From: an uncultured Eubacteriales bacterium
GTDB taxonomy: Bacteria > Acidobacteriota > Aminicenantia > Aminicenantales > Saccharicenantaceae
Reading direction: 5' to 3'
NCBI GenBank assembly: GCA_964525875.1
Contig: CAZGJS010000010.1
Location: 38,168-102,167 of the forward strand
Length of the DNA: 64,000 nucleotides
The stretch's first letter is position 1. The number at the start of each line of letters is the position of its first letter. The notes below the pieces were generated by a model that was given only the letters and a program-made list of their open reading frames with translations, had not been told where the DNA came from and ran no database searches. Made by a program: the position numbers and the translations under genes. Shown here one piece after another: positions 1 to 64,000 of this stretch.

Positions 1-426
1 CGAGGGGAAGGAATACCAGGCCTTCCAGATGGGCGAGCCCATGAATCCGTTGACGACGTAACAACCCATGTTGCGGGCGGCCCGGGCCGTGGCCTTCATC
101 TCTTCGATGGCCCACTTGCGCAGGGCTTCCGGCTTGCCCTTGACGGTGTCGGGGGCGAAGCCGTCGAGCCGGGGGTCGTACTCGTCGCCAACGCACTGGC
201 CGGCGAGATGCGCGCCGAGGGCCCAGCACTTGAGGCCGTGCTTTTCGAGGACGCGTTTTTTCTCGCGGACGTAGGCGGGGTCGGCAGCGGCCTTGCGGAC
301 GTCCATGTGGTCGCCCCAGCAGGCAACCTCAAGGCCGTCGTATCCCCACTCGCCCGCTTTCTTGCAGACCTCTTCGAAGGGCAGGTCGGCCCACTGGCCG
401 GTGAATAGCGTTACGGGTCTGGGCAT
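1..426 (-). CDS. Sugar phosphate isomerase/epimerase (xylose isomerase-like TIM barrel), runs off the window edge
   Basis: Manual translation from ATG 426 (GGAGG SD): MPRPVTLFTGQWADLPFEEVCKKAGEWGYDGLEVACWGDH..., a typical AP-endonuclease-2/IolE-like N-terminus. Not in the ORF track because it is truncated. Confidence 0.85.
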   Translation of the reverse strand, partial: MPRPVTLFTGQWADLPFEEVCKKAGEWGYDGLEVACWGDHMDVRKAAADPAYVREKKRVLEKHGLKCWALGAHLAGQCVGDEYDPRLDGFAPDTVKGKPEALRKWAIEEMKATARAARNMGCYVVNGFMGSPIWKAWYSFPS

Positions 427-458
427 TTATCCCTCCATAATCCATGATCGCGATAAAC

Positions 459-539
459 GGGGACACGAACCGAGTGGGGACATGTTCCGAATTTTCTGGA
501 ATTCGGTACGTGTCCCCATGTCCTCACGGATCATGTCCC
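459..539. repeat. Nested GGGGACA...TGTCCCC palindrome (REP-like family A)
   Basis: Inner arms tggggacatgttccgaatt (475-493) / aattcggtacgtgtcccca (500-518). Outer arms gggacacgaaccgag / cacggatcatgtccc. Same motif at 33868 and 36715. Confidence 0.8.
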
Positions 540-546
540 TATTTTC

Positions 547-1722
547 CTAATCCAGGTTCATCCAGACGGCGCCTCTTGCCGAGCTTTCGACACACTTCTC
601 GATGTACCTAACGCCCTGGACGCCTTCCTCGACGCCGGGGAAGTCGAGGTCGTCAGCAGTGAGCGCCTCGCCCCGGAGCTTCTTGGCCAGGGCGGTGATG
701 AAGGTCGAGTAGATGTTGGCGAAGCCTTCGAAATAACCTTCCGGATGGCCCGACGGGAGGCGCGAGAGAGTCTGGGCCCGCGGCGACATCGGGTCGCGGC
801 CGCGGGAGATGGTCCCGGTCGGCCGGTCGAGGAACGAGACGCGGGCGGTGTTCGGCGTCTCCTGGAACCACTCGACGGCGCCCTTGGTCCCGTAAATGCG
901 GAGGCGGAGGGCGTTGTCGTGGCCGAGGGCGACTTGGGAGCTCCAGTAGACGCCCTTGGCCCCGCCCTTGTAGTTGACCATGACCGTGGCGTTGTCGTCG
1001 AGGGGGCGGCCGGCGCCGAACCGGTCCAGTCGGGCGCAGAGCGATTCGACGGCGAGCCCGGTCATGTGGCCGGCCATGAACTCGATGTGACTGCCGATGT
1101 CGCCGACGCAGTTGGAGATGCCGGCGAGCTTGGGGTCGGTCCGCCAGGCGGCTTGTTTTTGGCCCGTGTCCTCGAGCTTTGTCGCCAGCCATTCCTGAGG
1201 GTACTCGCCGTTGACGAAGCGGATCTCGCCGATCTCGCCCCGGGCGATAATGTCCCGGATGTGTTTGACCATGGGGTAGCCCGAGTAGGCGTAGGTGACG
1301 CAGAAGAGAAGGCCTTTTTCGCGGACGAGGCGGGCCAGGTCGGCGGCGTCACTGGAGTTCGTGGCCAGGGGTTTTTCGCAGACGACGGCGAAACCGTGGT
1401 CGAGGGCCAGCTTCGCCGCGGCGTAATGGGCGCTGTTGGGGGTGACGATGCTGACGAAGTCGGGCCGGTCGGCGCGTTCGGCCTCGGCCCGGATCATGTC
1501 TTCGAACGTCCGGTAGAGGCGCTCCTGTGGAAGCGCGAGGGATTCGCCGGTGGCCAGGGTGTTATCGTAGCTCTGGGAGAAGGCGCCGCAGACGATCTCC
1601 GCCTTGCCGTCCATGGCGACGGCCTTGCGGTGGACGTCGCCGATGAAAGCGCCTTGGCCGCCGCCGACCATGCCGTAGCGCAGCTTCGGCGTTTTTGTTC
1701 CCGACGCCTGTCCTTCTATCAT
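547..1722 (-). CDS. Gfo/Idh/MocA family oxidoreductase (cytoplasmic)
   Basis: LRYGMVGGGQGAFIG Rossmann motif, CEKP, GDIGSH, LPSGHPEGY. Start trimmed to ATG 1722 after a GGAGG SD. Confidence 0.9.
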   Translation of the reverse strand: MIEGQASGTKTPKLRYGMVGGGQGAFIGDVHRKAVAMDGKAEIVCGAFSQSYDNTLATGESLALPQERLYRTFEDMIRAEAERADRPDFVSIVTPNSAHYAAAKLALDHGFAVVCEKPLATNSSDAADLARLVREKGLLFCVTYAYSGYPMVKHIRDIIARGEIGEIRFVNGEYPQEWLATKLEDTGQKQAAWRTDPKLAGISNCVGDIGSHIEFMAGHMTGLAVESLCARLDRFGAGRPLDDNATVMVNYKGGAKGVYWSSQVALGHDNALRLRIYGTKGAVEWFQETPNTARVSFLDRPTGTISRGRDPMSPRAQTLSRLPSGHPEGYFEGFANIYSTFITALAKKLRGEALTADDLDFPGVEEGVQGVRYIEKCVESSARGAVWMNLD

Positions 1723-1780
1723 GCCGTTCCTCCCATCAAGAAGGGCTCGAGCCTGCTTTTTACGCACTTATCAACACCAT

Positions 1781-1860
1781 TCAGATATTTCCCAGAAATG
1801 CGGCTCCGAGCCACTCCGCCGCGTTTCTGTTGGTCGCTTCTCAGAATCCGCTCCCGGCCG
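1781..1860. repeat. 80-nt hairpin module (family E), second copy at 46700-46779
   Basis: 73/80 identical by manual alignment. Central stem cagaaRtgcggc/gccgcRYttctg. Directly followed by the family C half-site gtaggtttgacccc (1860-1873). Confidence 0.85.
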
Positions 1861-1875
1861 TAGGTTTGACCCCCT

Positions 1876-3882
1876 CTAGGGCGTGCGGCGGCCGAGTGCC
1901 TGGCGGATGCGGTCGGCAGCGAGCTTGGCTTCTTCAGCGACGGCTGAGTCGGCCAGGAGCGATTGGGCCGTCTTCAGCCCCGAAACGCAGGGAAAACGGA
2001 CGAGCATGCCCAGGATGAGCTTCTTCTCTTCCACCCGAGGGGCGACTGCCAGGGCGCGCAGGAGGTCCGCGACGGCCCCGTCGGGAGCCCGGTAGGGCTC
2101 GAGGCCGATCATCCGGACGAAAGCCCGGATGGAAAGAACACGGTGATTGAGGGCGAGCGACGACCGTGCGATTTCGTAGAGGTCGTCCCGGGCCATGCCG
2201 GTCGGCCAATCGACCAGGGCGCGAACGGCCGCGTCGACCACGCCTTCGTCCTTGTCAGAAAGAGCGCTCCGGATGAGGGCCAGGCCGGTGTCGTCGCCGA
2301 TTTTCCCCAGGACGCGGAGGAGGTCCGCCCTTTTCTTAGGGTCTTTTTCCGAGGCCAGGAGGGCCTTGACGGCCCCGGCGCGGCTGAGTTCCCTCGGGTT
2401 GGTGCGGGCGATTGCGGCGACCGTGTCCTGCATCGACTCCCGGGCGGTTTCGTCTTCGAGGCCGAGAAGCAGCCCGAGAAGGCCGGGAATGTCCGCCGTC
2501 CCGGCGAGATCGCGGAGCGCGGCCGCCGCCTTAGCCTTGAGCAGGGGCGAAGCGGACTTGACCATGTCCATGAGCGCGGGTTTGGCGCCGGCGATGCGGC
2601 GTGCGCCCGCCGCTCGGACGAGCTCGGCCTTGACCGCGTCGTCGGTCATCTTTACAAAATGGGCGAGGATCGCCGGGTCGACGTCCGAGCCTCTGAGCAG
2701 GGCCAAGGTCTCTCGCGCGGCGTCCTGCTCGGCGCCGGAGGTCCTGGCGGCTTTGGTCGCCAGGAAGGCGACCGATTTCGCTCCGCCGGCCTTGCCGAGG
2801 GAGCGGAGCGCGGCCAGTCTCACATCGAGGGACGGATTTTCTGCGGCCGAGAGGAGATAGGGGCCGACGGCGTCGGCGGGGTAACCGCCCAGGACGGCCG
2901 TAAGCTGGATCCTGGCGTCTTCGGGTAGACGGGAGAGGAGATCGGCGACCCGCCCGATCTCTGCCGCGCGGAAATTCCCTGGGACCATGGCGATGGCCGG
3001 GGCGAAGAGGAAGGCGTCCCTTCCGGCCAGGGCCTTCAGGATGAGTTCTTTCCCCCTATCGCCGGCCGCTTCGATCTTCCCCTTGAACGCGGCCTGCCGC
3101 ATGACCGGGGGAAGATCCGCGGCGAAGAGCTTGTCGTAGATAGCCGCGGCCCCCGGGTCATTTTTGGCCGCGAGGAGAAGGGCCGATGCCGCTTCGAGCT
3201 TGAGCTGAAGACCGGCCTTGCCGAGCACCGCGGTGAGGGCCCGGCCGGCATCCGGGCCGCCGACCTTCCCTAGGGCCTTGACGGCGTCGGCGGCTAGATT
3301 GGCGTCTTTGCCACCAGCCAGCCGTTCGAGCGCGGGGATCGCGGCGGCCGACTCCCGTTCCCCGAGCGAGAAAATGATTCCGCGTTTCACCGCGCCCTGG
3401 GATTTGACCAATGCGGCGAGAAGCGCCTGGTCGGCCTCGCTTCCCGGGATCCTTTCGAGGGCGAAGCGGGCCGCGTCCGTCGTCTCCGGCTTGAGGACGA
3501 GCCCTGCGAGCATGGGGACCGAATCCGGGCCGCCGATAAGCCGCAGCGCCCGGCACGCCGCCATCAAACCGCCCGGCGCGGGCGAGCCCTGGATGAACCG
3601 GAGCAACGCGGCTTCGGTTTCCCGGCGGGCCTGAGGGTCGTCCTTGTGGGCGAAGACATAGGCCCGAAGTCCGAGGGGCGCGCCCACCCCCTGGTCGAAC
3701 TGGTAGTTCGCGAGGTCCCTGAGAATGGCGGCCAACGAATCATAGGTCAGGGACATACCGATCTGGGGCCGTTGCTGGGCCGTTCCCATCGGAGCGAGAA
3801 TGCCAAGGCCAAAAAAAGCGGCCAGAGCGATCCCGCCGATTCTCCTGCCGAAGCCTTCATGGTGTGTCAGGGGAGTTCTCAT
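1876..3882 (-). CDS. HEAT/PBS-lyase repeat protein with N-terminal signal peptide
   Basis: True start MRTPLTHH at 3882 (GGAGG SD). Hydrophobic signal followed by repeated AA..ALG..G helical units (e.g. VRLAALRSLGKAG, VVDAAVRAL). Confidence 0.85.
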   Translation of the reverse strand: MRTPLTHHEGFGRRIGGIALAAFFGLGILAPMGTAQQRPQIGMSLTYDSLAAILRDLANYQFDQGVGAPLGLRAYVFAHKDDPQARRETEAALLRFIQGSPAPGGLMAACRALRLIGGPDSVPMLAGLVLKPETTDAARFALERIPGSEADQALLAALVKSQGAVKRGIIFSLGERESAAAIPALERLAGGKDANLAADAVKALGKVGGPDAGRALTAVLGKAGLQLKLEAASALLLAAKNDPGAAAIYDKLFAADLPPVMRQAAFKGKIEAAGDRGKELILKALAGRDAFLFAPAIAMVPGNFRAAEIGRVADLLSRLPEDARIQLTAVLGGYPADAVGPYLLSAAENPSLDVRLAALRSLGKAGGAKSVAFLATKAARTSGAEQDAARETLALLRGSDVDPAILAHFVKMTDDAVKAELVRAAGARRIAGAKPALMDMVKSASPLLKAKAAAALRDLAGTADIPGLLGLLLGLEDETARESMQDTVAAIARTNPRELSRAGAVKALLASEKDPKKRADLLRVLGKIGDDTGLALIRSALSDKDEGVVDAAVRALVDWPTGMARDDLYEIARSSLALNHRVLSIRAFVRMIGLEPYRAPDGAVADLLRALAVAPRVEEKKLILGMLVRFPCVSGLKTAQSLLADSAVAEEAKLAADRIRQALGRRTP

Positions 3883-3893
3883 GGGTCTCCTCC

Positions 3894-5228
3894 CTATTCC
3901 GGCAGCTGCCAGGGTTTGCGGTACGAGTGGCCGAGGAGCCGTTCCGCCTCGGGGTCGCCGATGATGGTCTCGGCGGCCGGGTCCCACTTGATCTTCCGCC
4001 CGACTTCCATAGCGATGACCCCGAGATGGCCGACGCTCGCCGAGCGGTGGGCCGTCTCGGCCGGGGTGATCGTCTTGGCCCGGCTGCGGACGCAGTCGAG
4101 GAAATTCTGGTAGTGGTCGCGGCTCTTGTAGAGGCGCGTCTCCTCGGGACCGATGACCTCGCGTTTCAGGCTTTCGGGCTCGGTCATGAACTCGCCCCGG
4201 TCGACCCAGACCCAGCCGTGTTCGCCGATCCACTTCGTGCCGCCCCAGATCTCGTCGTGGCCGCCGGCCAGGACCATGGGCGTCCCGTCGGCGTACTTGG
4301 CCTTGACATAGTAGCGGGTCGGGCTGTTGTAGATGCCCGACGTCGGGAACTCGCCGGTCGCTTCGATCTCGACGGGGCCGGTCTCGTCCCAGCCCATGCC
4401 CCAGTGGGCGATGTCGAGGTGATGGCCGATCCAGTCCATGTACTGGCCGCCGCCGAAGTCCATGTTCCAGCGCCAGTTCATGTGGACGCGGGCCTTGCAG
4501 TAAGGCCACCAGGGCGCGGGCCCGACCCAGAACTCGTAATCGAGGTTCGGCGGCGGGGCGACGAGTGCCTCCTGGCCGAAGGTCCGGGCGAAATCGTAGT
4601 GTCCCGAGGGGAGTCCGATCTCGATCCTCTTGACCCTGCCGATGCGGCCGTTGCGGACGAGCTCTGAGGCCTGGTGGAAGTTCTCGACGGAGCGCTGCCA
4701 GGAACCGGTTTGCCAGACGCGGCCGTAGCGCTCGACGGCGTCGCAAAGGGCCCGGCCCTCGCGCAGGTTGTGGGTCAGCGGCTTTTCGCCGTAGACGTCG
4801 AGGCCTGCCCTCAGCGCGGAGATGGCCAGGATGGCGTGCCAGTGATCGGGAACCGCGATGGAAACGGCGTCGAGGTCCTTGCGGAGGAACAGCTCGCGGA
4901 AGTCGTGGTAGGTCGCGCAAGACTTTTTGCCGTACTTCTTGTCGACCATATCGCGGGCCATGGCCAGCGGCTCCTTGTCGATGTCGCAGACGGCGACCCA
5001 CTGGACCTCGTTTTTCTCGAGAAAGTTCGACATGTTGCCCGGGCCCATCATGCCGAAACCGATGCCGGCCATGACGATCCGGTTGGACGGCGCGACGGCC
5101 CCGTCCTTGCCCAGGGCCGAGGCCTTGACGATCGTCGGGAAACCGGCGATGGCGGCGCCTCCGGCCACGGCGACAGTCTTGAGGAAATGTCTCCGGTTCA
5201 TTTTCTTATTCTTCTTTTGATCCTTCAT
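3894..5228 (-). CDS. Tat-exported Gfo/Idh/MocA oxidoreductase
   Basis: MNRRHFLK twin-arginine signal, AVPDHWH, YGEKPL, QTGSWQRS, DWIGHHLD. Confidence 0.92.
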   Translation of the reverse strand: MKDQKKNKKMNRRHFLKTVAVAGGAAIAGFPTIVKASALGKDGAVAPSNRIVMAGIGFGMMGPGNMSNFLEKNEVQWVAVCDIDKEPLAMARDMVDKKYGKKSCATYHDFRELFLRKDLDAVSIAVPDHWHAILAISALRAGLDVYGEKPLTHNLREGRALCDAVERYGRVWQTGSWQRSVENFHQASELVRNGRIGRVKRIEIGLPSGHYDFARTFGQEALVAPPPNLDYEFWVGPAPWWPYCKARVHMNWRWNMDFGGGQYMDWIGHHLDIAHWGMGWDETGPVEIEATGEFPTSGIYNSPTRYYVKAKYADGTPMVLAGGHDEIWGGTKWIGEHGWVWVDRGEFMTEPESLKREVIGPEETRLYKSRDHYQNFLDCVRSRAKTITPAETAHRSASVGHLGVIAMEVGRKIKWDPAAETIIGDPEAERLLGHSYRKPWQLPE

Positions 5229-5332
5229 GCGGCTTCCTCAGTCGTGCTCAATATTTTGGCCCAAAAAGAGAGGTGACAGACTGCAGGCGTCCTCGTCGCC
5301 GCTGAAAGCGAGCTGTCACATTCATCTGCGCT

Positions 5333-6625
5333 TCAGACGAGCTGCGTTTGCCCCGGGACGGCGACCGGATCGACCGGGTTCGGGCCGAACCCGAATTTAG
5401 CCGGCGTCAGGTCGAGCTTGGAGGCGTTCATCGCCCAATCCCAGGAGATGGCCCGGCCGGTGTAGGCGCTCATGCGACCCATGATGGCGCAGAGCGTGCT
5501 TTCGGCGACCCTCCTGCCTTCGTTGAGGGGCTTGCCGTCCCGGATGCCGGCGATGAGGTCGGCGTGCTCGACGACGTAGGGGTTGGGCTCGTCCCCCTCG
5601 AGCTTCCATGCGTTCGGGCCGGAGATCTCGCCGTAGCCGAAGGCGTGGCCCTTCGTCCCCACGATCTTCTCCTCGACGCGGTCGGCGCAGCCCGGGGTCT
5701 GGCGGCACATGCTCATGACGCGGGCGCCGTTCGGGTACTCGAACTCGACGGCGAAGTGGTCGAAGATGTTGCCGTATTCGGGGGCCGTCCGGACCTGCCG
5801 GCCGCCCATGCCCATGACCTTGACCGGCGTCGCGCCGAAGGCCCAGTTGACGACGTCGATGTTGTGGACGTGCTGCTCGACGATGTGGTCGCCCGACGTC
5901 CAGGAGAAATAGAGCCAGTTCCGGCACTGCCATTCCATGTCGCTCATTTCGGGCGTTTGTTTGATGACCCAGAGCTCGCCCTGGTTCCAGTAGCACTGGC
6001 CGCCGACGATCTCGCCGATGGCCCCGTCGTGGATGCGCTTCATGAGCTCGAGGTAGCTCGCCTGGTGACGGCGCTGGGTGCCGGCCACGATGGCCAGGCC
6101 TTTCTTCGCCGCGAGTTCCGAGCTGGCGATGACGGACCGGATACCGACCGGATCGACGGCCACCGGCTTTTCCATGAAGACGTGCTTGCCTGCCTCGACG
6201 GCGGCCTTGAGATGGATGGGCCGGAACCCCGGGGGGGCGGCCATGACGATATAATTGATGTCCTTGATCGCGAGCAGCTTCTTGTAGCCGTCGAACCCGG
6301 TGAAGCAGGTCTCGGGCGTGACCTTGACCGCGGCCGGGACCTTCTCGAGGAGGGTCTTGAGGGATTTGTCGACGCGGTCCTGGAACGGGTCGAAGAGGGC
6401 CAGGATCTCGACCCCGGGTGCGGAGTTCACGGCGTCGATGGCCGCGCCGGTGCCCCGCCCACCGCAGCCGATGACCCCGACGTGGATCGCGTCCGACCCG
6501 CCGGCGCAACGCCCGCTGGACCCCGCGACGGCCGCCGCGAGCGTGGCCATGGAGGCGACGGACGTCGTCTTGATGAAGTCCCGCCTGGTCATGCCGAAGA
6601 TGGTGTCTTTTTTTTCGTTGGTCAT
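5333..6625 (-). CDS. Tat-exported Gfo/Idh/MocA oxidoreductase
   Basis: MTRRDFIK signal, VGVIGCGGRG, FMEKPVA, GTQRRH, GDHIVEQHVHNID. Confidence 0.92.
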   Translation of the reverse strand: MTNEKKDTIFGMTRRDFIKTTSVASMATLAAAVAGSSGRCAGGSDAIHVGVIGCGGRGTGAAIDAVNSAPGVEILALFDPFQDRVDKSLKTLLEKVPAAVKVTPETCFTGFDGYKKLLAIKDINYIVMAAPPGFRPIHLKAAVEAGKHVFMEKPVAVDPVGIRSVIASSELAAKKGLAIVAGTQRRHQASYLELMKRIHDGAIGEIVGGQCYWNQGELWVIKQTPEMSDMEWQCRNWLYFSWTSGDHIVEQHVHNIDVVNWAFGATPVKVMGMGGRQVRTAPEYGNIFDHFAVEFEYPNGARVMSMCRQTPGCADRVEEKIVGTKGHAFGYGEISGPNAWKLEGDEPNPYVVEHADLIAGIRDGKPLNEGRRVAESTLCAIMGRMSAYTGRAISWDWAMNASKLDLTPAKFGFGPNPVDPVAVPGQTQLV

Positions 6626-6644
6626 GTTCTCTCCTCTCTTTGAT

Positions 6645-7583
6645 TTAGAATGCGTCGGCGGCGCGGTAGGCCTCGAGAAGGGCCTTCTCACCCTCGAGGC
6701 CGGCCTTGCTCTTGCCGTGTTCGAGGCAGAGGACCCCCTGGTAGCCCTTGCCGTGGATGTGCTTGAAGATATTCCGGTAGTTCATCTCGCCCGTGCCCGG
6801 CTCCTTCCGTCCCGGCGAATCGCCGACGTGGAAGGCCGCGAGCTCGTCCCAACAGGCGTCGATGTTGGGGATGATGTTACCCTCGGTGATCTGCTGATGG
6901 TACATGTCGTCGAGGATCTTGACGGAGGGGCTCCCGACGGCGCGGCAGATCTGGTAGGTCTGGGCCATCTTGGTCAGGAAGAGGCCGGGGTGGTCTTTCG
7001 GGTTGAGCGGTTCGAGGACGATGATGAGGCCCGACGGCTCGCACAGCCCGGCGAACCGCTTGAGGTTCTCGACGACGTTGGCCGTCTGGTAGTCCCAGTC
7101 GAGGCTCTCGTCGAAGCGGCCGGGGACGGCCAGGGCCCACTTGCAGCCGGTCCGCCGGCCCGTTTCGACGGCCGTCTTGAACCGCCCGGCGAGCATGTCG
7201 CGGACGGCCGCGTCCCGTATGACGAAGGACTTGACCTTGAAGTCGGCGTAGACGACGAAAGGGCCGATGGTCAGGCCGAGGCGGGACGATTCCTCGGCCA
7301 GGGCCTCCTGCTCGGCCGGCGGCCGGCCCATCAGGCCGTTGTCGAACCAGGCCTTGAAGCCCTGGTCGGCGATGAACTTGAGCTGATCGGCGGGAGCTTT
7401 CCCGGCGCTGGCCTCGAACATCCCTAGACTCGGGGCGTACTTGAGCTTGAAGCCGCCGCCGGCGGCCGCCGCGGACGCGGCCCGGCCGGACCCGCGAAGC
7501 GGCGACATAGATACGGCCGCCGCCCCCATGGCCGCGGTCTTGAGGAAACCTCTCCGTGTCGAGCGGTTGTCTCGATCCCCCAT
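6645..7583 (-). CDS. Tat-exported hydroxypyruvate isomerase-like TIM-barrel protein
   Basis: STRRGFLK signal, LEPLN..DHPG, DMYHQQITEGN, PGRKEPGTGEMNY. Confidence 0.9.
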   Translation of the reverse strand: MGDRDNRSTRRGFLKTAAMGAAAVSMSPLRGSGRAASAAAAGGGFKLKYAPSLGMFEASAGKAPADQLKFIADQGFKAWFDNGLMGRPPAEQEALAEESSRLGLTIGPFVVYADFKVKSFVIRDAAVRDMLAGRFKTAVETGRRTGCKWALAVPGRFDESLDWDYQTANVVENLKRFAGLCEPSGLIIVLEPLNPKDHPGLFLTKMAQTYQICRAVGSPSVKILDDMYHQQITEGNIIPNIDACWDELAAFHVGDSPGRKEPGTGEMNYRNIFKHIHGKGYQGVLCLEHGKSKAGLEGEKALLEAYRAADAF

Positions 7584-7777
7584 GGACACCCTCCTCACCG
7601 GAATTCCGGGGCGGCGAAAGGACGGACCCCGAGAACGAGATCAATCAAGAAGAGAGCGACAAGCCCCCGACGGGTAGGAACGGAGTTCTCGGAGGGTTCT
7701 TTGCGCGCCCACGACATTGAGATTCTATTAAAAGGAGAGGGCTAATTCAATCCCCTTCGCGGGATTCCACGGATATA

Positions 7778-8889
7778 TTACGGGGAGCGATAAATTGATT
7801 GCATTCAAGAGGCATAACGGACGCTCTCGTGCTTGAAGTAGTTCATCACGATTTGGGGTCGTCGTTGACGACCGCGGAGATAACCGGAGACGTTTTTTCT
7901 CATCGTTACGACATCGGGAGGCCGGCGGCGGCCCACCGCGTTGCTTTTGACGTCCTGGTTCAGATACTCGTCCGGGTTCAAGTCCGGCCGGTAGCCCGGA
8001 AGATAAAACAATCTCACCCGTCGCCCTTTCGTTCCCAGCCACTGCTTCACCGCTCCCGCCCGGTGGACGGGATGACGATCCACGATGAGATAAATCCGGC
8101 CCGGCACTTGCCGCTCCAACCGTCTCAAAAAATCGATGAACACCCGGGCCCGAAATCTCTCGTTCAAAACCATGAAATACAACTTGCCGCGGTTCGTGAT
8201 CGCCGAAATCATGCTGCAGCCAAACCGCTGTCCCGTCCCCGGGATCACCGGCGTTTGCCCTTTCAACCCCCAACTCGTCCCCGTGGCATGGTCGGACCGA
8301 AGTCCCATCTCGTCTCCCCAGTAAATCTCCGCCTTAGCCCTCCGGGCCAGGGCTCGGATCAGCGGATATTCCTCCTCCAACCAGCGCTGGGCCGCTTCTG
8401 GGTCCGCTTCGAAGGCCCGCCGGATCGGCTCCTGGGGCGTAAACCCCCATTCCTTCAAGTACCGCCCCACCGTCCAGACCGAAAGACGCGTCCCATAACG
8501 CTTTTCAATCAAACGTCCCACCGCCTCTCTCGTCCACAGGTAAAAAGGCAGTCTCAACTGATCGGGAGGCTTGTTGGAGATCGCTCGCGCGATCACCTTT
8601 GCCTGACGGGGCGGAAGAGTTTTTCCTTTGGGCCGACCTTGTGGCTTCGCGGCCAAAACATCGAGGCTTCTGTTCCCGGCTTTTTTGACCCAGGCACCTA
8701 TGGTCTGCCGCGTGACACCGAATATCCGGGCTGCTTCCAGCTGGGTCATCCCAGCCCGAACAGCCTGAACCGCCCGCCGACGGATTTGCTCCTGGGCGGC
8801 CGGAGGCAACGATCTGGCATCCTTGTTCTTCATGAAGACAGTCTATCATATCAAATCCCATATTGCAAGCTATTTATTGCACTGATTAA
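7778..8889 (-). mobile_element. IS630-family insertion sequence
   Basis: TA target duplication (7776-7777, 8890-8891). Imperfect terminal IRs TTA-N6-GCRATAAAT-N4-TTGCA. Lower GC than the flanks. Confidence 0.88.
7805..8833 (-). CDS. IS630 family transposase (single ORF)
   Basis: N-terminal HTH, then DDE motifs YWGDEMG, LIVDRHPVH, LPGYRPDLNPDEYLN. Confidence 0.95.
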   Translation of the reverse strand: MKNKDARSLPPAAQEQIRRRAVQAVRAGMTQLEAARIFGVTRQTIGAWVKKAGNRSLDVLAAKPQGRPKGKTLPPRQAKVIARAISNKPPDQLRLPFYLWTREAVGRLIEKRYGTRLSVWTVGRYLKEWGFTPQEPIRRAFEADPEAAQRWLEEEYPLIRALARRAKAEIYWGDEMGLRSDHATGTSWGLKGQTPVIPGTGQRFGCSMISAITNRGKLYFMVLNERFRARVFIDFLRRLERQVPGRIYLIVDRHPVHRAGAVKQWLGTKGRRVRLFYLPGYRPDLNPDEYLNQDVKSNAVGRRRPPDVVTMRKNVSGYLRGRQRRPQIVMNYFKHESVRYAS

Positions 8890-9011
8890 TAAGTCCGTGG
8901 AGGAATAGCGAATTCCCCGCTTCGGGGACAGGCGCTCCAACGCCTGCAGTCCAAGAGATCCCACGGACGTAGGTCCGTGGAGCTTCAGCCGCGATGAAAA
9001 AAATGGGGGAT

Positions 9012-9040
9012 TTGACCCGAGCCGGGGCATGGTTTACACT
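9012..9040 (+). promoter_or_regulatory. Putative sigma70 promoter of the lipocalin gene
   Basis: TTGACC-N17-TACACT, 19 nt upstream of ATG 9060. Confidence 0.5.
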
Positions 9041-9059
9041 GGAGAGGAGAGAGGCACCC

Positions 9060-9593
9060 ATGAAACCGTGGATATTGATCTTGATGTTCGTCATCGCCCT
9101 GGGCGCGTTCGCAAAGGCCCGGGCCCAGGAAAAACCGCTCGAGGTCGTGCCGTCCGTCAACGTCCAGCGATACCTCGGGACGTGGTACGAGATTGCGACC
9201 ATCCCCCAGCGCTTTCAGAAAGGCTGCGTCGGCGTCTCGGCCCATTACTCGCTCCGCGACGACGGGGATATCGACGTTGTCAACGCCTGCCGCAAGGAGA
9301 CGCTCGACGGCAAGCAGCGCTCGGTCCGCGGCAAGGCCTGGATCGTCGACAAGACGACCAGCGCCAAGCTCAAGGTCCGTTTTTTCTGGCCTTTCTCCGG
9401 CGCCTACTGGATCATCGAGCTGGATAAGGACTACCAGTGGGCCGTCGTCGGCCACCCCAACCGGAAATACCTCTGGATTTTGAGCCGGACGCCGCAGATG
9501 GACGGGCCGCTTTACGACGATCTTCTCAAACGGATCGCGGCCAAGGGCTACGACCTGAGCAAGATCAAGAAGACCCTTCAGCCGGGCGGCTGA
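9060..9593 (+). CDS. blc: Bacterial lipocalin (Blc-like)
   Basis: RYLGTWYEIA, KLKVRFFWPF, YLWILSRTP lipocalin motifs. Signal peptide has no lipobox Cys. Confidence 0.92.
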   Translation: MKPWILILMFVIALGAFAKARAQEKPLEVVPSVNVQRYLGTWYEIATIPQRFQKGCVGVSAHYSLRDDGDIDVVNACRKETLDGKQRSVRGKAWIVDKTTSAKLKVRFFWPFSGAYWIIELDKDYQWAVVGHPNRKYLWILSRTPQMDGPLYDDLLKRIAAKGYDLSKIKKTLQPGG

Positions 9594-9609
9594 TCCGGGC
9601 ATTCAAGGA

Positions 9610-11667
<2,058 letters not shown>

Positions 11668-11692
11668 TTCTTCAGAAAGCCTTATTCGAGGC

Positions 11693-13432
11693 TCACTTCG
11701 CCGGGACGAGGACGATCTTCTCCAAGTTCATGGCGTGGTTGTTGACGACGGACGTGATCCTGACCCGGAGCTTGTGCGCGCCCGCACCGAGGGCGACCTT
11801 GCCGACGGAAAACGTCTTGGGGAAATAGACGCTCGGAGAGGATTCCGTCTTGGCGGCGAGCTTCACTCCGTCCACCTCGACCTCATAGGCGGCCTGGCCG
11901 CCCCACATGCCGGCGTAGGAGGCCAGGATTTCGAAGGCCCCGGCCTTGTCCGTCGTGAAAGCCCACTCCGGGTAGTCGTTGACGTTCTGCCAGTTGGCCA
12001 GCATCGTCGTCCTGTAGAAGTGGTCGAGGTAGGCGCGCTGGCCCATCTCCGACTGGATGTCGGCGAGATAAACGGGGAGTTCGACCCGCCCGTCCTTTTC
12101 CGGACCTATCTTGTAGGGTTCGACCTCGGGTGGGCCCTGGAGCTCGACGACGACCACCGTCGCGTCGGGGTCGCGCTCCCGTTCCGGCAGAGTGATGATG
12201 ACGTCCTTCCCCGTCCGCTTGAATGTCAAAGGCCTACCGGGGCCTGTCAGCAAATAAGTTTTTTTCACGTCCGTCTTGAGCCCCGGAAGGCGGATCCTCC
12301 CGTCGGCGGGCCAGCCCATGACGTGGATGTAGAGCTTCGTTCCCTTGACCGTCGACCGGCCGAAGAAGGGGAGGCGTTCGAAGACGCTGGCCGTCGTCCC
12401 GTAGATGGCGTCGCCGTTCGTATTAAGCCATTCGCCCATCCGCTTCAGCCGGGCGACGAAATCGGCCTGGATGCGGCCGTCGGGCTGGGGCCCGACGTTG
12501 AGGAGAAGATTGCCGCCCTTGCTGACGATCTCGATGAGCTGGCGGATGAGCTGGCTCGCGCTGTGGAACTCGGTTTCGTAGCGGTTGTAGCCCCAGCCGT
12601 TCCAGTTCATCGTATAGCAGGCCTCCCAGAGACGGGGGCTGCCGTCCGGGTTGCGGACGCCCGTGGCTGGGACGTAGTTCTCGGGCGTGCCGAAGTCGCC
12701 GTGGCCGGGCTCGCGCTTGAACAGCCGGTCGTTGATGAGGAGCGCCGGCTTCAGGCCGAGGAGCATTTTTTCGATGGCGAAGGCCCGCTGTTCTTCGTTC
12801 GAGTGCTCCCACTCGCCGTCGAACCAGAGGACGGCCGGGTCGTATTTCGCTACGAGCTCCATGAGTTGGTTCGTCGCGAAGTCCATGTAGCGCCCGAAGT
12901 CGGCACCCTTGGAACTCCGGTCGGTCTCCCAGCCACGCCGGGGCAGATAGTCGGGGTGGTGCCAGTCCATGATCGAGTAGTAGAAGCCGAGCGGGATCCC
13001 GGCCTTCTTGCAGGAGATCGCGAGAGGGCCGAGGATGTCTTTCCCGTACTTGGCCTTCATGACGTCATAGTCGGTGTAGGCGCTGTCGAAGATGGAGAAG
13101 CCGTCGTGGTGCTTCGAGGTGATGATGATATATTTCACGCCGGCGTCTTTCGCCAGCGCGGCCCACGCGTCCGGGTCGAATTCGACCGGGTTGAAGCTCT
13201 CGGCGTAGTATTGGTACTCCTTGAGCGGGATCTGGAGGAGCTGGCGGGCCCACTCCTCGCGGCCGATCATGGAGTAGACGCCCCAATGGATGAACAGGCC
13301 GAATTTGGCTTCCCGGAACCATTGGAGGCGGTCGGGCGTCCGGGACTGGGCCCCGAGGGACGGGACCGTTGAGGCGAAAAACGTTGAAAATAAAAGAAAT
13401 GCCGCGAAATAGGCGATCGTCCGGGTTTTCAT
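11693..13432 (-). CDS. Alpha-L-fucosidase (GH29) with C-terminal CBM-like domain
   Basis: [39 protein letters not shown], signal peptide. Confidence 0.92.
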
Positions 13433-13472
13433 GTTTCGACCTCTCCTCCTCGACGGATATCCCAAGATTATA

Positions 13473-15803
13473 TCAGTACTTGATAAACGCTTTCGGGTCG
13501 AGCCCGGAGTCCGGCGGCAGGCGCCACATGAAATCCGGGTCGATGCGGGGCTCGTCGTTCCGGTGTTTTTCCATGAGGGCGACTTTTCTCCGTATGAGCT
13601 CCGGCAGGTTCGTCCCGTACATGTTGAAGGTCTCGCCCGTCGGGTCGATGGGCATGAACCGCGTCTTCGAGGACTCGAAGAGCGCAGCCAGAGCGCGGGC
13701 GTTCCCGACCTCGTCGTCGATCATGGCCCGGACCGTGGTCAAGCGTCTCTCCCGCTCGGCCGGGTCTTTCGCCTCGATGGTGCCGTGGACCCCTGACACC
13801 CAGGCCGCCGTGTTGCGCAGGGTCCGGAAGTAACAGCGCAGGCCCCGGAGCCGATCGAACTGGTCGACGAAAACCGAACGTGCGTCGCCCCTCGCCGCTT
13901 GGACCGCGTCCTTCAGGACCCCGATCGCCTCGTCCAGGGGCTTCCACGTCCGCTGGTCGGCCTGGGCCACGACCGCGTCCGCCTGGTCGCGGGTCATGAG
14001 AGTCCAGAGGATGTCCGTGCCCAGGTCGACGAGGTTGGGGTTGTTGAAGGTCACGGTCATATACTTCTCGTAATAGGCGCGCTCCGCCTCCGGGATCCTC
14101 TCGATATCCGGGGCGAAGGGCCGGACGAGAAGCCGGTACCAGGGGAAGCCCCAGTTGTTGTCGCCGTATAGCCCGATCGACGGAAAGCCGCGGACGGCCG
14201 TGTCGCAAAGCCGCCAGGCCTTGACCAGGGCCGGGGCCCCGCTCTTCCCGACGAGCCGGGCTGCCGCGGCGGACACGACGGCGTCGATGTCCGCGGCCGG
14301 GTCGAAGTTGAGGGCCCTCAGCACGTCCCGGTTGACGTCGTAGGGGGCCAGCGGCGCCGGGTCGACCGTGACCTGGGCCTTGTCGAATCCGGCCGCCGCG
14401 AGTCCGCGGACCTCATCGGCCGCGAGCCAGGGCGAGGGGATGCCGAGCAGGTAGTTGTTCTGGAGGCGCGTCGTCGTGAAGATCTCGCTGCCTTTGGCCG
14501 GCAGGGACATGAGCCGCCGGCCGCGCGGCGAGTCGTCGAGCTCTTTCGGCGCGACCCAGAGGTCGAGCCCGTCGGTCAGGCCGTCAAGGATGAACTCCTC
14601 CTCGTTCGAGAAGGAGAAGAGGTTGAAGAGGAGGCGAAATTCAGGACGGGTCTCGGCGGCCGCGTCGCGCAGGGTCCGGAAATAGCGGAGGACGTTTTCG
14701 GCCGCGGCCTTGGCGATGGCCTCGTGGGACTTCCACTCGCGGACGAGGTAGGCGCCGCCGTTTCGGCCGGCGTACAGGCTGGCTGTGTACTCGAAGCCCG
14801 AGCCGCTGTCGTTTGTCCAGAGGTAGATGTAGCCGAGCTCGGGGACCTCGTGCATCAGCCGTCGCATGAGCTCGGCATAGTGCCAGCGGACGGCGGGATG
14901 GGAGAGGGTCAGCGTGTAGCGCGGGCGATAGCTCCTGAAGGGGTGGTCGACGCGGGCCCCGCGAAGGTAGGGGTATTTCTCGAGGACGGCGTCGGGAACG
15001 GAGCGCGGCGAACTGATGTTGAGACCGGGCGTCAGGCCGTACTTGACCGCGAGGCGGGCGTTCTCCTTGAGGAGCGTCAGGTTGGCCTCGAGATATTCGG
15101 GCGAGTATGCCCCGGCGTTGAGGGGCGTCTCGACGAACTGGTCGAGGTCGGGGCTGAAATAATAAAAACGGTAATAGATCTCCCCGGGCGGTCCCTGCTC
15201 GGCCGGCATATCCTTGGCCAGGGCGTTCACCGGCACGTGGCTGAAGCCGAGGCGGGCCAGCTCTCGGACGGAGCGCTCGGCGTCGTAGCCGGCGGCGACC
15301 CGCTTCGGGTTGGCCAGGTAATTGTCGCCGCCCTCGAGCCGGGAGAAACGGGGGACGACGACTTTCCCGTTCTCGAACCCGGCGGCGTCGAGCCCGAGCC
15401 ATTCCTCCTTGAGCAAGGAATAAAGCGCGTAAAGGAGATGGGGCGCGGACGTCGTGAGCTCGCCACCCCCGTCCGGGGAGAGCTTGAGGAACATCCAGCT
15501 TTTCCCGCCCGTATTTCGGAGGGCGTCGGGCGACGGTCCGGCGAGGAATTTTTCGTCGGCGATGGCGATGCGCATGACGCCCTTTTCGTATCCCCCGCCC
15601 GGCCCGACGGACTTGATCGCCGCCTGGGGCGCGAGGTCGCGGTGGAATTCATCGGCCACGGTCCGGTCGACGGGACGTCCGTTCGCGGGAATGGCCAGGA
15701 CGCGGACGTTTTTCAGGGCGTCGGCGACCGTCGGCTTGCGTTCCGCGGCGAAACCGAACCCCAACAGGGACAGGACCCCCAGGATCGTGACGAATTTGGC
15801 CAT
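13473..15803 (-). CDS. Secreted hypothetical protein, possible glycoside-hydrolase-like TIM barrel
   Basis: 776 aa with a signal peptide and host-like codon usage. Lies directly upstream of the GH29 gene. Central IYLWTNDSGSGFE motif. Confidence 0.7.
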   Translation of the reverse strand: MAKFVTILGVLSLLGFGFAAERKPTVADALKNVRVLAIPANGRPVDRTVADEFHRDLAPQAAIKSVGPGGGYEKGVMRIAIADEKFLAGPSPDALRNTGGKSWMFLKLSPDGGGELTTSAPHLLYALYSLLKEEWLGLDAAGFENGKVVVPRFSRLEGGDNYLANPKRVAAGYDAERSVRELARLGFSHVPVNALAKDMPAEQGPPGEIYYRFYYFSPDLDQFVETPLNAGAYSPEYLEANLTLLKENARLAVKYGLTPGLNISSPRSVPDAVLEKYPYLRGARVDHPFRSYRPRYTLTLSHPAVRWHYAELMRRLMHEVPELGYIYLWTNDSGSGFEYTASLYAGRNGGAYLVREWKSHEAIAKAAAENVLRYFRTLRDAAAETRPEFRLLFNLFSFSNEEEFILDGLTDGLDLWVAPKELDDSPRGRRLMSLPAKGSEIFTTTRLQNNYLLGIPSPWLAADEVRGLAAAGFDKAQVTVDPAPLAPYDVNRDVLRALNFDPAADIDAVVSAAAARLVGKSGAPALVKAWRLCDTAVRGFPSIGLYGDNNWGFPWYRLLVRPFAPDIERIPEAERAYYEKYMTVTFNNPNLVDLGTDILWTLMTRDQADAVVAQADQRTWKPLDEAIGVLKDAVQAARGDARSVFVDQFDRLRGLRCYFRTLRNTAAWVSGVHGTIEAKDPAERERRLTTVRAMIDDEVGNARALAALFESSKTRFMPIDPTGETFNMYGTNLPELIRRKVALMEKHRNDEPRIDPDFMWRLPPDSGLDPKAFIKY

Positions 15804-15931
15804 AAACGCCTCCTCCCCATTATTCTATGAGATTCCAGAGATGGTCTGCAAGCGGCGAGGTCCCTGAGAAAATTCGGCTACGGCGAGCGTTGCTTTAATG
15901 AAGGCATTAAAAGGCGTTTCCCCGAGGTCCC

Positions 15932-17368
15932 ATGGCGCATCGATTCCTCTCCCGGTTGGCCGAGGCCATCTTCGACCAGGTCCCCTCGGACCAGGCCCTT
16001 TTCCGGACGCTCGACGGAAAAGGGAACAGGGTCTTCGAAACCTCCAGGGGGATGGATGGGACGAACGGCGGAGGGGGCCCTATCCGGGACACGGACGAGG
16101 CGATCGTCCGCCGGGTCCTTGAGATGAGCCGGCCGGTCCTCGTCACGGACCTCGCTTCGGAACCGCTCTTCGCCGACTTGGAGCTCGATGGGAACGACCA
16201 TCCCCGGAGCCTTCTGGCCTATCCTTGGACGCTCCAGGGCCTCCCCGCCGGCGTCGCTTACCTGGCCCGAAACGGCGCCGGCCGCCCCTTCACCCGGGAA
16301 AACATGGAGTTCCTGACCTTGGCCATGTCGCCCGTTCTCTACCTTTTAAGGGGAAACGGAAGCCGCGGTCCGGAGGGAGACGTGCCGGTTCCCGGTGACA
16401 CGCCGGCAGGCTGCCCGTTCATGGGGACGGCGCTCCCCGTCCGGCGTGTCCGGGCCATGATCGAAAAAGTCCGGGACACCGACGCGGCCGTCTTCATCTC
16501 GGGGGAGAGCGGCACGGGAAAGGAACTTGCTGCCAGAATCATCCACGAAACGGGGCGCCGTCGGGCCGGGCCTTTCGTCGCCGTCAACTGCGCCGCCATC
16601 CCGGAAGCCCTCATCGAGAGCGAGCTTTTCGGCCACGCCCGGGGGGCCTTCACCGGCGCCGTGAGGGACAAGGTGGGCCTCATCGAAGAGGCCTCGGGCG
16701 GGACTTTTTTCCTCGACGAGATCGGCGACTTGCCGCTCGCCCTCCAGTCCAAGCTCCTCCGCGTTCTCGAAGAGAAAAAAGTCCGCCGGGTCGGCGAGAC
16801 GCGCCACCGCGCCATCGACGCCCGATTCGTCAGCGCCACGAACAAGGACCTCGACCACGAGGTCGAGCGGGGCCGTTTCCGCCAGGACCTCTACTACCGG
16901 TTGAAGATCATCGCCATCGACCTGCCGCCCCTCCGGGAAAGACCGGAGGACGCCTTGCTCCTCCTCAATCATTTTCTCGACGAATTCTCCCGGTCCATGG
17001 GCAAACCCCGGCCGTTCCTTTCGCCCATCGCGTTGGAGATGCTCCTGCGCTATCCCTGGCCGGGGAACGTCCGCGAGCTCCAGAACGAGGTCCAGCGATG
17101 CCTGGTCATGGCCGACGGCGCCCCGCTCATCCTCGAGGAGTACCTCTCGCCTAAAATCAATCCGGCCGGGGAGACTTATTCGCGCGCCTCCCACCTCTTC
17201 TCCGAAGCCAAGGCGGATTTCGAGAAGCGGTTCCTCAGGGAGGCCCTGGTCCGCTGCCGGTATCACCGGACCCGGACGGCGGCCGAAGTGGGACTGACCC
17301 GCCAGGGGCTGTTCAAGCTGCTGAAAAAACACGGGATAGAAGCGAAATGCGTTCAAAACGGGCCGTAG
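15932..17368 (+). CDS. Sigma-54-dependent transcriptional activator (GAF-AAA+-HTH)
   Basis: GESGTGKE, ESELFGHARGAFTGA, FLDEIGD, WPGNVREL, C-terminal HTH, N-terminal GAF-like region. Confidence 0.92.
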   Translation: MAHRFLSRLAEAIFDQVPSDQALFRTLDGKGNRVFETSRGMDGTNGGGGPIRDTDEAIVRRVLEMSRPVLVTDLASEPLFADLELDGNDHPRSLLAYPWTLQGLPAGVAYLARNGAGRPFTRENMEFLTLAMSPVLYLLRGNGSRGPEGDVPVPGDTPAGCPFMGTALPVRRVRAMIEKVRDTDAAVFISGESGTGKELAARIIHETGRRRAGPFVAVNCAAIPEALIESELFGHARGAFTGAVRDKVGLIEEASGGTFFLDEIGDLPLALQSKLLRVLEEKKVRRVGETRHRAIDARFVSATNKDLDHEVERGRFRQDLYYRLKIIAIDLPPLRERPEDALLLLNHFLDEFSRSMGKPRPFLSPIALEMLLRYPWPGNVRELQNEVQRCLVMADGAPLILEEYLSPKINPAGETYSRASHLFSEAKADFEKRFLREALVRCRYHRTRTAAEVGLTRQGLFKLLKKHGIEAKCVQNGP

Positions 17369-17378
17369 CCGGATCAGT

Positions 17379-17448
17379 CAAAGAGGGACTATCAAAGAGG
17401 GACAGTCCCCCCCAGAGGGGACAGTCCCTCTTTGATAGTCCCTCTTTG
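17379..17448. repeat. GGGACWGTCCC palindrome (REP-like family B)
   Basis: 32-bp arms caaagagggactatcaaagagggacagtcccc / ggggacagtccctctttgatagtccctctttg with one mismatch. Related copy at 32475. Confidence 0.85.
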
Positions 17449-17483
17449 TTGAAGAGGGGGGCGGGTTATGCTACATTCGCCCC

Positions 17484-17777
17484 ATGGCCGATACGAAAGA
17501 TGAAGCCCGCGTCTTTTCGCTGACCTGCCCCTGCTGCGAGGCGACCCTCTGGGTCGACGGCGAAACACGGGCCGTCCTGCGGTCCGAAAAAGCCAAGCGT
17601 AAGAAAGGCTCGCTCGACGACCTCCTGGTCAAGGAGCACAAGCGGCAGAGCGAATTCGACCGCAAGTTCGATGCCACGTTCGAGCTCCAGAAGGAAAAGC
17701 ACTCCAAGGCCGACGAGCTGTTCAAGAAGGCGCTGGAGAAAGCCGAGAAGGGCGAGGACGAAGAACCCTCAACCTAA
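17484..17777 (+). CDS. Small hypothetical protein (CPCC motif plus charged helical tail)
   Basis: 97-aa ORF with LTCPCCEATLWVD and typical codon usage. Confidence 0.75.
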   Translation: MADTKDEARVFSLTCPCCEATLWVDGETRAVLRSEKAKRKKGSLDDLLVKEHKRQSEFDRKFDATFELQKEKHSKADELFKKALEKAEKGEDEEPST

Positions 17778-17800
17778 GATCGCGCGGCCATCTCGTTGGG

Positions 17801-17948
17801 TGCCGCCACCCGTTTTGGCTGCGAGGGGGACCACCCGTTTCCCCCGGCCCCCGGGAACCAGTCCCGGCGGTTCCCCCATCGGTACCCGATGGTGCCCCCT
17901 CCGCTACGGGGGCTCCGGATGGTCCCCCTCACAGCCCGGGTGGCGGCA
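17801..17948 (-). repeat. Structured dispersed element family D, copy 1
   Basis: 12-bp terminal IR tgccgccacccg/cgggtggcggca. Core cccccggcccccgggaaccagtcccggcggt...cctccgctac shared with 35385 and 46570. Confidence 0.88.
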
Positions 17949-17990
17949 AAGAGGTCCCTTATGTACATCGCGGGGCTAAAACGTGCTGAA

Positions 17991-19466
17991 TCAGCTGCCG
18001 GGCTGCGTCTCATCCTCCCGAATCCGCGGCGCCATTGTCCACTTGGTGAAGCCGAAGACGGCCAGCATCACGACGGATAGATAGTTCATGAAGGCCCAGG
18101 GCAGGTAGGCGAAGGTCGAAACCCCCAGGGTCCCGGTGATGTAGACGCCGGCCATGCTCCACGGGATGAGGGGGACGATGATGCCGCCGCTCTCTTCGAT
18201 GATGCGCGACAGGTTCTTGGCGGCCAGGCCCTTTTTCTTGAAGATGGGTGCGAGGAGGTCGGCCGGCAGGATCATCGACAGATAGGAGCTCCCGGTGATC
18301 ATGGCCGAGAGGACGGCCGCGCCGATCGTCGTCAGGACGAGGCTCCAGACTTCGCGAGTGAATTTCATCACCCGCTCCAGAATGACGGCCAAACACCCCG
18401 TCCTCTGCATGATGCCGCCGAAGCCGAAGGCGGTGAAGGCGATGAGCTGGGTCTCCATCATGCTCATCATTCCGCCTTTGGCGAGAAGGCTGTCGACGAC
18501 CTCGACGCCCGTCCGAGCCGGGAGGCCCGAATTCATGGCCGTGGCCACGACCGTGAGGGGGATCTTCTGGACAAGGACGGCCAGGGTCGCCGCGACGAGG
18601 GAGGACAGGATCATGGCCGGGATGGTCGGCTTCTTGGCCACGGCGAAATAGAAGATGACGACCATGGGCAAGAGCAGGAGGATGCTGAAGCGGAAGTTCG
18701 ACTTGAGCGTGCGGAGGATGAGGTCGAGCGTCTCCGACTCGACCGCCGCCGCCCCGTACTTCAGGCCGACGAAGAAGTAGATGACGAGGCCCGCCAGCCA
18801 GGCCGGCACGGCCGACCACGTCATGTGCCTGATGTGGTCGAAAAGGTTCGACCCGGAGATGACCGTGGCCAGGTTGGGAATGTCGGAGAGAGGCGACATC
18901 TTGTCGCCGAAGTAGGCGCCGGCCACGACCGCCCCGGCCGCCGGGCCGAGGGGGATACCCAAGCCCATGGCGATGCCGATGAAGGCCACGCCCACCGTGC
19001 CGATCGTCCCCCACGAGGTCCCCGAGGCGATGGCGACGACCGACGAGACGAGGCAGGCCGTGGCCAGGAAGAACTTGGGCGAGATGAGCTTCAGGCCGTA
19101 GTAGATGACCATGGGGATGGTCCCGCTGGCCATCCAGGCGCCGATGAGGATGCCGACCGAGAGCATGATCAGGATGGCCGGCATGGCCTTGTGGATGCTG
19201 TCGACGATGCCCCGCTCCATGTCCTTCCACTTGAAGCCGAGGGCGAGACCCATGAAGGCGGTGATCGAGGCGGCGGCGACGAGGAGGACCTGGGCCTTGA
19301 TCTTGTAGACGCCGTAGCCGACGCCGAGGAGCAGGGCCATGGCGACGAGCGGAATGAGGGCGACGCCGAATTTCGGCGGTCGTCCCGGGACGGGGGCTTG
19401 AGGAGGCAACTGAGGCGATGTCGCCGCCGATGTCGGGGACTCCGTAATTGGGTTGCGGGAGGTCAT
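17991..19466 (-). CDS. nhaC: NhaC-family Na+/H+ antiporter or amino-acid transporter
   Basis: GTSWGTIGTVG, GAYFGDKMSPLSD, PLIPW, many TM helices. Confidence 0.88.
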   Translation of the reverse strand: MTSRNPITESPTSAATSPQLPPQAPVPGRPPKFGVALIPLVAMALLLGVGYGVYKIKAQVLLVAAASITAFMGLALGFKWKDMERGIVDSIHKAMPAILIMLSVGILIGAWMASGTIPMVIYYGLKLISPKFFLATACLVSSVVAIASGTSWGTIGTVGVAFIGIAMGLGIPLGPAAGAVVAGAYFGDKMSPLSDIPNLATVISGSNLFDHIRHMTWSAVPAWLAGLVIYFFVGLKYGAAAVESETLDLILRTLKSNFRFSILLLLPMVVIFYFAVAKKPTIPAMILSSLVAATLAVLVQKIPLTVVATAMNSGLPARTGVEVVDSLLAKGGMMSMMETQLIAFTAFGFGGIMQRTGCLAVILERVMKFTREVWSLVLTTIGAAVLSAMITGSSYLSMILPADLLAPIFKKKGLAAKNLSRIIEESGGIIVPLIPWSMAGVYITGTLGVSTFAYLPWAFMNYLSVVMLAVFGFTKWTMAPRIREDETQPGS

Positions 19467-19478
19467 CTTGGCCCTCTT

Positions 19479-20648
19479 CTAACTACTGAACGTGCCGCGG
19501 ACGAGGAGCCGCCCGCCGGCCATCATCCTTTTTCCCCGGGCGAAGACGTCGCTCAGGCCGAGATTGCCGTCGAGGACGATGAGGTCGGCGTCCCGGCCCG
19601 GCCCGATACGCCCCTTTTTCACGAGCTTGTAGAACTCGGCCGCATTGGTCGAAAAAAGCCGGGCGGCCGTTTCGGGCGGCAAGAGGCCCTTGCGAAGAAT
19701 GTCCCCGAATTTGCGGAAGAGGTCCTTTTCCGTGGCGATCGTCAGCCGGACGAGCCGGCCGCTCTCGTCGAAAACGGGGATACTGCCGTTGCTGTCCGAG
19801 CTGAGCATTATCCGGCCGAAAGGGAGGCCTTTTTCCCGGAAACGGGCGATGCAGTCTTCGAGACTCACCTCCGGGTCGGGCGGGACGGGCTCCGGCCCGA
19901 CGGTGATATCGACGGAACCGCCGCCGGCGACCCATTCGAGGCCCTCTTCGAAAAGCCCCGGGTTGCGGTTGATGTGGGTCGGGACGACCTGGCTCACCGG
20001 GATCTCCGTTTCGCGGACGAGCCGGAAGAGAAACTCGAGCCGGCGCTTGCCGTCGCCGAGATGGAAGTGGAGGACGCCGGCCTTCCCGCCGAGCATCCCC
20101 CCGACGCGGCATTCGGCCGCGAGCCCGGCGATCGCGTCGAACGTCGGCTGCGAGGAGCGGTGGTCGCTCACGGCGATCTCGCCCGCGCCGACGACCTTGT
20201 CGACGACGATGAGGTCGGAACGGACGCTCCCGGTCAGGGTCCGGACGGGGATCTCGTAGGATCCCGAATAGATGAATGTCGAGACGCCCTCGAGCTCGAG
20301 CGCCCGGGCCTTGGCCAAGAGGGAGGTCATGTGGCGGGTGACGCCGTCGGTCCCCAGACAGCCGATGACGGTCGTGACGCCGCTCGAGATGATATCTTCG
20401 ACCCTGATCTCGGGGGCGCGCGTCGCCGGGCCGCCTTCCCCTCCGCCCCCCAGGATGTGGACGTGGGGGTCGATGAGCCCGGGAAAGACGCGCTTTCCGG
20501 CCGCGTCCACGGTTTCGGCCTCGAAGCCGTCGAGCCGGATGCGGCCCGGTTCGGCTACGGCCTCGATCGCGCCTCCGGCGAGCAGGATGTCCCTCCGGCC
20601 GAGGGGCTCGGGGGCAAAGACGTCTCCGCCGCGAATCAGAGTGACCAT
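19479..20648 (-). CDS. iadA: Beta-aspartyl (isoaspartyl) dipeptidase
   Basis: PGLIDPHVHILGGGGEGG, GCLGTDG, GEIAVSDHRSS, PTHINR, SSDSNGS. Start 20648 after AAGGAGG. Confidence 0.93.
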   Translation of the reverse strand: MVTLIRGGDVFAPEPLGRRDILLAGGAIEAVAEPGRIRLDGFEAETVDAAGKRVFPGLIDPHVHILGGGGEGGPATRAPEIRVEDIISSGVTTVIGCLGTDGVTRHMTSLLAKARALELEGVSTFIYSGSYEIPVRTLTGSVRSDLIVVDKVVGAGEIAVSDHRSSQPTFDAIAGLAAECRVGGMLGGKAGVLHFHLGDGKRRLEFLFRLVRETEIPVSQVVPTHINRNPGLFEEGLEWVAGGGSVDITVGPEPVPPDPEVSLEDCIARFREKGLPFGRIMLSSDSNGSIPVFDESGRLVRLTIATEKDLFRKFGDILRKGLLPPETAARLFSTNAAEFYKLVKKGRIGPGRDADLIVLDGNLGLSDVFARGKRMMAGGRLLVRGTFSS

Positions 20649-20772
20649 GGGCGCCTCCTTACCCGGACGGGGCCTAAAGTAGCACGCCTGACGGGCGTTC
20701 GCAAGCGGCCGCGCCCCCCCCGGGGCGCTCTTTGAATTTCCCGGGCGGATTTTGTAGAATAGCCTCACGCCC

Positions 20773-21531
20773 ATGGCTACGTTCGAGGAAGAATTCAAGC
20801 GCATCGAGAAGTCCGTCGACCGCGTGACGCGGGCGTTTATTTTCCCTAAAAAAATCGACCTTCGCGGTAGCGAGAACTTCGTCCGAGAGGGCCCGAACAT
20901 CATCATCGGGAACCACATCGGGAGCTACAAGGACGTGGCCATCCTACTCCGGACCGTGCCGCGGATGATCTACTTCACCGCCAACAAGATGATCTTCGAT
21001 AAAAAAGAGGCGAGCGAGCTCGTCCTCCGTCACCTCCACCGGCACATGGGCAAGTTCGGCGGATTTGTCCATCTCATCCTCAACCCGCTTTACACCTACA
21101 TCGTGCACTTCGTGTCCGGGAACGCGGCCAAGGTCGGCTCCATACCCGTCGACATCTACGGCAGCAAGCGCGAGTCGATCCTCAAGTGCCAGGACTATCT
21201 GAGGAAGGGGAGGGCCGTCATCGCTCTGCAGGGCCGGGGCCGCGTCCATCCCAAGGACCCGAACCCCTACGTCAAGAGCTTCCGGCGGGGCGTCTCCATC
21301 ATGGCCTACAACCTGTTCAAACAGGAAGGCTTCACCGTCCCCGTTACGCCCATGTCGTTTTTCGGGACCCACATCATGTGGGGAGTGCCGGCGACGATCA
21401 AGGTCAACGTCGGGAAGCCGCTCTATATCAAAGACTACTGGGGAGGCGGCGAAGTGGAGACCGTCGAGAATTTCCGGATCGCCCTCGAACGGCGGGTTTC
21501 CGGACTCCTGTATGAAAGCTTATCGTGGTGA
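20773..21531 (+). CDS. Lysophospholipid/glycerol acyltransferase family protein
   Basis: NHIGSYKD catalytic-like motif and PlsC-like layout. Confidence 0.75.
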
Positions 21532-21547
21532 GAACGAGGAGGGAACC

Positions 21548-21733
21548 ATGGCACTCGAAGGACTTCTGATCGCCAAGGGCGAGAAAGACCTGTTCCTGCT
21601 GCCGAAGATGGCCAACCGCCACGGCCTGGTGGCCGGCGCGACGGGCACCGGGAAGACGGTTTCCCTCCAGGTCATGGCCGAGTGCTTCAGCCGCATCGGC
21701 GTCCTCGGCTCGATCCTCGGCGGCCGCCGCTAA
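21548..21733 (+). pseudogene. Internally deleted DUF853/YjgR (HerA-like) ATPase remnant
   Basis: [32 protein letters not shown] (Walker A) is fused directly to the family-like C-terminus LGSILGGRR. Only 61 aa. Confidence 0.8.
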
Positions 21734-21734
21734 G

Positions 21735-21847
21735 ATCAGAAGGGGTCAAACCTACTTTTTACGCCCTTCTTGGCCCGAAAAGCGTAAAAAGTAGGTTTGA
21801 CCCCATCCGGAAAAGCCCCGCAGAAATTCGGTTTGACCCCTTCTGAT
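21735..21847. repeat. GGGGTCAAACC palindrome (REP-like family C), three half-sites
   Basis: Perfect 23-bp IR 21742-21764/21782-21804. The left arm 21735-21752 is also perfectly complementary to 21830-21847. Confidence 0.85.
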
Positions 21848-21860
21848 TTTTTGTTATAAT
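21833..21860 (+). promoter_or_regulatory. Putative sigma70 promoter of the POT transporter
   Basis: TTGACC-N16-TATAAT with extended TG. The -35 box lies inside the repeat half-site. Confidence 0.6.
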
Positions 21861-21918
21861 CCCCCCGCGTTGAACGGACAACGTCATCCTCGAAAATCCC
21901 CCCCCAGGACGGTGAACC

Positions 21919-23601
21919 ATGTTTAAAGGACATCCCAAGGGCTTGTTCGTCGCCTTCTTCGCCAACATGGGCGAGCGCTTCGGCTTCTACACGATGATCA
22001 GCATCTTCGTCCTGTTCATGCAGGCGAAGTACGGCATGTCTGCGGCCGCCGCGGGCTCCATGTACGCGACCTTCCTGGTCGGCGTCTACATTTTCCCCCT
22101 GCTCGGCGGCTTCCTGGCCGACCGCTACCTCGGCTACGGCCGGACGATCAAGCTGGGCATCATCGTCATGTTCATCGGCTACGTCATGCTGGTTCTGCCG
22201 ACGGCGATGAACACCGGGTTCCCCCTCATCGTCGCCGCCCTGGCCGTCGTCGCGCTGGGCACGGGTCTATTCAAGGGCAACCTGCAGGCCCTCGTCGGCA
22301 ACCTCTACGACGACCCCAAGTACGCGGGCATGCGCGACCGGGCCTTCAACATCTTCTACATGGGCATCAACATCGGGGCCATGTTCGCCCCCTCGGCCTC
22401 CATGGCGGTGTGCAACTGGATCATGGGCAAGTCCAACTTCGTCTACGACGCCCGCATCCCGGCCCTGGCCAACGATTTCCTCAAAGGCAAGCTGGCCGAC
22501 GCATCCTCCTTCCTGACCATCGCCCAGGGTCAGGACGGTTCCGTCACCCTGGATACGCTGGGCCGCTTCGCCACGGACTACGTCAACACCCTGAGCAAGT
22601 CCTACCATTTCGGCTTCGGCGTCGCCTGTATCAGCTTGATCATATCCATGACTATTTTCTGGGCCTTCCGCAAGCACTACAAGACGGCCGCCATGTCCGC
22701 GCGCCAGAAGGCCAAGTCCGAGGCCCTCAAGTCCCAGGTCGTCGAGTTGACCCGGGAACAGACGCGCGAGCGGCTCGTCGCCCTCGGCCTCGTCTTCTTC
22801 GTCGTCATCTTCTTCTGGATGGCCTTCCACCAGAGCGCCGTGACCCTGACCTACTTCGCCAGGGACTACACCGTCCCGAGCGTGGGCAAGGCGACCAACC
22901 TCTGGTTCGACCTGACCGGCCTCCTGCCCGTCTTCCTGTCCGTCCTGGGGCTTGTCTTCCTCGTGAGGAAAGCCTCGGGAAGCCTGGCCCGCATCTTGGG
23001 GGGGGGCGCGTTCGTCGGATTCGGCATCCTGGCCTACCTCCGCTACAGCGGGTACGACGCGGTCAACCCGTTCCAGCCCCAGATGTTCCAGCACTTCAAC
23101 CCGTTCTTCATCGTCGTCCTGACGCCCATTGTCATCGGCATCTTCGGCTGGCTCAACCGGAAGGGCAAGGAGCCGACGGCGCCGCGCAAGATCGGCATCG
23201 GCATGCTCACGACGGCCGCGGCCTACGCCATCCTGATCGTGGCCTCGATCGGCTTGTTGAGCCCGAAGGCCCTCGGCGGCCTCGTCGCCCCGGCCGGGTC
23301 CCAGGTCTCCGTCTACTGGCTCATCTCGACCTATTTCATGCTGACGATCGCCGAGCTCCTCCTCAGCCCGATCGGGATCTCGTTCGTCTCGCGCGTTGCC
23401 CCGCCCAAGTACAAGGGCCTGATGCAGGGCGGCTGGTTCGCGGCGACGGCCGTCGGCAACTCCCTCGTCGGGGTCACCGCCTGGTTCTGGGAGCGGGTGC
23501 CGCTCTGGGCGGTGTGGGCTATCCTCGCCGGCGCCTGCATCCTGTCCGCCGGCTTCATCTTCTCGATCATGAAGCGGCTGGAGCGGGTCGCCCGGGCTTA
23601 G
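21919..23601 (+). CDS. POT/PTR family di-/tripeptide:H+ symporter
   Basis: GHPKGL, ERFGFY, GTGLFKGN, FYMGINIGA, AELLLSPIG. Confidence 0.93.
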   Translation: MFKGHPKGLFVAFFANMGERFGFYTMISIFVLFMQAKYGMSAAAAGSMYATFLVGVYIFPLLGGFLADRYLGYGRTIKLGIIVMFIGYVMLVLPTAMNTGFPLIVAALAVVALGTGLFKGNLQALVGNLYDDPKYAGMRDRAFNIFYMGINIGAMFAPSASMAVCNWIMGKSNFVYDARIPALANDFLKGKLADASSFLTIAQGQDGSVTLDTLGRFATDYVNTLSKSYHFGFGVACISLIISMTIFWAFRKHYKTAAMSARQKAKSEALKSQVVELTREQTRERLVALGLVFFVVIFFWMAFHQSAVTLTYFARDYTVPSVGKATNLWFDLTGLLPVFLSVLGLVFLVRKASGSLARILGGGAFVGFGILAYLRYSGYDAVNPFQPQMFQHFNPFFIVVLTPIVIGIFGWLNRKGKEPTAPRKIGIGMLTTAAAYAILIVASIGLLSPKALGGLVAPAGSQVSVYWLISTYFMLTIAELLLSPIGISFVSRVAPPKYKGLMQGGWFAATAVGNSLVGVTAWFWERVPLWAVWAILAGACILSAGFIFSIMKRLERVARA

Positions 23602-23608
23602 TCTTGCG

Positions 23609-24685
23609 TCAAAGGATCTCTTTTTTCTTTTCCAGGTAATAGAGGTAATTCTCGTAAGTGACGTCCGGCGGGACGCGGTGGTCGACGCACGGCAGGTAGC
23701 CGCCGCGTTCAACGAGGGGATGGAGCTTCTCGAGCTCGCGGTCGATGGCGTCCTTGCCGGCGATCAGGGCCATTTTGTCCACACCCCCGAGCAACAACAC
23801 GTTATCCCCGTATTCTTCCCGGAGTCGCCAGGGGTCCGTGTGGAGCGCTTCGATGGGGAACATGCCGTTGATGCCGCCCCTGAGCCAGCCCGGGACGAGC
23901 TCGTAGATCCGGCCGTCGCAGTCGAGGACGTTGACCCCGATGCCCCGCGTCTTGAGGGCGTCCGTGATCCGCTTGTAGCGCGGCACCATGAGCTCCTCGA
24001 AGAGCCGGGGCGACATGAGCGGGCCGTGATTGTAGCACATGTCCTCCCACCACCAGGCGACGTCGACGCCGTCCGCCGGGATGTCGTTCTCGATGAACTC
24101 GAGGTCCATCAAGGTGATGTGCTCCATCATCTCCTCGATCCAGGCGTGGTCGGTCATGAGGGCGATGGACAGGTTCTCGAGGCCCATCCAGTCGCGCAGC
24201 CAGCCGTAGAGCGAGCCGCAGTGAAAGAGAATGGGCATGCCGGCGGCGTGGGCCGCGGCAATCGCCGCTGGGACGTCGCCGACCCGGCCGGGCCGCCCGG
24301 AGTCGAGACGCTCCTCGCGGAGCTTTTCCCAGTCGGCCCGAGTTTCGACGGCGAACTTGAGGAACTTGGGCATGGACGAGTCGTAGTCGAGCATCTCGGT
24401 CAAGGCACCGTCCTTGGTCTGCACAACGCGCCGCTCGCCCCGCTGCTCGATGGTCTTTTCTTCAAAAGCCGGAAAAAGCCCCTTCTGGATGGGCACTTCC
24501 GGGATGATGGAGATCCCCTCGAGTCCGAGGTGCCTCTCGACGTCCTCGTTCGTCCTGCAGTCGCGGGGCAGGCCCTGTTCGTGCCAGACGGCGATCGTTT
24601 TGTCCCAGTAGCCGAACTCCATGTCGGGGACGCAGTCAGGCTTCTCCCAGCGGAAGACCTTGTTGAATCGCTCGCGGACGGTCAT
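23609..24685 (-). CDS. UroD/MtaA-fold (uroporphyrinogen decarboxylase family) protein
   Basis: MTVRERF start, RDWMGLE, WEDMCYNHGPLMSP, DCDG, GGVDK, DHRVPPDV. Confidence 0.85.
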   Translation of the reverse strand: MTVRERFNKVFRWEKPDCVPDMEFGYWDKTIAVWHEQGLPRDCRTNEDVERHLGLEGISIIPEVPIQKGLFPAFEEKTIEQRGERRVVQTKDGALTEMLDYDSSMPKFLKFAVETRADWEKLREERLDSGRPGRVGDVPAAIAAAHAAGMPILFHCGSLYGWLRDWMGLENLSIALMTDHAWIEEMMEHITLMDLEFIENDIPADGVDVAWWWEDMCYNHGPLMSPRLFEELMVPRYKRITDALKTRGIGVNVLDCDGRIYELVPGWLRGGINGMFPIEALHTDPWRLREEYGDNVLLLGGVDKMALIAGKDAIDRELEKLHPLVERGGYLPCVDHRVPPDVTYENYLYYLEKKKEIL

Positions 24686-24800
24686 GGCCCGACGATCATA
24701 TCGCGATGTTTCCCGGCCCGTCAACCCGGGGCCTAGCCATGCGTTGAAATGCGGCCGCGCCTGTATTAGAATGAGGGGCACAAGGACCGAGATGCCCGGA

Positions 24801-27800
24801 ATGAAACACCGATCGAACGGTAGAGCCTTCTTCGTTCTTTCCGCCATCGCCCTCGCGGCGTTCCAGGGGTGCGCCCGGAAGGGCCCGGGCCCCGACATCG
24901 TCATCGCCAAGGATGCTTCCTGGCACGAGCGCGCAGCGGCCGCCGAGATCCGTCGCTATTTTTACCTGAGGACCGGTGATCTCCCGGCCCTCCGGGAAGC
25001 GGAGTCGTTCTCCCGCATCCCGCCGGGCGCCGTGGCCGTACTGGAAAAAGGCGGGACATTCGCCCGGGGCCTGGCGGACGCCGGCGCCGCATCGAAGATC
25101 GCCGCCCTCGGGCCCGAGGATTACTGGCTGAAAACGGTCCCGCGCCGGTCCGGGCAGATCGTCCTCGTCGCCGGGGGCAGCGGCCCGGCCGTTCTCTACG
25201 GCGCCTACCAGTTGGCCGAGAAGCTGGGCGTCCGTTTCTTCCTCGAGGGCGACGTCGTCCCTGACGGGACCGTCGAAAACCTCAGCCTCGACCTCGACGA
25301 GACCGGGCATCCGCTCTTCGCCGTCCGCGGCATTCAGCCCTTCCACGATTTCGCCGAGGGTCCGGACTGGTGGACGCTCGAGAACTACAAGGCCATCCTG
25401 GGCCAGCTCCCGAAACTGCGGATGAACTTCTTCGGCCTCCATACCTACCCCGAGAATCCCAGCAAGGAAAAAGGCGCCACCCCGAACGCCGAACCCACGG
25501 TCTGGATCGGCCGGGAGGGCGATTTCGGCGCGGACGGAAAAGTCCTCGCGAGCTACCCCACGAGCTACCAGAACACGGCCCGCGGCAATTGGGGCTACGA
25601 GGCCAAGAAAACGGGCGATTTCCACTTCGGCGCGGGTCTTCTCTTCGAGCGCGACGACTTCGGCAACGACGTGATGGCCGGCTTCAGCCCCGACCCGGCG
25701 ACGGCCGAGGATTCGAACCAGGTCTTCGACCGGGCCGCCGCCGTCTTCCGGGACGCCTTCACCCTGGCCCGGCGCCTCGGCGTCAAGACCTGCGTCGGGA
25801 CGGAGACGGCGCTGACGATCCCCGACCTGGTCAAAAAGCGACTGGCCGACTCCGGCCGGGACCCCAAGGACCCGGCCGTCGTCAAGGACCTCTATAAAGG
25901 GATGTTCAAGAGGATCGCCGCCGCCTATCCCGTCGATTACTACTGGTTCTGGACGAACGAAGGGTGGACCTGGTCCGACGCCTCTCCCGAGGCCATCGCC
26001 TCCGTGACCACGGACCTGGCCATGGGCATCGAGGCCTGGCAGGAGGTCGCGCCGCCGTTCAGCCTGGCAACATGCGGCTGGGTCCTCGGCCCGCCGTCGA
26101 ACCGGACGCTCTTCGACCAGGCCCTGCCGAAGGACGTGGCCATGAGCTGCATCAACCGCGAGGTCGGCAAGGCGCCCGTTGACCCCGGCTTTTCGAGGAT
26201 CTCGGGGCGGTCCTTATGGGCCATCCCCTGGATGGAAGACGACCCCGCGCTCACCTCGCCCCAGCTCTGGGCCGGCCGGATGCGCCGCGACGCGGCCGAC
26301 GCCCTGCGCTACGGCTGCGACGGCCTCCTCGGCATCCACTGGCGGACGCGTATCCTCTCGGCGAACGTCCTGGCCCTGGCCCGGGCCGCCTGGGACCAGA
26401 GCTGGAATACTCTGCCCGGACGCGTCGCCGACGACATCGGGCCGACGACCGGCCAGTACGTGGCTTTCAAGGACCAGGAGATCGCCGGCGCCGGCCGGGG
26501 CCGTGCGGCCGTTTACCGGGACGTCCGCGACCGCGTCTTCGGCTATCATCTGCCCGTCCCGAACGGCGTCTATTCCGTGACGCTCCAGTTCGTCGAAGGC
26601 GAGATCAAGGAGAAGGGCCGCCGTGTTTTCGACGTCCTGATCCAGGGCCGAAAGGTCGCGGAGAAAGTGGACATCTTCGCCGCCGCCGGCCTGTTCAAGG
26701 CCTACGATCTGAAGTTCGAGAATATCGAGGTCGCCGACGGCCGGCTGGCCGTCGATTTCGCCGACCGCATCCATTACCCCTCGGTCGCCGCCATCGTCAT
26801 CGCCGGGAAGGGCTTCGTCAAGAAGATCAATTGCGGCGGCCCGGCCGTCCTCGATTATGAAGCGGATGGACCGGAGACGGAGCGGAACCTGCCCGCGCTC
26901 GATTTTTACCAGGACTGGTGCCGCGCCCAATTCGGCGCCGAGGCCGCGGAGGAGATGGCCGCGATTTTCGCCCGAATCGACGGCCGGCATCCCGTCCCCG
27001 TCACCTGGATCGGCGGACCCGGAAACATCCAGCCCGACCCCCGGCCGTGGGACGAGGTCGCGCCGTCCTACGCTTTCGTCGACGAACTGGCCGTGCTCGG
27101 CCCGCGCGTCGCGGGGAAAGGGAATCAAGAGCGTTACGATTACTGGCTGGCGAACTTCCGCTACATGCGCGAGGTCGCCCGCTTCAACTGCTTCTGGGCT
27201 GTCTACAACAAGGCCGTGGAGAAGGCCAAGGCGGCGGCGGCCGAGCCGGCGAAAAAGGCCATCCTCGAGGCCGAGGCCCTGCCGGTCCGGGCCGGAATGG
27301 CCGCGGCCATTCGTGAAATTTTCGCCGCCCTTCTCGCCACCGTGAGCAATACAGGCGAGCTCGGGACGATCGCCAACTGGGAACAGCACCTCCTCCCCGG
27401 CGCCTGGGAGCGGCCGGAGGTCGAGCTCATGAAAATGCTGGGCGGGGAATTGCCGCCGGAAGTCCTTCTAGCCCGGGAGTATGCCGGGCCCCTGCGAGTC
27501 ATCGTCCCGGCGGTGCGTACGTCTCTCGATGCCGGCGAAGAGCTTTCGCTCAAGGTCCTCGTCCTGGCCAAGGGCCGGCCCGAGTCCGTCGCCTTCTATT
27601 GGCGGGAGATGGGCCGGGGCGCGTTCCAAGCCGTCCCCTTGGAGAACGTCGCCCGCGGCGTCTATCGCCTGACGCTTCCCGCTCCCGCCGCCGATATCGA
27701 ATACTATCTCGAAGCGAAGGCCGACGGCCAGGTCGTCCGCTTCCCGGCCACGGCTCCGACCCTGAACCAGACCGTCATCGTTTTTCCGGTGGCGCAATGA
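24801..27800 (+). CDS. Lipoprotein with glycoside-hydrolase-like core and malectin domain
   Basis: Lipobox-like FQGC. LYGAYQLAEKLGVRF and RGIQPFHDF resemble GH N-domain/barrel junctions. VPNGVYSVTLQFVE...RVFDVLIQG is malectin-like. Confidence 0.8.
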   Translation: MKHRSNGRAFFVLSAIALAAFQGCARKGPGPDIVIAKDASWHERAAAAEIRRYFYLRTGDLPALREAESFSRIPPGAVAVLEKGGTFARGLADAGAASKIAALGPEDYWLKTVPRRSGQIVLVAGGSGPAVLYGAYQLAEKLGVRFFLEGDVVPDGTVENLSLDLDETGHPLFAVRGIQPFHDFAEGPDWWTLENYKAILGQLPKLRMNFFGLHTYPENPSKEKGATPNAEPTVWIGREGDFGADGKVLASYPTSYQNTARGNWGYEAKKTGDFHFGAGLLFERDDFGNDVMAGFSPDPATAEDSNQVFDRAAAVFRDAFTLARRLGVKTCVGTETALTIPDLVKKRLADSGRDPKDPAVVKDLYKGMFKRIAAAYPVDYYWFWTNEGWTWSDASPEAIASVTTDLAMGIEAWQEVAPPFSLATCGWVLGPPSNRTLFDQALPKDVAMSCINREVGKAPVDPGFSRISGRSLWAIPWMEDDPALTSPQLWAGRMRRDAADALRYGCDGLLGIHWRTRILSANVLALARAAWDQSWNTLPGRVADDIGPTTGQYVAFKDQEIAGAGRGRAAVYRDVRDRVFGYHLPVPNGVYSVTLQFVEGEIKEKGRRVFDVLIQGRKVAEKVDIFAAAGLFKAYDLKFENIEVADGRLAVDFADRIHYPSVAAIVIAGKGFVKKINCGGPAVLDYEADGPETERNLPALDFYQDWCRAQFGAEAAEEMAAIFARIDGRHPVPVTWIGGPGNIQPDPRPWDEVAPSYAFVDELAVLGPRVAGKGNQERYDYWLANFRYMREVARFNCFWAVYNKAVEKAKAAAAEPAKKAILEAEALPVRAGMAAAIREIFAALLATVSNTGELGTIANWEQHLLPGAWERPEVELMKMLGGELPPEVLLAREYAGPLRVIVPAVRTSLDAGEELSLKVLVLAKGRPESVAFYWREMGRGAFQAVPLENVARGVYRLTLPAPAADIEYYLEAKADGQVVRFPATAPTLNQTVIVFPVAQ

Positions 27801-28861
27801 GCGATACCGTCCTCCTTCCGAAGCGCCTCCGGGCCGCCGAGGTCGTCGCCGCTCTCAAGGACATCGGGCGCCTGGTCGAATCAGGTCCCGTGACCATCGA
27901 CTTCCGGGATGTCGAGGAGTTCGACAGCTCCACCCTGGCCTTGCTGAACTACGTCCGGGTCCGTCTGACGAACGTGACCACGGTCAATATCGGCGGGGCC
28001 CTGGCCCGGGCCGCGGAGAGCTTCGTCAGTCGTGCCCCGGCCGCGGAGCCCGAGCTTCCGCCCTCCGGGAACGCGGCCGTCCGGGCGCTCACCGCCATCG
28101 CCGACCGCTTCATCTTCCAGATGAGGAGCCTGGGTCGGTTTTTGGCCATGCTCGGCGACGAGGTCTACCACGTCGGCGTCTATCTCAAGGAGCGCAAGGG
28201 CGTCTATCCGGGCGAGACCTGGAACCAGATGTTCTTCATGGGCTACCGCTCTTTTCCCATCGTCTGCCTGCTCATCTTCCTCGTCGGGGTCACGATCTCG
28301 ATCACCTCGGCCGAGCAGCTGCGGCTCTTCGGCGCCGACATCTACCTGGCCGACCTCGTCGGCATCGCCATGTTGAAGGAGCTTGTGCCCCTGATGACCG
28401 GCGTCATCCTGGCCGGCAAGGTCGGCGCGGCCATCACGGCCGAGCTGGCCAGCATGACCGTCCTCGAGGAGGTCGACGCCCTGCGGACCATGGGCGTCGT
28501 CCCGGAGAAGTTCCTCATGGTCCCCCGTCTCCTGGCCATCACCCTGGTCGTCCCGCTCCTCGTGGCCATGGCCGACGTCGTCGGCATCCTCGGCGGCATC
28601 GTCGTCGCCCGGGTCACGTTTGGGACTCCCCCTTCGGCCTTCATCGCCGAGATGGTCACCGCCGTCGACTGGACCGACTTCGGCTGGGGGCTCATCAAGA
28701 CGGTCGTCTTCGGCTGGGCGGTTGTCGTCGGGGCGGGCTTCAAGGGATTGACGGTCGGCCGGAGCGCCGAGGAGGTCGGCCGGGCCACGACGGAATCCGT
28801 GGTCCTGTCGATCACCCTGATCATCATCATCGACTGCCTCTTTTCGTTCATCTTGTATTGA
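27797..28861 (+). CDS. mlaE: MlaE-family ABC permease with N-terminal STAS-like domain
   Basis: ELVPLMTGVILAGKVGAAITAEL, EEVDAL, VGRATTESVV. Start overlaps the upstream stop (ATGA). Confidence 0.9.
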   Translation: MSDTVLLPKRLRAAEVVAALKDIGRLVESGPVTIDFRDVEEFDSSTLALLNYVRVRLTNVTTVNIGGALARAAESFVSRAPAAEPELPPSGNAAVRALTAIADRFIFQMRSLGRFLAMLGDEVYHVGVYLKERKGVYPGETWNQMFFMGYRSFPIVCLLIFLVGVTISITSAEQLRLFGADIYLADLVGIAMLKELVPLMTGVILAGKVGAAITAELASMTVLEEVDALRTMGVVPEKFLMVPRLLAITLVVPLLVAMADVVGILGGIVVARVTFGTPPSAFIAEMVTAVDWTDFGWGLIKTVVFGWAVVVGAGFKGLTVGRSAEEVGRATTESVVLSITLIIIIDCLFSFILY

Positions 28862-28863
28862 CC

Positions 28864-29613
28864 ATGGATATCATCAGCGCGCACGATCTGGCTGTCGGGT
28901 ACGGCAGGACCGAGATCCTCCGCGGCCTGGACTTCGCCGTGCCCGAGGGGCGGATCACGGCGGTCGTGGGCGTCAGCGGCTCGGGGAAATCCACCCTGCT
29001 CAAGACGCTCGCCGGCCTCCTGCCTCCGCTTTCCGGCGGCTTCGATTTTGCCGGGCGCCCCGTGAACTACCGCTCCGAGGCCTCCCTGCGCCTGCTCTAC
29101 GAGAAGATCGGCGTCCTCTACCAGGGCGGAGCGCTCCTCAATGGCCTGAGCCTCTTCGAGAACGTCGCCCTGCCCATCCGCATGCAGCACCCCAAGATGC
29201 CCGAAGACATGATCCGGGACATGGTCTTCGCCAGCCTGGCCCAGGTCGAGCTCGCCGGAAGCGCCGACAAATATCCGGCGCAGCTCTCCGGCGGCATGAC
29301 GAAACGCGGGGCCCTGGCCCGGGCCCTCGTCCTCGACCCGGATGTCGTCTTCTGCGACGAGCCCTCGTCGGGTCTCGACCCGATCACATCGGCTCTCCTC
29401 GACGACCTCCTGATCCGGCTGAAGGAGACGTTCGGGATGACCCTCGTCGTCGTCACCCACGAGCTCCGCTCGATCGAGCGTGTGGCCGACAGGGTCCTCC
29501 TCATCAACGACGGGGGCCTCCGCTTCTCGGGGGACTATGCCGACCTGGCCGCGGCGGACGACGCCTTCATCCGGACATTCTTTCTCAGGAAGGACAGCCA
29601 TGATGACGCATGA
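28864..29613 (+). CDS. mlaF: MlaF-family ABC ATPase
   Basis: GVSGSGKST, LSGGMTKR, DEPSSGLDP, VVVTHE. Confidence 0.92.
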   Translation: MDIISAHDLAVGYGRTEILRGLDFAVPEGRITAVVGVSGSGKSTLLKTLAGLLPPLSGGFDFAGRPVNYRSEASLRLLYEKIGVLYQGGALLNGLSLFENVALPIRMQHPKMPEDMIRDMVFASLAQVELAGSADKYPAQLSGGMTKRGALARALVLDPDVVFCDEPSSGLDPITSALLDDLLIRLKETFGMTLVVVTHELRSIERVADRVLLINDGGLRFSGDYADLAAADDAFIRTFFLRKDSHDDA

Positions 29614-30547
29614 ACAAAAGATCCGCCTTGGCGTTTTCCTATCCTTGGCTACGGTCATCTTCATCGCCGTCGCCGGTTTCTTCATCGTCCCCAAGCTCCG
29701 CGACCCCGGGGACATCTATACCGTCAATTTCCGGGACACGTCCGTCCAGGGCCTCCTGGTCAGCTCGGCCGTCAAGTATCGGGGCGTCGATATCGGGCGG
29801 GTCATCCGGATCAAGGTCAACTCCCGGGATCTCGACTCCGTCCTCGTCGACGTCAAGATCCGGCAGGGGCTGATCATGAAGAAGGACATGAGCGCCGTCC
29901 TGGCCTACGTCGGCCTGACCGGGCAGAAATACATCGAAATGAGCGGCGGGACCCTGGCCTCGGAAAACCTGCCGCCTGGAGGGGAGATCCCGATGGGCCG
30001 GGGCCTCGGGGAAAAGGCCGAGGACATTGTCACCAATATCGAAACGACGGCGAAGCGGATCACCGAGCTTCTCGCTCCGGAAAACGTCGAGAGGTTCTCC
30101 GCTTTCCTCGAGAACGCCGAGAAAAGCTCGGCCACCCTCTCGGGGGTCCTCGAATCGCGCCGGACGTCCCTCGAGAACACGCTGGCAAACTTCGAAAAGG
30201 CGTCCCTCGAATTCGCCCGGGCGACGGAGAAGTTCGTGCCCATGACCGAGGACATGAGCCGCCTTATGCGGACGCTCGAGACGAATTCCCAGGAGACCCT
30301 CGGAAACATCTCCCGCCGCTTCTCGAGCGAGGAGATGGGCCAGGCCATCAAGGACGTCCGGGCTTTCCTCGATACGGCCTCGGTCAGCCTGAGAAAGGTC
30401 GAGAGCGTCCTGCTCGAGCAGCAGTCGGAGCTGACGCGGACGTTCTCGAGCCTCGGCGTCGCCGTCGAAAACCTGGTCCGCTTTTCCCGCGAGATCGCCG
30501 ACGAACCGTCGGCCCTCCTCCGGACACGAAAGGAAAAGAAAAAATGA
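29600..30547 (+). CDS. mlaD: MCE/MlaD-family protein with long helical C-terminus
   Basis: N-terminal TM, SVQGLLVSSAVKYRGVDIGRV, GLTGQKYIEM. Confidence 0.9.
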   Translation: MMTHEQKIRLGVFLSLATVIFIAVAGFFIVPKLRDPGDIYTVNFRDTSVQGLLVSSAVKYRGVDIGRVIRIKVNSRDLDSVLVDVKIRQGLIMKKDMSAVLAYVGLTGQKYIEMSGGTLASENLPPGGEIPMGRGLGEKAEDIVTNIETTAKRITELLAPENVERFSAFLENAEKSSATLSGVLESRRTSLENTLANFEKASLEFARATEKFVPMTEDMSRLMRTLETNSQETLGNISRRFSSEEMGQAIKDVRAFLDTASVSLRKVESVLLEQQSELTRTFSSLGVAVENLVRFSREIADEPSALLRTRKEKKK

Positions 30548-31134
30548 GGAAAGTCGCGCGCTGTGGTCTTCTCGTCCTCCTTCTTACCGCCTGTTTTTCC
30601 GTCCCGACCAAGCGGTACTTCCAGATCATCGCCACGGGCAAGGATGCCCAGCTCCATCCCAAGGTCGAAAAGGTCCTCTACATCGAGCCGGTCCGCGTCG
30701 ACCCCCTCTACGACGACTTCCGGGTCATCTACCGCGTCTCTATGTTCGAGCTCAAATATTACTCCTACGTGTTCTGGGCGAAGAAGCCGGACGCCCTCTT
30801 CCGCGCGGCGATGGGCGATTACCTCAACGAGAAGGAGGGCTTCACCCGGGTGACGCTCGACGTCCTCAAAGGTGACCCGGAGATCGTCCTGCGCTCGAGC
30901 GTCCGCCTCGTCGAGGAGATCGACAACCCCAAGGTCTGGTTTGCCAGGCTGGCCATGGACCTCGAGTTCTTGGAGTTCAAGTCCGGGAAGAGCCTCCTCC
31001 GGCACTCGTTCGACAGAAGGCTGCCTTTCCAGGTCCGCAAGGTCCGGCAGTTTCCGGCCATCCTCTCGAGGATCCTGACGGAGGAACTGGACATCGCCGT
31101 CCGGAAGCTGGCCGAGGTCACGGAAACGAAATAG
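30544..31134 (+). CDS. ABC-type transport auxiliary lipoprotein (PqiC-like)
   Basis: Lipobox LTAC, W..KP motif, last gene of the MCE operon. Confidence 0.8.
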   Translation: MRKVARCGLLVLLLTACFSVPTKRYFQIIATGKDAQLHPKVEKVLYIEPVRVDPLYDDFRVIYRVSMFELKYYSYVFWAKKPDALFRAAMGDYLNEKEGFTRVTLDVLKGDPEIVLRSSVRLVEEIDNPKVWFARLAMDLEFLEFKSGKSLLRHSFDRRLPFQVRKVRQFPAILSRILTEELDIAVRKLAEVTETK

Positions 31135-31137
31135 GCT

Positions 31138-32562
31138 TCAAGCGGCTTTCAGCCAACCGCGCTCGATTTCTTCGAGTGATTTCCCTTTTGTTTCAGGCAG
31201 GAAGAACCACATAAAGGCGAGGCCCAAGGCGCACATCGCCGCGTAGAGCCAGAAGGCTGTCGAGGCGTGGAACTTATCCGAGATCACCGGGAACGTCAGG
31301 GTGACGGCGAAATCGGCCAGCCAGAGGACGAGGGTGGCCAGGCCCATGGCGCTACCCCGGACCTTGATGGGGAAGATCTCGGCCATGACGACCCAGACGA
31401 GCGGCCCCATGGCCGAGGCGAAGAAGGCGATGTAGAGGAGGATGATGAGGAGCAGGGCCGAGGCCGGCAGGACCGGGAACCTGAACGCGGCCCCGAGCAG
31501 GACGAGGGAGACGCCCATGCCGCCGGTGGCGATGAGCAGGAGCGGCCGGCGGCCGACCCGGTCGGCCAGGACTATGGCCACGACCGTGAAGAGCATGTTG
31601 ACCAGGCCGACGATCGTCGACTGGCCGATGGCCGACATCCGGGCGAAGCCGGCGCCCTCGAAGATGCGTGGGGCGTAGTAAAGGATGGCGTTGATGCCCG
31701 TGACCTGCTGGATGACCGCCAGGACAACGGCGATGAGGAGGGGCCGCCGGAAGGCCGGCCGGAAGAGCTCGCCGAAGGAGCCCTTTTCCAGGGCTAGGGT
31801 TTCCTTGATGTCCTGGATTTCTTTGGCCGCGATCTCGGCCGTGCTGACCCTAGCCAGGACGCGGCCGGCCTCCTCCTCGCGGCCGTTCTTGACCAGCCAG
31901 CGCGGGCTCTCCGGGACGCGCAAGAGCAGCAGGAAGAAGAGGACCGAGGGAATGGCGCCCATGGCGTACATCCAGCGCCAGTTCGACGGGCCGGACCCGG
32001 CGAAGACCCAGTTGACGAAGTAGGCTAGGAGGATGCCGGTGACGATGGCCAACTGGTTGACCGAAACGAGCGCGCCCCGGATGCGGGCCGGCGCGATCTC
32101 GGCGATGTAGAGCGGCGAGAGGACGGCCGCCGAGCCGATGCCCAGGCCGCCGACGAACCGGAAAATGACGAATTGCGTGATCGTCCGCGGCAGGGCGCAG
32201 CCGACGGCTGAAACGAGGAAGAGGACGGCCGAGATGAGCATGAACCTCCGCCGCCCGATCCGGTCGCTGATGGGGCCGGCCAGGCCGGCGCCGAACATGC
32301 AGCCAATGAGGACGACGCTGACGGCCCAGCCCTCCTGGAGCGAGTTGAGCGAGAACTGATCCTTCATGTAGCGCGTGGCGCCGGCGACGATGGCCGTGTC
32401 GAAGCCGAAGATGAGGCCGCCGATCGCGGCGACCAGGGTGACGGCGATGACGTAAAGGCTGGTCTTCTTGAGGAAAGAGGGACTGTCCCGTTCAGAGGGA
32501 CAGTCCCCTTTGGGGACAGTCCCTCTGAACGGGGCTGTCCCTCTTGTGCTATTTCCGGCCAT
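31138..32562 (-). CDS. Sugar porter family MFS transporter
   Basis: GGLIFGFDT, DRIGRR, PESPRWL, QQVTGINAILYY, PETKGKSLEEIE. Confidence 0.95.
   Translation of the reverse strand: MAGNSTRGTAPFRGTVPKGDCPSERDSPSFLKKTSLYVIAVTLVAAIGGLIFGFDTAIVAGATRYMKDQFSLNSLQEGWAVSVVLIGCMFGAGLAGPISDRIGRRRFMLISAVLFLVSAVGCALPRTITQFVIFRFVGGLGIGSAAVLSPLYIAEIAPARIRGALVSVNQLAIVTGILLAYFVNWVFAGSGPSNWRWMYAMGAIPSVLFFLLLLRVPESPRWLVKNGREEEAGRVLARVSTAEIAAKEIQDIKETLALEKGSFGELFRPAFRRPLLIAVVLAVIQQVTGINAILYYAPRIFEGAGFARMSAIGQSTIVGLVNMLFTVVAIVLADRVGRRPLLLIATGGMGVSLVLLGAAFRFPVLPASALLLIILLYIAFFASAMGPLVWVVMAEIFPIKVRGSAMGLATLVLWLADFAVTLTFPVISDKFHASTAFWLYAAMCALGLAFMWFFLPETKGKSLEEIERGWLKAA
32475..32545. repeat. Family B palindrome (four GGGRCWGTCCC units) inside the sugar porter CDS
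   Basis: aagagggactgtcccgttcagagggacagtcccc-ttt-ggggacagtccctctgaacggggctgtccctctt. Confidence 0.85.
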
Positions 32563-33814
32563 TGTATTCACCTATCGCCGCGAACATCGCGACGATGTTC
32601 GCGACCGGGACGTTGGCCTGGATGTTGTGGACGGAATTGAAGACGAATCCGCCGCCCCGGCCGAAGACTTCGCACCGCTCGATGACTTCGGCCCGGACCT
32701 CCGCCGGGGCGCCGAAGGCGAGCGTCTTCTGGGTGTCGACGCCGCCGCCCCAGAAGACGATGTCCCGCCCGTATTTTTCCTTGAGGTTCCGGGCGTCCAT
32801 GCCGGCGGCCGAGACCTGGACGGGGTTGAGGATGTCGAAGCCGCTCTCGATGAAGGCCGGGATGAGCGTTTCGACGGCGCCGCAGGAATGCTTGAAGGTC
32901 TTCCAGGACGTGTGCCGGTGGACCCAGTCGTTGATCCGCTTGTAGTAGGGCATGTAGAGCTCGCGGAAGGCGGCGACGGAACAGAAGGTCGACCGCTGGG
33001 TGCCGAAGTCCGTTCCGCAGAGGAAGGCGGCCTGGACCCTGTCGCCGACCCGGGCGTGGATCTTTTCGAGGTTTCGGAGGGCGATCTCCGTCTGGCGTTC
33101 GAAGATCCTGTGGATGAGGGGCCGCCGGGTCAGCGTCGAGACGTACCACTCCTCGACGTCGCGGATGCCCTTCGGGTGCCTGAGGAACGGGGCGGGAACG
33201 AGGGCGATATCGCCCAGGGCGGTGCCGCCGAAGCTGGCGATAACCCCCCGTCCTGTCGCGGCCGCCCGGCGGCTTTCCGCCTCGAAGTGGTCGAGCGCGG
33301 CATCGGAAACGGGGCCGAATTCCTCGAGGTTATCCTCCGGGTCGAGTTTGGCCTCGTCGATGGGCCCCTGCCGAACGATGGTATCGAAAAAAAAGCCGTT
33401 CTTCGGCAGGCGGCCGGAGGGCGGGGCGGTGACGTCGCCCTTGGGGTAGATCAGGGTGTCGCCGTTCGCGTCGCGCGTGACCCGGAAATTCTCCGAGACG
33501 AGGACCTCGGTCCCGTCGTCCATGCGCCAGGGCTTCCAGTTCTCATTACGGAAGCCGAACATCGTTTCGGGGCCGTAGACACCCTCGACGTCGAGCCCGA
33601 GCGCGGCCTGGAGGTCCTCGTCGATCCAGCCGAGCATCTGATAGGGCTCGTGGACCCGGACCAGCCGTTTGGCGAGGCCGTAATGCTCGCGGAGGCCGAT
33701 GACGCACTTGACGTGCATGCCGGTGACGGCCGTGCCGTTGAAGTCGACGGGGATGCGGTCGGGTTGGCGGTGGTTGAGGGCGGCCTCCAGGCGTTCCCGG
33801 CTTGTCATCGTCAT
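32549..33814 (-). CDS. UroD/MtaA-fold (methyltransferase-like) protein
   Basis: MTSRERL..ALNH..PDRIP, GTDFGTQ, KHSCG, FWGGGVDTQ, HNIQANVP. Start 33814 after GAGGAGG. Confidence 0.88.
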   Translation of the reverse strand: MTMTSRERLEAALNHRQPDRIPVDFNGTAVTGMHVKCVIGLREHYGLAKRLVRVHEPYQMLGWIDEDLQAALGLDVEGVYGPETMFGFRNENWKPWRMDDGTEVLVSENFRVTRDANGDTLIYPKGDVTAPPSGRLPKNGFFFDTIVRQGPIDEAKLDPEDNLEEFGPVSDAALDHFEAESRRAAATGRGVIASFGGTALGDIALVPAPFLRHPKGIRDVEEWYVSTLTRRPLIHRIFERQTEIALRNLEKIHARVGDRVQAAFLCGTDFGTQRSTFCSVAAFRELYMPYYKRINDWVHRHTSWKTFKHSCGAVETLIPAFIESGFDILNPVQVSAAGMDARNLKEKYGRDIVFWGGGVDTQKTLAFGAPAEVRAEVIERCEVFGRGGGFVFNSVHNIQANVPVANIVAMFAAIGEYNGRK

Positions 33815-33867
33815 GGCAGGCCTCCTCGATTTTCCCCAGATTACCCATTTTGCTCCCGGTTTGCAAC

Positions 33868-33907
33868 GGGGACACGTACCACTTCTCTCGAAGCGGTACA
33901 TGTCCCC
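33868..33907. repeat. Family A palindrome
   Basis: ggggacacgtaccacttc-tctc-gaagcggtacatgtcccc. Confidence 0.8.
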
Positions 33908-33962
33908 CCTCTTATACGAGACCTCTGAACCGCCACCATCGCTGCCATGAGCAGCGGCCGGG

Positions 33963-35324
33963 TCAGCGCTCGGGCTCGTCACGGGCGGGGACGGTCGGCG
34001 CCTGGCGATGGCTGACACGCCGCATCAGCAGGAAGACCGGAAAACCGGCGGCGAAAAAGATCGCGCCGTAGAGAGCTTCGCGCGTCTGGGTCACAAGGAC
34101 GTTGACCGCGATGACGAGCATGAAGGCTACGAAGAGGAGGGGGAGCAGGGGATAGAGAGGTATCCGGTAGCCGGTGTAGACTTCGCCGGAGCGGCGCGCC
34201 TTGCGCCGGAGGATGAAGATCGAAGACGAAACGATAGCCAGGGTCATGGTGTCGAGGAACATGACGTAGTTGACGATGTTCTCGAATGTGCCCAGGAGGA
34301 AGATTGAGATGAGAATGATGGCGCCGAGGAAGAGGAGCCCGAAAGCCTGGGTCTGGGTTTTCGGGTTGACCTTCTGGAAAACGGCCGGCAGGGTCCGGTC
34401 CTCGGCCATGGAGTAGTACACTCGTGGGATCTGCATCAGGGTGACGTTGAGGAATCCCATGGCCGAGAGGAAGATGGCCAGGGAGACGACGAGCCGGCCT
34501 GTCTCGCCGAAGGTGACACGCGCCGTTTCGGCGGCGACGAGTTTGGCCGCTGCGATGCCGGGAACGCCGAGGGTCTTGACGTAGGCCACGTTGATGGTCA
34601 GGTAACAGGCCAGGACGATGAGGATGCCGAAGAAGATGGCCCGGGGGACGTTGCGTTTGGCGTCGCGGACGTCGGCCCCGAAGTTGATGGTGTTCTGGTA
34701 GCCGCCGTAGGCGTAAAAAACGTAGATGAACGAAACGCCCAGGGCCAGGATCCAGGGCCGGTCGAGGGGCAGGGCGGACGGGCCCGCGGGCGCTTTCTTG
34801 GACAGGAAAGCCGCCGCCGTGAGGAGGCCGATCATGCCGACCTTCAGGAGGCTGAGGACGTTCTGGGCCCAGGCGCCCGTCTTGATGCCGAGGTAGTTGA
34901 TGACGAGCAGGACGAGGATGAGGACGACGGCGGTCGCCTGGACGGTCGCCCGTCCCGGGGTGGTGGCGGGGAAGATGATGGGCGTCAGGTATTCGGCGCC
35001 GATCAGGGTTACGGCCGCCGCACCGGCCCCGTTGAGGATGACGACGTTGGTCCAGTTGAGCATGAAGGCCAGGCCCGAGCTGTAATTCTCGGCCACGACC
35101 TTGTAGTAGCCGCCCGGCTTGGCGAAACGTCCGCCTATCTCGGCGAAGGTCAGGGCGCCGATGAAGCTGATGAGACCGCCCAGGGCCCAGGCGGCGTAAA
35201 AGAGTGCGGGCGTGCGGGCCGCGGCGGCGACCATGGCCGGCGTCCGGAAGATGCCGATGCCGATGATCAGGCTGACGACGATCATCGTCGCGTCGAAGGT
35301 GGTCAGTTTCGCCTTGATCGCCAT
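33963..35324 (-). CDS. APC-family amino acid permease
   Basis: IIGIGIFRTP, FAEIG, YAYGGY, NVPRAI, about 12 TM helices. Confidence 0.92.
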   Translation of the reverse strand: MAIKAKLTTFDATMIVVSLIIGIGIFRTPAMVAAAARTPALFYAAWALGGLISFIGALTFAEIGGRFAKPGGYYKVVAENYSSGLAFMLNWTNVVILNGAGAAAVTLIGAEYLTPIIFPATTPGRATVQATAVVLILVLLVINYLGIKTGAWAQNVLSLLKVGMIGLLTAAAFLSKKAPAGPSALPLDRPWILALGVSFIYVFYAYGGYQNTINFGADVRDAKRNVPRAIFFGILIVLACYLTINVAYVKTLGVPGIAAAKLVAAETARVTFGETGRLVVSLAIFLSAMGFLNVTLMQIPRVYYSMAEDRTLPAVFQKVNPKTQTQAFGLLFLGAIILISIFLLGTFENIVNYVMFLDTMTLAIVSSSIFILRRKARRSGEVYTGYRIPLYPLLPLLFVAFMLVIAVNVLVTQTREALYGAIFFAAGFPVFLLMRRVSHRQAPTVPARDEPER

Positions 35325-35384
35325 GCGGCCTCCTTCACGAAGACCTCATTGTACTTGGCGGTGTGCGTTTTACAAGGGGGCAGC

Positions 35385-35534
35385 TAACGCCACCCTCTTT
35401 AGCTGGGACGGGGGACCATCCATTTCCCCCGGCCCCCCGGGAACGAGTCCCGGCGGTTCCCCCGCCGCAAGCGGCGGGTCCCCTTCCGCTACAGGGTCTC
35501 TGGATGGCCCCCCATCCCGGCACGGGTGGCGTTA
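35385..35534 (-). repeat. Structured dispersed element family D, copy 2
   Basis: 11-bp terminal IR taacgccaccc/gggtggcgtta and the same conserved core as copy 1. Confidence 0.88.
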
Positions 35535-35549
35535 AACAGGCCTCGACCT

Positions 35550-36767
35550 TCAGGCGAGTTGTTTGACGGCCCGTTCGATGCGCTCCAGGGCCTCGACGAG
35601 AAGGGCCCGGGGACAGCCGAAGTTGATGCGGACGAAGCCGGCGGCCTCGGAGCCGAACAGCGCGCCGTCGCTGAAATAAACGCGGGCCTTCTTCAGGAAA
35701 AAGTTGTTGAGCGCGGCAGGCTCGAGGCCGAGACCCCGGCAGTCGAGAAGGGCGAGGTACGTCCCCTCGGGTCGGACGAGGCGGATCCCGGGGAGACGCT
35801 CCTGGAAGAACCTCTCCATGAGTTCGACGTTGGCCTCGAGGTAGGGCAGGAGCTCCCCGAGCCAGTCCTCGCCATGGGTGTAGGCCGCTTCGAAACCGAC
35901 GATACCGAAGACCTGGCCGAGCTCGAAGCCGGCCCGCTCCGTCTCGTCCTTGAAGGCCTCGAGGAGCTTGGGATTGGAGGCGATCACCACCGCCGTGGAC
36001 AAGCCCGGGATGTTGAAGGTCTTGCTCGGGGCGATGCAGGTCAGCGTCCGGTTCGCCAGCTCCGGAGAAAGCGCGGCCAGGACGTGGTGCCGGTGGCCGC
36101 GATAGACGAGGTCGTGGTGGATCTCGTCGGAAATGATCAGGAGGTCGCGCGCGACGGCGATGCGGCCGAGGGCCTCGAGCTCTTCCCGCGACCAGACGCG
36201 GCCAACGGGGTTGTGGGGGCTGCACAGTATGAGCGTGCGGCTGCCGCTGTCGATCTTTCTCTCGAGGTCGTCGAGGCCCATCGTGTAACGGCGGCCGTCG
36301 AACCGGAGGGGGTTGCGGACGACGCGACGGCCGTTGTTCTCGATCGCGTAATAGAACGGATGATAGACCGGCGTCTGGATGATAATCCCCTCGCCCGGCT
36401 TGGTCAAGGCGCGGACGCAGTAGTTGAGGGCGGGGACGACGCCCGGCGATTTGGCCATCCAGTCCTTGCGCACTTCCCAGCCGTGACGCCTGCCGAGCCA
36501 GTCGACGGCGGACTTCCAGAATGACGGGGGGATGAGGGGATAGCCGTAGATGCCGTGTGCGGCGCGTCGGCTGATGGCTTCGACAACCGCGGGCGGCGCC
36601 TCGAAGTCCATGTCGGCCACCCACATCGGGATGGCGTCCTCGACCTTGAGGACCTTGCGGGGATAGACCCACTTCAGGGATTCGGTGCCCGTCCGGTCGA
36701 CGACCTTGTCAAATGGGGACACAATACCAATTTCCGAATTTCCCTTTGTTCCCTTCAGTTCAGGCAT
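35550..36767 (-). CDS. MalY/PatB family PLP-dependent C-S lyase/aminotransferase
   Basis: PMWVADMDF, LCSPHNPVGRVW, SDEIH, APSKTFNIPG, RINFGCPR. Confidence 0.93.
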   Translation of the reverse strand: MPELKGTKGNSEIGIVSPFDKVVDRTGTESLKWVYPRKVLKVEDAIPMWVADMDFEAPPAVVEAISRRAAHGIYGYPLIPPSFWKSAVDWLGRRHGWEVRKDWMAKSPGVVPALNYCVRALTKPGEGIIIQTPVYHPFYYAIENNGRRVVRNPLRFDGRRYTMGLDDLERKIDSGSRTLILCSPHNPVGRVWSREELEALGRIAVARDLLIISDEIHHDLVYRGHRHHVLAALSPELANRTLTCIAPSKTFNIPGLSTAVVIASNPKLLEAFKDETERAGFELGQVFGIVGFEAAYTHGEDWLGELLPYLEANVELMERFFQERLPGIRLVRPEGTYLALLDCRGLGLEPAALNNFFLKKARVYFSDGALFGSEAAGFVRINFGCPRALLVEALERIERAVKQLA

Positions 36768-36853
36768 GCTCTAGCCTCTCGATTCTCAAATTCGAATTAT
36801 CCCTGAGCCTGAAACAGCCTAACGGGAAATTCGGAAATTGGTATTGTGTCCCC
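36715..36853. repeat. Family A MITE-like element with perfect 30-bp IRs
   Basis: ggggacacaataccaatttccgaatttccc (36715-36744) and its exact reverse complement (36824-36853), with a 79-nt spacer. Confidence 0.88.
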
Positions 36854-36856
36854 GAT

Positions 36857-37804
36857 TTAAATGAGGAACTTGCCGTTCTTGGCGATGGTCTTGCCCTTGG
36901 CCTTGATCGTCACCTTGTCGACCAGGGCGTCGAAGTGGTACTTGCTCTTGTTCTTCCCGATGCCGTAGGAGTCGCCGATGGCGAAGTGGACCGTGCCGAA
37001 GGCCTTCTCGGCCTCGAGCATGTTGGGGCAGATCCGGGCGCCCTTGTTCGTGCCGATACCGAACTCGCCGATGATCTTCCCCGTCTCGTCCGAGCCGATC
37101 GTTGCGATGACCTCGGCGATGCCCTTGCCCTTGAAGTCGACGAGCTTGCCGCGCTTGAACGTCATCACGCCGGATCCGAGCTTGTCGTCGATGAGGCTGA
37201 TGGCGATCGTCCCGGTGAACGTCTCCTCGACGGGGGCCGTGTAGCACTCGCCGGCCGGCAGGTTCCCGTGCATGCCCTTCCGGCTGATGTTGCCGTTGTC
37301 GTTGTGCCAGGCCCGGCCCTTGACGCTGAAGGCGATCCGTGTGCCGGCCGGGTTCTCGACGACGACGTCCTCGGCGTCCTTCATGGCCCGCATGACCTTC
37401 TTCGTGAACTTGTCCATCTCCGAGAAGTCGACGTTGACGAGGCGTTCCATCATGTCCCGGGTCAACCCGGGCATCATGCAGATCCGGCCGTGCTTGCCGC
37501 CCTCGGAGACCATGAAGCCGCGGAAGGGCTTTTCCGGGAAGCGGCCTTCGAGGAGATAGGTCGTGGCCGAGGCGTTTCGAATGAGGTCCTTGAACTGGCC
37601 GGTCGGTTCGGTTATGGGCCTGAGTGTCTCGGTCATGAGGTAGGTCGTCGTCTCGGCGCCGGCCTGCTTCGCGTAGTAGGCCAGGGCCTCGGCGATGTCC
37701 ATTTTCTGCTTATCCGTGATGAGAAGGTATTTCTCGCCGGGTTTGAGCCGCAGGGCCTGGTTGATGGCCCGGGCGGCCGCCGAGTAGAGTCTATTCGTTT
37801 TCAT
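36857..37804 (-). CDS. Aminopeptidase (M29/thermophilic metallopeptidase-like)
   Basis: GNLPAGECYTAP, IGEFGIGTN, EKAFGTVHFAIG, HFD. Confidence 0.88.
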   Translation of the reverse strand: MKTNRLYSAAARAINQALRLKPGEKYLLITDKQKMDIAEALAYYAKQAGAETTTYLMTETLRPITEPTGQFKDLIRNASATTYLLEGRFPEKPFRGFMVSEGGKHGRICMMPGLTRDMMERLVNVDFSEMDKFTKKVMRAMKDAEDVVVENPAGTRIAFSVKGRAWHNDNGNISRKGMHGNLPAGECYTAPVEETFTGTIAISLIDDKLGSGVMTFKRGKLVDFKGKGIAEVIATIGSDETGKIIGEFGIGTNKGARICPNMLEAEKAFGTVHFAIGDSYGIGKNKSKYHFDALVDKVTIKAKGKTIAKNGKFLI

Positions 37805-37822
37805 GTGTGAACTCCGTTTTCC

Positions 37823-39826
37823 TTATTTTGTCCGGCGCGCGTCCCAGTAGACGAAGCCGCAGAGGAGGAGGAACGCGGCCAGGCTGATGATCTGGCCGTA
37901 GCCCGTGAACCAGGCCGCGGGCGTGCCGTCGACCCAGCGGCCGCCCTCGAGGACCATCGGGACTCCCAGGCTGATGAGGTGGTCGAGCTTCGTGAGCTTG
38001 AGCACGGCCAGGACGATGCCCATCAGGGCGCCGCCGGCGATGAACCCGGAGGAGATGAGCGTGCCGCGGTTGTTGCGCCGCTCGCCGAGTTCCTTGTTCT
38101 TCGTCGACTTTTTGACCAGGTGGGAGATGAAGCCGCCGACGAGAAGCGGCGTCGTCAGCGGCAACGGCAGGTACATGCCCAGGGCGAAAGCCAGAGGCGG
38201 CACCTTGGCCAGCTCGGCCACGAGGGCCACCGAGGCCCCGATCGCGTAGAGGAGCCAGGTCACGGGCTCGCGCGACATCATCGACTTGATGACGGTCGCC
38301 ATCAGGTTCGCCTGGGGAGCGGCCAGCGTTCCGCTCTGGAAGGAGAAGGCCTTGTCCAGGATGTAGATGGCGATGCCCACGGTCAGGGCCGAGATCAGGA
38401 CGCCGGCGAACTTGTACCTCTCCTGGTTGCGCGGCGTCGCCCCGAGCCAGTAGCCGATCTTGAGGTCGGTGACGAAGCTCCCGGAGATCGACAGGGCCGT
38501 GCAGACGACCGCGCCGATGAGGAGGGCGACGGCCATCCCCTGTTCCCCCGACAGCCCCGCCCCGAGGAGGACGACGCTCGAAAGGATGATCGTGATCAGG
38601 GTCATGCCCGAGACCGGGTTCGTCCCGACGATGGCGATGGCGTAGGCGGCGACCGTGGTGAACAGGAACGAGAGGATGACGCAGATCAGGACGCCGACGA
38701 TGGCCAGCTTGAGGTTCGAGATCCAGAGGAAGTAGAAAAAGAGGCCGGCGGCCGTGGCCAGAAGCCCCAGGATGATCGTCTTCATCTTGATGTCGCGGTT
38801 AGTCCTCAGCTCCGCGGCCGCGCCCGCTCTCTTGCCCTTGAAGATCTCGCGGAATCCCAGAGAGAACGACTTGATCATGACCGGCATGGACTTGATGATG
38901 CCCAGGACGCCGGCCATGAAGATGGCGCCGATGCCGATGTTGCGGACGTAGGTGCTGAAGATCTGGGTCTCGCTCATCCCCGCGATGGGGACGACGGCCG
39001 GGTAGACCACCCCGGGGACGTGTTGGCCGAGGAACCAGATGGCCGGGATGAAGGCGAAGTGCGACAGCAGCCCGCCGGCGACAATGACGGCGTTGTAGCG
39101 CAGGCCGATGACGTAGCCGAGGCCGAGGAAGGCCGAGAGGGCGTCGAGTTTGAGGACCATCTTGGTCTTGACGGCCAGATCGTCCATGAACGGCAGGAAG
39201 CGGAAGTTGATGAGCTCGTCCCAGGCCCGGACGCCGATGGCCAGGAACTCGTAAACGCCGCTGACGGCGACGCCCAGGATCAGGGCCCAGGCCTGCTTGC
39301 CGCCGGACTCGCCGGAAACCAGGATCTCGGTCGTGGCTGTGGCCTCCGGGAAGGGCAGCTTGCCGTGCTGTTCCTGGCAGAAATAGCGCCGCAAGGGGAT
39401 GAGGAAAAGAATGCCGAGGCAGCCGCCGAGGAACGTCGACAGGAAGATCTTGACGATGTCCGTCGGCAGGCCCAGGATGTAGAGCGCCGGGATTGTGAAA
39501 ATGGCCCCGGCCACCAGGGCCCCAGAGGCGGCGCCGATCGACTGGATGATGACGTTCTCGAGGATCGTGCTTTTCCTTTTATACACGTAGCCGATGCCGA
39601 CGGCCAGGATGGCCACGGGGATGGCGGCTTCGGGCACGGTGCCGACCTTGAGCCCTAGGTAGGCGATGGAAAAAGTGAAGAAGAGCGACATGAACAGGCC
39701 CCAGAGGACGGAGCGGACAGTGACCTCAGGGACGGCTGACTCGGCCGGGACGTAGGGCTTATAGACCTCCCCGGGAGCGAGCTCCCGGTAGGCCTCGGGC
39801 GGGAGGGATTTCGTAGACGTCTCCAT
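37823..39826 (-). CDS. OPT-family oligopeptide transporter
   Basis: YLGLKVG, LPFPEATA, NPVSGMTL, DLKIGYWLGATP, APQANLM. Confidence 0.93.
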   Translation of the reverse strand: METSTKSLPPEAYRELAPGEVYKPYVPAESAVPEVTVRSVLWGLFMSLFFTFSIAYLGLKVGTVPEAAIPVAILAVGIGYVYKRKSTILENVIIQSIGAASGALVAGAIFTIPALYILGLPTDIVKIFLSTFLGGCLGILFLIPLRRYFCQEQHGKLPFPEATATTEILVSGESGGKQAWALILGVAVSGVYEFLAIGVRAWDELINFRFLPFMDDLAVKTKMVLKLDALSAFLGLGYVIGLRYNAVIVAGGLLSHFAFIPAIWFLGQHVPGVVYPAVVPIAGMSETQIFSTYVRNIGIGAIFMAGVLGIIKSMPVMIKSFSLGFREIFKGKRAGAAAELRTNRDIKMKTIILGLLATAAGLFFYFLWISNLKLAIVGVLICVILSFLFTTVAAYAIAIVGTNPVSGMTLITIILSSVVLLGAGLSGEQGMAVALLIGAVVCTALSISGSFVTDLKIGYWLGATPRNQERYKFAGVLISALTVGIAIYILDKAFSFQSGTLAAPQANLMATVIKSMMSREPVTWLLYAIGASVALVAELAKVPPLAFALGMYLPLPLTTPLLVGGFISHLVKKSTKNKELGERRNNRGTLISSGFIAGGALMGIVLAVLKLTKLDHLISLGVPMVLEGGRWVDGTPAAWFTGYGQIISLAAFLLLCGFVYWDARRTK

Positions 39827-39879
39827 TGCGGTCTCCTTTCTAAGTTCGTTTGTATCGGGCGAAACTCAGGCGGTGAGAC

Positions 39880-41808
39880 TCAGGGTGTCTTCGAAAACCT
39901 CGATAGGACGTCGTTGTTGATGCGGAGGAAGGCGTCGTAGTTGATCCGGACCTTCTTCTCAGTGCGGGCCTTGGCCATGTAGGACTGCAGGAACTTGTTC
40001 TTTTCCTGCTCGAGCAGGGTGTCCCGCTCCGTCGCCTTGACCTTATCGAATTCCTCGCGGCTGACTTCCTTCTTCTCGAGGACGCGGAAGAGGGCGTAGC
40101 CCGCGTCGACGGCGAGCGGCTCGCTCGCCTGCTTGAGGGGCAGGCCGAAGACGAGACGGTCGACCTCGGGGCTCTCGCCGACGAGGGTCAGGTACTGCTC
40201 TTTCTTATGGGCCTCGACGAATTGGTACTCGAGCTTGAGCTTGGGGGCCTCCGCGCTCCAGTCGTCCTTGAGGGACGCCCGGACTCCGCGGAGCTTTTCC
40301 AGGGCCTTCTCCTTTTTCAGGCCGTCGAGGACGTCCTTCTCGACCTGGTCGCGGACCTCCTCGAACTTCGCCGGCCGTTCGGGCTCGACGGCCTGGAGCT
40401 GGGCCAAGGCTTCGCCGGCGTAGGTGAAGACCGGCGCCGAGATCTCCTTCGCCTTGAGGCCGAAGAGGGCTTCACTCACGGCGCCCGCGCTGTCGAAATC
40501 GCCCAGAGCGTCGCCCTTCTTGAGAGCGCCCGTCGAGCTCACTTTGAGCCCTTCCTTTTGGGCGGCGACGTCGAGGTTCTTCTCCTTGCGGGCCGATTTC
40601 TCGAGGCGCTGGATCCTCTCGGCGACCAGGGCCCGCGCCTTCTGGTCCCCGAGGATGCCCTTGATCGTGGCGCTCACCTCGGCCAGCGGCTTGGTCACGG
40701 CCGGCGCCTTCTCGGTGACCTTGAAGACGGCCGCCCCGCCCTCGGTCTCGACGACGTCGGACACGCCGTCCTTGTCGAGCTTCTCGACGGCCGCGGTCTC
40801 CACGGCGGTCAGGGATTTCCAGTCGAAGAGCCCCCAGTCGCCGCCGGTCGCGGCCTTGTCATCCTTGGAGAAGGCCTTGGCCAAGCCGGCGAAGTCCTCG
40901 CCGCCCGTGGCCCTCTTCCGGACGTCGCGCGCCTGGGCCAGGACGGACTCCCGGTCGGCGGCGGTGAAGGGCAGCCAGACCCGGCTGGCCCGGACCTTAT
41001 CGGGCTCCTGGAATTGGGCCATGTTGTCCTTGTAGTACTTGTCGATCTCGGCGTCCTTGACCGCGACCTCTTTCTTGAGGTCTTCGGTCTTCACGACGAG
41101 GTAGTCGGCGGTCCGCTTTTCGGGGATCCTGTACCCCGCGGCGTTCTTGTCGAAGTGGGCCCGGAGCTCGGCCTCGGCCGGCTTTTCGGTGACCTCGACC
41201 TTGGCCGTATCGGCGACGAGGTACTCGATCTTGGCCGAGTCGTTCTGCTTCCGGTAGCCTTCCCAGACCGCTTCGTCGGCGACGATGATGCCGGCCGTCA
41301 GGACGCGGACGACCTTGCCGATGATGACGTCCTGCCTCAGGCCGTCCTCGAAATCCCCGAGCGGGATGCGGTTGTAGTCCAGGACCCGCTTGTATTCCTC
41401 GAAGCCGATGAACTGCCCGTCCCTCTGGAACGCGGGATAGGCGACGATCTTCGCCCGGACTTCTTTGTCGGTCGCCCGCAGGCCCATGTCCGAGGCTATC
41501 TGGAGGAGGAGCCTCTGTTGAACGAGCTGTTCCAGGGTCTGCTGGGGGACGCCGAGCTGCTGAATGAGGTTGGCGTTGAGGTCGCCGAACTGCTTCTGCA
41601 TGGCCTCGAGCCGCGAGCGGAGGGCCTGGAAATATTCGTCGGAGGAGATCCTCTCGCCGCCGACGTTGGCCAGCGTGTCGGCCCTGGTTTCCTCGCCGAC
41701 CCGGCCCGCGCCGCCCCAGATGGCGAAGATGGCGACGATGAACGTTGCAACGACGATCCACATGATGGGTTTGAGCGACTTCACGTTGCGTCTCATGGTC
41801 TTCAGCAT
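39880..41808 (-). CDS. PpiD-like SurA-N/parvulin peptidyl-prolyl isomerase
   Basis: MLKTMR start, N-terminal TM, GEDFAGLAKAFSKD..GGDWG parvulin motif. Confidence 0.88.
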   Translation of the reverse strand: MLKTMRRNVKSLKPIMWIVVATFIVAIFAIWGGAGRVGEETRADTLANVGGERISSDEYFQALRSRLEAMQKQFGDLNANLIQQLGVPQQTLEQLVQQRLLLQIASDMGLRATDKEVRAKIVAYPAFQRDGQFIGFEEYKRVLDYNRIPLGDFEDGLRQDVIIGKVVRVLTAGIIVADEAVWEGYRKQNDSAKIEYLVADTAKVEVTEKPAEAELRAHFDKNAAGYRIPEKRTADYLVVKTEDLKKEVAVKDAEIDKYYKDNMAQFQEPDKVRASRVWLPFTAADRESVLAQARDVRKRATGGEDFAGLAKAFSKDDKAATGGDWGLFDWKSLTAVETAAVEKLDKDGVSDVVETEGGAAVFKVTEKAPAVTKPLAEVSATIKGILGDQKARALVAERIQRLEKSARKEKNLDVAAQKEGLKVSSTGALKKGDALGDFDSAGAVSEALFGLKAKEISAPVFTYAGEALAQLQAVEPERPAKFEEVRDQVEKDVLDGLKKEKALEKLRGVRASLKDDWSAEAPKLKLEYQFVEAHKKEQYLTLVGESPEVDRLVFGLPLKQASEPLAVDAGYALFRVLEKKEVSREEFDKVKATERDTLLEQEKNKFLQSYMAKARTEKKVRINYDAFLRINNDVLSRFSKTP

Positions 41809-41812
41809 GGGT

Positions 41813-42355
41813 TCACCTCGAGTGGGTTGCGGTCGGCCGCTTGGGCCGTCCTGCGCGTTCCCGGCGTGCTCGTTCCTTGTCGAAAAGAGGGCGGAGTTTC
41901 TTGTAGGTCGTGTCCAGGTCCTCGATGAAGACCCGCGTCGCCCCGACGAGGGGCATGAAATTGGCGTCCCCCGTCCAGCGGGGGACGACATGGAGATGGT
42001 AGTGCCCGGCGACCCCCGCTCCGGCGCTCGCGCCCAGATTCATGCCGGTGTTGAACCCGTGGGGAGCGTAGCTCGCGCGGAGGACGCGGAGGGCGACCTG
42101 GAGCAGGTCGGCTAGTTCGGCCCGCTCGTCGGGGCGGGCCTCGGCGAAGTCCGCCACGTGCCGCTTGGGAGCGATCAGGATGTGGCCGGGCGTGTAGGGG
42201 TACCTGTTCAGCAGGATGAAGTTGCGGCGGCCCCGGTAGAGGACGGCCGCGGAGCGGTCGTCGCGGCTCTTCAGGGCCTCGCAAAAAATGCAGCGTTTCA
42301 TGCTCAGGGCTTTGCGGACGTAGTCGGCTCTCCAGGGCGCGGAGATATAGCGCAT
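41813..42355 (-). CDS. HIT family hydrolase
   Basis: APWR, CIFC, LNRYPYTPGH, HYHLHVVPRW. Confidence 0.92.
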   Translation of the reverse strand: MRYISAPWRADYVRKALSMKRCIFCEALKSRDDRSAAVLYRGRRNFILLNRYPYTPGHILIAPKRHVADFAEARPDERAELADLLQVALRVLRASYAPHGFNTGMNLGASAGAGVAGHYHLHVVPRWTGDANFMPLVGATRVFIEDLDTTYKKLRPLFDKERARRERAGRPKRPTATHSR

Positions 42356-42630
42356 TACTTGTTGATCAGCTCCTTGAGGAGCTTGCTCGGCTTGAAGTAG
42401 AGGACCTTTTTCGGCGGGACCTTCACCGGCTCGCCCGTCCGGGGATTGCGCCCGGCGCGCGAGGTCCGTTTGCGGAAGCGGAAACTGCCGAAACCGCGGA
42501 TCTCGATCTCTTCGCCCCTGAGGATGGCCTCGCGGATCGTCTCGAAGAACAGGTTCACGCCCTCTTCGGCTTCCTGCTTCGGGATGCTCATCTCCTGGGA
42601 GATCTTGTTGATCAGATCGGCCTTAATCAT
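42355..42630 (-). CDS. ihfB: Integration host factor beta / HU family DNA-binding protein
   Basis: IEIRGFGSF, GRNPRTGE, FKPSKLL. Follows rpsA. Confidence 0.85.
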   Translation of the reverse strand: MIKADLINKISQEMSIPKQEAEEGVNLFFETIREAILRGEEIEIRGFGSFRFRKRTSRAGRNPRTGEPVKVPPKKVLYFKPSKLLKELINK

Positions 42631-44371
42631 GGGAGTCCTCCTTTTTGGTCCTCTTCTTCGGAGCGCTGAAGCCTTTCAGCTGGTCTTTCATGATGTCGCC
42701 GAGGGTCATCCGGTCGTTCTGCGTGTCCATGAAGCGCTGGAAATCCTGCTTCTCTATGTCGTACAGCGCTTGCTTGAAGCTCAGGGAGATCTTCTTGGCC
42801 TTGGGGTTCAGCCGGATGATCTTGGCGTTCCGCTCGTCGCCGACGGCGAAGCCGTCGGAGGGTTTCTCGAGCTTTTTCTCGTCGAGCTCCGAGGTGAAGA
42901 TGACCCCCTCGATGCCCGGGATGATCTCGACGAAGGCGCCGAAGTCCGTCAGGCGGACGATCTTGACCTTGACGATGTCGCCGGCTTTCTGGCGGCTGAA
43001 GAAATCCTCCCAGATGTCCCCCTCGAGCTGCTTTATCCCCAGGGAGACCTTCTGCCTGTCGATGTCGATGTTGAGGACGAGGGTCTCGACCTCCTGGCCG
43101 GGCTGGAGCTTCTCGGACGGGTGCTTGACCTTCTCCCAGCTGATGTCGGAGATGTGGACGAGCCCTTCGATGCCCTTCTCGACCTCGACGAAGGCGCCGA
43201 AATCGGTCAGGCTGGTCACTACGCCCTTGACCCGGGCGCCGACACCGTGCTTCTGCTTGAAGGTCTCCAGAGGATGGGGAGAGACCTGCTTGAGGCCGAG
43301 GGAGATGCGCTTCGTCGTCGGGTTGACGTCGAGGATGGTTACGGTGACCTCCTGGCCCGGGCTCAGGACTTTCTTGGGATGGACAAGCTTGCGGGACCAG
43401 GTCAGGTCGGAGATGTGAACAAGCCCTTCGACGCCCTTCTCGAGCTCGACGAAAGCGCCGAAGTCGGTCAGGCTCGAGACTTTCCCGGTGATTTTCTGCC
43501 CGGCCTGGTATTTCTCGGCGATGTTCGCCCAGGGGTCGGGCGTGAGCTGCTTCAGCCCGAGGGAGATCTTCTCGTCCCTCTCGTTGAAGTCGAGGACGAC
43601 GACCTCGACCTGCTGGCCGGCGCTCAGGTGCTCGGCCGGATGGGTGCCCTTGCCCCAGGAGATGTCCGAGATGTGGAGAAGGCCCTCGATGCCGCCGAGG
43701 TCGATGAAGGCGCCGAAGTTGGTCAGGGACTTGACCTGCCCTGTGAGCTTCTGCCCCTTGACCAGGTTCCCGAACACCCGCTTCATTTTCTCCTCCCGCT
43801 CGTCCTGGAGGAGAAGCTTGCGCGAAAGGACGGCGTTATCGGTCCTCCGGTCGTATTTCATGACCCGGAACTTGAAGCTCTTCCCGATGAGGGCGGAAGC
43901 GTCCCTAACCGGTCTGATGTCGACGTGGGATTCGGGCAGGAAGGCCGGGATGCCGACGTCGACGTTGAACCCGCCCTTGGTCCTTTCCGTGATCGTACCC
44001 GTGACCGTCAGGCCGTGCTCGAAGGCCTGGCCCAGGTTCTCGACGGCGCGGAGGCCGTCCGCGCGCTTCTTGGACAGAACGAGGTAGCCGTCCTTGATGT
44101 CGGTATTCTCGAGCATGGTCTCGACTTCGCTGCCGGGCCGCAGTTCCGCGAGCGCCTTGAGGTCGGTGAAATCCTCGTTGGGGATGAGGCCTTCGGTCTT
44201 GAAGCCGATATCCACGAGGACATGGGTCGGGGTCTTTTTGATGACCTTCCCCTTGAGGATCTTCCCCATGGTGATTTCCGTGGTACTGAATTGGTAGCGG
44301 TCCAGCAGGTTTTCGTAGTCTTGCGACGACATCTTGTCGTCGTGGTCCGGCTGTTTGGTCGACTCGGTCAT
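42623..44371 (-). CDS. rpsA: 30S ribosomal protein S1
   Basis: Repeated S1 domains (FGAFV...EGLVHISD, RISLGLKQ). Confidence 0.96.
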   Translation of the reverse strand: MTESTKQPDHDDKMSSQDYENLLDRYQFSTTEITMGKILKGKVIKKTPTHVLVDIGFKTEGLIPNEDFTDLKALAELRPGSEVETMLENTDIKDGYLVLSKKRADGLRAVENLGQAFEHGLTVTGTITERTKGGFNVDVGIPAFLPESHVDIRPVRDASALIGKSFKFRVMKYDRRTDNAVLSRKLLLQDEREEKMKRVFGNLVKGQKLTGQVKSLTNFGAFIDLGGIEGLLHISDISWGKGTHPAEHLSAGQQVEVVVLDFNERDEKISLGLKQLTPDPWANIAEKYQAGQKITGKVSSLTDFGAFVELEKGVEGLVHISDLTWSRKLVHPKKVLSPGQEVTVTILDVNPTTKRISLGLKQVSPHPLETFKQKHGVGARVKGVVTSLTDFGAFVEVEKGIEGLVHISDISWEKVKHPSEKLQPGQEVETLVLNIDIDRQKVSLGIKQLEGDIWEDFFSRQKAGDIVKVKIVRLTDFGAFVEIIPGIEGVIFTSELDEKKLEKPSDGFAVGDERNAKIIRLNPKAKKISLSFKQALYDIEKQDFQRFMDTQNDRMTLGDIMKDQLKGFSAPKKRTKKEDSHD

Positions 44372-44437
44372 GGCACATTGCTCCTGAAAAGGAAATTCTG
44401 AGGCGTCCCTTCTCCAAGGGCCCGGAAAGAACGATTC

Positions 44438-44466
44438 ATACTATACAAGAAACATCGCGTTGTCAA
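44438..44466 (-). promoter_or_regulatory. Putative sigma70 promoter of rpsA
   Basis: Minus strand TTGACA-N17-TAGTAT. Confidence 0.65.
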
Positions 44467-44498
44467 CTCTAAGTCAAGGCCTTGTCTACACTTAGAGA

Positions 44499-45047
44499 CT
44501 AAGCGTCGACGGCCTTTTCCTCCTGCAGGATCTTAGCGATCTCCTCCTCGGAGGGAAGCTCGTCGAGGCCGTTGAGCCCCAGGTAGAGAAGGAACTCGTC
44601 GGACGTCCTGTAGACGAGCGGGCTTCCCGGTGCCTTCTTCCGTCCGACGATCTTGATCAGGCCTTTTTCGAGGAGCGTCTTCAGCGAGGAGGTCGAATCG
44701 ACGCCCCGGATCGCCGAGACCTCGGCCTGGGTCACCGGCTGGCGGTAGGCGATCGCGGCCAGTGTCTCGAGCCCGGCCGACGTTAGCCTGTTCTTGCGCT
44801 CGATCTGGAGGAGGCGTCGGATCTCCCGGTCGAAGGCCGGCTTGGTCGAGAACAGCCAGCCGCCTCCGACATGGATGATCTGGATGCCGCGGCTGTCCGC
44901 AGCGGTGTCGGCGACGAGATCGTCGACGGCGGACTGGATGTCGGCGGCCGGGACGCCCTCGAGCACGGCTTGGATCCGTTCCAAGTTCAGGGGCTCCTGG
45001 GAGACGAAGATGAGCGACTCGACGATGTTCTTGAGGGGGCTATTCAT
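44499..45047 (-). CDS. scpB: SMC-Scp complex subunit ScpB
   Basis: LETLAAIAYRQPVT, IRGVDS, YRTSDEFL. Confidence 0.95.
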   Translation of the reverse strand: MNSPLKNIVESLIFVSQEPLNLERIQAVLEGVPAADIQSAVDDLVADTAADSRGIQIIHVGGGWLFSTKPAFDREIRRLLQIERKNRLTSAGLETLAAIAYRQPVTQAEVSAIRGVDSTSSLKTLLEKGLIKIVGRKKAPGSPLVYRTSDEFLLYLGLNGLDELPSEEEIAKILQEEKAVDA

Positions 45048-45837
45048 GATGATCCGTCCTGTGGGCGTCCTTACGGAGCCAGACCCGGATGGTCTGGAAG
45101 AGCTCGTCCTGGACGGCGACCGCCACCCGGGACTTGACCAGCTCGAGGATGCAGAAAAAGGAGACCAGGGCCTCCTCGAGCGAGGCGTTGGCCTCGAAAT
45201 ACTCGAGGAAGTCGAACATGTGCCGTTCCCGGAGGAGGCCGACGAGTTCCTTCATCTTGCCCTCGATCGAGACGTCCCGGCCGCGGATCGTCCGGGTTTC
45301 GTCGGCGGACCGTCGCTTCATCATGAGGAAGAACGACTCGGACAGCTCGAAGAGCGACAGCTCCACGGGTTCGAGCTCGCTTTCGCCGCGGAGAGGCGGG
45401 ATGAAATTTCTCTTCCACTGGAGGATCTGGACGTCCTCCCGTTCCCGGAGGAGGGAACAGGCGGCCTTGATCTTCTGGTATTCGAGGAGGCGGTTGACCA
45501 GGACCAGGCGCGGGTCCTCGTGCTCGGCCAGGTCGGTCTCGCGGGGCAGGAGCATCTGAGACTTGATGTAGATCAGGAGTGCCGCGACGAACAGGAACTC
45601 CGCCTCGCGGTCGAGATTGATCTCGGTCTTGCGGTCGAGATATTCGAGGTAGTTGCGGGTGATGGCGGCGATGGGGATGTCGTGGATGTCGATCTTCTTC
45701 TTGCGGATGAGGAAGAGGAGGAGGTCCAGGGGGCCTTCGAAGACGTCCAGGCGGACCTGGTAGCCCTCCGGCGTCTCCGCGGACGGCGAGGCCGGAGTCT
45801 CCTCGGTCGGCAGGGTTTCGGCGGCTGGTTCGGGCAT
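45040..45837 (-). CDS. scpA: Segregation and condensation protein ScpA
   Basis: FEGPLDLLLFLI, KSQMLLP, RLLEYQ, ILELVK. Confidence 0.95.
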   Translation of the reverse strand: MPEPAAETLPTEETPASPSAETPEGYQVRLDVFEGPLDLLLFLIRKKKIDIHDIPIAAITRNYLEYLDRKTEINLDREAEFLFVAALLIYIKSQMLLPRETDLAEHEDPRLVLVNRLLEYQKIKAACSLLREREDVQILQWKRNFIPPLRGESELEPVELSLFELSESFFLMMKRRSADETRTIRGRDVSIEGKMKELVGLLRERHMFDFLEYFEANASLEEALVSFFCILELVKSRVAVAVQDELFQTIRVWLRKDAHRTDHHE

Positions 45838-45838
45838 G

Positions 45839-46519
45839 CTAGAAAAAAACGAGGGTCAGGATGACGATCTGAAGGGGCCGGATGATGATGTCGAGGACTC
45901 CGATCGAAATCAGGGCGACGACGATGATGAAACCGTAGGGCCTGAGGCGGTCGTATTTCGCCGCGGCCTGGTCGGAGAGAACGCCGGCCAGGACGCCGCT
46001 CCCGTCGAGGGGGGGCACCGGGATGAGGTTGAAGACGGCCAGATAGGTGTTGACGAGGACGGCGTAGAACAGGATGAGGGCCAGCCCCTCGAGCGGATAG
46101 AAGCCCCGGGGAAAAGGCTGGCGTTCGATGAGGAAGTTCCTGAGGAACGCGGACGTGCCGGGATTCATCGCTTTCATCAGCAGGATGAGGGCGAGCGAGG
46201 CGGCCGCTGCGATCAGGTTGGCGGCCGGGCCGGAGAGGGAGATCCAGAGGTTGTCGCGGCGAGGATGCCTGAGGTTGCGGGGATTGACCATGACCGGCTT
46301 GGCCCAGCCGAAGGCCGGGGCGCCGATGGCGACGAGGATGAGCGGGAGGAGGACGGTGCCGAAGGGGTCGATGTGGGCCAGGGGATTCAGGGACACCCGG
46401 CCCATGGCGGCCGCGGTGGGATCGCCGAATTTTGAGGCCGTCCAGGCGTGGGACGCCTCATGGATGGTGATGGCGAAGAGAAAGGCGAAGAGGCTGATGA
46501 CGATCGAAAGGATATCCAT
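45839..46519 (-). CDS. Site-2 protease (M50) family protein
   Basis: HEASH, NPLAHIDPFG, FNLIPVPPLDG. Confidence 0.93.
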   Translation of the reverse strand: MDILSIVISLFAFLFAITIHEASHAWTASKFGDPTAAAMGRVSLNPLAHIDPFGTVLLPLILVAIGAPAFGWAKPVMVNPRNLRHPRRDNLWISLSGPAANLIAAAASLALILLMKAMNPGTSAFLRNFLIERQPFPRGFYPLEGLALILFYAVLVNTYLAVFNLIPVPPLDGSGVLAGVLSDQAAAKYDRLRPYGFIIVVALISIGVLDIIIRPLQIVILTLVFF

Positions 46520-46569
46520 GGGTTATCCGAACATCTTTTATAGCACACAAAACGGAATCCGTAAACTAT

Positions 46570-46832
46570 GACGCCGCCCGTTTTGGCAGCGATGGGGACC
46601 ATGCATCTCCCCCGGCCCCCCCGGGAACCAGTCCCGGCGGTCGGCCAGGGAATCTTCCAATATTGCGAATCTTCTGAGGCCTGATATCCAAGGCTCGACT
46701 CAGATATTTCCCAGAAGTGCGGCTCCGGGCCGCTCCGCCGCACTTCTGATGGTCGCTTCTCAGAATCCGCTCCCTGCCGCCCCTCCGCTACGGAGGCTAT
46801 GCATGGCCCCCATCACTGCCCGGGCGGCCGTC
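46570..46832 (-). repeat. Structured dispersed element family D, copy 3, carrying module E
   Basis: Same stems and core as copies 1 and 2. The variable slot is expanded to ~138 nt (46642-46779) and includes the module seen at 1781. Confidence 0.88.
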
Positions 46833-46865
46833 GAGGAGCGTCAGCTGGACTTGGCCCGGCCGGTC

Positions 46866-48731
46866 TCAGTCGAGCCGGAAGTTGTCGAGCCAAAGCGAGA
46901 ACGGGCCGGGTTTTCTGGAGGCCCCGATAAAGATGCCCATGACGTCGTTTCCCTTGAGCCCGAAATCGGTGAACGGGAACTCGAACTTGTGCCACTCTGC
47001 TCCCGGAGCGAACGGCCGGGCGACGGGGACGAAGCCGCGGCTCTGGGCGAAGATCATGACCGCGAATTCCTGACCCTCGCCCGTGGCCCAGAAGCTGAGA
47101 CCCCTAGAGGAGGACAGGTCGGCAGGAGCCATCATCGTGGGCCCCGGCGAAAAAAACGCCCCGGCCCAGAGGTTGGCCCCGCCCGGAACGGTCTCGCCGG
47201 TGACGAGCAGGGCTTGGCGGCTTCCTTCGGCGCCGCCCTCGACGAGGCGCATCTGGGCCTTCGATTTTCCGCCGGCCATGGTGTCCGTGGAGATCATCCA
47301 TCCGGCCCCGAACGAGGCCGAGACCTGCTTTCCCTCGAAATCGCTGATCGATCCTGACCTGGAATGCTCGGGGCTGCGGTCGTCCGGAGCCCGTGCGGCC
47401 CCGGCCCTTTCCGCAGCCGCTTCTTCTTTATAACGGCCGCGGTCCACGGGGACGCCGTCCTTCCAGACAGCGACGATGTCGCGCGTTGCATCGATGTTGA
47501 CGGAGGGGTCGCCGTTGACCAGGACCAGGTCGGCCAGCCCCCCGGCCCGGACGACCCCGCGTCCGGCCAGGCCGAACTTAGCGGCCGGGATCGAGGTCCC
47601 GGCCCGGAGCGCCTCGAGCGGAGTCAACCCTGCCTGGACGAGAAGGGCCAGTTCGCCGTGAAGGCTCGCGCCGTAGGCCGTGCCGGGATTCGGCGCGTCG
47701 GTCCCGGCCAGGATGGGAACGCCCGCGGCCTTGAGCAGGGGGACCGCCGCTTCGGCCGCCTGGTAGGAGGACGGCTTCATCCTGAAGCCGAAGCTCATTT
47801 GAAGACCCTGGATGTCGGAGGACTTGAGGTAGGGGGAAAGATGCAGGTCTTTGACGACGGCCGCAGCCATGGCCTGGTCGCCGAGTCCCTGGATGACGCT
47901 CAGGGTGGGGATGACGAACGCTTTTTTCCGGGCGGCGAGCCGCCCGAATCCCGGGTCGGACGCGCCGTCGAAGAAGAGATGGGCCAGCCCGTCGACTCCC
48001 GCCTCCAGGGAGTCCCGGCAATTCTCGAGCGTCGCCGCGTGGATGATAGCCATCTTGTTCCGGGAGTGAGCGGCTTCGACGAGGGCGGAGATCGTGGCCA
48101 TGTCGAGCGTCGGCCGGGGGAACGAATAGGCCGATCCGTCATCCAGAATGATCTTGATGAAATCGGACCCTTCGGCGACCCGGGCGTCGACGAACGCTCG
48201 GGCTTCCCCGGGCCCCCGGAGCGTCGGGATCTGGAGTCCGAACTGTGTCCCGTGACCGCCGGGGGCCGTGGCCAGGATCCCCGGGGAGACGAAGAAGGCC
48301 CGTCCTCCAGCTTTTCCCGCCGCTTGGTCCTCTTTCAGGGTTTTCATCAGGTCGGCGGAGGTGAACATGTCGATGACCGCCGTGACGCCGAAGACGAGCG
48401 ATTGTCGGAGCGCTTCAGCGGTGATGACGTGGACGTGGGCGTCGATGAGCCCGGGGAGGAGGGTCTTCCCCGTCCCGTCGATGACCTCGGCCCCCGCCGG
48501 GGCCTTCGCTTTCGGTCCCACCGCCGTGACCCGGCCGTATTCGAATACGACGTTCGTCTTCGGGACTAGCCGCTCTCCGTCGAAAAGCCGGACGTTCCGG
48601 ATGACGACGGCTCCGCCGGGCGTTTCTGAGCCCCGGGCATTCGCGGCCTTGGGAACCATGACGGCCGCGGCCGCTGCCAGGAGAATAAAAAGAAAGGCAA
48701 AAACATGAGTTATTCGGGATCGTCCGGACAT
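46866..48731 (-). CDS. Secreted amidohydrolase with C-terminal CIA30/CBM11-like domain
   Basis: PGLIDAHVH, GVDGLAH, ILAGTDA, ADLVLVNGDP. C-terminal ISDFE...LDNFRL beta-sandwich. Confidence 0.85.
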   Translation of the reverse strand: MSGRSRITHVFAFLFILLAAAAAVMVPKAANARGSETPGGAVVIRNVRLFDGERLVPKTNVVFEYGRVTAVGPKAKAPAGAEVIDGTGKTLLPGLIDAHVHVITAEALRQSLVFGVTAVIDMFTSADLMKTLKEDQAAGKAGGRAFFVSPGILATAPGGHGTQFGLQIPTLRGPGEARAFVDARVAEGSDFIKIILDDGSAYSFPRPTLDMATISALVEAAHSRNKMAIIHAATLENCRDSLEAGVDGLAHLFFDGASDPGFGRLAARKKAFVIPTLSVIQGLGDQAMAAAVVKDLHLSPYLKSSDIQGLQMSFGFRMKPSSYQAAEAAVPLLKAAGVPILAGTDAPNPGTAYGASLHGELALLVQAGLTPLEALRAGTSIPAAKFGLAGRGVVRAGGLADLVLVNGDPSVNIDATRDIVAVWKDGVPVDRGRYKEEAAAERAGAARAPDDRSPEHSRSGSISDFEGKQVSASFGAGWMISTDTMAGGKSKAQMRLVEGGAEGSRQALLVTGETVPGGANLWAGAFFSPGPTMMAPADLSSSRGLSFWATGEGQEFAVMIFAQSRGFVPVARPFAPGAEWHKFEFPFTDFGLKGNDVMGIFIGASRKPGPFSLWLDNFRLD

Positions 48732-48820
48732 TTCGGGGACCTCCGTTTCAGGGTGCTCGAAGAAATGGATTATACCACGGAGGGCCTGTCCGGTCGCGGG
48801 CGGTCGGAGTCTGGAAGACC

Positions 48821-50518
48821 TCAATCCTTGAACGATGGGTCCCGGAAAACCGGGCGGCCGTCGAGGAGGGTCAGCAGGACCTTGACCCGGCCGATCTCGG
48901 AAGCCGGGATCTTGAAGAGGTTGCGGCCGAGGACGATGAGGTCGGCGGCTTTGCCGGGTACGAGGGAGCCGCGCGACTTTTCGTCGTGGCTGAGCCAGGC
49001 GCCGTTCGTCGTGTAGGCCCGGAGCATGGTCTCCAAGTCGACTTTCTCCTCGGGGATCCAGGCGTCGCCCGGCGGGTCGTCGGGTCCTCTCCGGGTCATG
49101 GCCACCTGGATGGCCTCGAGAGGGTTCATGGAGGACACCGACCAGTCACTGCCGCCGACGATGACGGCGCCGGTCCCGACCACGCTCCCGATGGGATAGA
49201 GCCAGCGCGAGCGGCCGGGGCCGAGGATCGGGAGGGTCAGTTCCGTGATGTACGGGTCGGCATAGGCCCAGAGGGCCTGGAAATTGGCCGAGACGCCCAG
49301 CCGCTTGAACCGCGGGATGTCGGCCGGGTCGATGAGCTCGAGGTGGGCGATGTGGTGGCGCAGGTCCCTGAAGCCGTTGGCCCGGCCGGCGGCCTCCAAA
49401 GCGTCGAGCGATATGCGGATGGCCCGGTCGCCGATGGCGTGGACGTGGATCTGGAAATCCGCCGCGTCGAGGGCCGCCGCGAGCGTGTTGAAGGCCTCGG
49501 GCTCGAGGAGCGGCGTTCCCCGGTCGCCGGGACGGTCGAGGTAGGGTTCGAGGAGCGCGGCCGTATGCGGTTCCATGACCCCGTCGGCGAAGATCTTCGC
49601 CGCAGTCGACTTCAAGCGCGCGCCGCGGTAGGCCTGGCGCAGTTTGACCAGCCGCTCGACCTCCGCAGTCCCCTTGCCCGTGTCCACGTGGAGCGAAGCC
49701 AGGACCCTGATAGAGAGCTCGCCGGAGCGGTCGAGGGCCGCGTAGGCGTCGAGGATCTTTTCGCCGGCGCTGGCCTCGATGATCGAGGCGATGCCGAATC
49801 GATTGGCCAGCAGGAGCCCGGCCCTCAATCCTTTGATAGAGTCCTCGAAGCCGAGTTCCGGGACGAGCTTATCGACGAGGCCGGCCGCGCTCTCGCGGAG
49901 GGTTCCCGTCGGCTCGCCGGTTTTAGGGTCGCGCTCGATGCGGCCGCCCGCCGGGTCAGCCGTGTCCTTGGTGACGCCGGCGAGCTCGAGGGCCCGCGAG
50001 TTCACCCAGGCGGAATGCCCGTCGGCCGAACTCAGCGCGGCGGGACGGTCGGGGACGAGGACGTCGAGGTCCTCCTTGCGGGGATTGGCCTGCGGGAAAA
50101 CGGGGAGGTCCCAGCCGCCGCCTGTCACCCAGGAAGCGCCGGGGTTCGCCGCCGCGTAGGATTTGATCTTTTCGAAGACATCCTCTTTCGTCCGCAGGCC
50201 GTTGAGGTTGCACAGGCCGAGCTCGATGCCGCCCGTGACCAGGTGGATGTGGGAATCCTGGAATGCCGGCAGGACCATTTTCCCGCCGAGGTCGGCGACG
50301 ACCGTCGAGCCGTCACGCAGCCGCAGGGCGCCCCGGTCGTCGCCCACGTAGAGGACCTTTCCCTTGGCAACGGCGACGGCCGCGGCCCAAGGTCGGGCTG
50401 CATCCATGGTGTAGACCGCCCCGTTCGTCAGAACCAGGTCGGCCCGCTCGGCCGGCCGGCCGCCCCGGCACGATACGGCAATGAGGGCCGCGACGATGAC
50501 ATTCTTCGCGAGACGCAT
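48821..50518 (-). CDS. Amidohydrolase 3 family (YtcJ-like) lipoprotein
   Basis: AVSC lipobox-like, QDSHIH, HAIGDRA, HIAHLE, GSDW, GKAADLIVL. Confidence 0.9.
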   Translation of the reverse strand: MRLAKNVIVAALIAVSCRGGRPAERADLVLTNGAVYTMDAARPWAAAVAVAKGKVLYVGDDRGALRLRDGSTVVADLGGKMVLPAFQDSHIHLVTGGIELGLCNLNGLRTKEDVFEKIKSYAAANPGASWVTGGGWDLPVFPQANPRKEDLDVLVPDRPAALSSADGHSAWVNSRALELAGVTKDTADPAGGRIERDPKTGEPTGTLRESAAGLVDKLVPELGFEDSIKGLRAGLLLANRFGIASIIEASAGEKILDAYAALDRSGELSIRVLASLHVDTGKGTAEVERLVKLRQAYRGARLKSTAAKIFADGVMEPHTAALLEPYLDRPGDRGTPLLEPEAFNTLAAALDAADFQIHVHAIGDRAIRISLDALEAAGRANGFRDLRHHIAHLELIDPADIPRFKRLGVSANFQALWAYADPYITELTLPILGPGRSRWLYPIGSVVGTGAVIVGGSDWSVSSMNPLEAIQVAMTRRGPDDPPGDAWIPEEKVDLETMLRAYTTNGAWLSHDEKSRGSLVPGKAADLIVLGRNLFKIPASEIGRVKVLLTLLDGRPVFRDPSFKD

Positions 50519-50562
50519 GCGGGCATTATATAAGGATGACCGGGGCCGGACAATACGCGGCC

Positions 50563-51972
50563 TCAGAGGACCGGCAAATAGCGCCGGATCTCATAGTCGC
50601 TGACCTGCTTGTCGAACTCGCCGGAGACGTTCCGGCCGTATTCCTCGACCTCCTTGAGCTTGTTGGCGATGAGCTTCCCGAAGATGTGATCTCCGAGGGC
50701 CTCCTTGACCAAGGCGCTCTTCTCCATGACCCGGACCGCCTCCTCGAGGTTGCGGGGCAGGACCCGGATCTCGAATTTTCGCTGCCGGGTGCCGCTCATG
50801 TTGTAGATGTTCTCCTCGACGGGGGCGACGAGGTCGTATTTCTTCCGGATCCCCTCGGCGCCGGCGGCCAGCATGACGGCGAAGGCGAGGTAGATGTTGC
50901 AGGCCGGGTCGGCGGCCCGGAGCTCGGCCCGCGTCGCCTGCTCCTTGCCCGGCTGGTATTCCGGGACGCGGATGTAGGCCGACCTGTTCCTCTGGCCCCA
51001 AGCGATATAGACGGGGGCTTCGTAGCCCTCGATGAGACGCTTGTAGGAGTTGACCCACTGGCTGAGGACGGCCGAAATCTCCCGGGCGTGAGTCATGAGC
51101 CCGGCCATGTATCGCCGGGCGAGGAGGGAGAGATGATAGGGCCCGTTCTTTTCGAAGAAGAGGTTTCTGCCGTCGCGCCAGAGGGACTGGTGGACGTGCA
51201 TGCCGCTGCCGTTCTGGCCGTTGATGGGCTTGGGCATGAACGTGGCGTAGAGGCCGTGCATCCGGCAGACCTTCTTGACCATGTAGCGGAAGATCATGGC
51301 CGTGTCGGCCATCTCCACGGCGTTGAGGTAGCGGAGGTCGATCTCGTGCTGGCTGTGGGCGGCTTCGTGGTGGTCATACTCCGTCGCGATCCCCATGCGG
51401 TGGAGGAGGAGCTGGATCTCCTTGCGGATCTCGCCGTAACGGCCGGTGAAGAAGTAGCCGCCGACGTCGGTCAGGGCCGGCGCCTCGCTCGACGGAAAGA
51501 TGAAGAATTCGAGCTCGGGCCCGCACTTGAAGTCGTCGATGCCGATCTCCCTCTTGGCCCGACCGAGGACGCGTTTGAGGATGGCCCGGCTGTCCCCTTC
51601 GTAGGTGGAGCCGTCGGGCGTCAGGATGTCCCCGAACATGACGGCCTCCCTCCAGGAGACGCCCTCGGCGAAGCCCTTGTAGGTCCAGGGCAGGACCCGA
51701 AAGGTCCGCGGGTCAGGCTTGAAGATGAGGTCAGATTCCTCGATGCGGACGAACCCGGCGATCGATGAGCCGTCGAACCCCTTGCCCTCCTTGAACGCCG
51801 CGGCCAGCTCGCTTGACGGGATGGTGAAATCCATCGGGCGCCCCAGGATGTCCGGGAAGATGAGCCGGATGAACTGGATGTCCGTCGCGGGATCCCGGAT
51901 GACGGCGAGGACGTCTTTTTCGTCCCTCGTCCCGAAGGCCTTGAAAGTTTTGGAAACCGCCGGCTGAGCCAT
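50563..51972 (-). CDS. glnA: Glutamine synthetase type I (alpha-like)
   Basis: FDGSSIAGF.RIEESD, GPELEFF, HHE...QHEI, TFMPKP..G.NGSGMH, GYEAP, NRSAYIRVP. Confidence 0.92.
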   Translation of the reverse strand: MAQPAVSKTFKAFGTRDEKDVLAVIRDPATDIQFIRLIFPDILGRPMDFTIPSSELAAAFKEGKGFDGSSIAGFVRIEESDLIFKPDPRTFRVLPWTYKGFAEGVSWREAVMFGDILTPDGSTYEGDSRAILKRVLGRAKREIGIDDFKCGPELEFFIFPSSEAPALTDVGGYFFTGRYGEIRKEIQLLLHRMGIATEYDHHEAAHSQHEIDLRYLNAVEMADTAMIFRYMVKKVCRMHGLYATFMPKPINGQNGSGMHVHQSLWRDGRNLFFEKNGPYHLSLLARRYMAGLMTHAREISAVLSQWVNSYKRLIEGYEAPVYIAWGQRNRSAYIRVPEYQPGKEQATRAELRAADPACNIYLAFAVMLAAGAEGIRKKYDLVAPVEENIYNMSGTRQRKFEIRVLPRNLEEAVRVMEKSALVKEALGDHIFGKLIANKLKEVEEYGRNVSGEFDKQVSDYEIRRYLPVL

Positions 51973-52012
51973 GTCGCCATCTCCTTTCGCCGGGACGGGG
52001 GTCCCCCAGCGC

Positions 52013-52116
52013 TTATTTTAATGCCAATTAAATAAGACAAAAACAATTCGTTTGTCAATATATATAAATAAAATATTTACAATTACATTCAATCATGATA
52101 ATTAAGTGGATAATTA
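52013..52116. promoter_or_regulatory. AT-rich divergent glnA/lrp control region
   Basis: About 83% A+T by count in a GC-rich window. Minus-strand TTGACA at 52053-52058. Short IRs (cttattt/aaataag, gacaaa/tttgtc). Confidence 0.65.
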
Positions 52117-52128
52117 GAGGTGCCGCCC

Positions 52129-52572
52129 ATGATCAACGAACTGGACAGGAAGATCGTCCGCGTCCTCAACGCGAACGGCCGCAAGAGTTTCCGGGAGGTG
52201 GCCAGGGACGTTGGCACCTCGGCCACGGCGGTGATCAACACCGTGAGAAAGCTCGAGGCGGCGGGGGCGATCAGGGGCTACGTCCCGGTCGTCGACCCGG
52301 AATACTTCGGCTTCCACCTAGCGGCCATCATCGCCGTCCGCATCTCCAGGGGCAAGCTCCTGGAGACCCAGAAGAAAATCTCCCAAGACTCCCATGTGGC
52401 TGCCATCTACGATGTCACAGGGGACTGGGATTCATTCATCATCGGCCGGTTCACCGGCCGCGAGGACCTCAACGGGTTCATCAAGAAACTCCTCGCCATT
52501 CCCTATGTGGACCGGACGGTCACCCACATCGTCCTGAACGTGGTCAAGGAGGACCCCCGGGTCGCCGTCTAG
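52129..52572 (+). CDS. Lrp/AsnC family transcriptional regulator
   Basis: LDRKIV..L..NGRKSFREVA HTH and YDVTGDWD RAM domain. Confidence 0.93.
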   Translation: MINELDRKIVRVLNANGRKSFREVARDVGTSATAVINTVRKLEAAGAIRGYVPVVDPEYFGFHLAAIIAVRISRGKLLETQKKISQDSHVAAIYDVTGDWDSFIIGRFTGREDLNGFIKKLLAIPYVDRTVTHIVLNVVKEDPRVAV

Positions 52573-52592
52573 GGGCCGGGCCGGCGAAGTCC

Positions 52593-52620
52593 TTGACAGG
52601 CGCCGGCGTTGTGCCATAAT
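52593..52620 (+). promoter_or_regulatory. Putative sigma70 promoter of speD
   Basis: TTGACA-N16-CATAAT with extended TG. Confidence 0.65.
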
Positions 52621-52650
52621 CAATTTTTAAACTACGCGAAGGAGAAGGCG

Positions 52651-53112
52651 ATGGCGAAAACAGCTCATTTCCCGATCGGCCACCACTACATCGTCGAGGC
52701 CTCCGGCTGCGACCCGAAGGTCATCGGGAGCGTCGAGAAGGTCCAGCAGATCCTGGTCAGGGCGGCCGAGATCGCCGGCGCCCACGTCTGGTCGATCTCC
52801 TTCAGCAAGTTCCCGCCCAAGGGAGTCAGCGGCGTCGTCGTCATCTCCGAATCCCACATCTCGACCCACACCTGGCCCGAGATGGGCTACGCGGCCCTGG
52901 ACATCTACACGTGCGGCGCCAAAGTCCGGCCCGACAAGGCCGTCGTCTACGCGGTCGAGGCCTTCGGCGCGGAGACCTCCCACATCACCGAGATCACCCG
53001 GGGTATCGACGAGGGCGACGCCGTCTTCTACCACAGCTTCATCACCTGGGAGGAGCGCCTGAACAAGGCCGGTCAGAAGAAGGACCGGGAGAAGGACAAG
53101 GAAAAGGACTAG
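52651..53112 (+). CDS. speD: S-adenosylmethionine decarboxylase proenzyme (class 1B)
   Basis: GVSGVVVISESHISTHTWPE, ALDIYTCG (pyruvoyl cleavage site ESH). Confidence 0.9.
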   Translation: MAKTAHFPIGHHYIVEASGCDPKVIGSVEKVQQILVRAAEIAGAHVWSISFSKFPPKGVSGVVVISESHISTHTWPEMGYAALDIYTCGAKVRPDKAVVYAVEAFGAETSHITEITRGIDEGDAVFYHSFITWEERLNKAGQKKDREKDKEKD

Positions 53113-53124
53113 GACGGGACGCCG

Positions 53125-53430
53125 ATGATCGTCGAATTCAGCGTCGTGCCCATCGGCCGGGGCGAGGCCCTGTCCGGGCTCGTCGCCCGGGTCGTGGATA
53201 TCGTCGACAAGAGCGGCCTGCCCTACCAGCTGACGGCCATGGGGACCATCGTCGAGGGGGATTGGGACGAGGTCTTCGGCCTCATCCGGCGGTGCCACGA
53301 GACCATGCGCGGCCAGGCCTCAAGGGTCTACACGCACATCACCGTCGACGACCGCGAAAAGACGAGCGGCCGGATCAAGGGCAAGGTCGCGGGAGTCGAA
53401 GCCGCCCTGGGTCGCGCCCTCAAGAAATAG
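53125..53430 (+). CDS. MTH1187/YkoF family thiamine-binding protein
   Basis: EFSVVPIG, YQLTAMGTIVEG, VDDR. Confidence 0.88.
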   Translation: MIVEFSVVPIGRGEALSGLVARVVDIVDKSGLPYQLTAMGTIVEGDWDEVFGLIRRCHETMRGQASRVYTHITVDDREKTSGRIKGKVAGVEAALGRALKK

Positions 53431-53589
53431 CCCGCCCCGAGTAAAACTAATTTACATCCTGTAAACCGGCTTGCCTGTCCGGCTTCGTGAGCCGCCGCTT
53501 TTCCTAAGGAAAGAAGAGTCCCGCGCTTGGCATAAAACCGGCTTCGTTTGGGGTAGCGATCGGAAAATGATGTTATAATAAGGTTGTCC

Positions 53590-56208
53590 GTGAAAAAAGC
53601 GACCCTCGGGACCCTTATTCTCTCCTTCCTGGCGGCCGGGGCTGTCTTCGGCCTGCAGGGAGCGAGCCCTCAGGACGGCGGGGCTCCCGAGGCCTTCGTC
53701 GGCCGCATCCAGGGGCTCCTCCAGAGAGGGAATTTTTCCGCCTACCTCGAAACGTTCACGCCCGAACTCCGGACCGTTGAACAGGATCGACTGGATAGGT
53801 TCTTCGGCGATCTCAAAATGACCGACTTGTCTCTGCGGACCGCCGGCATCAATCGTGGCGAGGCCGGTCTTGTCCGCGTCTTTCTGCAGGCGTTCTACCA
53901 GAACGTCCATACGGCCCTGATCGAATCCTGGACCCTGACCCTCGAGAAGAGGGCTGAAACCTGGACCGTCGTCCGCAAGGATGTCACGGGGACCATGACC
54001 ACCCTGTACAAGGTCCACATACCGGCCGAGCGCTTCGAACGCGCCCGCCGCGTCGAAGTCACGCACCAGGATATCCGCATCGCCTTCACGGACGCCGCGG
54101 TATTCTACGACGACCTCCCCGGTCTGGAGACCGCGCTTGTCATCGTCGGAAAGGGCACGGTCGATTTCTCGCCCGCCGACCCGAACGAACAGCACCAGCT
54201 GGAGCTCCTCTACAAGAAAAAGGAGCTCCGTGACGACATCGACTCCCTCTATGTCCGGTGTTCCTCGAGTTTCTTTGCCTCCAACATCGTCGTCGAGACG
54301 GACGACGCGTCGCCGGCCGTGTCGTCCAAGGAAAGGGACAAGGCCGCCGCGGTTTTCTCCCGGAACTACTCCCGCTCGTTCACCATCGAGAGCTCGTTCG
54401 ATGGGGGCCTTCTGTCCTTCCTCCCGCAGGGCGACGAAGCGGTGCTGGAGTTCAAGGCCCGGAAGGCCGGCGAGATGACCTATGTGTATTATCCCTTCTC
54501 GGACGATGAAGTCAGCCTCTTCGACCGCAGCAAGGACAGGATCATCAGCCTTTACAGCCCGGAGAGGGCGGCCGACCCGCCCCTGAAGAGGTTCTTCATC
54601 TCGTTCGAGGAGAAATTCGATATCCGCTCCTACGCGCTCGACCTCAGCTACACTCCCGCCACGTCGTTCCTCTCCGCCAAGGCCCGGGTCGAGGTCGTCC
54701 CCAAGGTGGCCCTCCTCGACAGCCTCAAGTTCCGCTTCAACCCGGACCTCGAGATCCTCAAGATCACGGATGCCGAGAACCGGGAGCTTTTTTACACCTG
54801 GGACAAGCTCCGCAAATTACTCTACGTCTATTTGATCTCCCCGCCCGCCGAGAAAGCGCCGGTAGCGATCGAGGTCTACTACCGCGGGCGGATGTACCCG
54901 GCGTTGCCGACGACCGACGTCATCGGCCAAGCCGGGAACAGCCGGCAGATCCGCTTCAAGCCCCGCTACGAGACCTACTTTTTCTCCCACGCGGGCTACT
55001 GGTACCCGGGCCCGGCGGGGGAGGACTACTTCCAGGCCCGGCTGACGCTCGTCATTCCGCCGGAATACAATTGCGTCGCCAACGGCGCGCTGGTGTCCAA
55101 GGGGCGCTGGGACGAGATGGACGACGTCGTCGAGATCGAAAAGACGGGCAACGCCATCTACACCTTCGAATCCCGCTCGCCCGTGAAGTACATGTCGTTC
55201 ATCGTCGGTCGGCTCGAACGGCAAAAAGAGCGGGCGGGCCCAGTGCCCCTCGAGCATTTTGTGGCGACGGAGGTCCTGGACCGGCAGCCGGGCATCATCG
55301 ACCAGGCAGCCGACATCCTCGATTTCTACGAAAAGGCTTTCGGCCCGTTCCCCTACGAGAAGCTCGGGATCGTCCTCAGGAGCTGGCCCGCATATGGTGG
55401 GCACAGCCCGGCCTCCTTCGTCGTCCTCAACGAGGTCCCCTGGAAAGGAGACACCGGCTTCTTGCCGCCGGTCGACACCCCCGTCGACCTGTCGCAGTGG
55501 GAGGGTTATTTCCTGGCCCACGAGATCGCCCATCAGTGGTGGGGCCAGGCGGTATCGTTCGAGTCCTATAAGGACCAGTGGCTGAGCGAAGGCCTGTCCC
55601 AGTTCGCGGCCGCCTCCTTCCTGCGGCGCAAGTACGGCGAGAATAGCTTCGCCGCCATCCTGAGGAAGTTCTCCCGCTGGACAAAGAAAAAGAGTTTCCG
55701 GGGCCCGGTCATCATGGGCTCGCGCTTGAGCTACCACGATTTTGAGGCTTATCAGTCCATCGTCTACAACAAGGCCGCCCTGGCCCTGTTCATGCTCCAG
55801 GACATCATCGGCAAGGAATCGTTCGACGCCGGCCTCCAGGCGTTTTTTGAAAAATTCAAGTTCCGGGCAGCCCGGACGGGCGAGTTCATCGCCGCCATGG
55901 AGTCCGCTTCCGGGCAGGACCTCAAGGAATTTTTCGAGGGATGGTTTTTTTCCTACGAGCTTCCCGAGGTCCAGACGAAGTGGACCGAGACTCCCGTCCC
56001 CGAGGGGGTCCGTCTCGACATCCGAGTGAGCCAGGTCAAGGGCCGCTTCGTTTTCCCCCTCTGGGTCGAGTGGAGCCGCGCCGGCGAGTCCGGCCGGAGG
56101 ATGTTCGTCGTCGACGAGACGACCGAAGAGGTTTCCCTGACCCTGCCGCGGCGGCCCGACAAGGTCCGGATCAATCCCGATAAAGCCGTGCCCGGCAAGT
56201 TCTATTAG
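53590..56208 (+). CDS. Secreted M1 family aminopeptidase
   Basis: LAHEIAHQWWG...WLSEG, IVYNKA, FGPFPYEKL, signal peptide. Probable GTG start. Confidence 0.88.
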   Translation: MKKATLGTLILSFLAAGAVFGLQGASPQDGGAPEAFVGRIQGLLQRGNFSAYLETFTPELRTVEQDRLDRFFGDLKMTDLSLRTAGINRGEAGLVRVFLQAFYQNVHTALIESWTLTLEKRAETWTVVRKDVTGTMTTLYKVHIPAERFERARRVEVTHQDIRIAFTDAAVFYDDLPGLETALVIVGKGTVDFSPADPNEQHQLELLYKKKELRDDIDSLYVRCSSSFFASNIVVETDDASPAVSSKERDKAAAVFSRNYSRSFTIESSFDGGLLSFLPQGDEAVLEFKARKAGEMTYVYYPFSDDEVSLFDRSKDRIISLYSPERAADPPLKRFFISFEEKFDIRSYALDLSYTPATSFLSAKARVEVVPKVALLDSLKFRFNPDLEILKITDAENRELFYTWDKLRKLLYVYLISPPAEKAPVAIEVYYRGRMYPALPTTDVIGQAGNSRQIRFKPRYETYFFSHAGYWYPGPAGEDYFQARLTLVIPPEYNCVANGALVSKGRWDEMDDVVEIEKTGNAIYTFESRSPVKYMSFIVGRLERQKERAGPVPLEHFVATEVLDRQPGIIDQAADILDFYEKAFGPFPYEKLGIVLRSWPAYGGHSPASFVVLNEVPWKGDTGFLPPVDTPVDLSQWEGYFLAHEIAHQWWGQAVSFESYKDQWLSEGLSQFAAASFLRRKYGENSFAAILRKFSRWTKKKSFRGPVIMGSRLSYHDFEAYQSIVYNKAALALFMLQDIIGKESFDAGLQAFFEKFKFRAARTGEFIAAMESASGQDLKEFFEGWFFSYELPEVQTKWTETPVPEGVRLDIRVSQVKGRFVFPLWVEWSRAGESGRRMFVVDETTEEVSLTLPRRPDKVRINPDKAVPGKFY

Positions 56209-56238
56209 GCGGTCAGGGAGGGATCCCGGCGGCTCCGG

Positions 56239-57630
56239 TCAGGCTGGAAAGCCGTTCGTATCGATGCGGAGACGCTTGATCATCTCGTTGAGCGTCGTCG
56301 GCTTGACCCCCAGAAGCTTGGCGGCCTTGCTCTGGACCCCCTTCGTTTTCTTCAGGGCGGCGAGGATGATCTTTTTCTGGAAGGCCTGAGTCCGGTCTCT
56401 CAGGTCCAGGGACTCTTCCGAGGAGATGAGCGCCTCGTCGTCGACCTCTCCCTCCCGGAGCAGGAAGGGAGGGAGGGAGGCCCGGGTGATGATCTTGGAG
56501 CGGGACAGAACGATGGCCCGTTCGACGAGGTTTTCGAGCTCCCGGACGTTGCCCGGCCAGTCGTGGGCATCGAGGATCTCGAAGACGTCTTCGCTGACCC
56601 CTTCGATCTCCTTGCGGTTCTCGCGGGCGTAGATCTCGACGAAGTGCTTGACGAGCTGGGGGATGTCCTCCTTCCTCTGGCGCAGGGGCGGGATCTCGAT
56701 CTTGATCACGTTCAACCGGTAGAAGAGGTCTTTGCGGAAGAGTTTTTGGGCGATGAGCTCCTCGATGTCCGCGTTCGTGGCCGCGAGGATCCGGACGTCG
56801 ACCTTGATCGTCTGGGTCCCGCCGAGCCGCATGAATTCCTTCTCCTGCATGACCCGGAGCAGCTTGGCCTGCGTTTCGAGGCTGATGGAAGAGACCTCGT
56901 CGAAGAAGATCGTCCCCGTGTCGGCGGCCTCGAAGAGGCCCTTCTTCAGGGCCACGGCGCCCGTGAAGGCCCCCTTGACGTGCCCGAAAAGGTGGCTTTC
57001 GAGAAGGTCGGGCGGGAGAGACCCGCTGTTGACCGTGACGAAAGGGGCCTCGGCCCGGTTCGAGTTCAGGTGGATGGCATGGGCGACGAGTTCTTTCCCT
57101 GTGCCGCTCTCCCCTTGGAGGAGGATCGTGCTCCGCGTCGGCGCCGCGGCCTTGACCAGCTCGAAGACGCTTTTCATGGCCTGGCTCTTGCCGATGATAT
57201 TGGCGAAGCCGTAGCGCTGGCGGAGCTCGTCCTTGAGGCGGAGGTTTTCGTCCTGGAGGCGCTTGCGCTCGACGGCCTTCTCGATGGCCAGGAGGAGGTC
57301 GTCGTGCTTGAAGGGCTTCTGGACGTAGTCCAGGGCGCCGATCTTCATCGCCGCGATGGCCGATTCGACCGAGCCGTAGGCGGTGATGATGATGACCGCG
57401 GCCAGGGGGTCGACCTTCTTGATCCTCCGGAGGACCTCGATCCCGTCCATGCCCGGCATGAGCAGGTCGAGGAGGATGACGTCGAAGGACTGGGAGGGGA
57501 ATTTCTCCAAGGCCTCTTCCCCCGAGGCCGAGATCTCGACCTCGTAGCCTTCCGACGTCAGGAGCTGGGCCAGGACGTCGTGGATAATGGGTTCGTCGTC
57601 GATGACGTGGATGATGCCTTTACTGCTCAT
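56239..57630 (-). CDS. Sigma-54-dependent response regulator (NtrC/PilR family)
   Basis: REC domain (DD, DLLMP, KPF), GESGTGKE, GAFTGA, HTH. Confidence 0.95.
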   Translation of the reverse strand: MSSKGIIHVIDDEPIIHDVLAQLLTSEGYEVEISASGEEALEKFPSQSFDVILLDLLMPGMDGIEVLRRIKKVDPLAAVIIITAYGSVESAIAAMKIGALDYVQKPFKHDDLLLAIEKAVERKRLQDENLRLKDELRQRYGFANIIGKSQAMKSVFELVKAAAPTRSTILLQGESGTGKELVAHAIHLNSNRAEAPFVTVNSGSLPPDLLESHLFGHVKGAFTGAVALKKGLFEAADTGTIFFDEVSSISLETQAKLLRVMQEKEFMRLGGTQTIKVDVRILAATNADIEELIAQKLFRKDLFYRLNVIKIEIPPLRQRKEDIPQLVKHFVEIYARENRKEIEGVSEDVFEILDAHDWPGNVRELENLVERAIVLSRSKIITRASLPPFLLREGEVDDEALISSEESLDLRDRTQAFQKKIILAALKKTKGVQSKAAKLLGVKPTTLNEMIKRLRIDTNGFPA

Positions 57631-60476
57631 AGTTCATGTCCTGAGGATGAGGATTTCGGGTTCCGGGAGCCGTCCCGGCCGACCGGCAGAATGATGGTGA
57701 ACGTGGAGCCGCGGCCGACCTCGCTCTGGACCTGGATGTGGCCGTCGTGCTCCTTGACAGTGGCGTAGCTGATGGACAGGCCGAGCCCCGTTCCCTTGCC
57801 GACTCCTTTCGTCGTGAAGAAAGGGTCGAAGATGTGGGAGATGTGCTCGGGCTTGATGCCCGTCCCGGTGTCCGAGACGCGGACGACCGCGGCCTCGTTC
57901 TCCTGGGACAGCCGGATCCGCAAGTCGCCGCCCTGGGGCATGGCGTCCAGGGCATTGAGGATGATGTTGATGAAAACCTGCTGGAGCCGCTCGCCCTGGG
58001 CGTGGAGCGGCGGGACGGATTCGAGCTCGAGCGCGAGACGGATGTTCATGTTCTTCAGCTTGTGGTCGATGAGCGACAGGATCTCCTCGATGCTTTCCTT
58101 GAGGTCGACGCGCTGGAACGAGGCGTCGGACGGGCTGCGGGCGAACGTCAGGAGGTTCTTGATGATGCGGGCGACACGGTCGGTCTGCGCCTCGATCTTC
58201 TCCAGGATCTGGGCGTAGTGAGTGCCGGCCAGCGTTTTCTGAAGCATCTGGATGTAGCTCGAGATCCCCGTCAAGGGCGTGTTGATCTCGTGAGCGACGC
58301 CGGCCGAGAGCAGTCCGATCGAGGCGAGCTTTTCCGAGGTCAGGAGCTGCTGCTGGAGTTGGATCTTGTCGGTGATGTCCTCGAAGACGATGATAGTCCC
58401 GTAGGCCCGCAGGGCGTTGTCCAGGAGCGGTGTCCGGGCGATGTCGAAGATCTTCTTCCCGCCCCCGGCCGTCTCCAGCGTGATCTCGCTCAGGAGCCGG
58501 AAGTCCTGCTGGGTTTCCGGCGGGAACAGGGCGCTGAACGTGGTCGGGCCAAGGACGTCCCGGAGCCGATTCCCGATGGCCACCTCTTTCCGGACAGAAA
58601 TCTGGTCCTCGAGGACCCTGTTCCAGCCGATGACGACGCCGTCCTCGTCGATGACCGAGACGCCCACGGTCAGGCTCTCGATGATGTTCTCGCTGTAGTC
58701 CTTGAGCCGCTGCATCTCCATGGCCCGGACGGTCTCGCGGCTGTAGAGGTCGGCGTTCTCCAGGGCCAGGGCCGCCGGGCCGGATATCGTCGTCAGAAGC
58801 TCCCAATCCTCCCTGGAGAAAAAGGACCCATCCTGTTTTTTGCCCATAACCAGGCAGCCAATGACCTTGTCCTCGACCTTGAGCGGGAGGACATGGTAAA
58901 AGCCGAGGGCCGAGAGTTTTTCCGCCGCCGCCCGGGCCGCTTCCGACTCGGAGGAGGAAACGAACGACAGGGTGTCTTTTTCCCGGAGTTCGCGGACGAG
59001 CCAATCGTCGAACGGGACCTGGAAGGGCACGGTCGGCTCCTCGCCCTTGGCTTTGAGGACCTTGAAGCCCGACGGATCGTTTTCGTCGGCCAGGAGAAGG
59101 GCGACGGTCTTCAAGGAAAGGGCGTTGGCGATGGCTTCGAGGAGGGACTTGGCGAGTTTTTGGAGGTTCCGCTCGCGGCTGAGCTCGCGGATGATGGACA
59201 GGAGCGTCCTCCGGTATTCGTAGCTCCTTTTATAGATGGCCCTGTCGAGGAGGCTCTGGAACAGCTTCTTGAGAGGCGTGAACAGCGTCGCCCCGAGGAC
59301 GATGGCCAGGATGCCGAGGACGATGGCGTTGAGGCGGTTTTCCGAGAATATCCGGGTCCGGGAGCTGATGAAGAAATAGACGAAGGCGATGACGAAGAAG
59401 GAGAAGATCAGGGTGGCCGCCTTTTTCAGGAGGACCTCGATGTCGACCAGCCGGTAGCGGGAGATGGAATAGGAGAAGGCCAGGGGGACGAGGGCCTGGA
59501 GAAGGACCGTCAGCTCGGCGCCCGTGGACGGGCGTCCGCCGGCGATGAAGGGCACGAGGTAAAAGACCGTCGACGGGAGGATGCCGAAGGCCAGGGCGTA
59601 GACGATGATCCGGAGCTGCTTCTTGACCAGGATCGTCGGCGCCCGGAGGGTGCTATGGGCGAGGATCCCCAGGGTGACGAGGGCGAACACGGCGAAGTGG
59701 AGGAGCTCGAAGCGCTCGAGCCCGTCCTGGTAGCGGAGGATGGCCGCCTCGCTCCATTGGGGAGGGAGCGGGATGTGGAAGCGCACGCGGGCGAGGACGA
59801 GGAGCGCGGCCGGGGCGTAGAGGAAGGGGAGAACGCTGGAGCGGTTCTTGAGGAAGCGTTTCCGCAGCGGGAAGATCATGAAAAAGTGGAGGAGGAGGGG
59901 CGGAAAAGCCAGGAAGCCGGCCTTGTCCAGGCCGTAGAAGGCCATATCGAGCGGCGTCATCGCGCCGGTCGGGGAGAAGATGCAGAAAACGGCGAAGGCC
60001 AGGGCCAGGAGGTAGAAGAAAACGTAGGGCAGGGACAGCTGGCCCTTCGAATTGAAGAAGACGACGAAGCCGATGACGAGGGTTGTCAGGCCGACGAGGA
60101 CGAGATAAAAATAGATGGGGTTGGGACCCCTCTTGCGGAGATTGAAAGTGGGGTAGATCTGCATCCCCTCTTTGTTGATCTGGTAGGTGACGCTCTGGTC
60201 GGTCGCAGCGGCCTGCCAGAGGTTCTTGAGGACGTCGATCTTCGTCCGCACGGGCACCCTATTGATGGCCGTGAGGATGTCCCCCTTGCGGATGTTGACC
60301 CGGAGAAAGGCCTCGCTCGTCGGGTCGACGCTGACGGCCCTGAGGCCGGTCGATGTCTCCTTCCAGGTGATCCCGTCCGTGACGTCCTTCCAGGTCGCCT
60401 TCTTGTAGACGTTCATCGTCCCCAGGACGAGGACGGCGAGGACCGGGATGAGGATGAAAATCAGGGCCTTTTTCAT
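57627..60476 (-). CDS. Membrane sensor histidine kinase (PDZ-like, multi-TM, GAF, PAS, HisKA, HATPase)
   Basis: AHEINTPL, QVFINIILNA, DTGTG, FDPFFTTK, GTGLGL. Overlaps the regulator start. Confidence 0.93.
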   Translation of the reverse strand: MKKALIFILIPVLAVLVLGTMNVYKKATWKDVTDGITWKETSTGLRAVSVDPTSEAFLRVNIRKGDILTAINRVPVRTKIDVLKNLWQAAATDQSVTYQINKEGMQIYPTFNLRKRGPNPIYFYLVLVGLTTLVIGFVVFFNSKGQLSLPYVFFYLLALAFAVFCIFSPTGAMTPLDMAFYGLDKAGFLAFPPLLLHFFMIFPLRKRFLKNRSSVLPFLYAPAALLVLARVRFHIPLPPQWSEAAILRYQDGLERFELLHFAVFALVTLGILAHSTLRAPTILVKKQLRIIVYALAFGILPSTVFYLVPFIAGGRPSTGAELTVLLQALVPLAFSYSISRYRLVDIEVLLKKAATLIFSFFVIAFVYFFISSRTRIFSENRLNAIVLGILAIVLGATLFTPLKKLFQSLLDRAIYKRSYEYRRTLLSIIRELSRERNLQKLAKSLLEAIANALSLKTVALLLADENDPSGFKVLKAKGEEPTVPFQVPFDDWLVRELREKDTLSFVSSSESEAARAAAEKLSALGFYHVLPLKVEDKVIGCLVMGKKQDGSFFSREDWELLTTISGPAALALENADLYSRETVRAMEMQRLKDYSENIIESLTVGVSVIDEDGVVIGWNRVLEDQISVRKEVAIGNRLRDVLGPTTFSALFPPETQQDFRLLSEITLETAGGGKKIFDIARTPLLDNALRAYGTIIVFEDITDKIQLQQQLLTSEKLASIGLLSAGVAHEINTPLTGISSYIQMLQKTLAGTHYAQILEKIEAQTDRVARIIKNLLTFARSPSDASFQRVDLKESIEEILSLIDHKLKNMNIRLALELESVPPLHAQGERLQQVFINIILNALDAMPQGGDLRIRLSQENEAAVVRVSDTGTGIKPEHISHIFDPFFTTKGVGKGTGLGLSISYATVKEHDGHIQVQSEVGRGSTFTIILPVGRDGSRNPKSSSSGHEL

Positions 60477-60524
60477 CGGCCCCGGCATCCAAAAAATTGA
60501 ATCCGAACCATAAAAAAAAACCCC

Positions 60525-60800
60525 TCAGTCGAGAATATGCCGCGACCCGGCCCGGATAGCCCAAGGGACGGAGCCTTGGCCGAGCATTCGCCGGGCCGCC
60601 GGGTCCTCCTTGAGGCCTAGCGGGTGCGTGCTCCGGGACAGGAACGAGCTCATGTAATCGTAGCTGGGTTTACGGACTTCCTGGGGAGGCGGCTCCTGGC
60701 CCGTCTGCGACGGTCCGGGCCGGATCGCCGGCGCGGCGAGAAAGAGGCCGAAAACCGCTCCGGCGAGCGCTCCCGAGACGGCCCTCGTGGTTTTCTTCAC
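60525..60800 (-). CDS. Small hypothetical exported protein
   Basis: GTG start, hydrophobic N-terminus, upstream minus-strand TTGACA. No recognisable domain. Confidence 0.4.
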   Translation of the reverse strand: MKKTTRAVSGALAGAVFGLFLAAPAIRPGPSQTGQEPPPQEVRKPSYDYMSSFLSRSTHPLGLKEDPAARRMLGQGSVPWAIRAGSRHILD

Positions 60801-60875
60801 AGCATTAATAGTTAACCCTTATCCCGGCATTTGTCAACAGTTAGGGTTTCCCGGCCGTACCCGGCAGACCCGGGT

Positions 60876-60904
60876 TTGACAATATTGATGCCCTGGAATA
60901 GATT
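60876..60904 (+). promoter_or_regulatory. Putative sigma70 promoter of the pil operon
   Basis: TTGACA-N17-TAGATT. Confidence 0.6.
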
Positions 60905-60937
60905 AATTGCGACTAAATCAAGAGGGAATCCGCGAAA

Positions 60938-62146
60938 ATGCCTTACTACCAGTGCCGGATCGCCGGCGAGGACGGCCGGATCGACGTCCGGTCCGTCCTG
61001 GCGCCGACGGCCGGGGAATGCCGGAAGGCCATCGAGGCGGAAGGCGCACTCGTTCTCTCTGTCCGGCGCGACTGGAGCAGGCTCGGAGGCCAGGGCCTCC
61101 GCCTGGGGCGCAAGGTCAAGGACCGGGACATCATCCTGTTCAACCAGGAACTCGTCGCGTTGATCAAAGCGGGCTACCCGATCCTCAAGAGTCTCGAGGT
61201 GATCTCCTCCCGGGCCAAGAACATTTTCCTCAGGCAGATCCTGATCAAGGTGGCCGAAGAGGTCAAGCGGGGCAAGGCCCTGTCCGAGGCCTTCCTGCCC
61301 TACGAGGAGTTGTTCTCCCCGGTCTACACGGCCAGCCTGATGGCCGGGGAAAAAGGCGGCAACCTCCCTGGGTCGATCGGCCGGTACATCCAGTACGCCA
61401 AGGTGGTCACCCAGACCCGGGCCAAGATCAAGTCGGCCATGACCTACCCGACGATCCTCATCGTCTTCTCCTTCGGTCTCATGGGCATCCTGGTCAACTT
61501 CGTCCTGCCCCAGTTCGCGGATTTCTACAAGAGCTTCGAGGCCGACATGCCCCGGATCACCCGCATCATCATGACTTTCGCCACGACCACGAGCCGGCGG
61601 TGGTACGTTATAATGACGGCGTTCGCGGCGGTCGCTTTCCTCCTGGCCAGGCTGAGGCGGCGGCCGGATTTCCGCTATCAGATGGACAGGTTCAAGCTCC
61701 GCGTGCCCTTCGGCCGGACGATCTGGCTCGAGTCGGGCCTCAGCCTCTTCAGCCGGACCCTGGGCCTCCTCCTCGAGGCGGGCATCTCGCTCATCTCGGC
61801 CATCGGCATCGCCATCCAGGCCGTGCCCAATGCCTGGATCGTCCGTCACATGCAGGACGTTCCGGACCACATCAAAAACGGCGAGAGTCTGTCCGAGTCC
61901 CTGGCCAAGGCCGGGACGTTCCCGGCCCTGGCCCTGGACATGGTCCGCATCGGGGAGTCGTCGGCCAACCTCCAGGGCATGCTCGGGGACATGGCCGACT
62001 TTTATGACGAGCGCGTTCGTGGTAAAATCGAAACGCTGGTCAACCTGGTCGAGCCCGTGGTCATCATTTTCATGGGGCTCGTGGTGGCGGCGATGCTTCT
62101 TTCGGTGTACATACCGATCTTCAACATCATCCGGATCGCCCGGTAG
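60938..62146 (+). CDS. pilC: Type IV pilus/T2SS inner-membrane platform protein (PilC/GspF)
   Basis: AGEKGGNL, AMTYP, MVRIGESS, LVEPVVI, YIPIF. Confidence 0.9.
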   Translation: MPYYQCRIAGEDGRIDVRSVLAPTAGECRKAIEAEGALVLSVRRDWSRLGGQGLRLGRKVKDRDIILFNQELVALIKAGYPILKSLEVISSRAKNIFLRQILIKVAEEVKRGKALSEAFLPYEELFSPVYTASLMAGEKGGNLPGSIGRYIQYAKVVTQTRAKIKSAMTYPTILIVFSFGLMGILVNFVLPQFADFYKSFEADMPRITRIIMTFATTTSRRWYVIMTAFAAVAFLLARLRRRPDFRYQMDRFKLRVPFGRTIWLESGLSLFSRTLGLLLEAGISLISAIGIAIQAVPNAWIVRHMQDVPDHIKNGESLSESLAKAGTFPALALDMVRIGESSANLQGMLGDMADFYDERVRGKIETLVNLVEPVVIIFMGLVVAAMLLSVYIPIFNIIRIAR

Positions 62147-62167
62147 GCGGCCCGAAAGGCGCGAGAC

Positions 62168-63775
62168 ATGAGCAAGGATAGACTGGATAACGTCGGCGGC
62201 GAGGAAAAGGCCACCCGGGTTCTGGCCGAACGCTACCGCGTTCCCTTTCTCGACCTCGAAACCGAACGGCTCGACCGCAACCTCATCCAGTCGTTCCCCG
62301 TCGAATTCCTCCACCGTCTCAACTTCGTCCCCCTCGGCGACGAGGGCGGCGTCATGAAGATCGCCGTCGCCGACCCCTCCGACATCGCCGCCATCGACGC
62401 CATCGAGGCCTTCCTGGGGAAAAAGGTCAAGGTCTACGCGGCCTCCAAGCGGGCCATCCTCGAGGCCCTGAGGAAGAGCGAGACGGCCATGCAGGTCCTC
62501 CGCGACGCCACCGAGGGCTTCATCACCCAGGTCGTCGAGCGCGAGAGCGGGGAGGAAGAGGACGTCATCTCCATCGAGAAGCTGGCCGACCAGGACGGTT
62601 CGATCATCAAGCTCGTCCACACGATCATCTTCACCGCCGTCCAGAAGCGGGCGAGCGACGTCCACATCGAATCCAAGGACGACGACGTCAAGATCAAGTT
62701 CCGGATCGACGGCGTCCTCGGCGAGGCGATGGAGGCCATCGACAAGAAGTTCCAGTCGCCCATCATCTCCCGCATCAAGGTCATGTCCGACCTGGACATC
62801 GCCGAGCGCCGCGTCCCCCAGGACGGCCGCTTCCGACTCAAGATCAAGGACAAGACCATCGATTTCCGCGTCTCCATCATGCCCTGCATCTACGGCGAGG
62901 ACGCGGTCATCCGCATCCTCGACAAGGAGATGATCACCCAGGCCATCCGCGAGCTGCGCGTGGACCTCCTCGGCTTCTCCGACGAGATCCAGAAGAAATT
63001 CCGCAAGTACATCGCCCAACCCTACGGCATGGTCCTGGTCACCGGGCCGACGGGCAGCGGCAAGACGACAACCCTCTACGCGGCCTTGACGGAGATCAAG
63101 TCCCCGGAAGACAAAATCGTCACCATCGAGGACCCCGTCGAGTACCAAGTCGACGGCATCACCCAGATCCCCGTCAACGAGAAGAAGGGCCTGACCTTCG
63201 CCCGGGGGCTGCGCTCCATCCTCCGCCACGACCCGGACAAGATCATGGTCGGCGAGATCCGCGACCCCGAGACGGCCCAGATCGCCATCCAGTCCGCTCT
63301 GACCGGCCACCTCGTCTTCACGACCGTCCACGCCAACAACGTCTTCGATGTCATCGGGCGCTTCCTCCACATGCAGGTCGACCCCTACAGCTTCATCTCG
63401 GCCCTCAACTGCATCCTGGCCCAGCGCCTGGTCCGCGTCCTCTGCCCGCGCTGCAAGGTCCCCGTCCGCTACGGCGCCCCGCAGCTCGCGGAGTCGGGCC
63501 TCGATCCGACCCGCCACGCGGAGACCGTCTTCTTCGAGCCGAAGGGCTGTTCCGAATGCAATTTCACGGGCTACCAGGGCCGGACGGCCATCGCCGAGAT
63601 CCTCGAGCTCTCGGATCCCATCCGGGAGCTCATCCTCGAAAAAAGGCCCCTCTCCGAGGTCAAGAAACGGGCCAAGGCGGAGGGCATGGTGTTCTTGAGA
63701 GAAGTCGGCTTGGACAAGGTCCTGGCGGGGATAACCAGCCTCAAGGACCTGAACAAAGTGACTTTTGTGGAGTGA
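62168..63775 (+). CDS. pilB: Type IV pilus/T2SS assembly ATPase (PilB/GspE)
   Basis: RASDVHIE, DIAERRVPQDGR, GPTGSGKTTTLY, LRHDPD, CPRC...CSEC zinc motif. Confidence 0.92.
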   Translation: MSKDRLDNVGGEEKATRVLAERYRVPFLDLETERLDRNLIQSFPVEFLHRLNFVPLGDEGGVMKIAVADPSDIAAIDAIEAFLGKKVKVYAASKRAILEALRKSETAMQVLRDATEGFITQVVERESGEEEDVISIEKLADQDGSIIKLVHTIIFTAVQKRASDVHIESKDDDVKIKFRIDGVLGEAMEAIDKKFQSPIISRIKVMSDLDIAERRVPQDGRFRLKIKDKTIDFRVSIMPCIYGEDAVIRILDKEMITQAIRELRVDLLGFSDEIQKKFRKYIAQPYGMVLVTGPTGSGKTTTLYAALTEIKSPEDKIVTIEDPVEYQVDGITQIPVNEKKGLTFARGLRSILRHDPDKIMVGEIRDPETAQIAIQSALTGHLVFTTVHANNVFDVIGRFLHMQVDPYSFISALNCILAQRLVRVLCPRCKVPVRYGAPQLAESGLDPTRHAETVFFEPKGCSECNFTGYQGRTAIAEILELSDPIRELILEKRPLSEVKKRAKAEGMVFLREVGLDKVLAGITSLKDLNKVTFVE

Positions 63776-63779
63776 CCGC

Positions 63780-64000
63780 GTGACACTAGGTAAAAGGCTC
63801 AAGTCTCATTTCCAGGACCGCCTGCTGCCCGACGCCGTCTTTCAGCTCTCCCCGGCCTTCCTGAGCGGCATCCGCGTCTCGAAAAAAGACGGGTCGGTCA
63901 GGGGCGGGTTCGTCCTGCCCTTGCGGGACCGCCCCCTCAGTCCGTCGTTCGACCGTCCCAACGTGATCGACCCCGCGGTCCTCGAGGAGGCCATCGCCCA
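63780..64000 (+). CDS. Probable PilM-like pilus assembly protein, runs off the window edge
   Basis: Open frame from GTG 63780: MTLGKRLKSHFQDRLLPDAVFQLSP...PSFDRPNVIDPAVLEEAI. Assigned mainly from its position after pilC-pilB. Confidence 0.55.
   Translation, partial: MTLGKRLKSHFQDRLLPDAVFQLSPAFLSGIRVSKKDGSVRGGFVLPLRDRPLSPSFDRPNVIDPAVLEEAIA

Follow-up and report, generated by a model that had tools for sequence, protein, structure and literature searches.

The question raised by this locus is what kind of element is represented by a hairpin that recurs, in varying sequence, between unrelated genes. We analysed a window of 64,000 nucleotides, the whole stretch of DNA under study, in which the original prediction had seen three copies and had offered two readings, a structured RNA or a non-autonomous mobile element. 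The positions of the three copies, with the minus strand of the window as the functional strand, were correct (Table 1), and the quoted letters checked out for the terminal stem (tgccgccaccc/gggtggcggca versus taacgccaccc/gggtggcgtta), the second stem (ggcTgcgaG/CtcacAgcc versus ggcAgcgaT/AtcacTgcc) and the inner stem (accatCca/tgGatgg versus accatGca/tgCatgg). Each window copy does follow a minus-strand stop codon, 42, 15 and 33 nt past the antiporter, aminotransferase and amidohydrolase ORFs, respectively, but as a family rule this siting failed and is a local coincidence, since copies occur in all four gene-orientation classes. The coordinates of copy 3 stand, and its extra length proved to be a nested insertion, which explains its low covariance score. 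About 72 nt of the insert can be assigned to another family of hairpin repeats, with about 14 further sites in the source genome (G000), where a composite like copy 3 is also found at C14:46976-47255, with 92% insert identity.

Table 1. Features of the element in the window. Positions of the core parts of copy 1 were counted on the copy 1 sequence, and the helices are backed by covariation.
Feature	Position	Strand	Description
Copy 1, full element	17794..17951 (hairpin 17801-17948)	minus	Covariance-model match, 149.8 bits
Copy 1, core	17841..17912	minus	P4, junction strand, P6, P7, G-rich strand
Copy 1, P4		minus	CCCCC/GGGGG; G-rich strand precedes 3' side of P4
Copy 1, junction strand	17894-17907	minus	GUAGCGGAGGGGG
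Copy 1, variable hairpin P6	about 17876-17892	minus	
Copy 1, hairpin P7	17854-17874	minus	GGAACC[GCCGGGACU]GGUUCC
Copy 1, neighbours	17484..17777; 17991..19466	plus; minus	Convergent ORFs, the second of the Na+/H+ antiporter family
Copy 2, full element	35380..35536 (hairpin 35385-35534; core about 35426-35497)	minus	131.3 bits
Copy 2, neighbours	35550..36767; 33963..35324	minus	Tandem ORFs, aminotransferase and amino-acid permease
Copy 3, composite element	46559..46839 (hairpin 46570-46832)	minus	35.4 bits
Copy 3, core in two parts	46609-46641; 46780-46797	minus	
Copy 3, nested insertion	46642..46779 (138-139 nt)	minus	Takes the place of variable hairpin P6
Copy 3, neighbours	46866..48824; 45839..46519	minus	ORFs, amidohydrolase and M50 peptidase

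Each copy is an imperfect palindrome of 150-200 nt, whose arms (P0-P3) may have any sequence provided that they pair. An asymmetric three-way junction, a nearly invariant core of about 70 nt, caps the arms. The core comprises P4, formed by a C-run and the second G-run, a purine junction strand with the consensus N-U-(A/C)-G-C-G-G-A-R-G-G-G-G, the variable hairpin P6, hairpin P7 (consensus GGAACC[G-N-C-G-G-G-A-C-N]GGUUCC) and a further G-run. Between subfamilies the termini are wholly unlike and the centre is invariant. Among 73 diverse copies, paired cells amounted to 95.0% and both sides had changed in 28 of the 39 pairs, and the covariation score reached 0.478, compared with 0.139 for shuffles (0/500 attained 0.478), while slid partners did not exceed 0.084. 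These values, far above the shuffles, demonstrate that the conserved fold and its covariation are real, as predicted. P4 covaries as TCTCTCC/GGAGAGA, TCGCCCCT/AGGGGCGA and GGCACA/TGTGCC. At the sequence level the P7 helix is proven by compensatory changes in copies from CPR bacteria (GAAACC/GGTTTC in five, GGGACC/GGTCCC in one), and the P6 loops include G(CUUG)C and GAGA. Folded as RNA, copy 1 gave -117.5 kcal/mol (z = -8.5), and none of 200 shuffles was as good.

We then compared the two strands. Arm wobbles were strongly skewed: G.T outnumbered A.C by 42:6 in a set of 30 copies and by 85:22 among 73 copies taken from other genomes. Because the copies are related by descent, tallies over them overstate independence. 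G.T exceeded A.C in 41 copies and the reverse held in 7. In addition, folding the arms alone gave the sense strand (window minus) the lower minimum free energy in 87 of 104 copies, and the same was true of 17 of 23 CPR copies. The strand-biased wobbles noticed in the window are therefore a feature of the family, indicating that what folds is a single strand with the polarity of the window minus strand.

Read as G.U pairs, this bias would fit a family of structured non-coding RNAs, acting in trans as small RNAs or in cis as UTR elements with a protein- or ligand-binding core and a long stem for stability. The strong covariation, the branched core with its purine-rich junction strands and P6 loops, and the presence of the element in contigs of two RNA libraries also favour such an RNA. 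However, element/flank depth was only about 8-10x in these libraries, below the about 25-34x in DNA runs, and contigs reveal neither strand nor ends. The genomic setting likewise argues against it. The copies are dispersed between ordinary genes, at gene ends, and the genes flanking them are unrelated to one another. The 47 classifiable copies in the source genome fell into the four gene-orientation classes as 15, 13, 10 and 9, and copies within tandem gene pairs were co-oriented in 9 cases and anti-oriented in 10. The sense-strand bias was equal in every class, being as strong in anti-oriented copies, and the 5' flanks were unique to each copy, so that no promoter is shared. In the complete genome G025, the sense strand was leading versus lagging in 11:11 among the 22 copies listed. 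These results show that the element is not cis-acting and has no gene-direction or replication-direction bias, and the suggestion of a 3'-UTR or cis-regulatory RNA has to be given up, given the four orientation classes, the unrelated neighbours and a strand bias independent of them. The copy number and the present/absent polymorphism described below also speak against an RNA family.

Database searches added no support for an RNA. Rfam 15 families gave no match at the gathering threshold in the whole window; around copy 1, a search relaxed to an E-value of 10 brought up 14.4- and 9-bit chance matches only, and eight loci of other subfamilies yielded two sub-threshold miRNA-like matches. The 5S model had no match in G000. 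The core is not a CsrA sponge, because CsrA was absent from 41/41 genomes. A retroelement RNA (retron, group II intron or DGR template) was ruled out, as reverse transcriptase (RVT_1) was present in just 7 of 41 genomes and found in none of the other 34, including G000 and G025; the CPR genome has three RT+bAvd pairs, which Aminicenantes hosts do not share. Taken as a whole, we consider the non-coding RNA reading unlikely.

The family extends well beyond the three copies first seen. By covariance model and core regex we counted about 50 loci in the 3.1-Mb source genome, made up of 47 forward matches (60.9-167.6 bits), two long copies (35-42 bits) and one long copy found by regex only; a further 31-bit match was left out. 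The regex alone found 33 exact cores in this genome. Matches were present in 24/24 genomes of the genus and 34/41 of the order sample, whereas 0/150 other genomes of the phylum matched. The element also occurs in a CPR clade with genomes of 0.6-0.8 Mb, in which genome G191 (704 kb, 41% G+C) carries 23 matches, one copy per about 30 kb, and 8 of 41 relatives are positive. It is thus found in two distant phyla, and near-identical asymmetric 70-nt cores are common to hosts as different as Aminicenantes (62% G+C, 3-4 Mb) and CPR bacteria (41% G+C, 0.7 Mb). Among 121 cores searched by regex, the 5' motif lay within 70 nt in 96, within 300 nt in 3 and went undetected in 22 (variants or truncations), and no copy had a gene between the core halves. 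Tandem partial units were seen in L098. Together, the copies form a large family of gene-less hairpin repeats, apparently not described before.

Empty sites were found in relatives at copies 1 and 2 and, like the composite present at two loci of G000, speak for mobility. The site orthologous to copy 1 was empty in G017 and G001 and filled in G008, G013 and G023, and that of copy 2 was empty in G017 and likewise in a single contig of DNA run X7, with a truncated copy in G008. Beside the hairpin, the filled allele of copy 1 has 23 + 42 nt of unique sequence missing from the empty alleles, and among the orthologous sites compared no clean empty/filled pair fixed the element ends. With ends thus undefined, the longest direct repeats flanking 50 copies equalled the null from mismatched flanks, and a few adjacent A/T-rich direct repeats (TTTATTT, AAAGAAA) may be real. 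Flank complementarity of at least 8 nt was seen in 10/50 copies against about 0.9 expected, partly owing to an outer stem common to one subfamily, and one copy lies inside a 16-bp stem that takes in A/T tracts and the neighbouring coding stop codon. Gene ends and hairpins already in place, such as terminators, seem to be preferred for insertion. The empty allele of copy 2 holds a small GGCGGC-TAA-GCCGCC hairpin.

Orthologous copies differ by fully compensated pairs, transversions included (TGCCGCC/GGCGGCA versus TGACGCC/GGCGTCA), and such differences could arise by arm-to-arm DNA copying or conversion between copies, without selection on the folded strand. This would suit a DNA-level palindrome with no dedicated enzyme, whose arms are kept by templated correction or inter-copy conversion, which spreads through recombination or template switching from one GC-rich hairpin to another, and whose core and hairpin may serve the host as terminator, protein site or structural site. 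Complementarity reaching beyond the shared element, siting at gene ends where terminator hairpins stand, the small hairpin in the empty allele, the tandem partial units, and the lack of a transposase or detectable target-site duplication agree with it. Yet arm-to-arm copying predicts no fixed-strand G.T preference, contrary to the 41 copies against 7, and it leaves unexplained both the near-identical core in Aminicenantes and CPR and the patchy spread across phyla. We therefore hold this account to be rather improbable.

The GTAG at the hairpin foot had suggested a REP/REPIN-like element moved by a RAYT (Y1 HUH) transposase. Most copies do have GTAGCGG at the foot of P4, and Y1_Tnp ORFs (PF01797, 200-350 aa) occur in G000 (5 matches) and in 34/41 related genomes. 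However, GTAG is not invariant, being replaced by CTAG, GTCG, ATCG or ATAG, and Y1 presence does not track the element. All seven Y1-less genomes (G006, G015, G016, G017, G025, G035 and G038) carry it, with up to 47 matches, while all seven element-less genomes of the 41 carry Y1; no Y1 was found in the element-rich CPR genome G191, and no Y1 gene adjoined the element in 117 loci. According to the passages on REPs in PMC3733652, these units measure 20-40 bp, carry an unpaired tag (GTAG or CGTC) at one end and are flanked by RAYT genes. Like REP/REPIN sequences, our element is a small, gene-less, GC-rich extragenic palindrome repeated tens of times, frequently located at gene ends and in most copies with GTAG by a stem. 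It differs in its branched 150-200-nt unit, in a GTAG that is internal at the junction, and in an anatomy opposite to that of REPINs, with a conserved centre and variable arms. This lead is largely refuted, and we regard a RAYT-driven origin as very improbable.

Other known systems matched no better. IS200/IS605-type transposons are biased to one replication strand. They and their gene-less derivatives (PATEs) have strand-specific folded DNA hairpins as substrate, much as proposed here, and make no target-site duplication, of which none is detectable here either, but the element is one closed hairpin and not two end hairpins. An IS200/IS605 derivative or TnpB omega-RNA was rejected on the absence of TnpB (PF07282, 0/41 genomes), the uncorrelated Y1 and the even strand ratio in the G025 copies listed. 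An IS110 bridge-RNA element was likewise rejected: the DEDD recombinase (PF01548) was present in 12/41 genomes and missing from the copy-rich G025, G017, G008, G013, G023 and G011. Bacterial MITEs with palindromic bodies, such as Correia/NEMIS and ERIC, are, like the element, gene-less, strain-variable intergenic repeats of about 100-200 nt with long hairpins; they keep terminal inverted repeats and make target-site duplications. The element, in contrast, has unlike termini and no detectable target-site duplication, and a parent insertion sequence was not found; a MITE in the sense of a non-autonomous DDE transposon with conserved terminal repeats was discarded on the unconserved termini and the lack of a gene between the core halves. 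Integron attC sites have short conserved boxes at the base, a variable apex and co-oriented arrays next to cassettes. Like the element they are imperfect palindromes read by structure on one folded DNA strand, in which sequence varies and pairing is kept, but their polarity of conservation is reversed, and the copies here are scattered in both orientations, so attC was also rejected. The ssoA-type single-strand origins of rolling-circle plasmids fold over about 150-300 nt, function in one orientation, are read by a host enzyme and have a short conserved loop motif, CS-6 (TAGCGT). This motif resembles TAGCGG of the element, a likeness of 5 nt only, and such origins are single plasmid elements, in contrast to about 50 chromosomal copies with no replication-orientation bias.

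Between the two original options, the evidence favours the non-autonomous mobile element. We propose, with about even confidence, a gene-less, multi-copy, horizontally spreading, MITE-like structured repeat, which would multiply via a folded single-stranded intermediate of sense polarity. A trans-acting factor would read this strand, with the invariant core possibly serving as its handle, and the arms would have to do no more than close the hairpin. As the intermediate, single-stranded DNA is preferred to RNA, because most host genomes are without reverse transcriptase. The even replication-strand ratio in the G025 copies listed and the lack of a detectable target-site duplication count against this proposal. 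As far as Pfam models detect them, Y1/RAYT transposases, TnpB, IS110 recombinases and reverse transcriptases are excluded as the factor. No transposase or other partner was found, and a dedicated mobilising factor is therefore putative. A decidedly less probable variant is that the G-rich three-way junction, invariant as it is, works as a module sufficient in itself. It might be a catalyst made of nucleic acid, or it might imitate an origin or a nick site and so attract a housekeeping enzyme (primase, RNA polymerase, relaxase-like nuclease or resolvase). If so, a gene-less element would copy itself and cross phyla without a transposase of its own, a new mode of bacterial DNA mobility.

Small dispersed palindromes such as REPs and MITEs are common, and their usual explanation is a known transposase reading conserved ends. 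The element described here reverses this logic, with free ends and a nearly constant, branched centre of 70 nt. Such repeats break metagenome assemblies and mark sites of gene gain and loss, and covariation screens would miscall them as structured RNAs. The reader of the core, if found, may turn out to be a novel mobilisation machinery or a host enzyme put to a new use, and may account for a wider set of similar repeats.

The three copies in the window were recovered at the predicted positions (table), 42, 15 and 33 nt after the stop codon of a minus-strand ORF for copies 1, 2 and 3, respectively. Aligned on the window minus strand, the sense strand of the element, the copies have one and the same core, and the compensatory changes in the stems are those described in the original prediction. 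We then examined the source genome (3.13 Mb, 28 contigs, 62% G+C; the window is contig C10, 38168-102167), in which a regular expression found 33 exact cores, all 33 with GTAGCGGA(G/A)GGG upstream at a spacing of 33-48 nt, or 150-169 nt in three copies. A covariance model trained on 30 short copies from this genome identified 50 loci there, with sense-strand matches scoring 85-168 bits versus 27-53 bits on the opposite strand; the reported three were the only loci inside the window. No Rfam family reached threshold, and we found no literature description of an element of this kind in Aminicenantes, which is weak evidence given that subscription journals and supplements lay outside the coverage. 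The core has what we take to be a likeness to loop A of E. coli 5S rRNA, which prompted a 5S test; the 5S model gave no matches in the source genome, and the 5S rRNAs of three other genomes (G025, G027 and G039) were unlike the core. These repeats constitute a real, apparently undescribed structured family.

Positions of the element copies, other repeats and associated genes
Feature	Location	Remark
Copy 1	window 17801-17948	minus strand
Copy 2	window 35385-35534	minus strand
Copy 3	window 46570-46832	minus strand; composite
Intergenic site of copy 2	window 35325-35550	also loci L173, L174
Second repeat family, ~72-nt hairpin	window 1781-1852; nested at 46642-46779	stem CAGAAGTGCGGC.../...GCCGCACTTCTG; ~14 loci in source genome
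Third repeat, near-perfect ~70-nt palindrome	window 21738-21808	GGGGTCAAACCTACTTTTTACGC ... GCGTAAAAAGTAGGTTTGACCCC; 3 other loci in source genome
Element copy adjoining small RRM-domain gene	source genome C1:130-286 and C1:432-623
Tandem partial units preceding element	L098:3041-3378	Saccharicenans-labelled genome
RT+bAvd pair	G191 C7:56908-58307	CPR genome, 0.7 Mb
RT+bAvd pair	G191 C11:21729-23082	CPR genome, 0.7 Mb
RT+bAvd pair	G191 C10:34102-35525	CPR genome, 0.7 Mb

RNAalifold predicted 44 pairs in 30 copies of the source genome, 22 of them with compensatory changes. A refined structure was written on 73 copies from other genomes, and the predicted covarying stems held: 95.0% of cells were paired, 28 of 39 pairs showed changes on both sides, and the covariation score was 0.478 versus 0.139 for shuffles (0/500 reached the observed value) and at most 0.084 for slid partners. 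In this set, covariation extended to every one of the 18 pairs in the long arm helix (P2/P3). Between families the arm sequences are unrelated and pairing is always kept, and one subfamily of the source genome is extended by a further outer stem, CTTCTCCC.../...GGGAGAAG. The core cap is a three-way junction. P4 joins the C-run to the second G-run (96.2% paired) and covaries, for example as TCTCTCC/GGAGAGA, TCGCCCCT/AGGGGCGA and GGCACA/TGTGCC. In a possible alternative conformer the C-run would pair instead with the first G-run, a weaker helix (88.7% paired) with one covarying pair. The sequence of the junction strand is N-U-(A/C)-GCGGARGGGG, and the variable hairpin P6 shows covariation in 4/7 pairs. 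P7, GGAACC[GNCGGGACN]GGUUCC, is invariant throughout Aminicenantes and is proven by compensatory changes in copies from CPR genomes (ultra-small bacteria), namely GAAACC/GGTTTC (n=5) and GGGACC/GGTCCC (n=1). Two rival core pairings, P5 (GCGG/CCGN) and CGGGA/UCCCG, were weaker (82.5% and 88.3% paired), with mostly broken outer pairs. At locus L098, two tandem partial units of ~107 nt each, consisting of 5' arm, core and spacer with the 3' side of P7 replaced, precede a complete unit that entirely lacks the first G-run.

The strand-biased wobble pairs of the original prediction were also found, the arm G.T:A.C ratio being 42:6 in the 30 source-genome copies and 85:22 in the 73 others; G.T exceeded A.C in 41 copies and the reverse held in 7. 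Arms stripped of the core folded more stably on the sense strand than on its complement in 87 of 104 copies (mean difference 5.1 kcal/mol) and in 17/23 CPR copies. The bias was present with neighbouring genes running with or against the element. Shared descent of the copies means that all of these counts overstate independence. Folded as RNA, copy 1 reached a minimum free energy of -117.5 kcal/mol (z = -8.5); folded as DNA, it reached -64.6 kcal/mol (z = -8.6). Its complement gave -105.8 kcal/mol. An RNA gene family would be one possible, though rather improbable, account of the element. The RNA data were assembled contigs of two RNA libraries, which carry neither strand nor end information.

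We next compared orthologous sites in relatives and found copies 1 and 2 to be present in some and absent from others. Copy 1 occurs in G008, G013 and G023 and is absent from G017, G001 and one contig of sequencing run X16; in the empty sites of G017 and G001, convergent stop codons lie 5-6 nt apart. The filled allele carries 23 + 42 nt beyond the hairpin that are unique in the genome and missing from the empty alleles. Copy 2 is absent from G017 and one contig of run X7 and truncated in G008, and at its site G023 has ~3.2 kb and G001 ~4.3 kb of extra DNA containing ORFs 1025-1045 aa long. These differences mark the intergenic site as a hot spot of change. One and the same nested insertion of the second repeat family is present in copy 3 and in a copy on source-genome contig C14, and the composite was therefore copied as a unit. 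Direct repeats in the flanks, sought as target-site duplications, were no longer than chance. Flank complementarity runs of at least 8 nt occurred in 10/50 copies versus ~0.9 expected, partly representing the subfamily outer stem. One copy lies inside a 16-bp, terminator-like stem that takes in the upstream stop codon together with flanking A and T tracts. Differences between orthologous copies were mainly compensated pairs, with some transversions. That the element is an enzyme-free DNA palindrome whose pairing is kept by templated correction is possible, although we consider it rather improbable. The junction/P6 region of the main element has received the second repeat family on at least two occasions, once in the source-genome composite and once, in opposite orientation, at locus L087. 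The third repeat has many matches in G013, G017 and G023.

To define the distribution, relatives were searched, and 34 of the 41 genomes sampled had matches at E ≤ 0.001: the source genome, 24/24 others of the genus and 9/16 from other families of the order, with tens of matches in some. Under stricter filters, none of 150 further genomes sampled throughout the phylum had a match, and viral_contigs, searched for phage carriage, gave none. The 117 matching stretches were labelled mostly Candidatus Aminicenantes; four with other labels were examined further. Among them, G191 is a CPR genome (704 kb, 41% G+C) with 23 matches spread over at least 8 contigs, and G192, G193 and G194 had 15, 36 and 4 matches. 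Around G191, 8/41 genomes (itself included) had 1 to 22 matches each. On four G191 contigs (C11, C12, C8 and C13; e.g. L235, L236), a larger conserved repeat of ~270 nt carries the main CPR subfamily at its apex; a G-rich tract (GGGGGTTGGGGTGGAGGGAGCGG) terminates the 3' flank, and a partly complementary C-rich tract is located 5'. In two copies the P7 loop contains a small inserted hairpin.

Six Pfam families, each examined singly, were searched for a partner in the 41 genomes. The proposed linkage to Y1 HUH transposases was not supported: Y1_Tnp occurred in 34/41 genomes, all seven Y1-less genomes carry the element, all seven element-less genomes have Y1, and G191 had no Y1_Tnp match. REPs are described in one account (PMC3733652) as 20-40 bp sequences with an end tag, the GTAG type being associated with RAYT genes; the element differs from that account in size, end tag and RAYT gene. 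A REP/RAYT system, in which a RAYT would mobilise the hairpin, is therefore very unlikely. TnpB was found in 0/41 genomes, and IS110 in 12/41, being absent from several copy-rich ones. RVT_1 occurred in 7/41, with none in the source genome or G025. Most hosts lack a reverse transcriptase, which favours DNA over RNA as the proposed folded intermediate. A CsrA sponge, an idea drawn from four conserved GGA motifs, was rejected, CsrA being above cut-off in 0/41 genomes. RRM_1, considered as an RNA-binding reader of the core, was present in 41/41 and is non-discriminating because it occurs with or without the element. One source-genome copy adjoins a small RRM-domain gene; this pairing recurs in G008 (C23) and G017 (C171), indicating that the copy is old and syntenic. 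No autonomous form carrying a gene within its core turned up in the source genome or in the 117 loci. In a tblastn search of all 1449 G191 ORFs against the source genome, aimed at a co-transferred partner, the best annotated matches were housekeeping (MreB, LemA, release factor, DprA, FtsZ, L11, sigma-70, RRM; Pfam), and the top two (~68% and ~63% identity) were assigned to EF-Tu and RecA solely by their size and context. The sole multi-copy gene pair among those annotated in G191 was RT+bAvd (DGR-like); element copies lie ~2.8 kb either side of the C11 pair (n=2), which may be chance.

All 50 source-genome copies are intergenic. Stop codons often abut them, with a convergent stop at a median of 18 nt, and the window copies are bordered by antiporter, aminotransferase, permease, amidohydrolase and M50 peptidase genes. 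A constant orientation to neighbouring genes was not observed; relative to upstream/downstream genes called by our own ORF caller, copies were opposite/same (15), same/opposite (13), opposite/opposite (10) or same/same (9), the remaining three lying at contig ends. The largest cluster of a recurrent neighbour gene covered 6/117 loci from other genomes and was housekeeping. In the complete genome G025 (origin near 1.55 Mb, terminus near 3.8 Mb by GC skew), the sense strand was leading in 11 and lagging in 11 among the 22 of 40 matches listed.

Between the options first proposed, the RNA gene family fell behind, and a non-autonomous mobile element stood as the most likely reading, to which we give about an even chance. 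On this reading, the element would multiply through a folded sense-strand intermediate, and the invariant core would be the part read by a putative factor.
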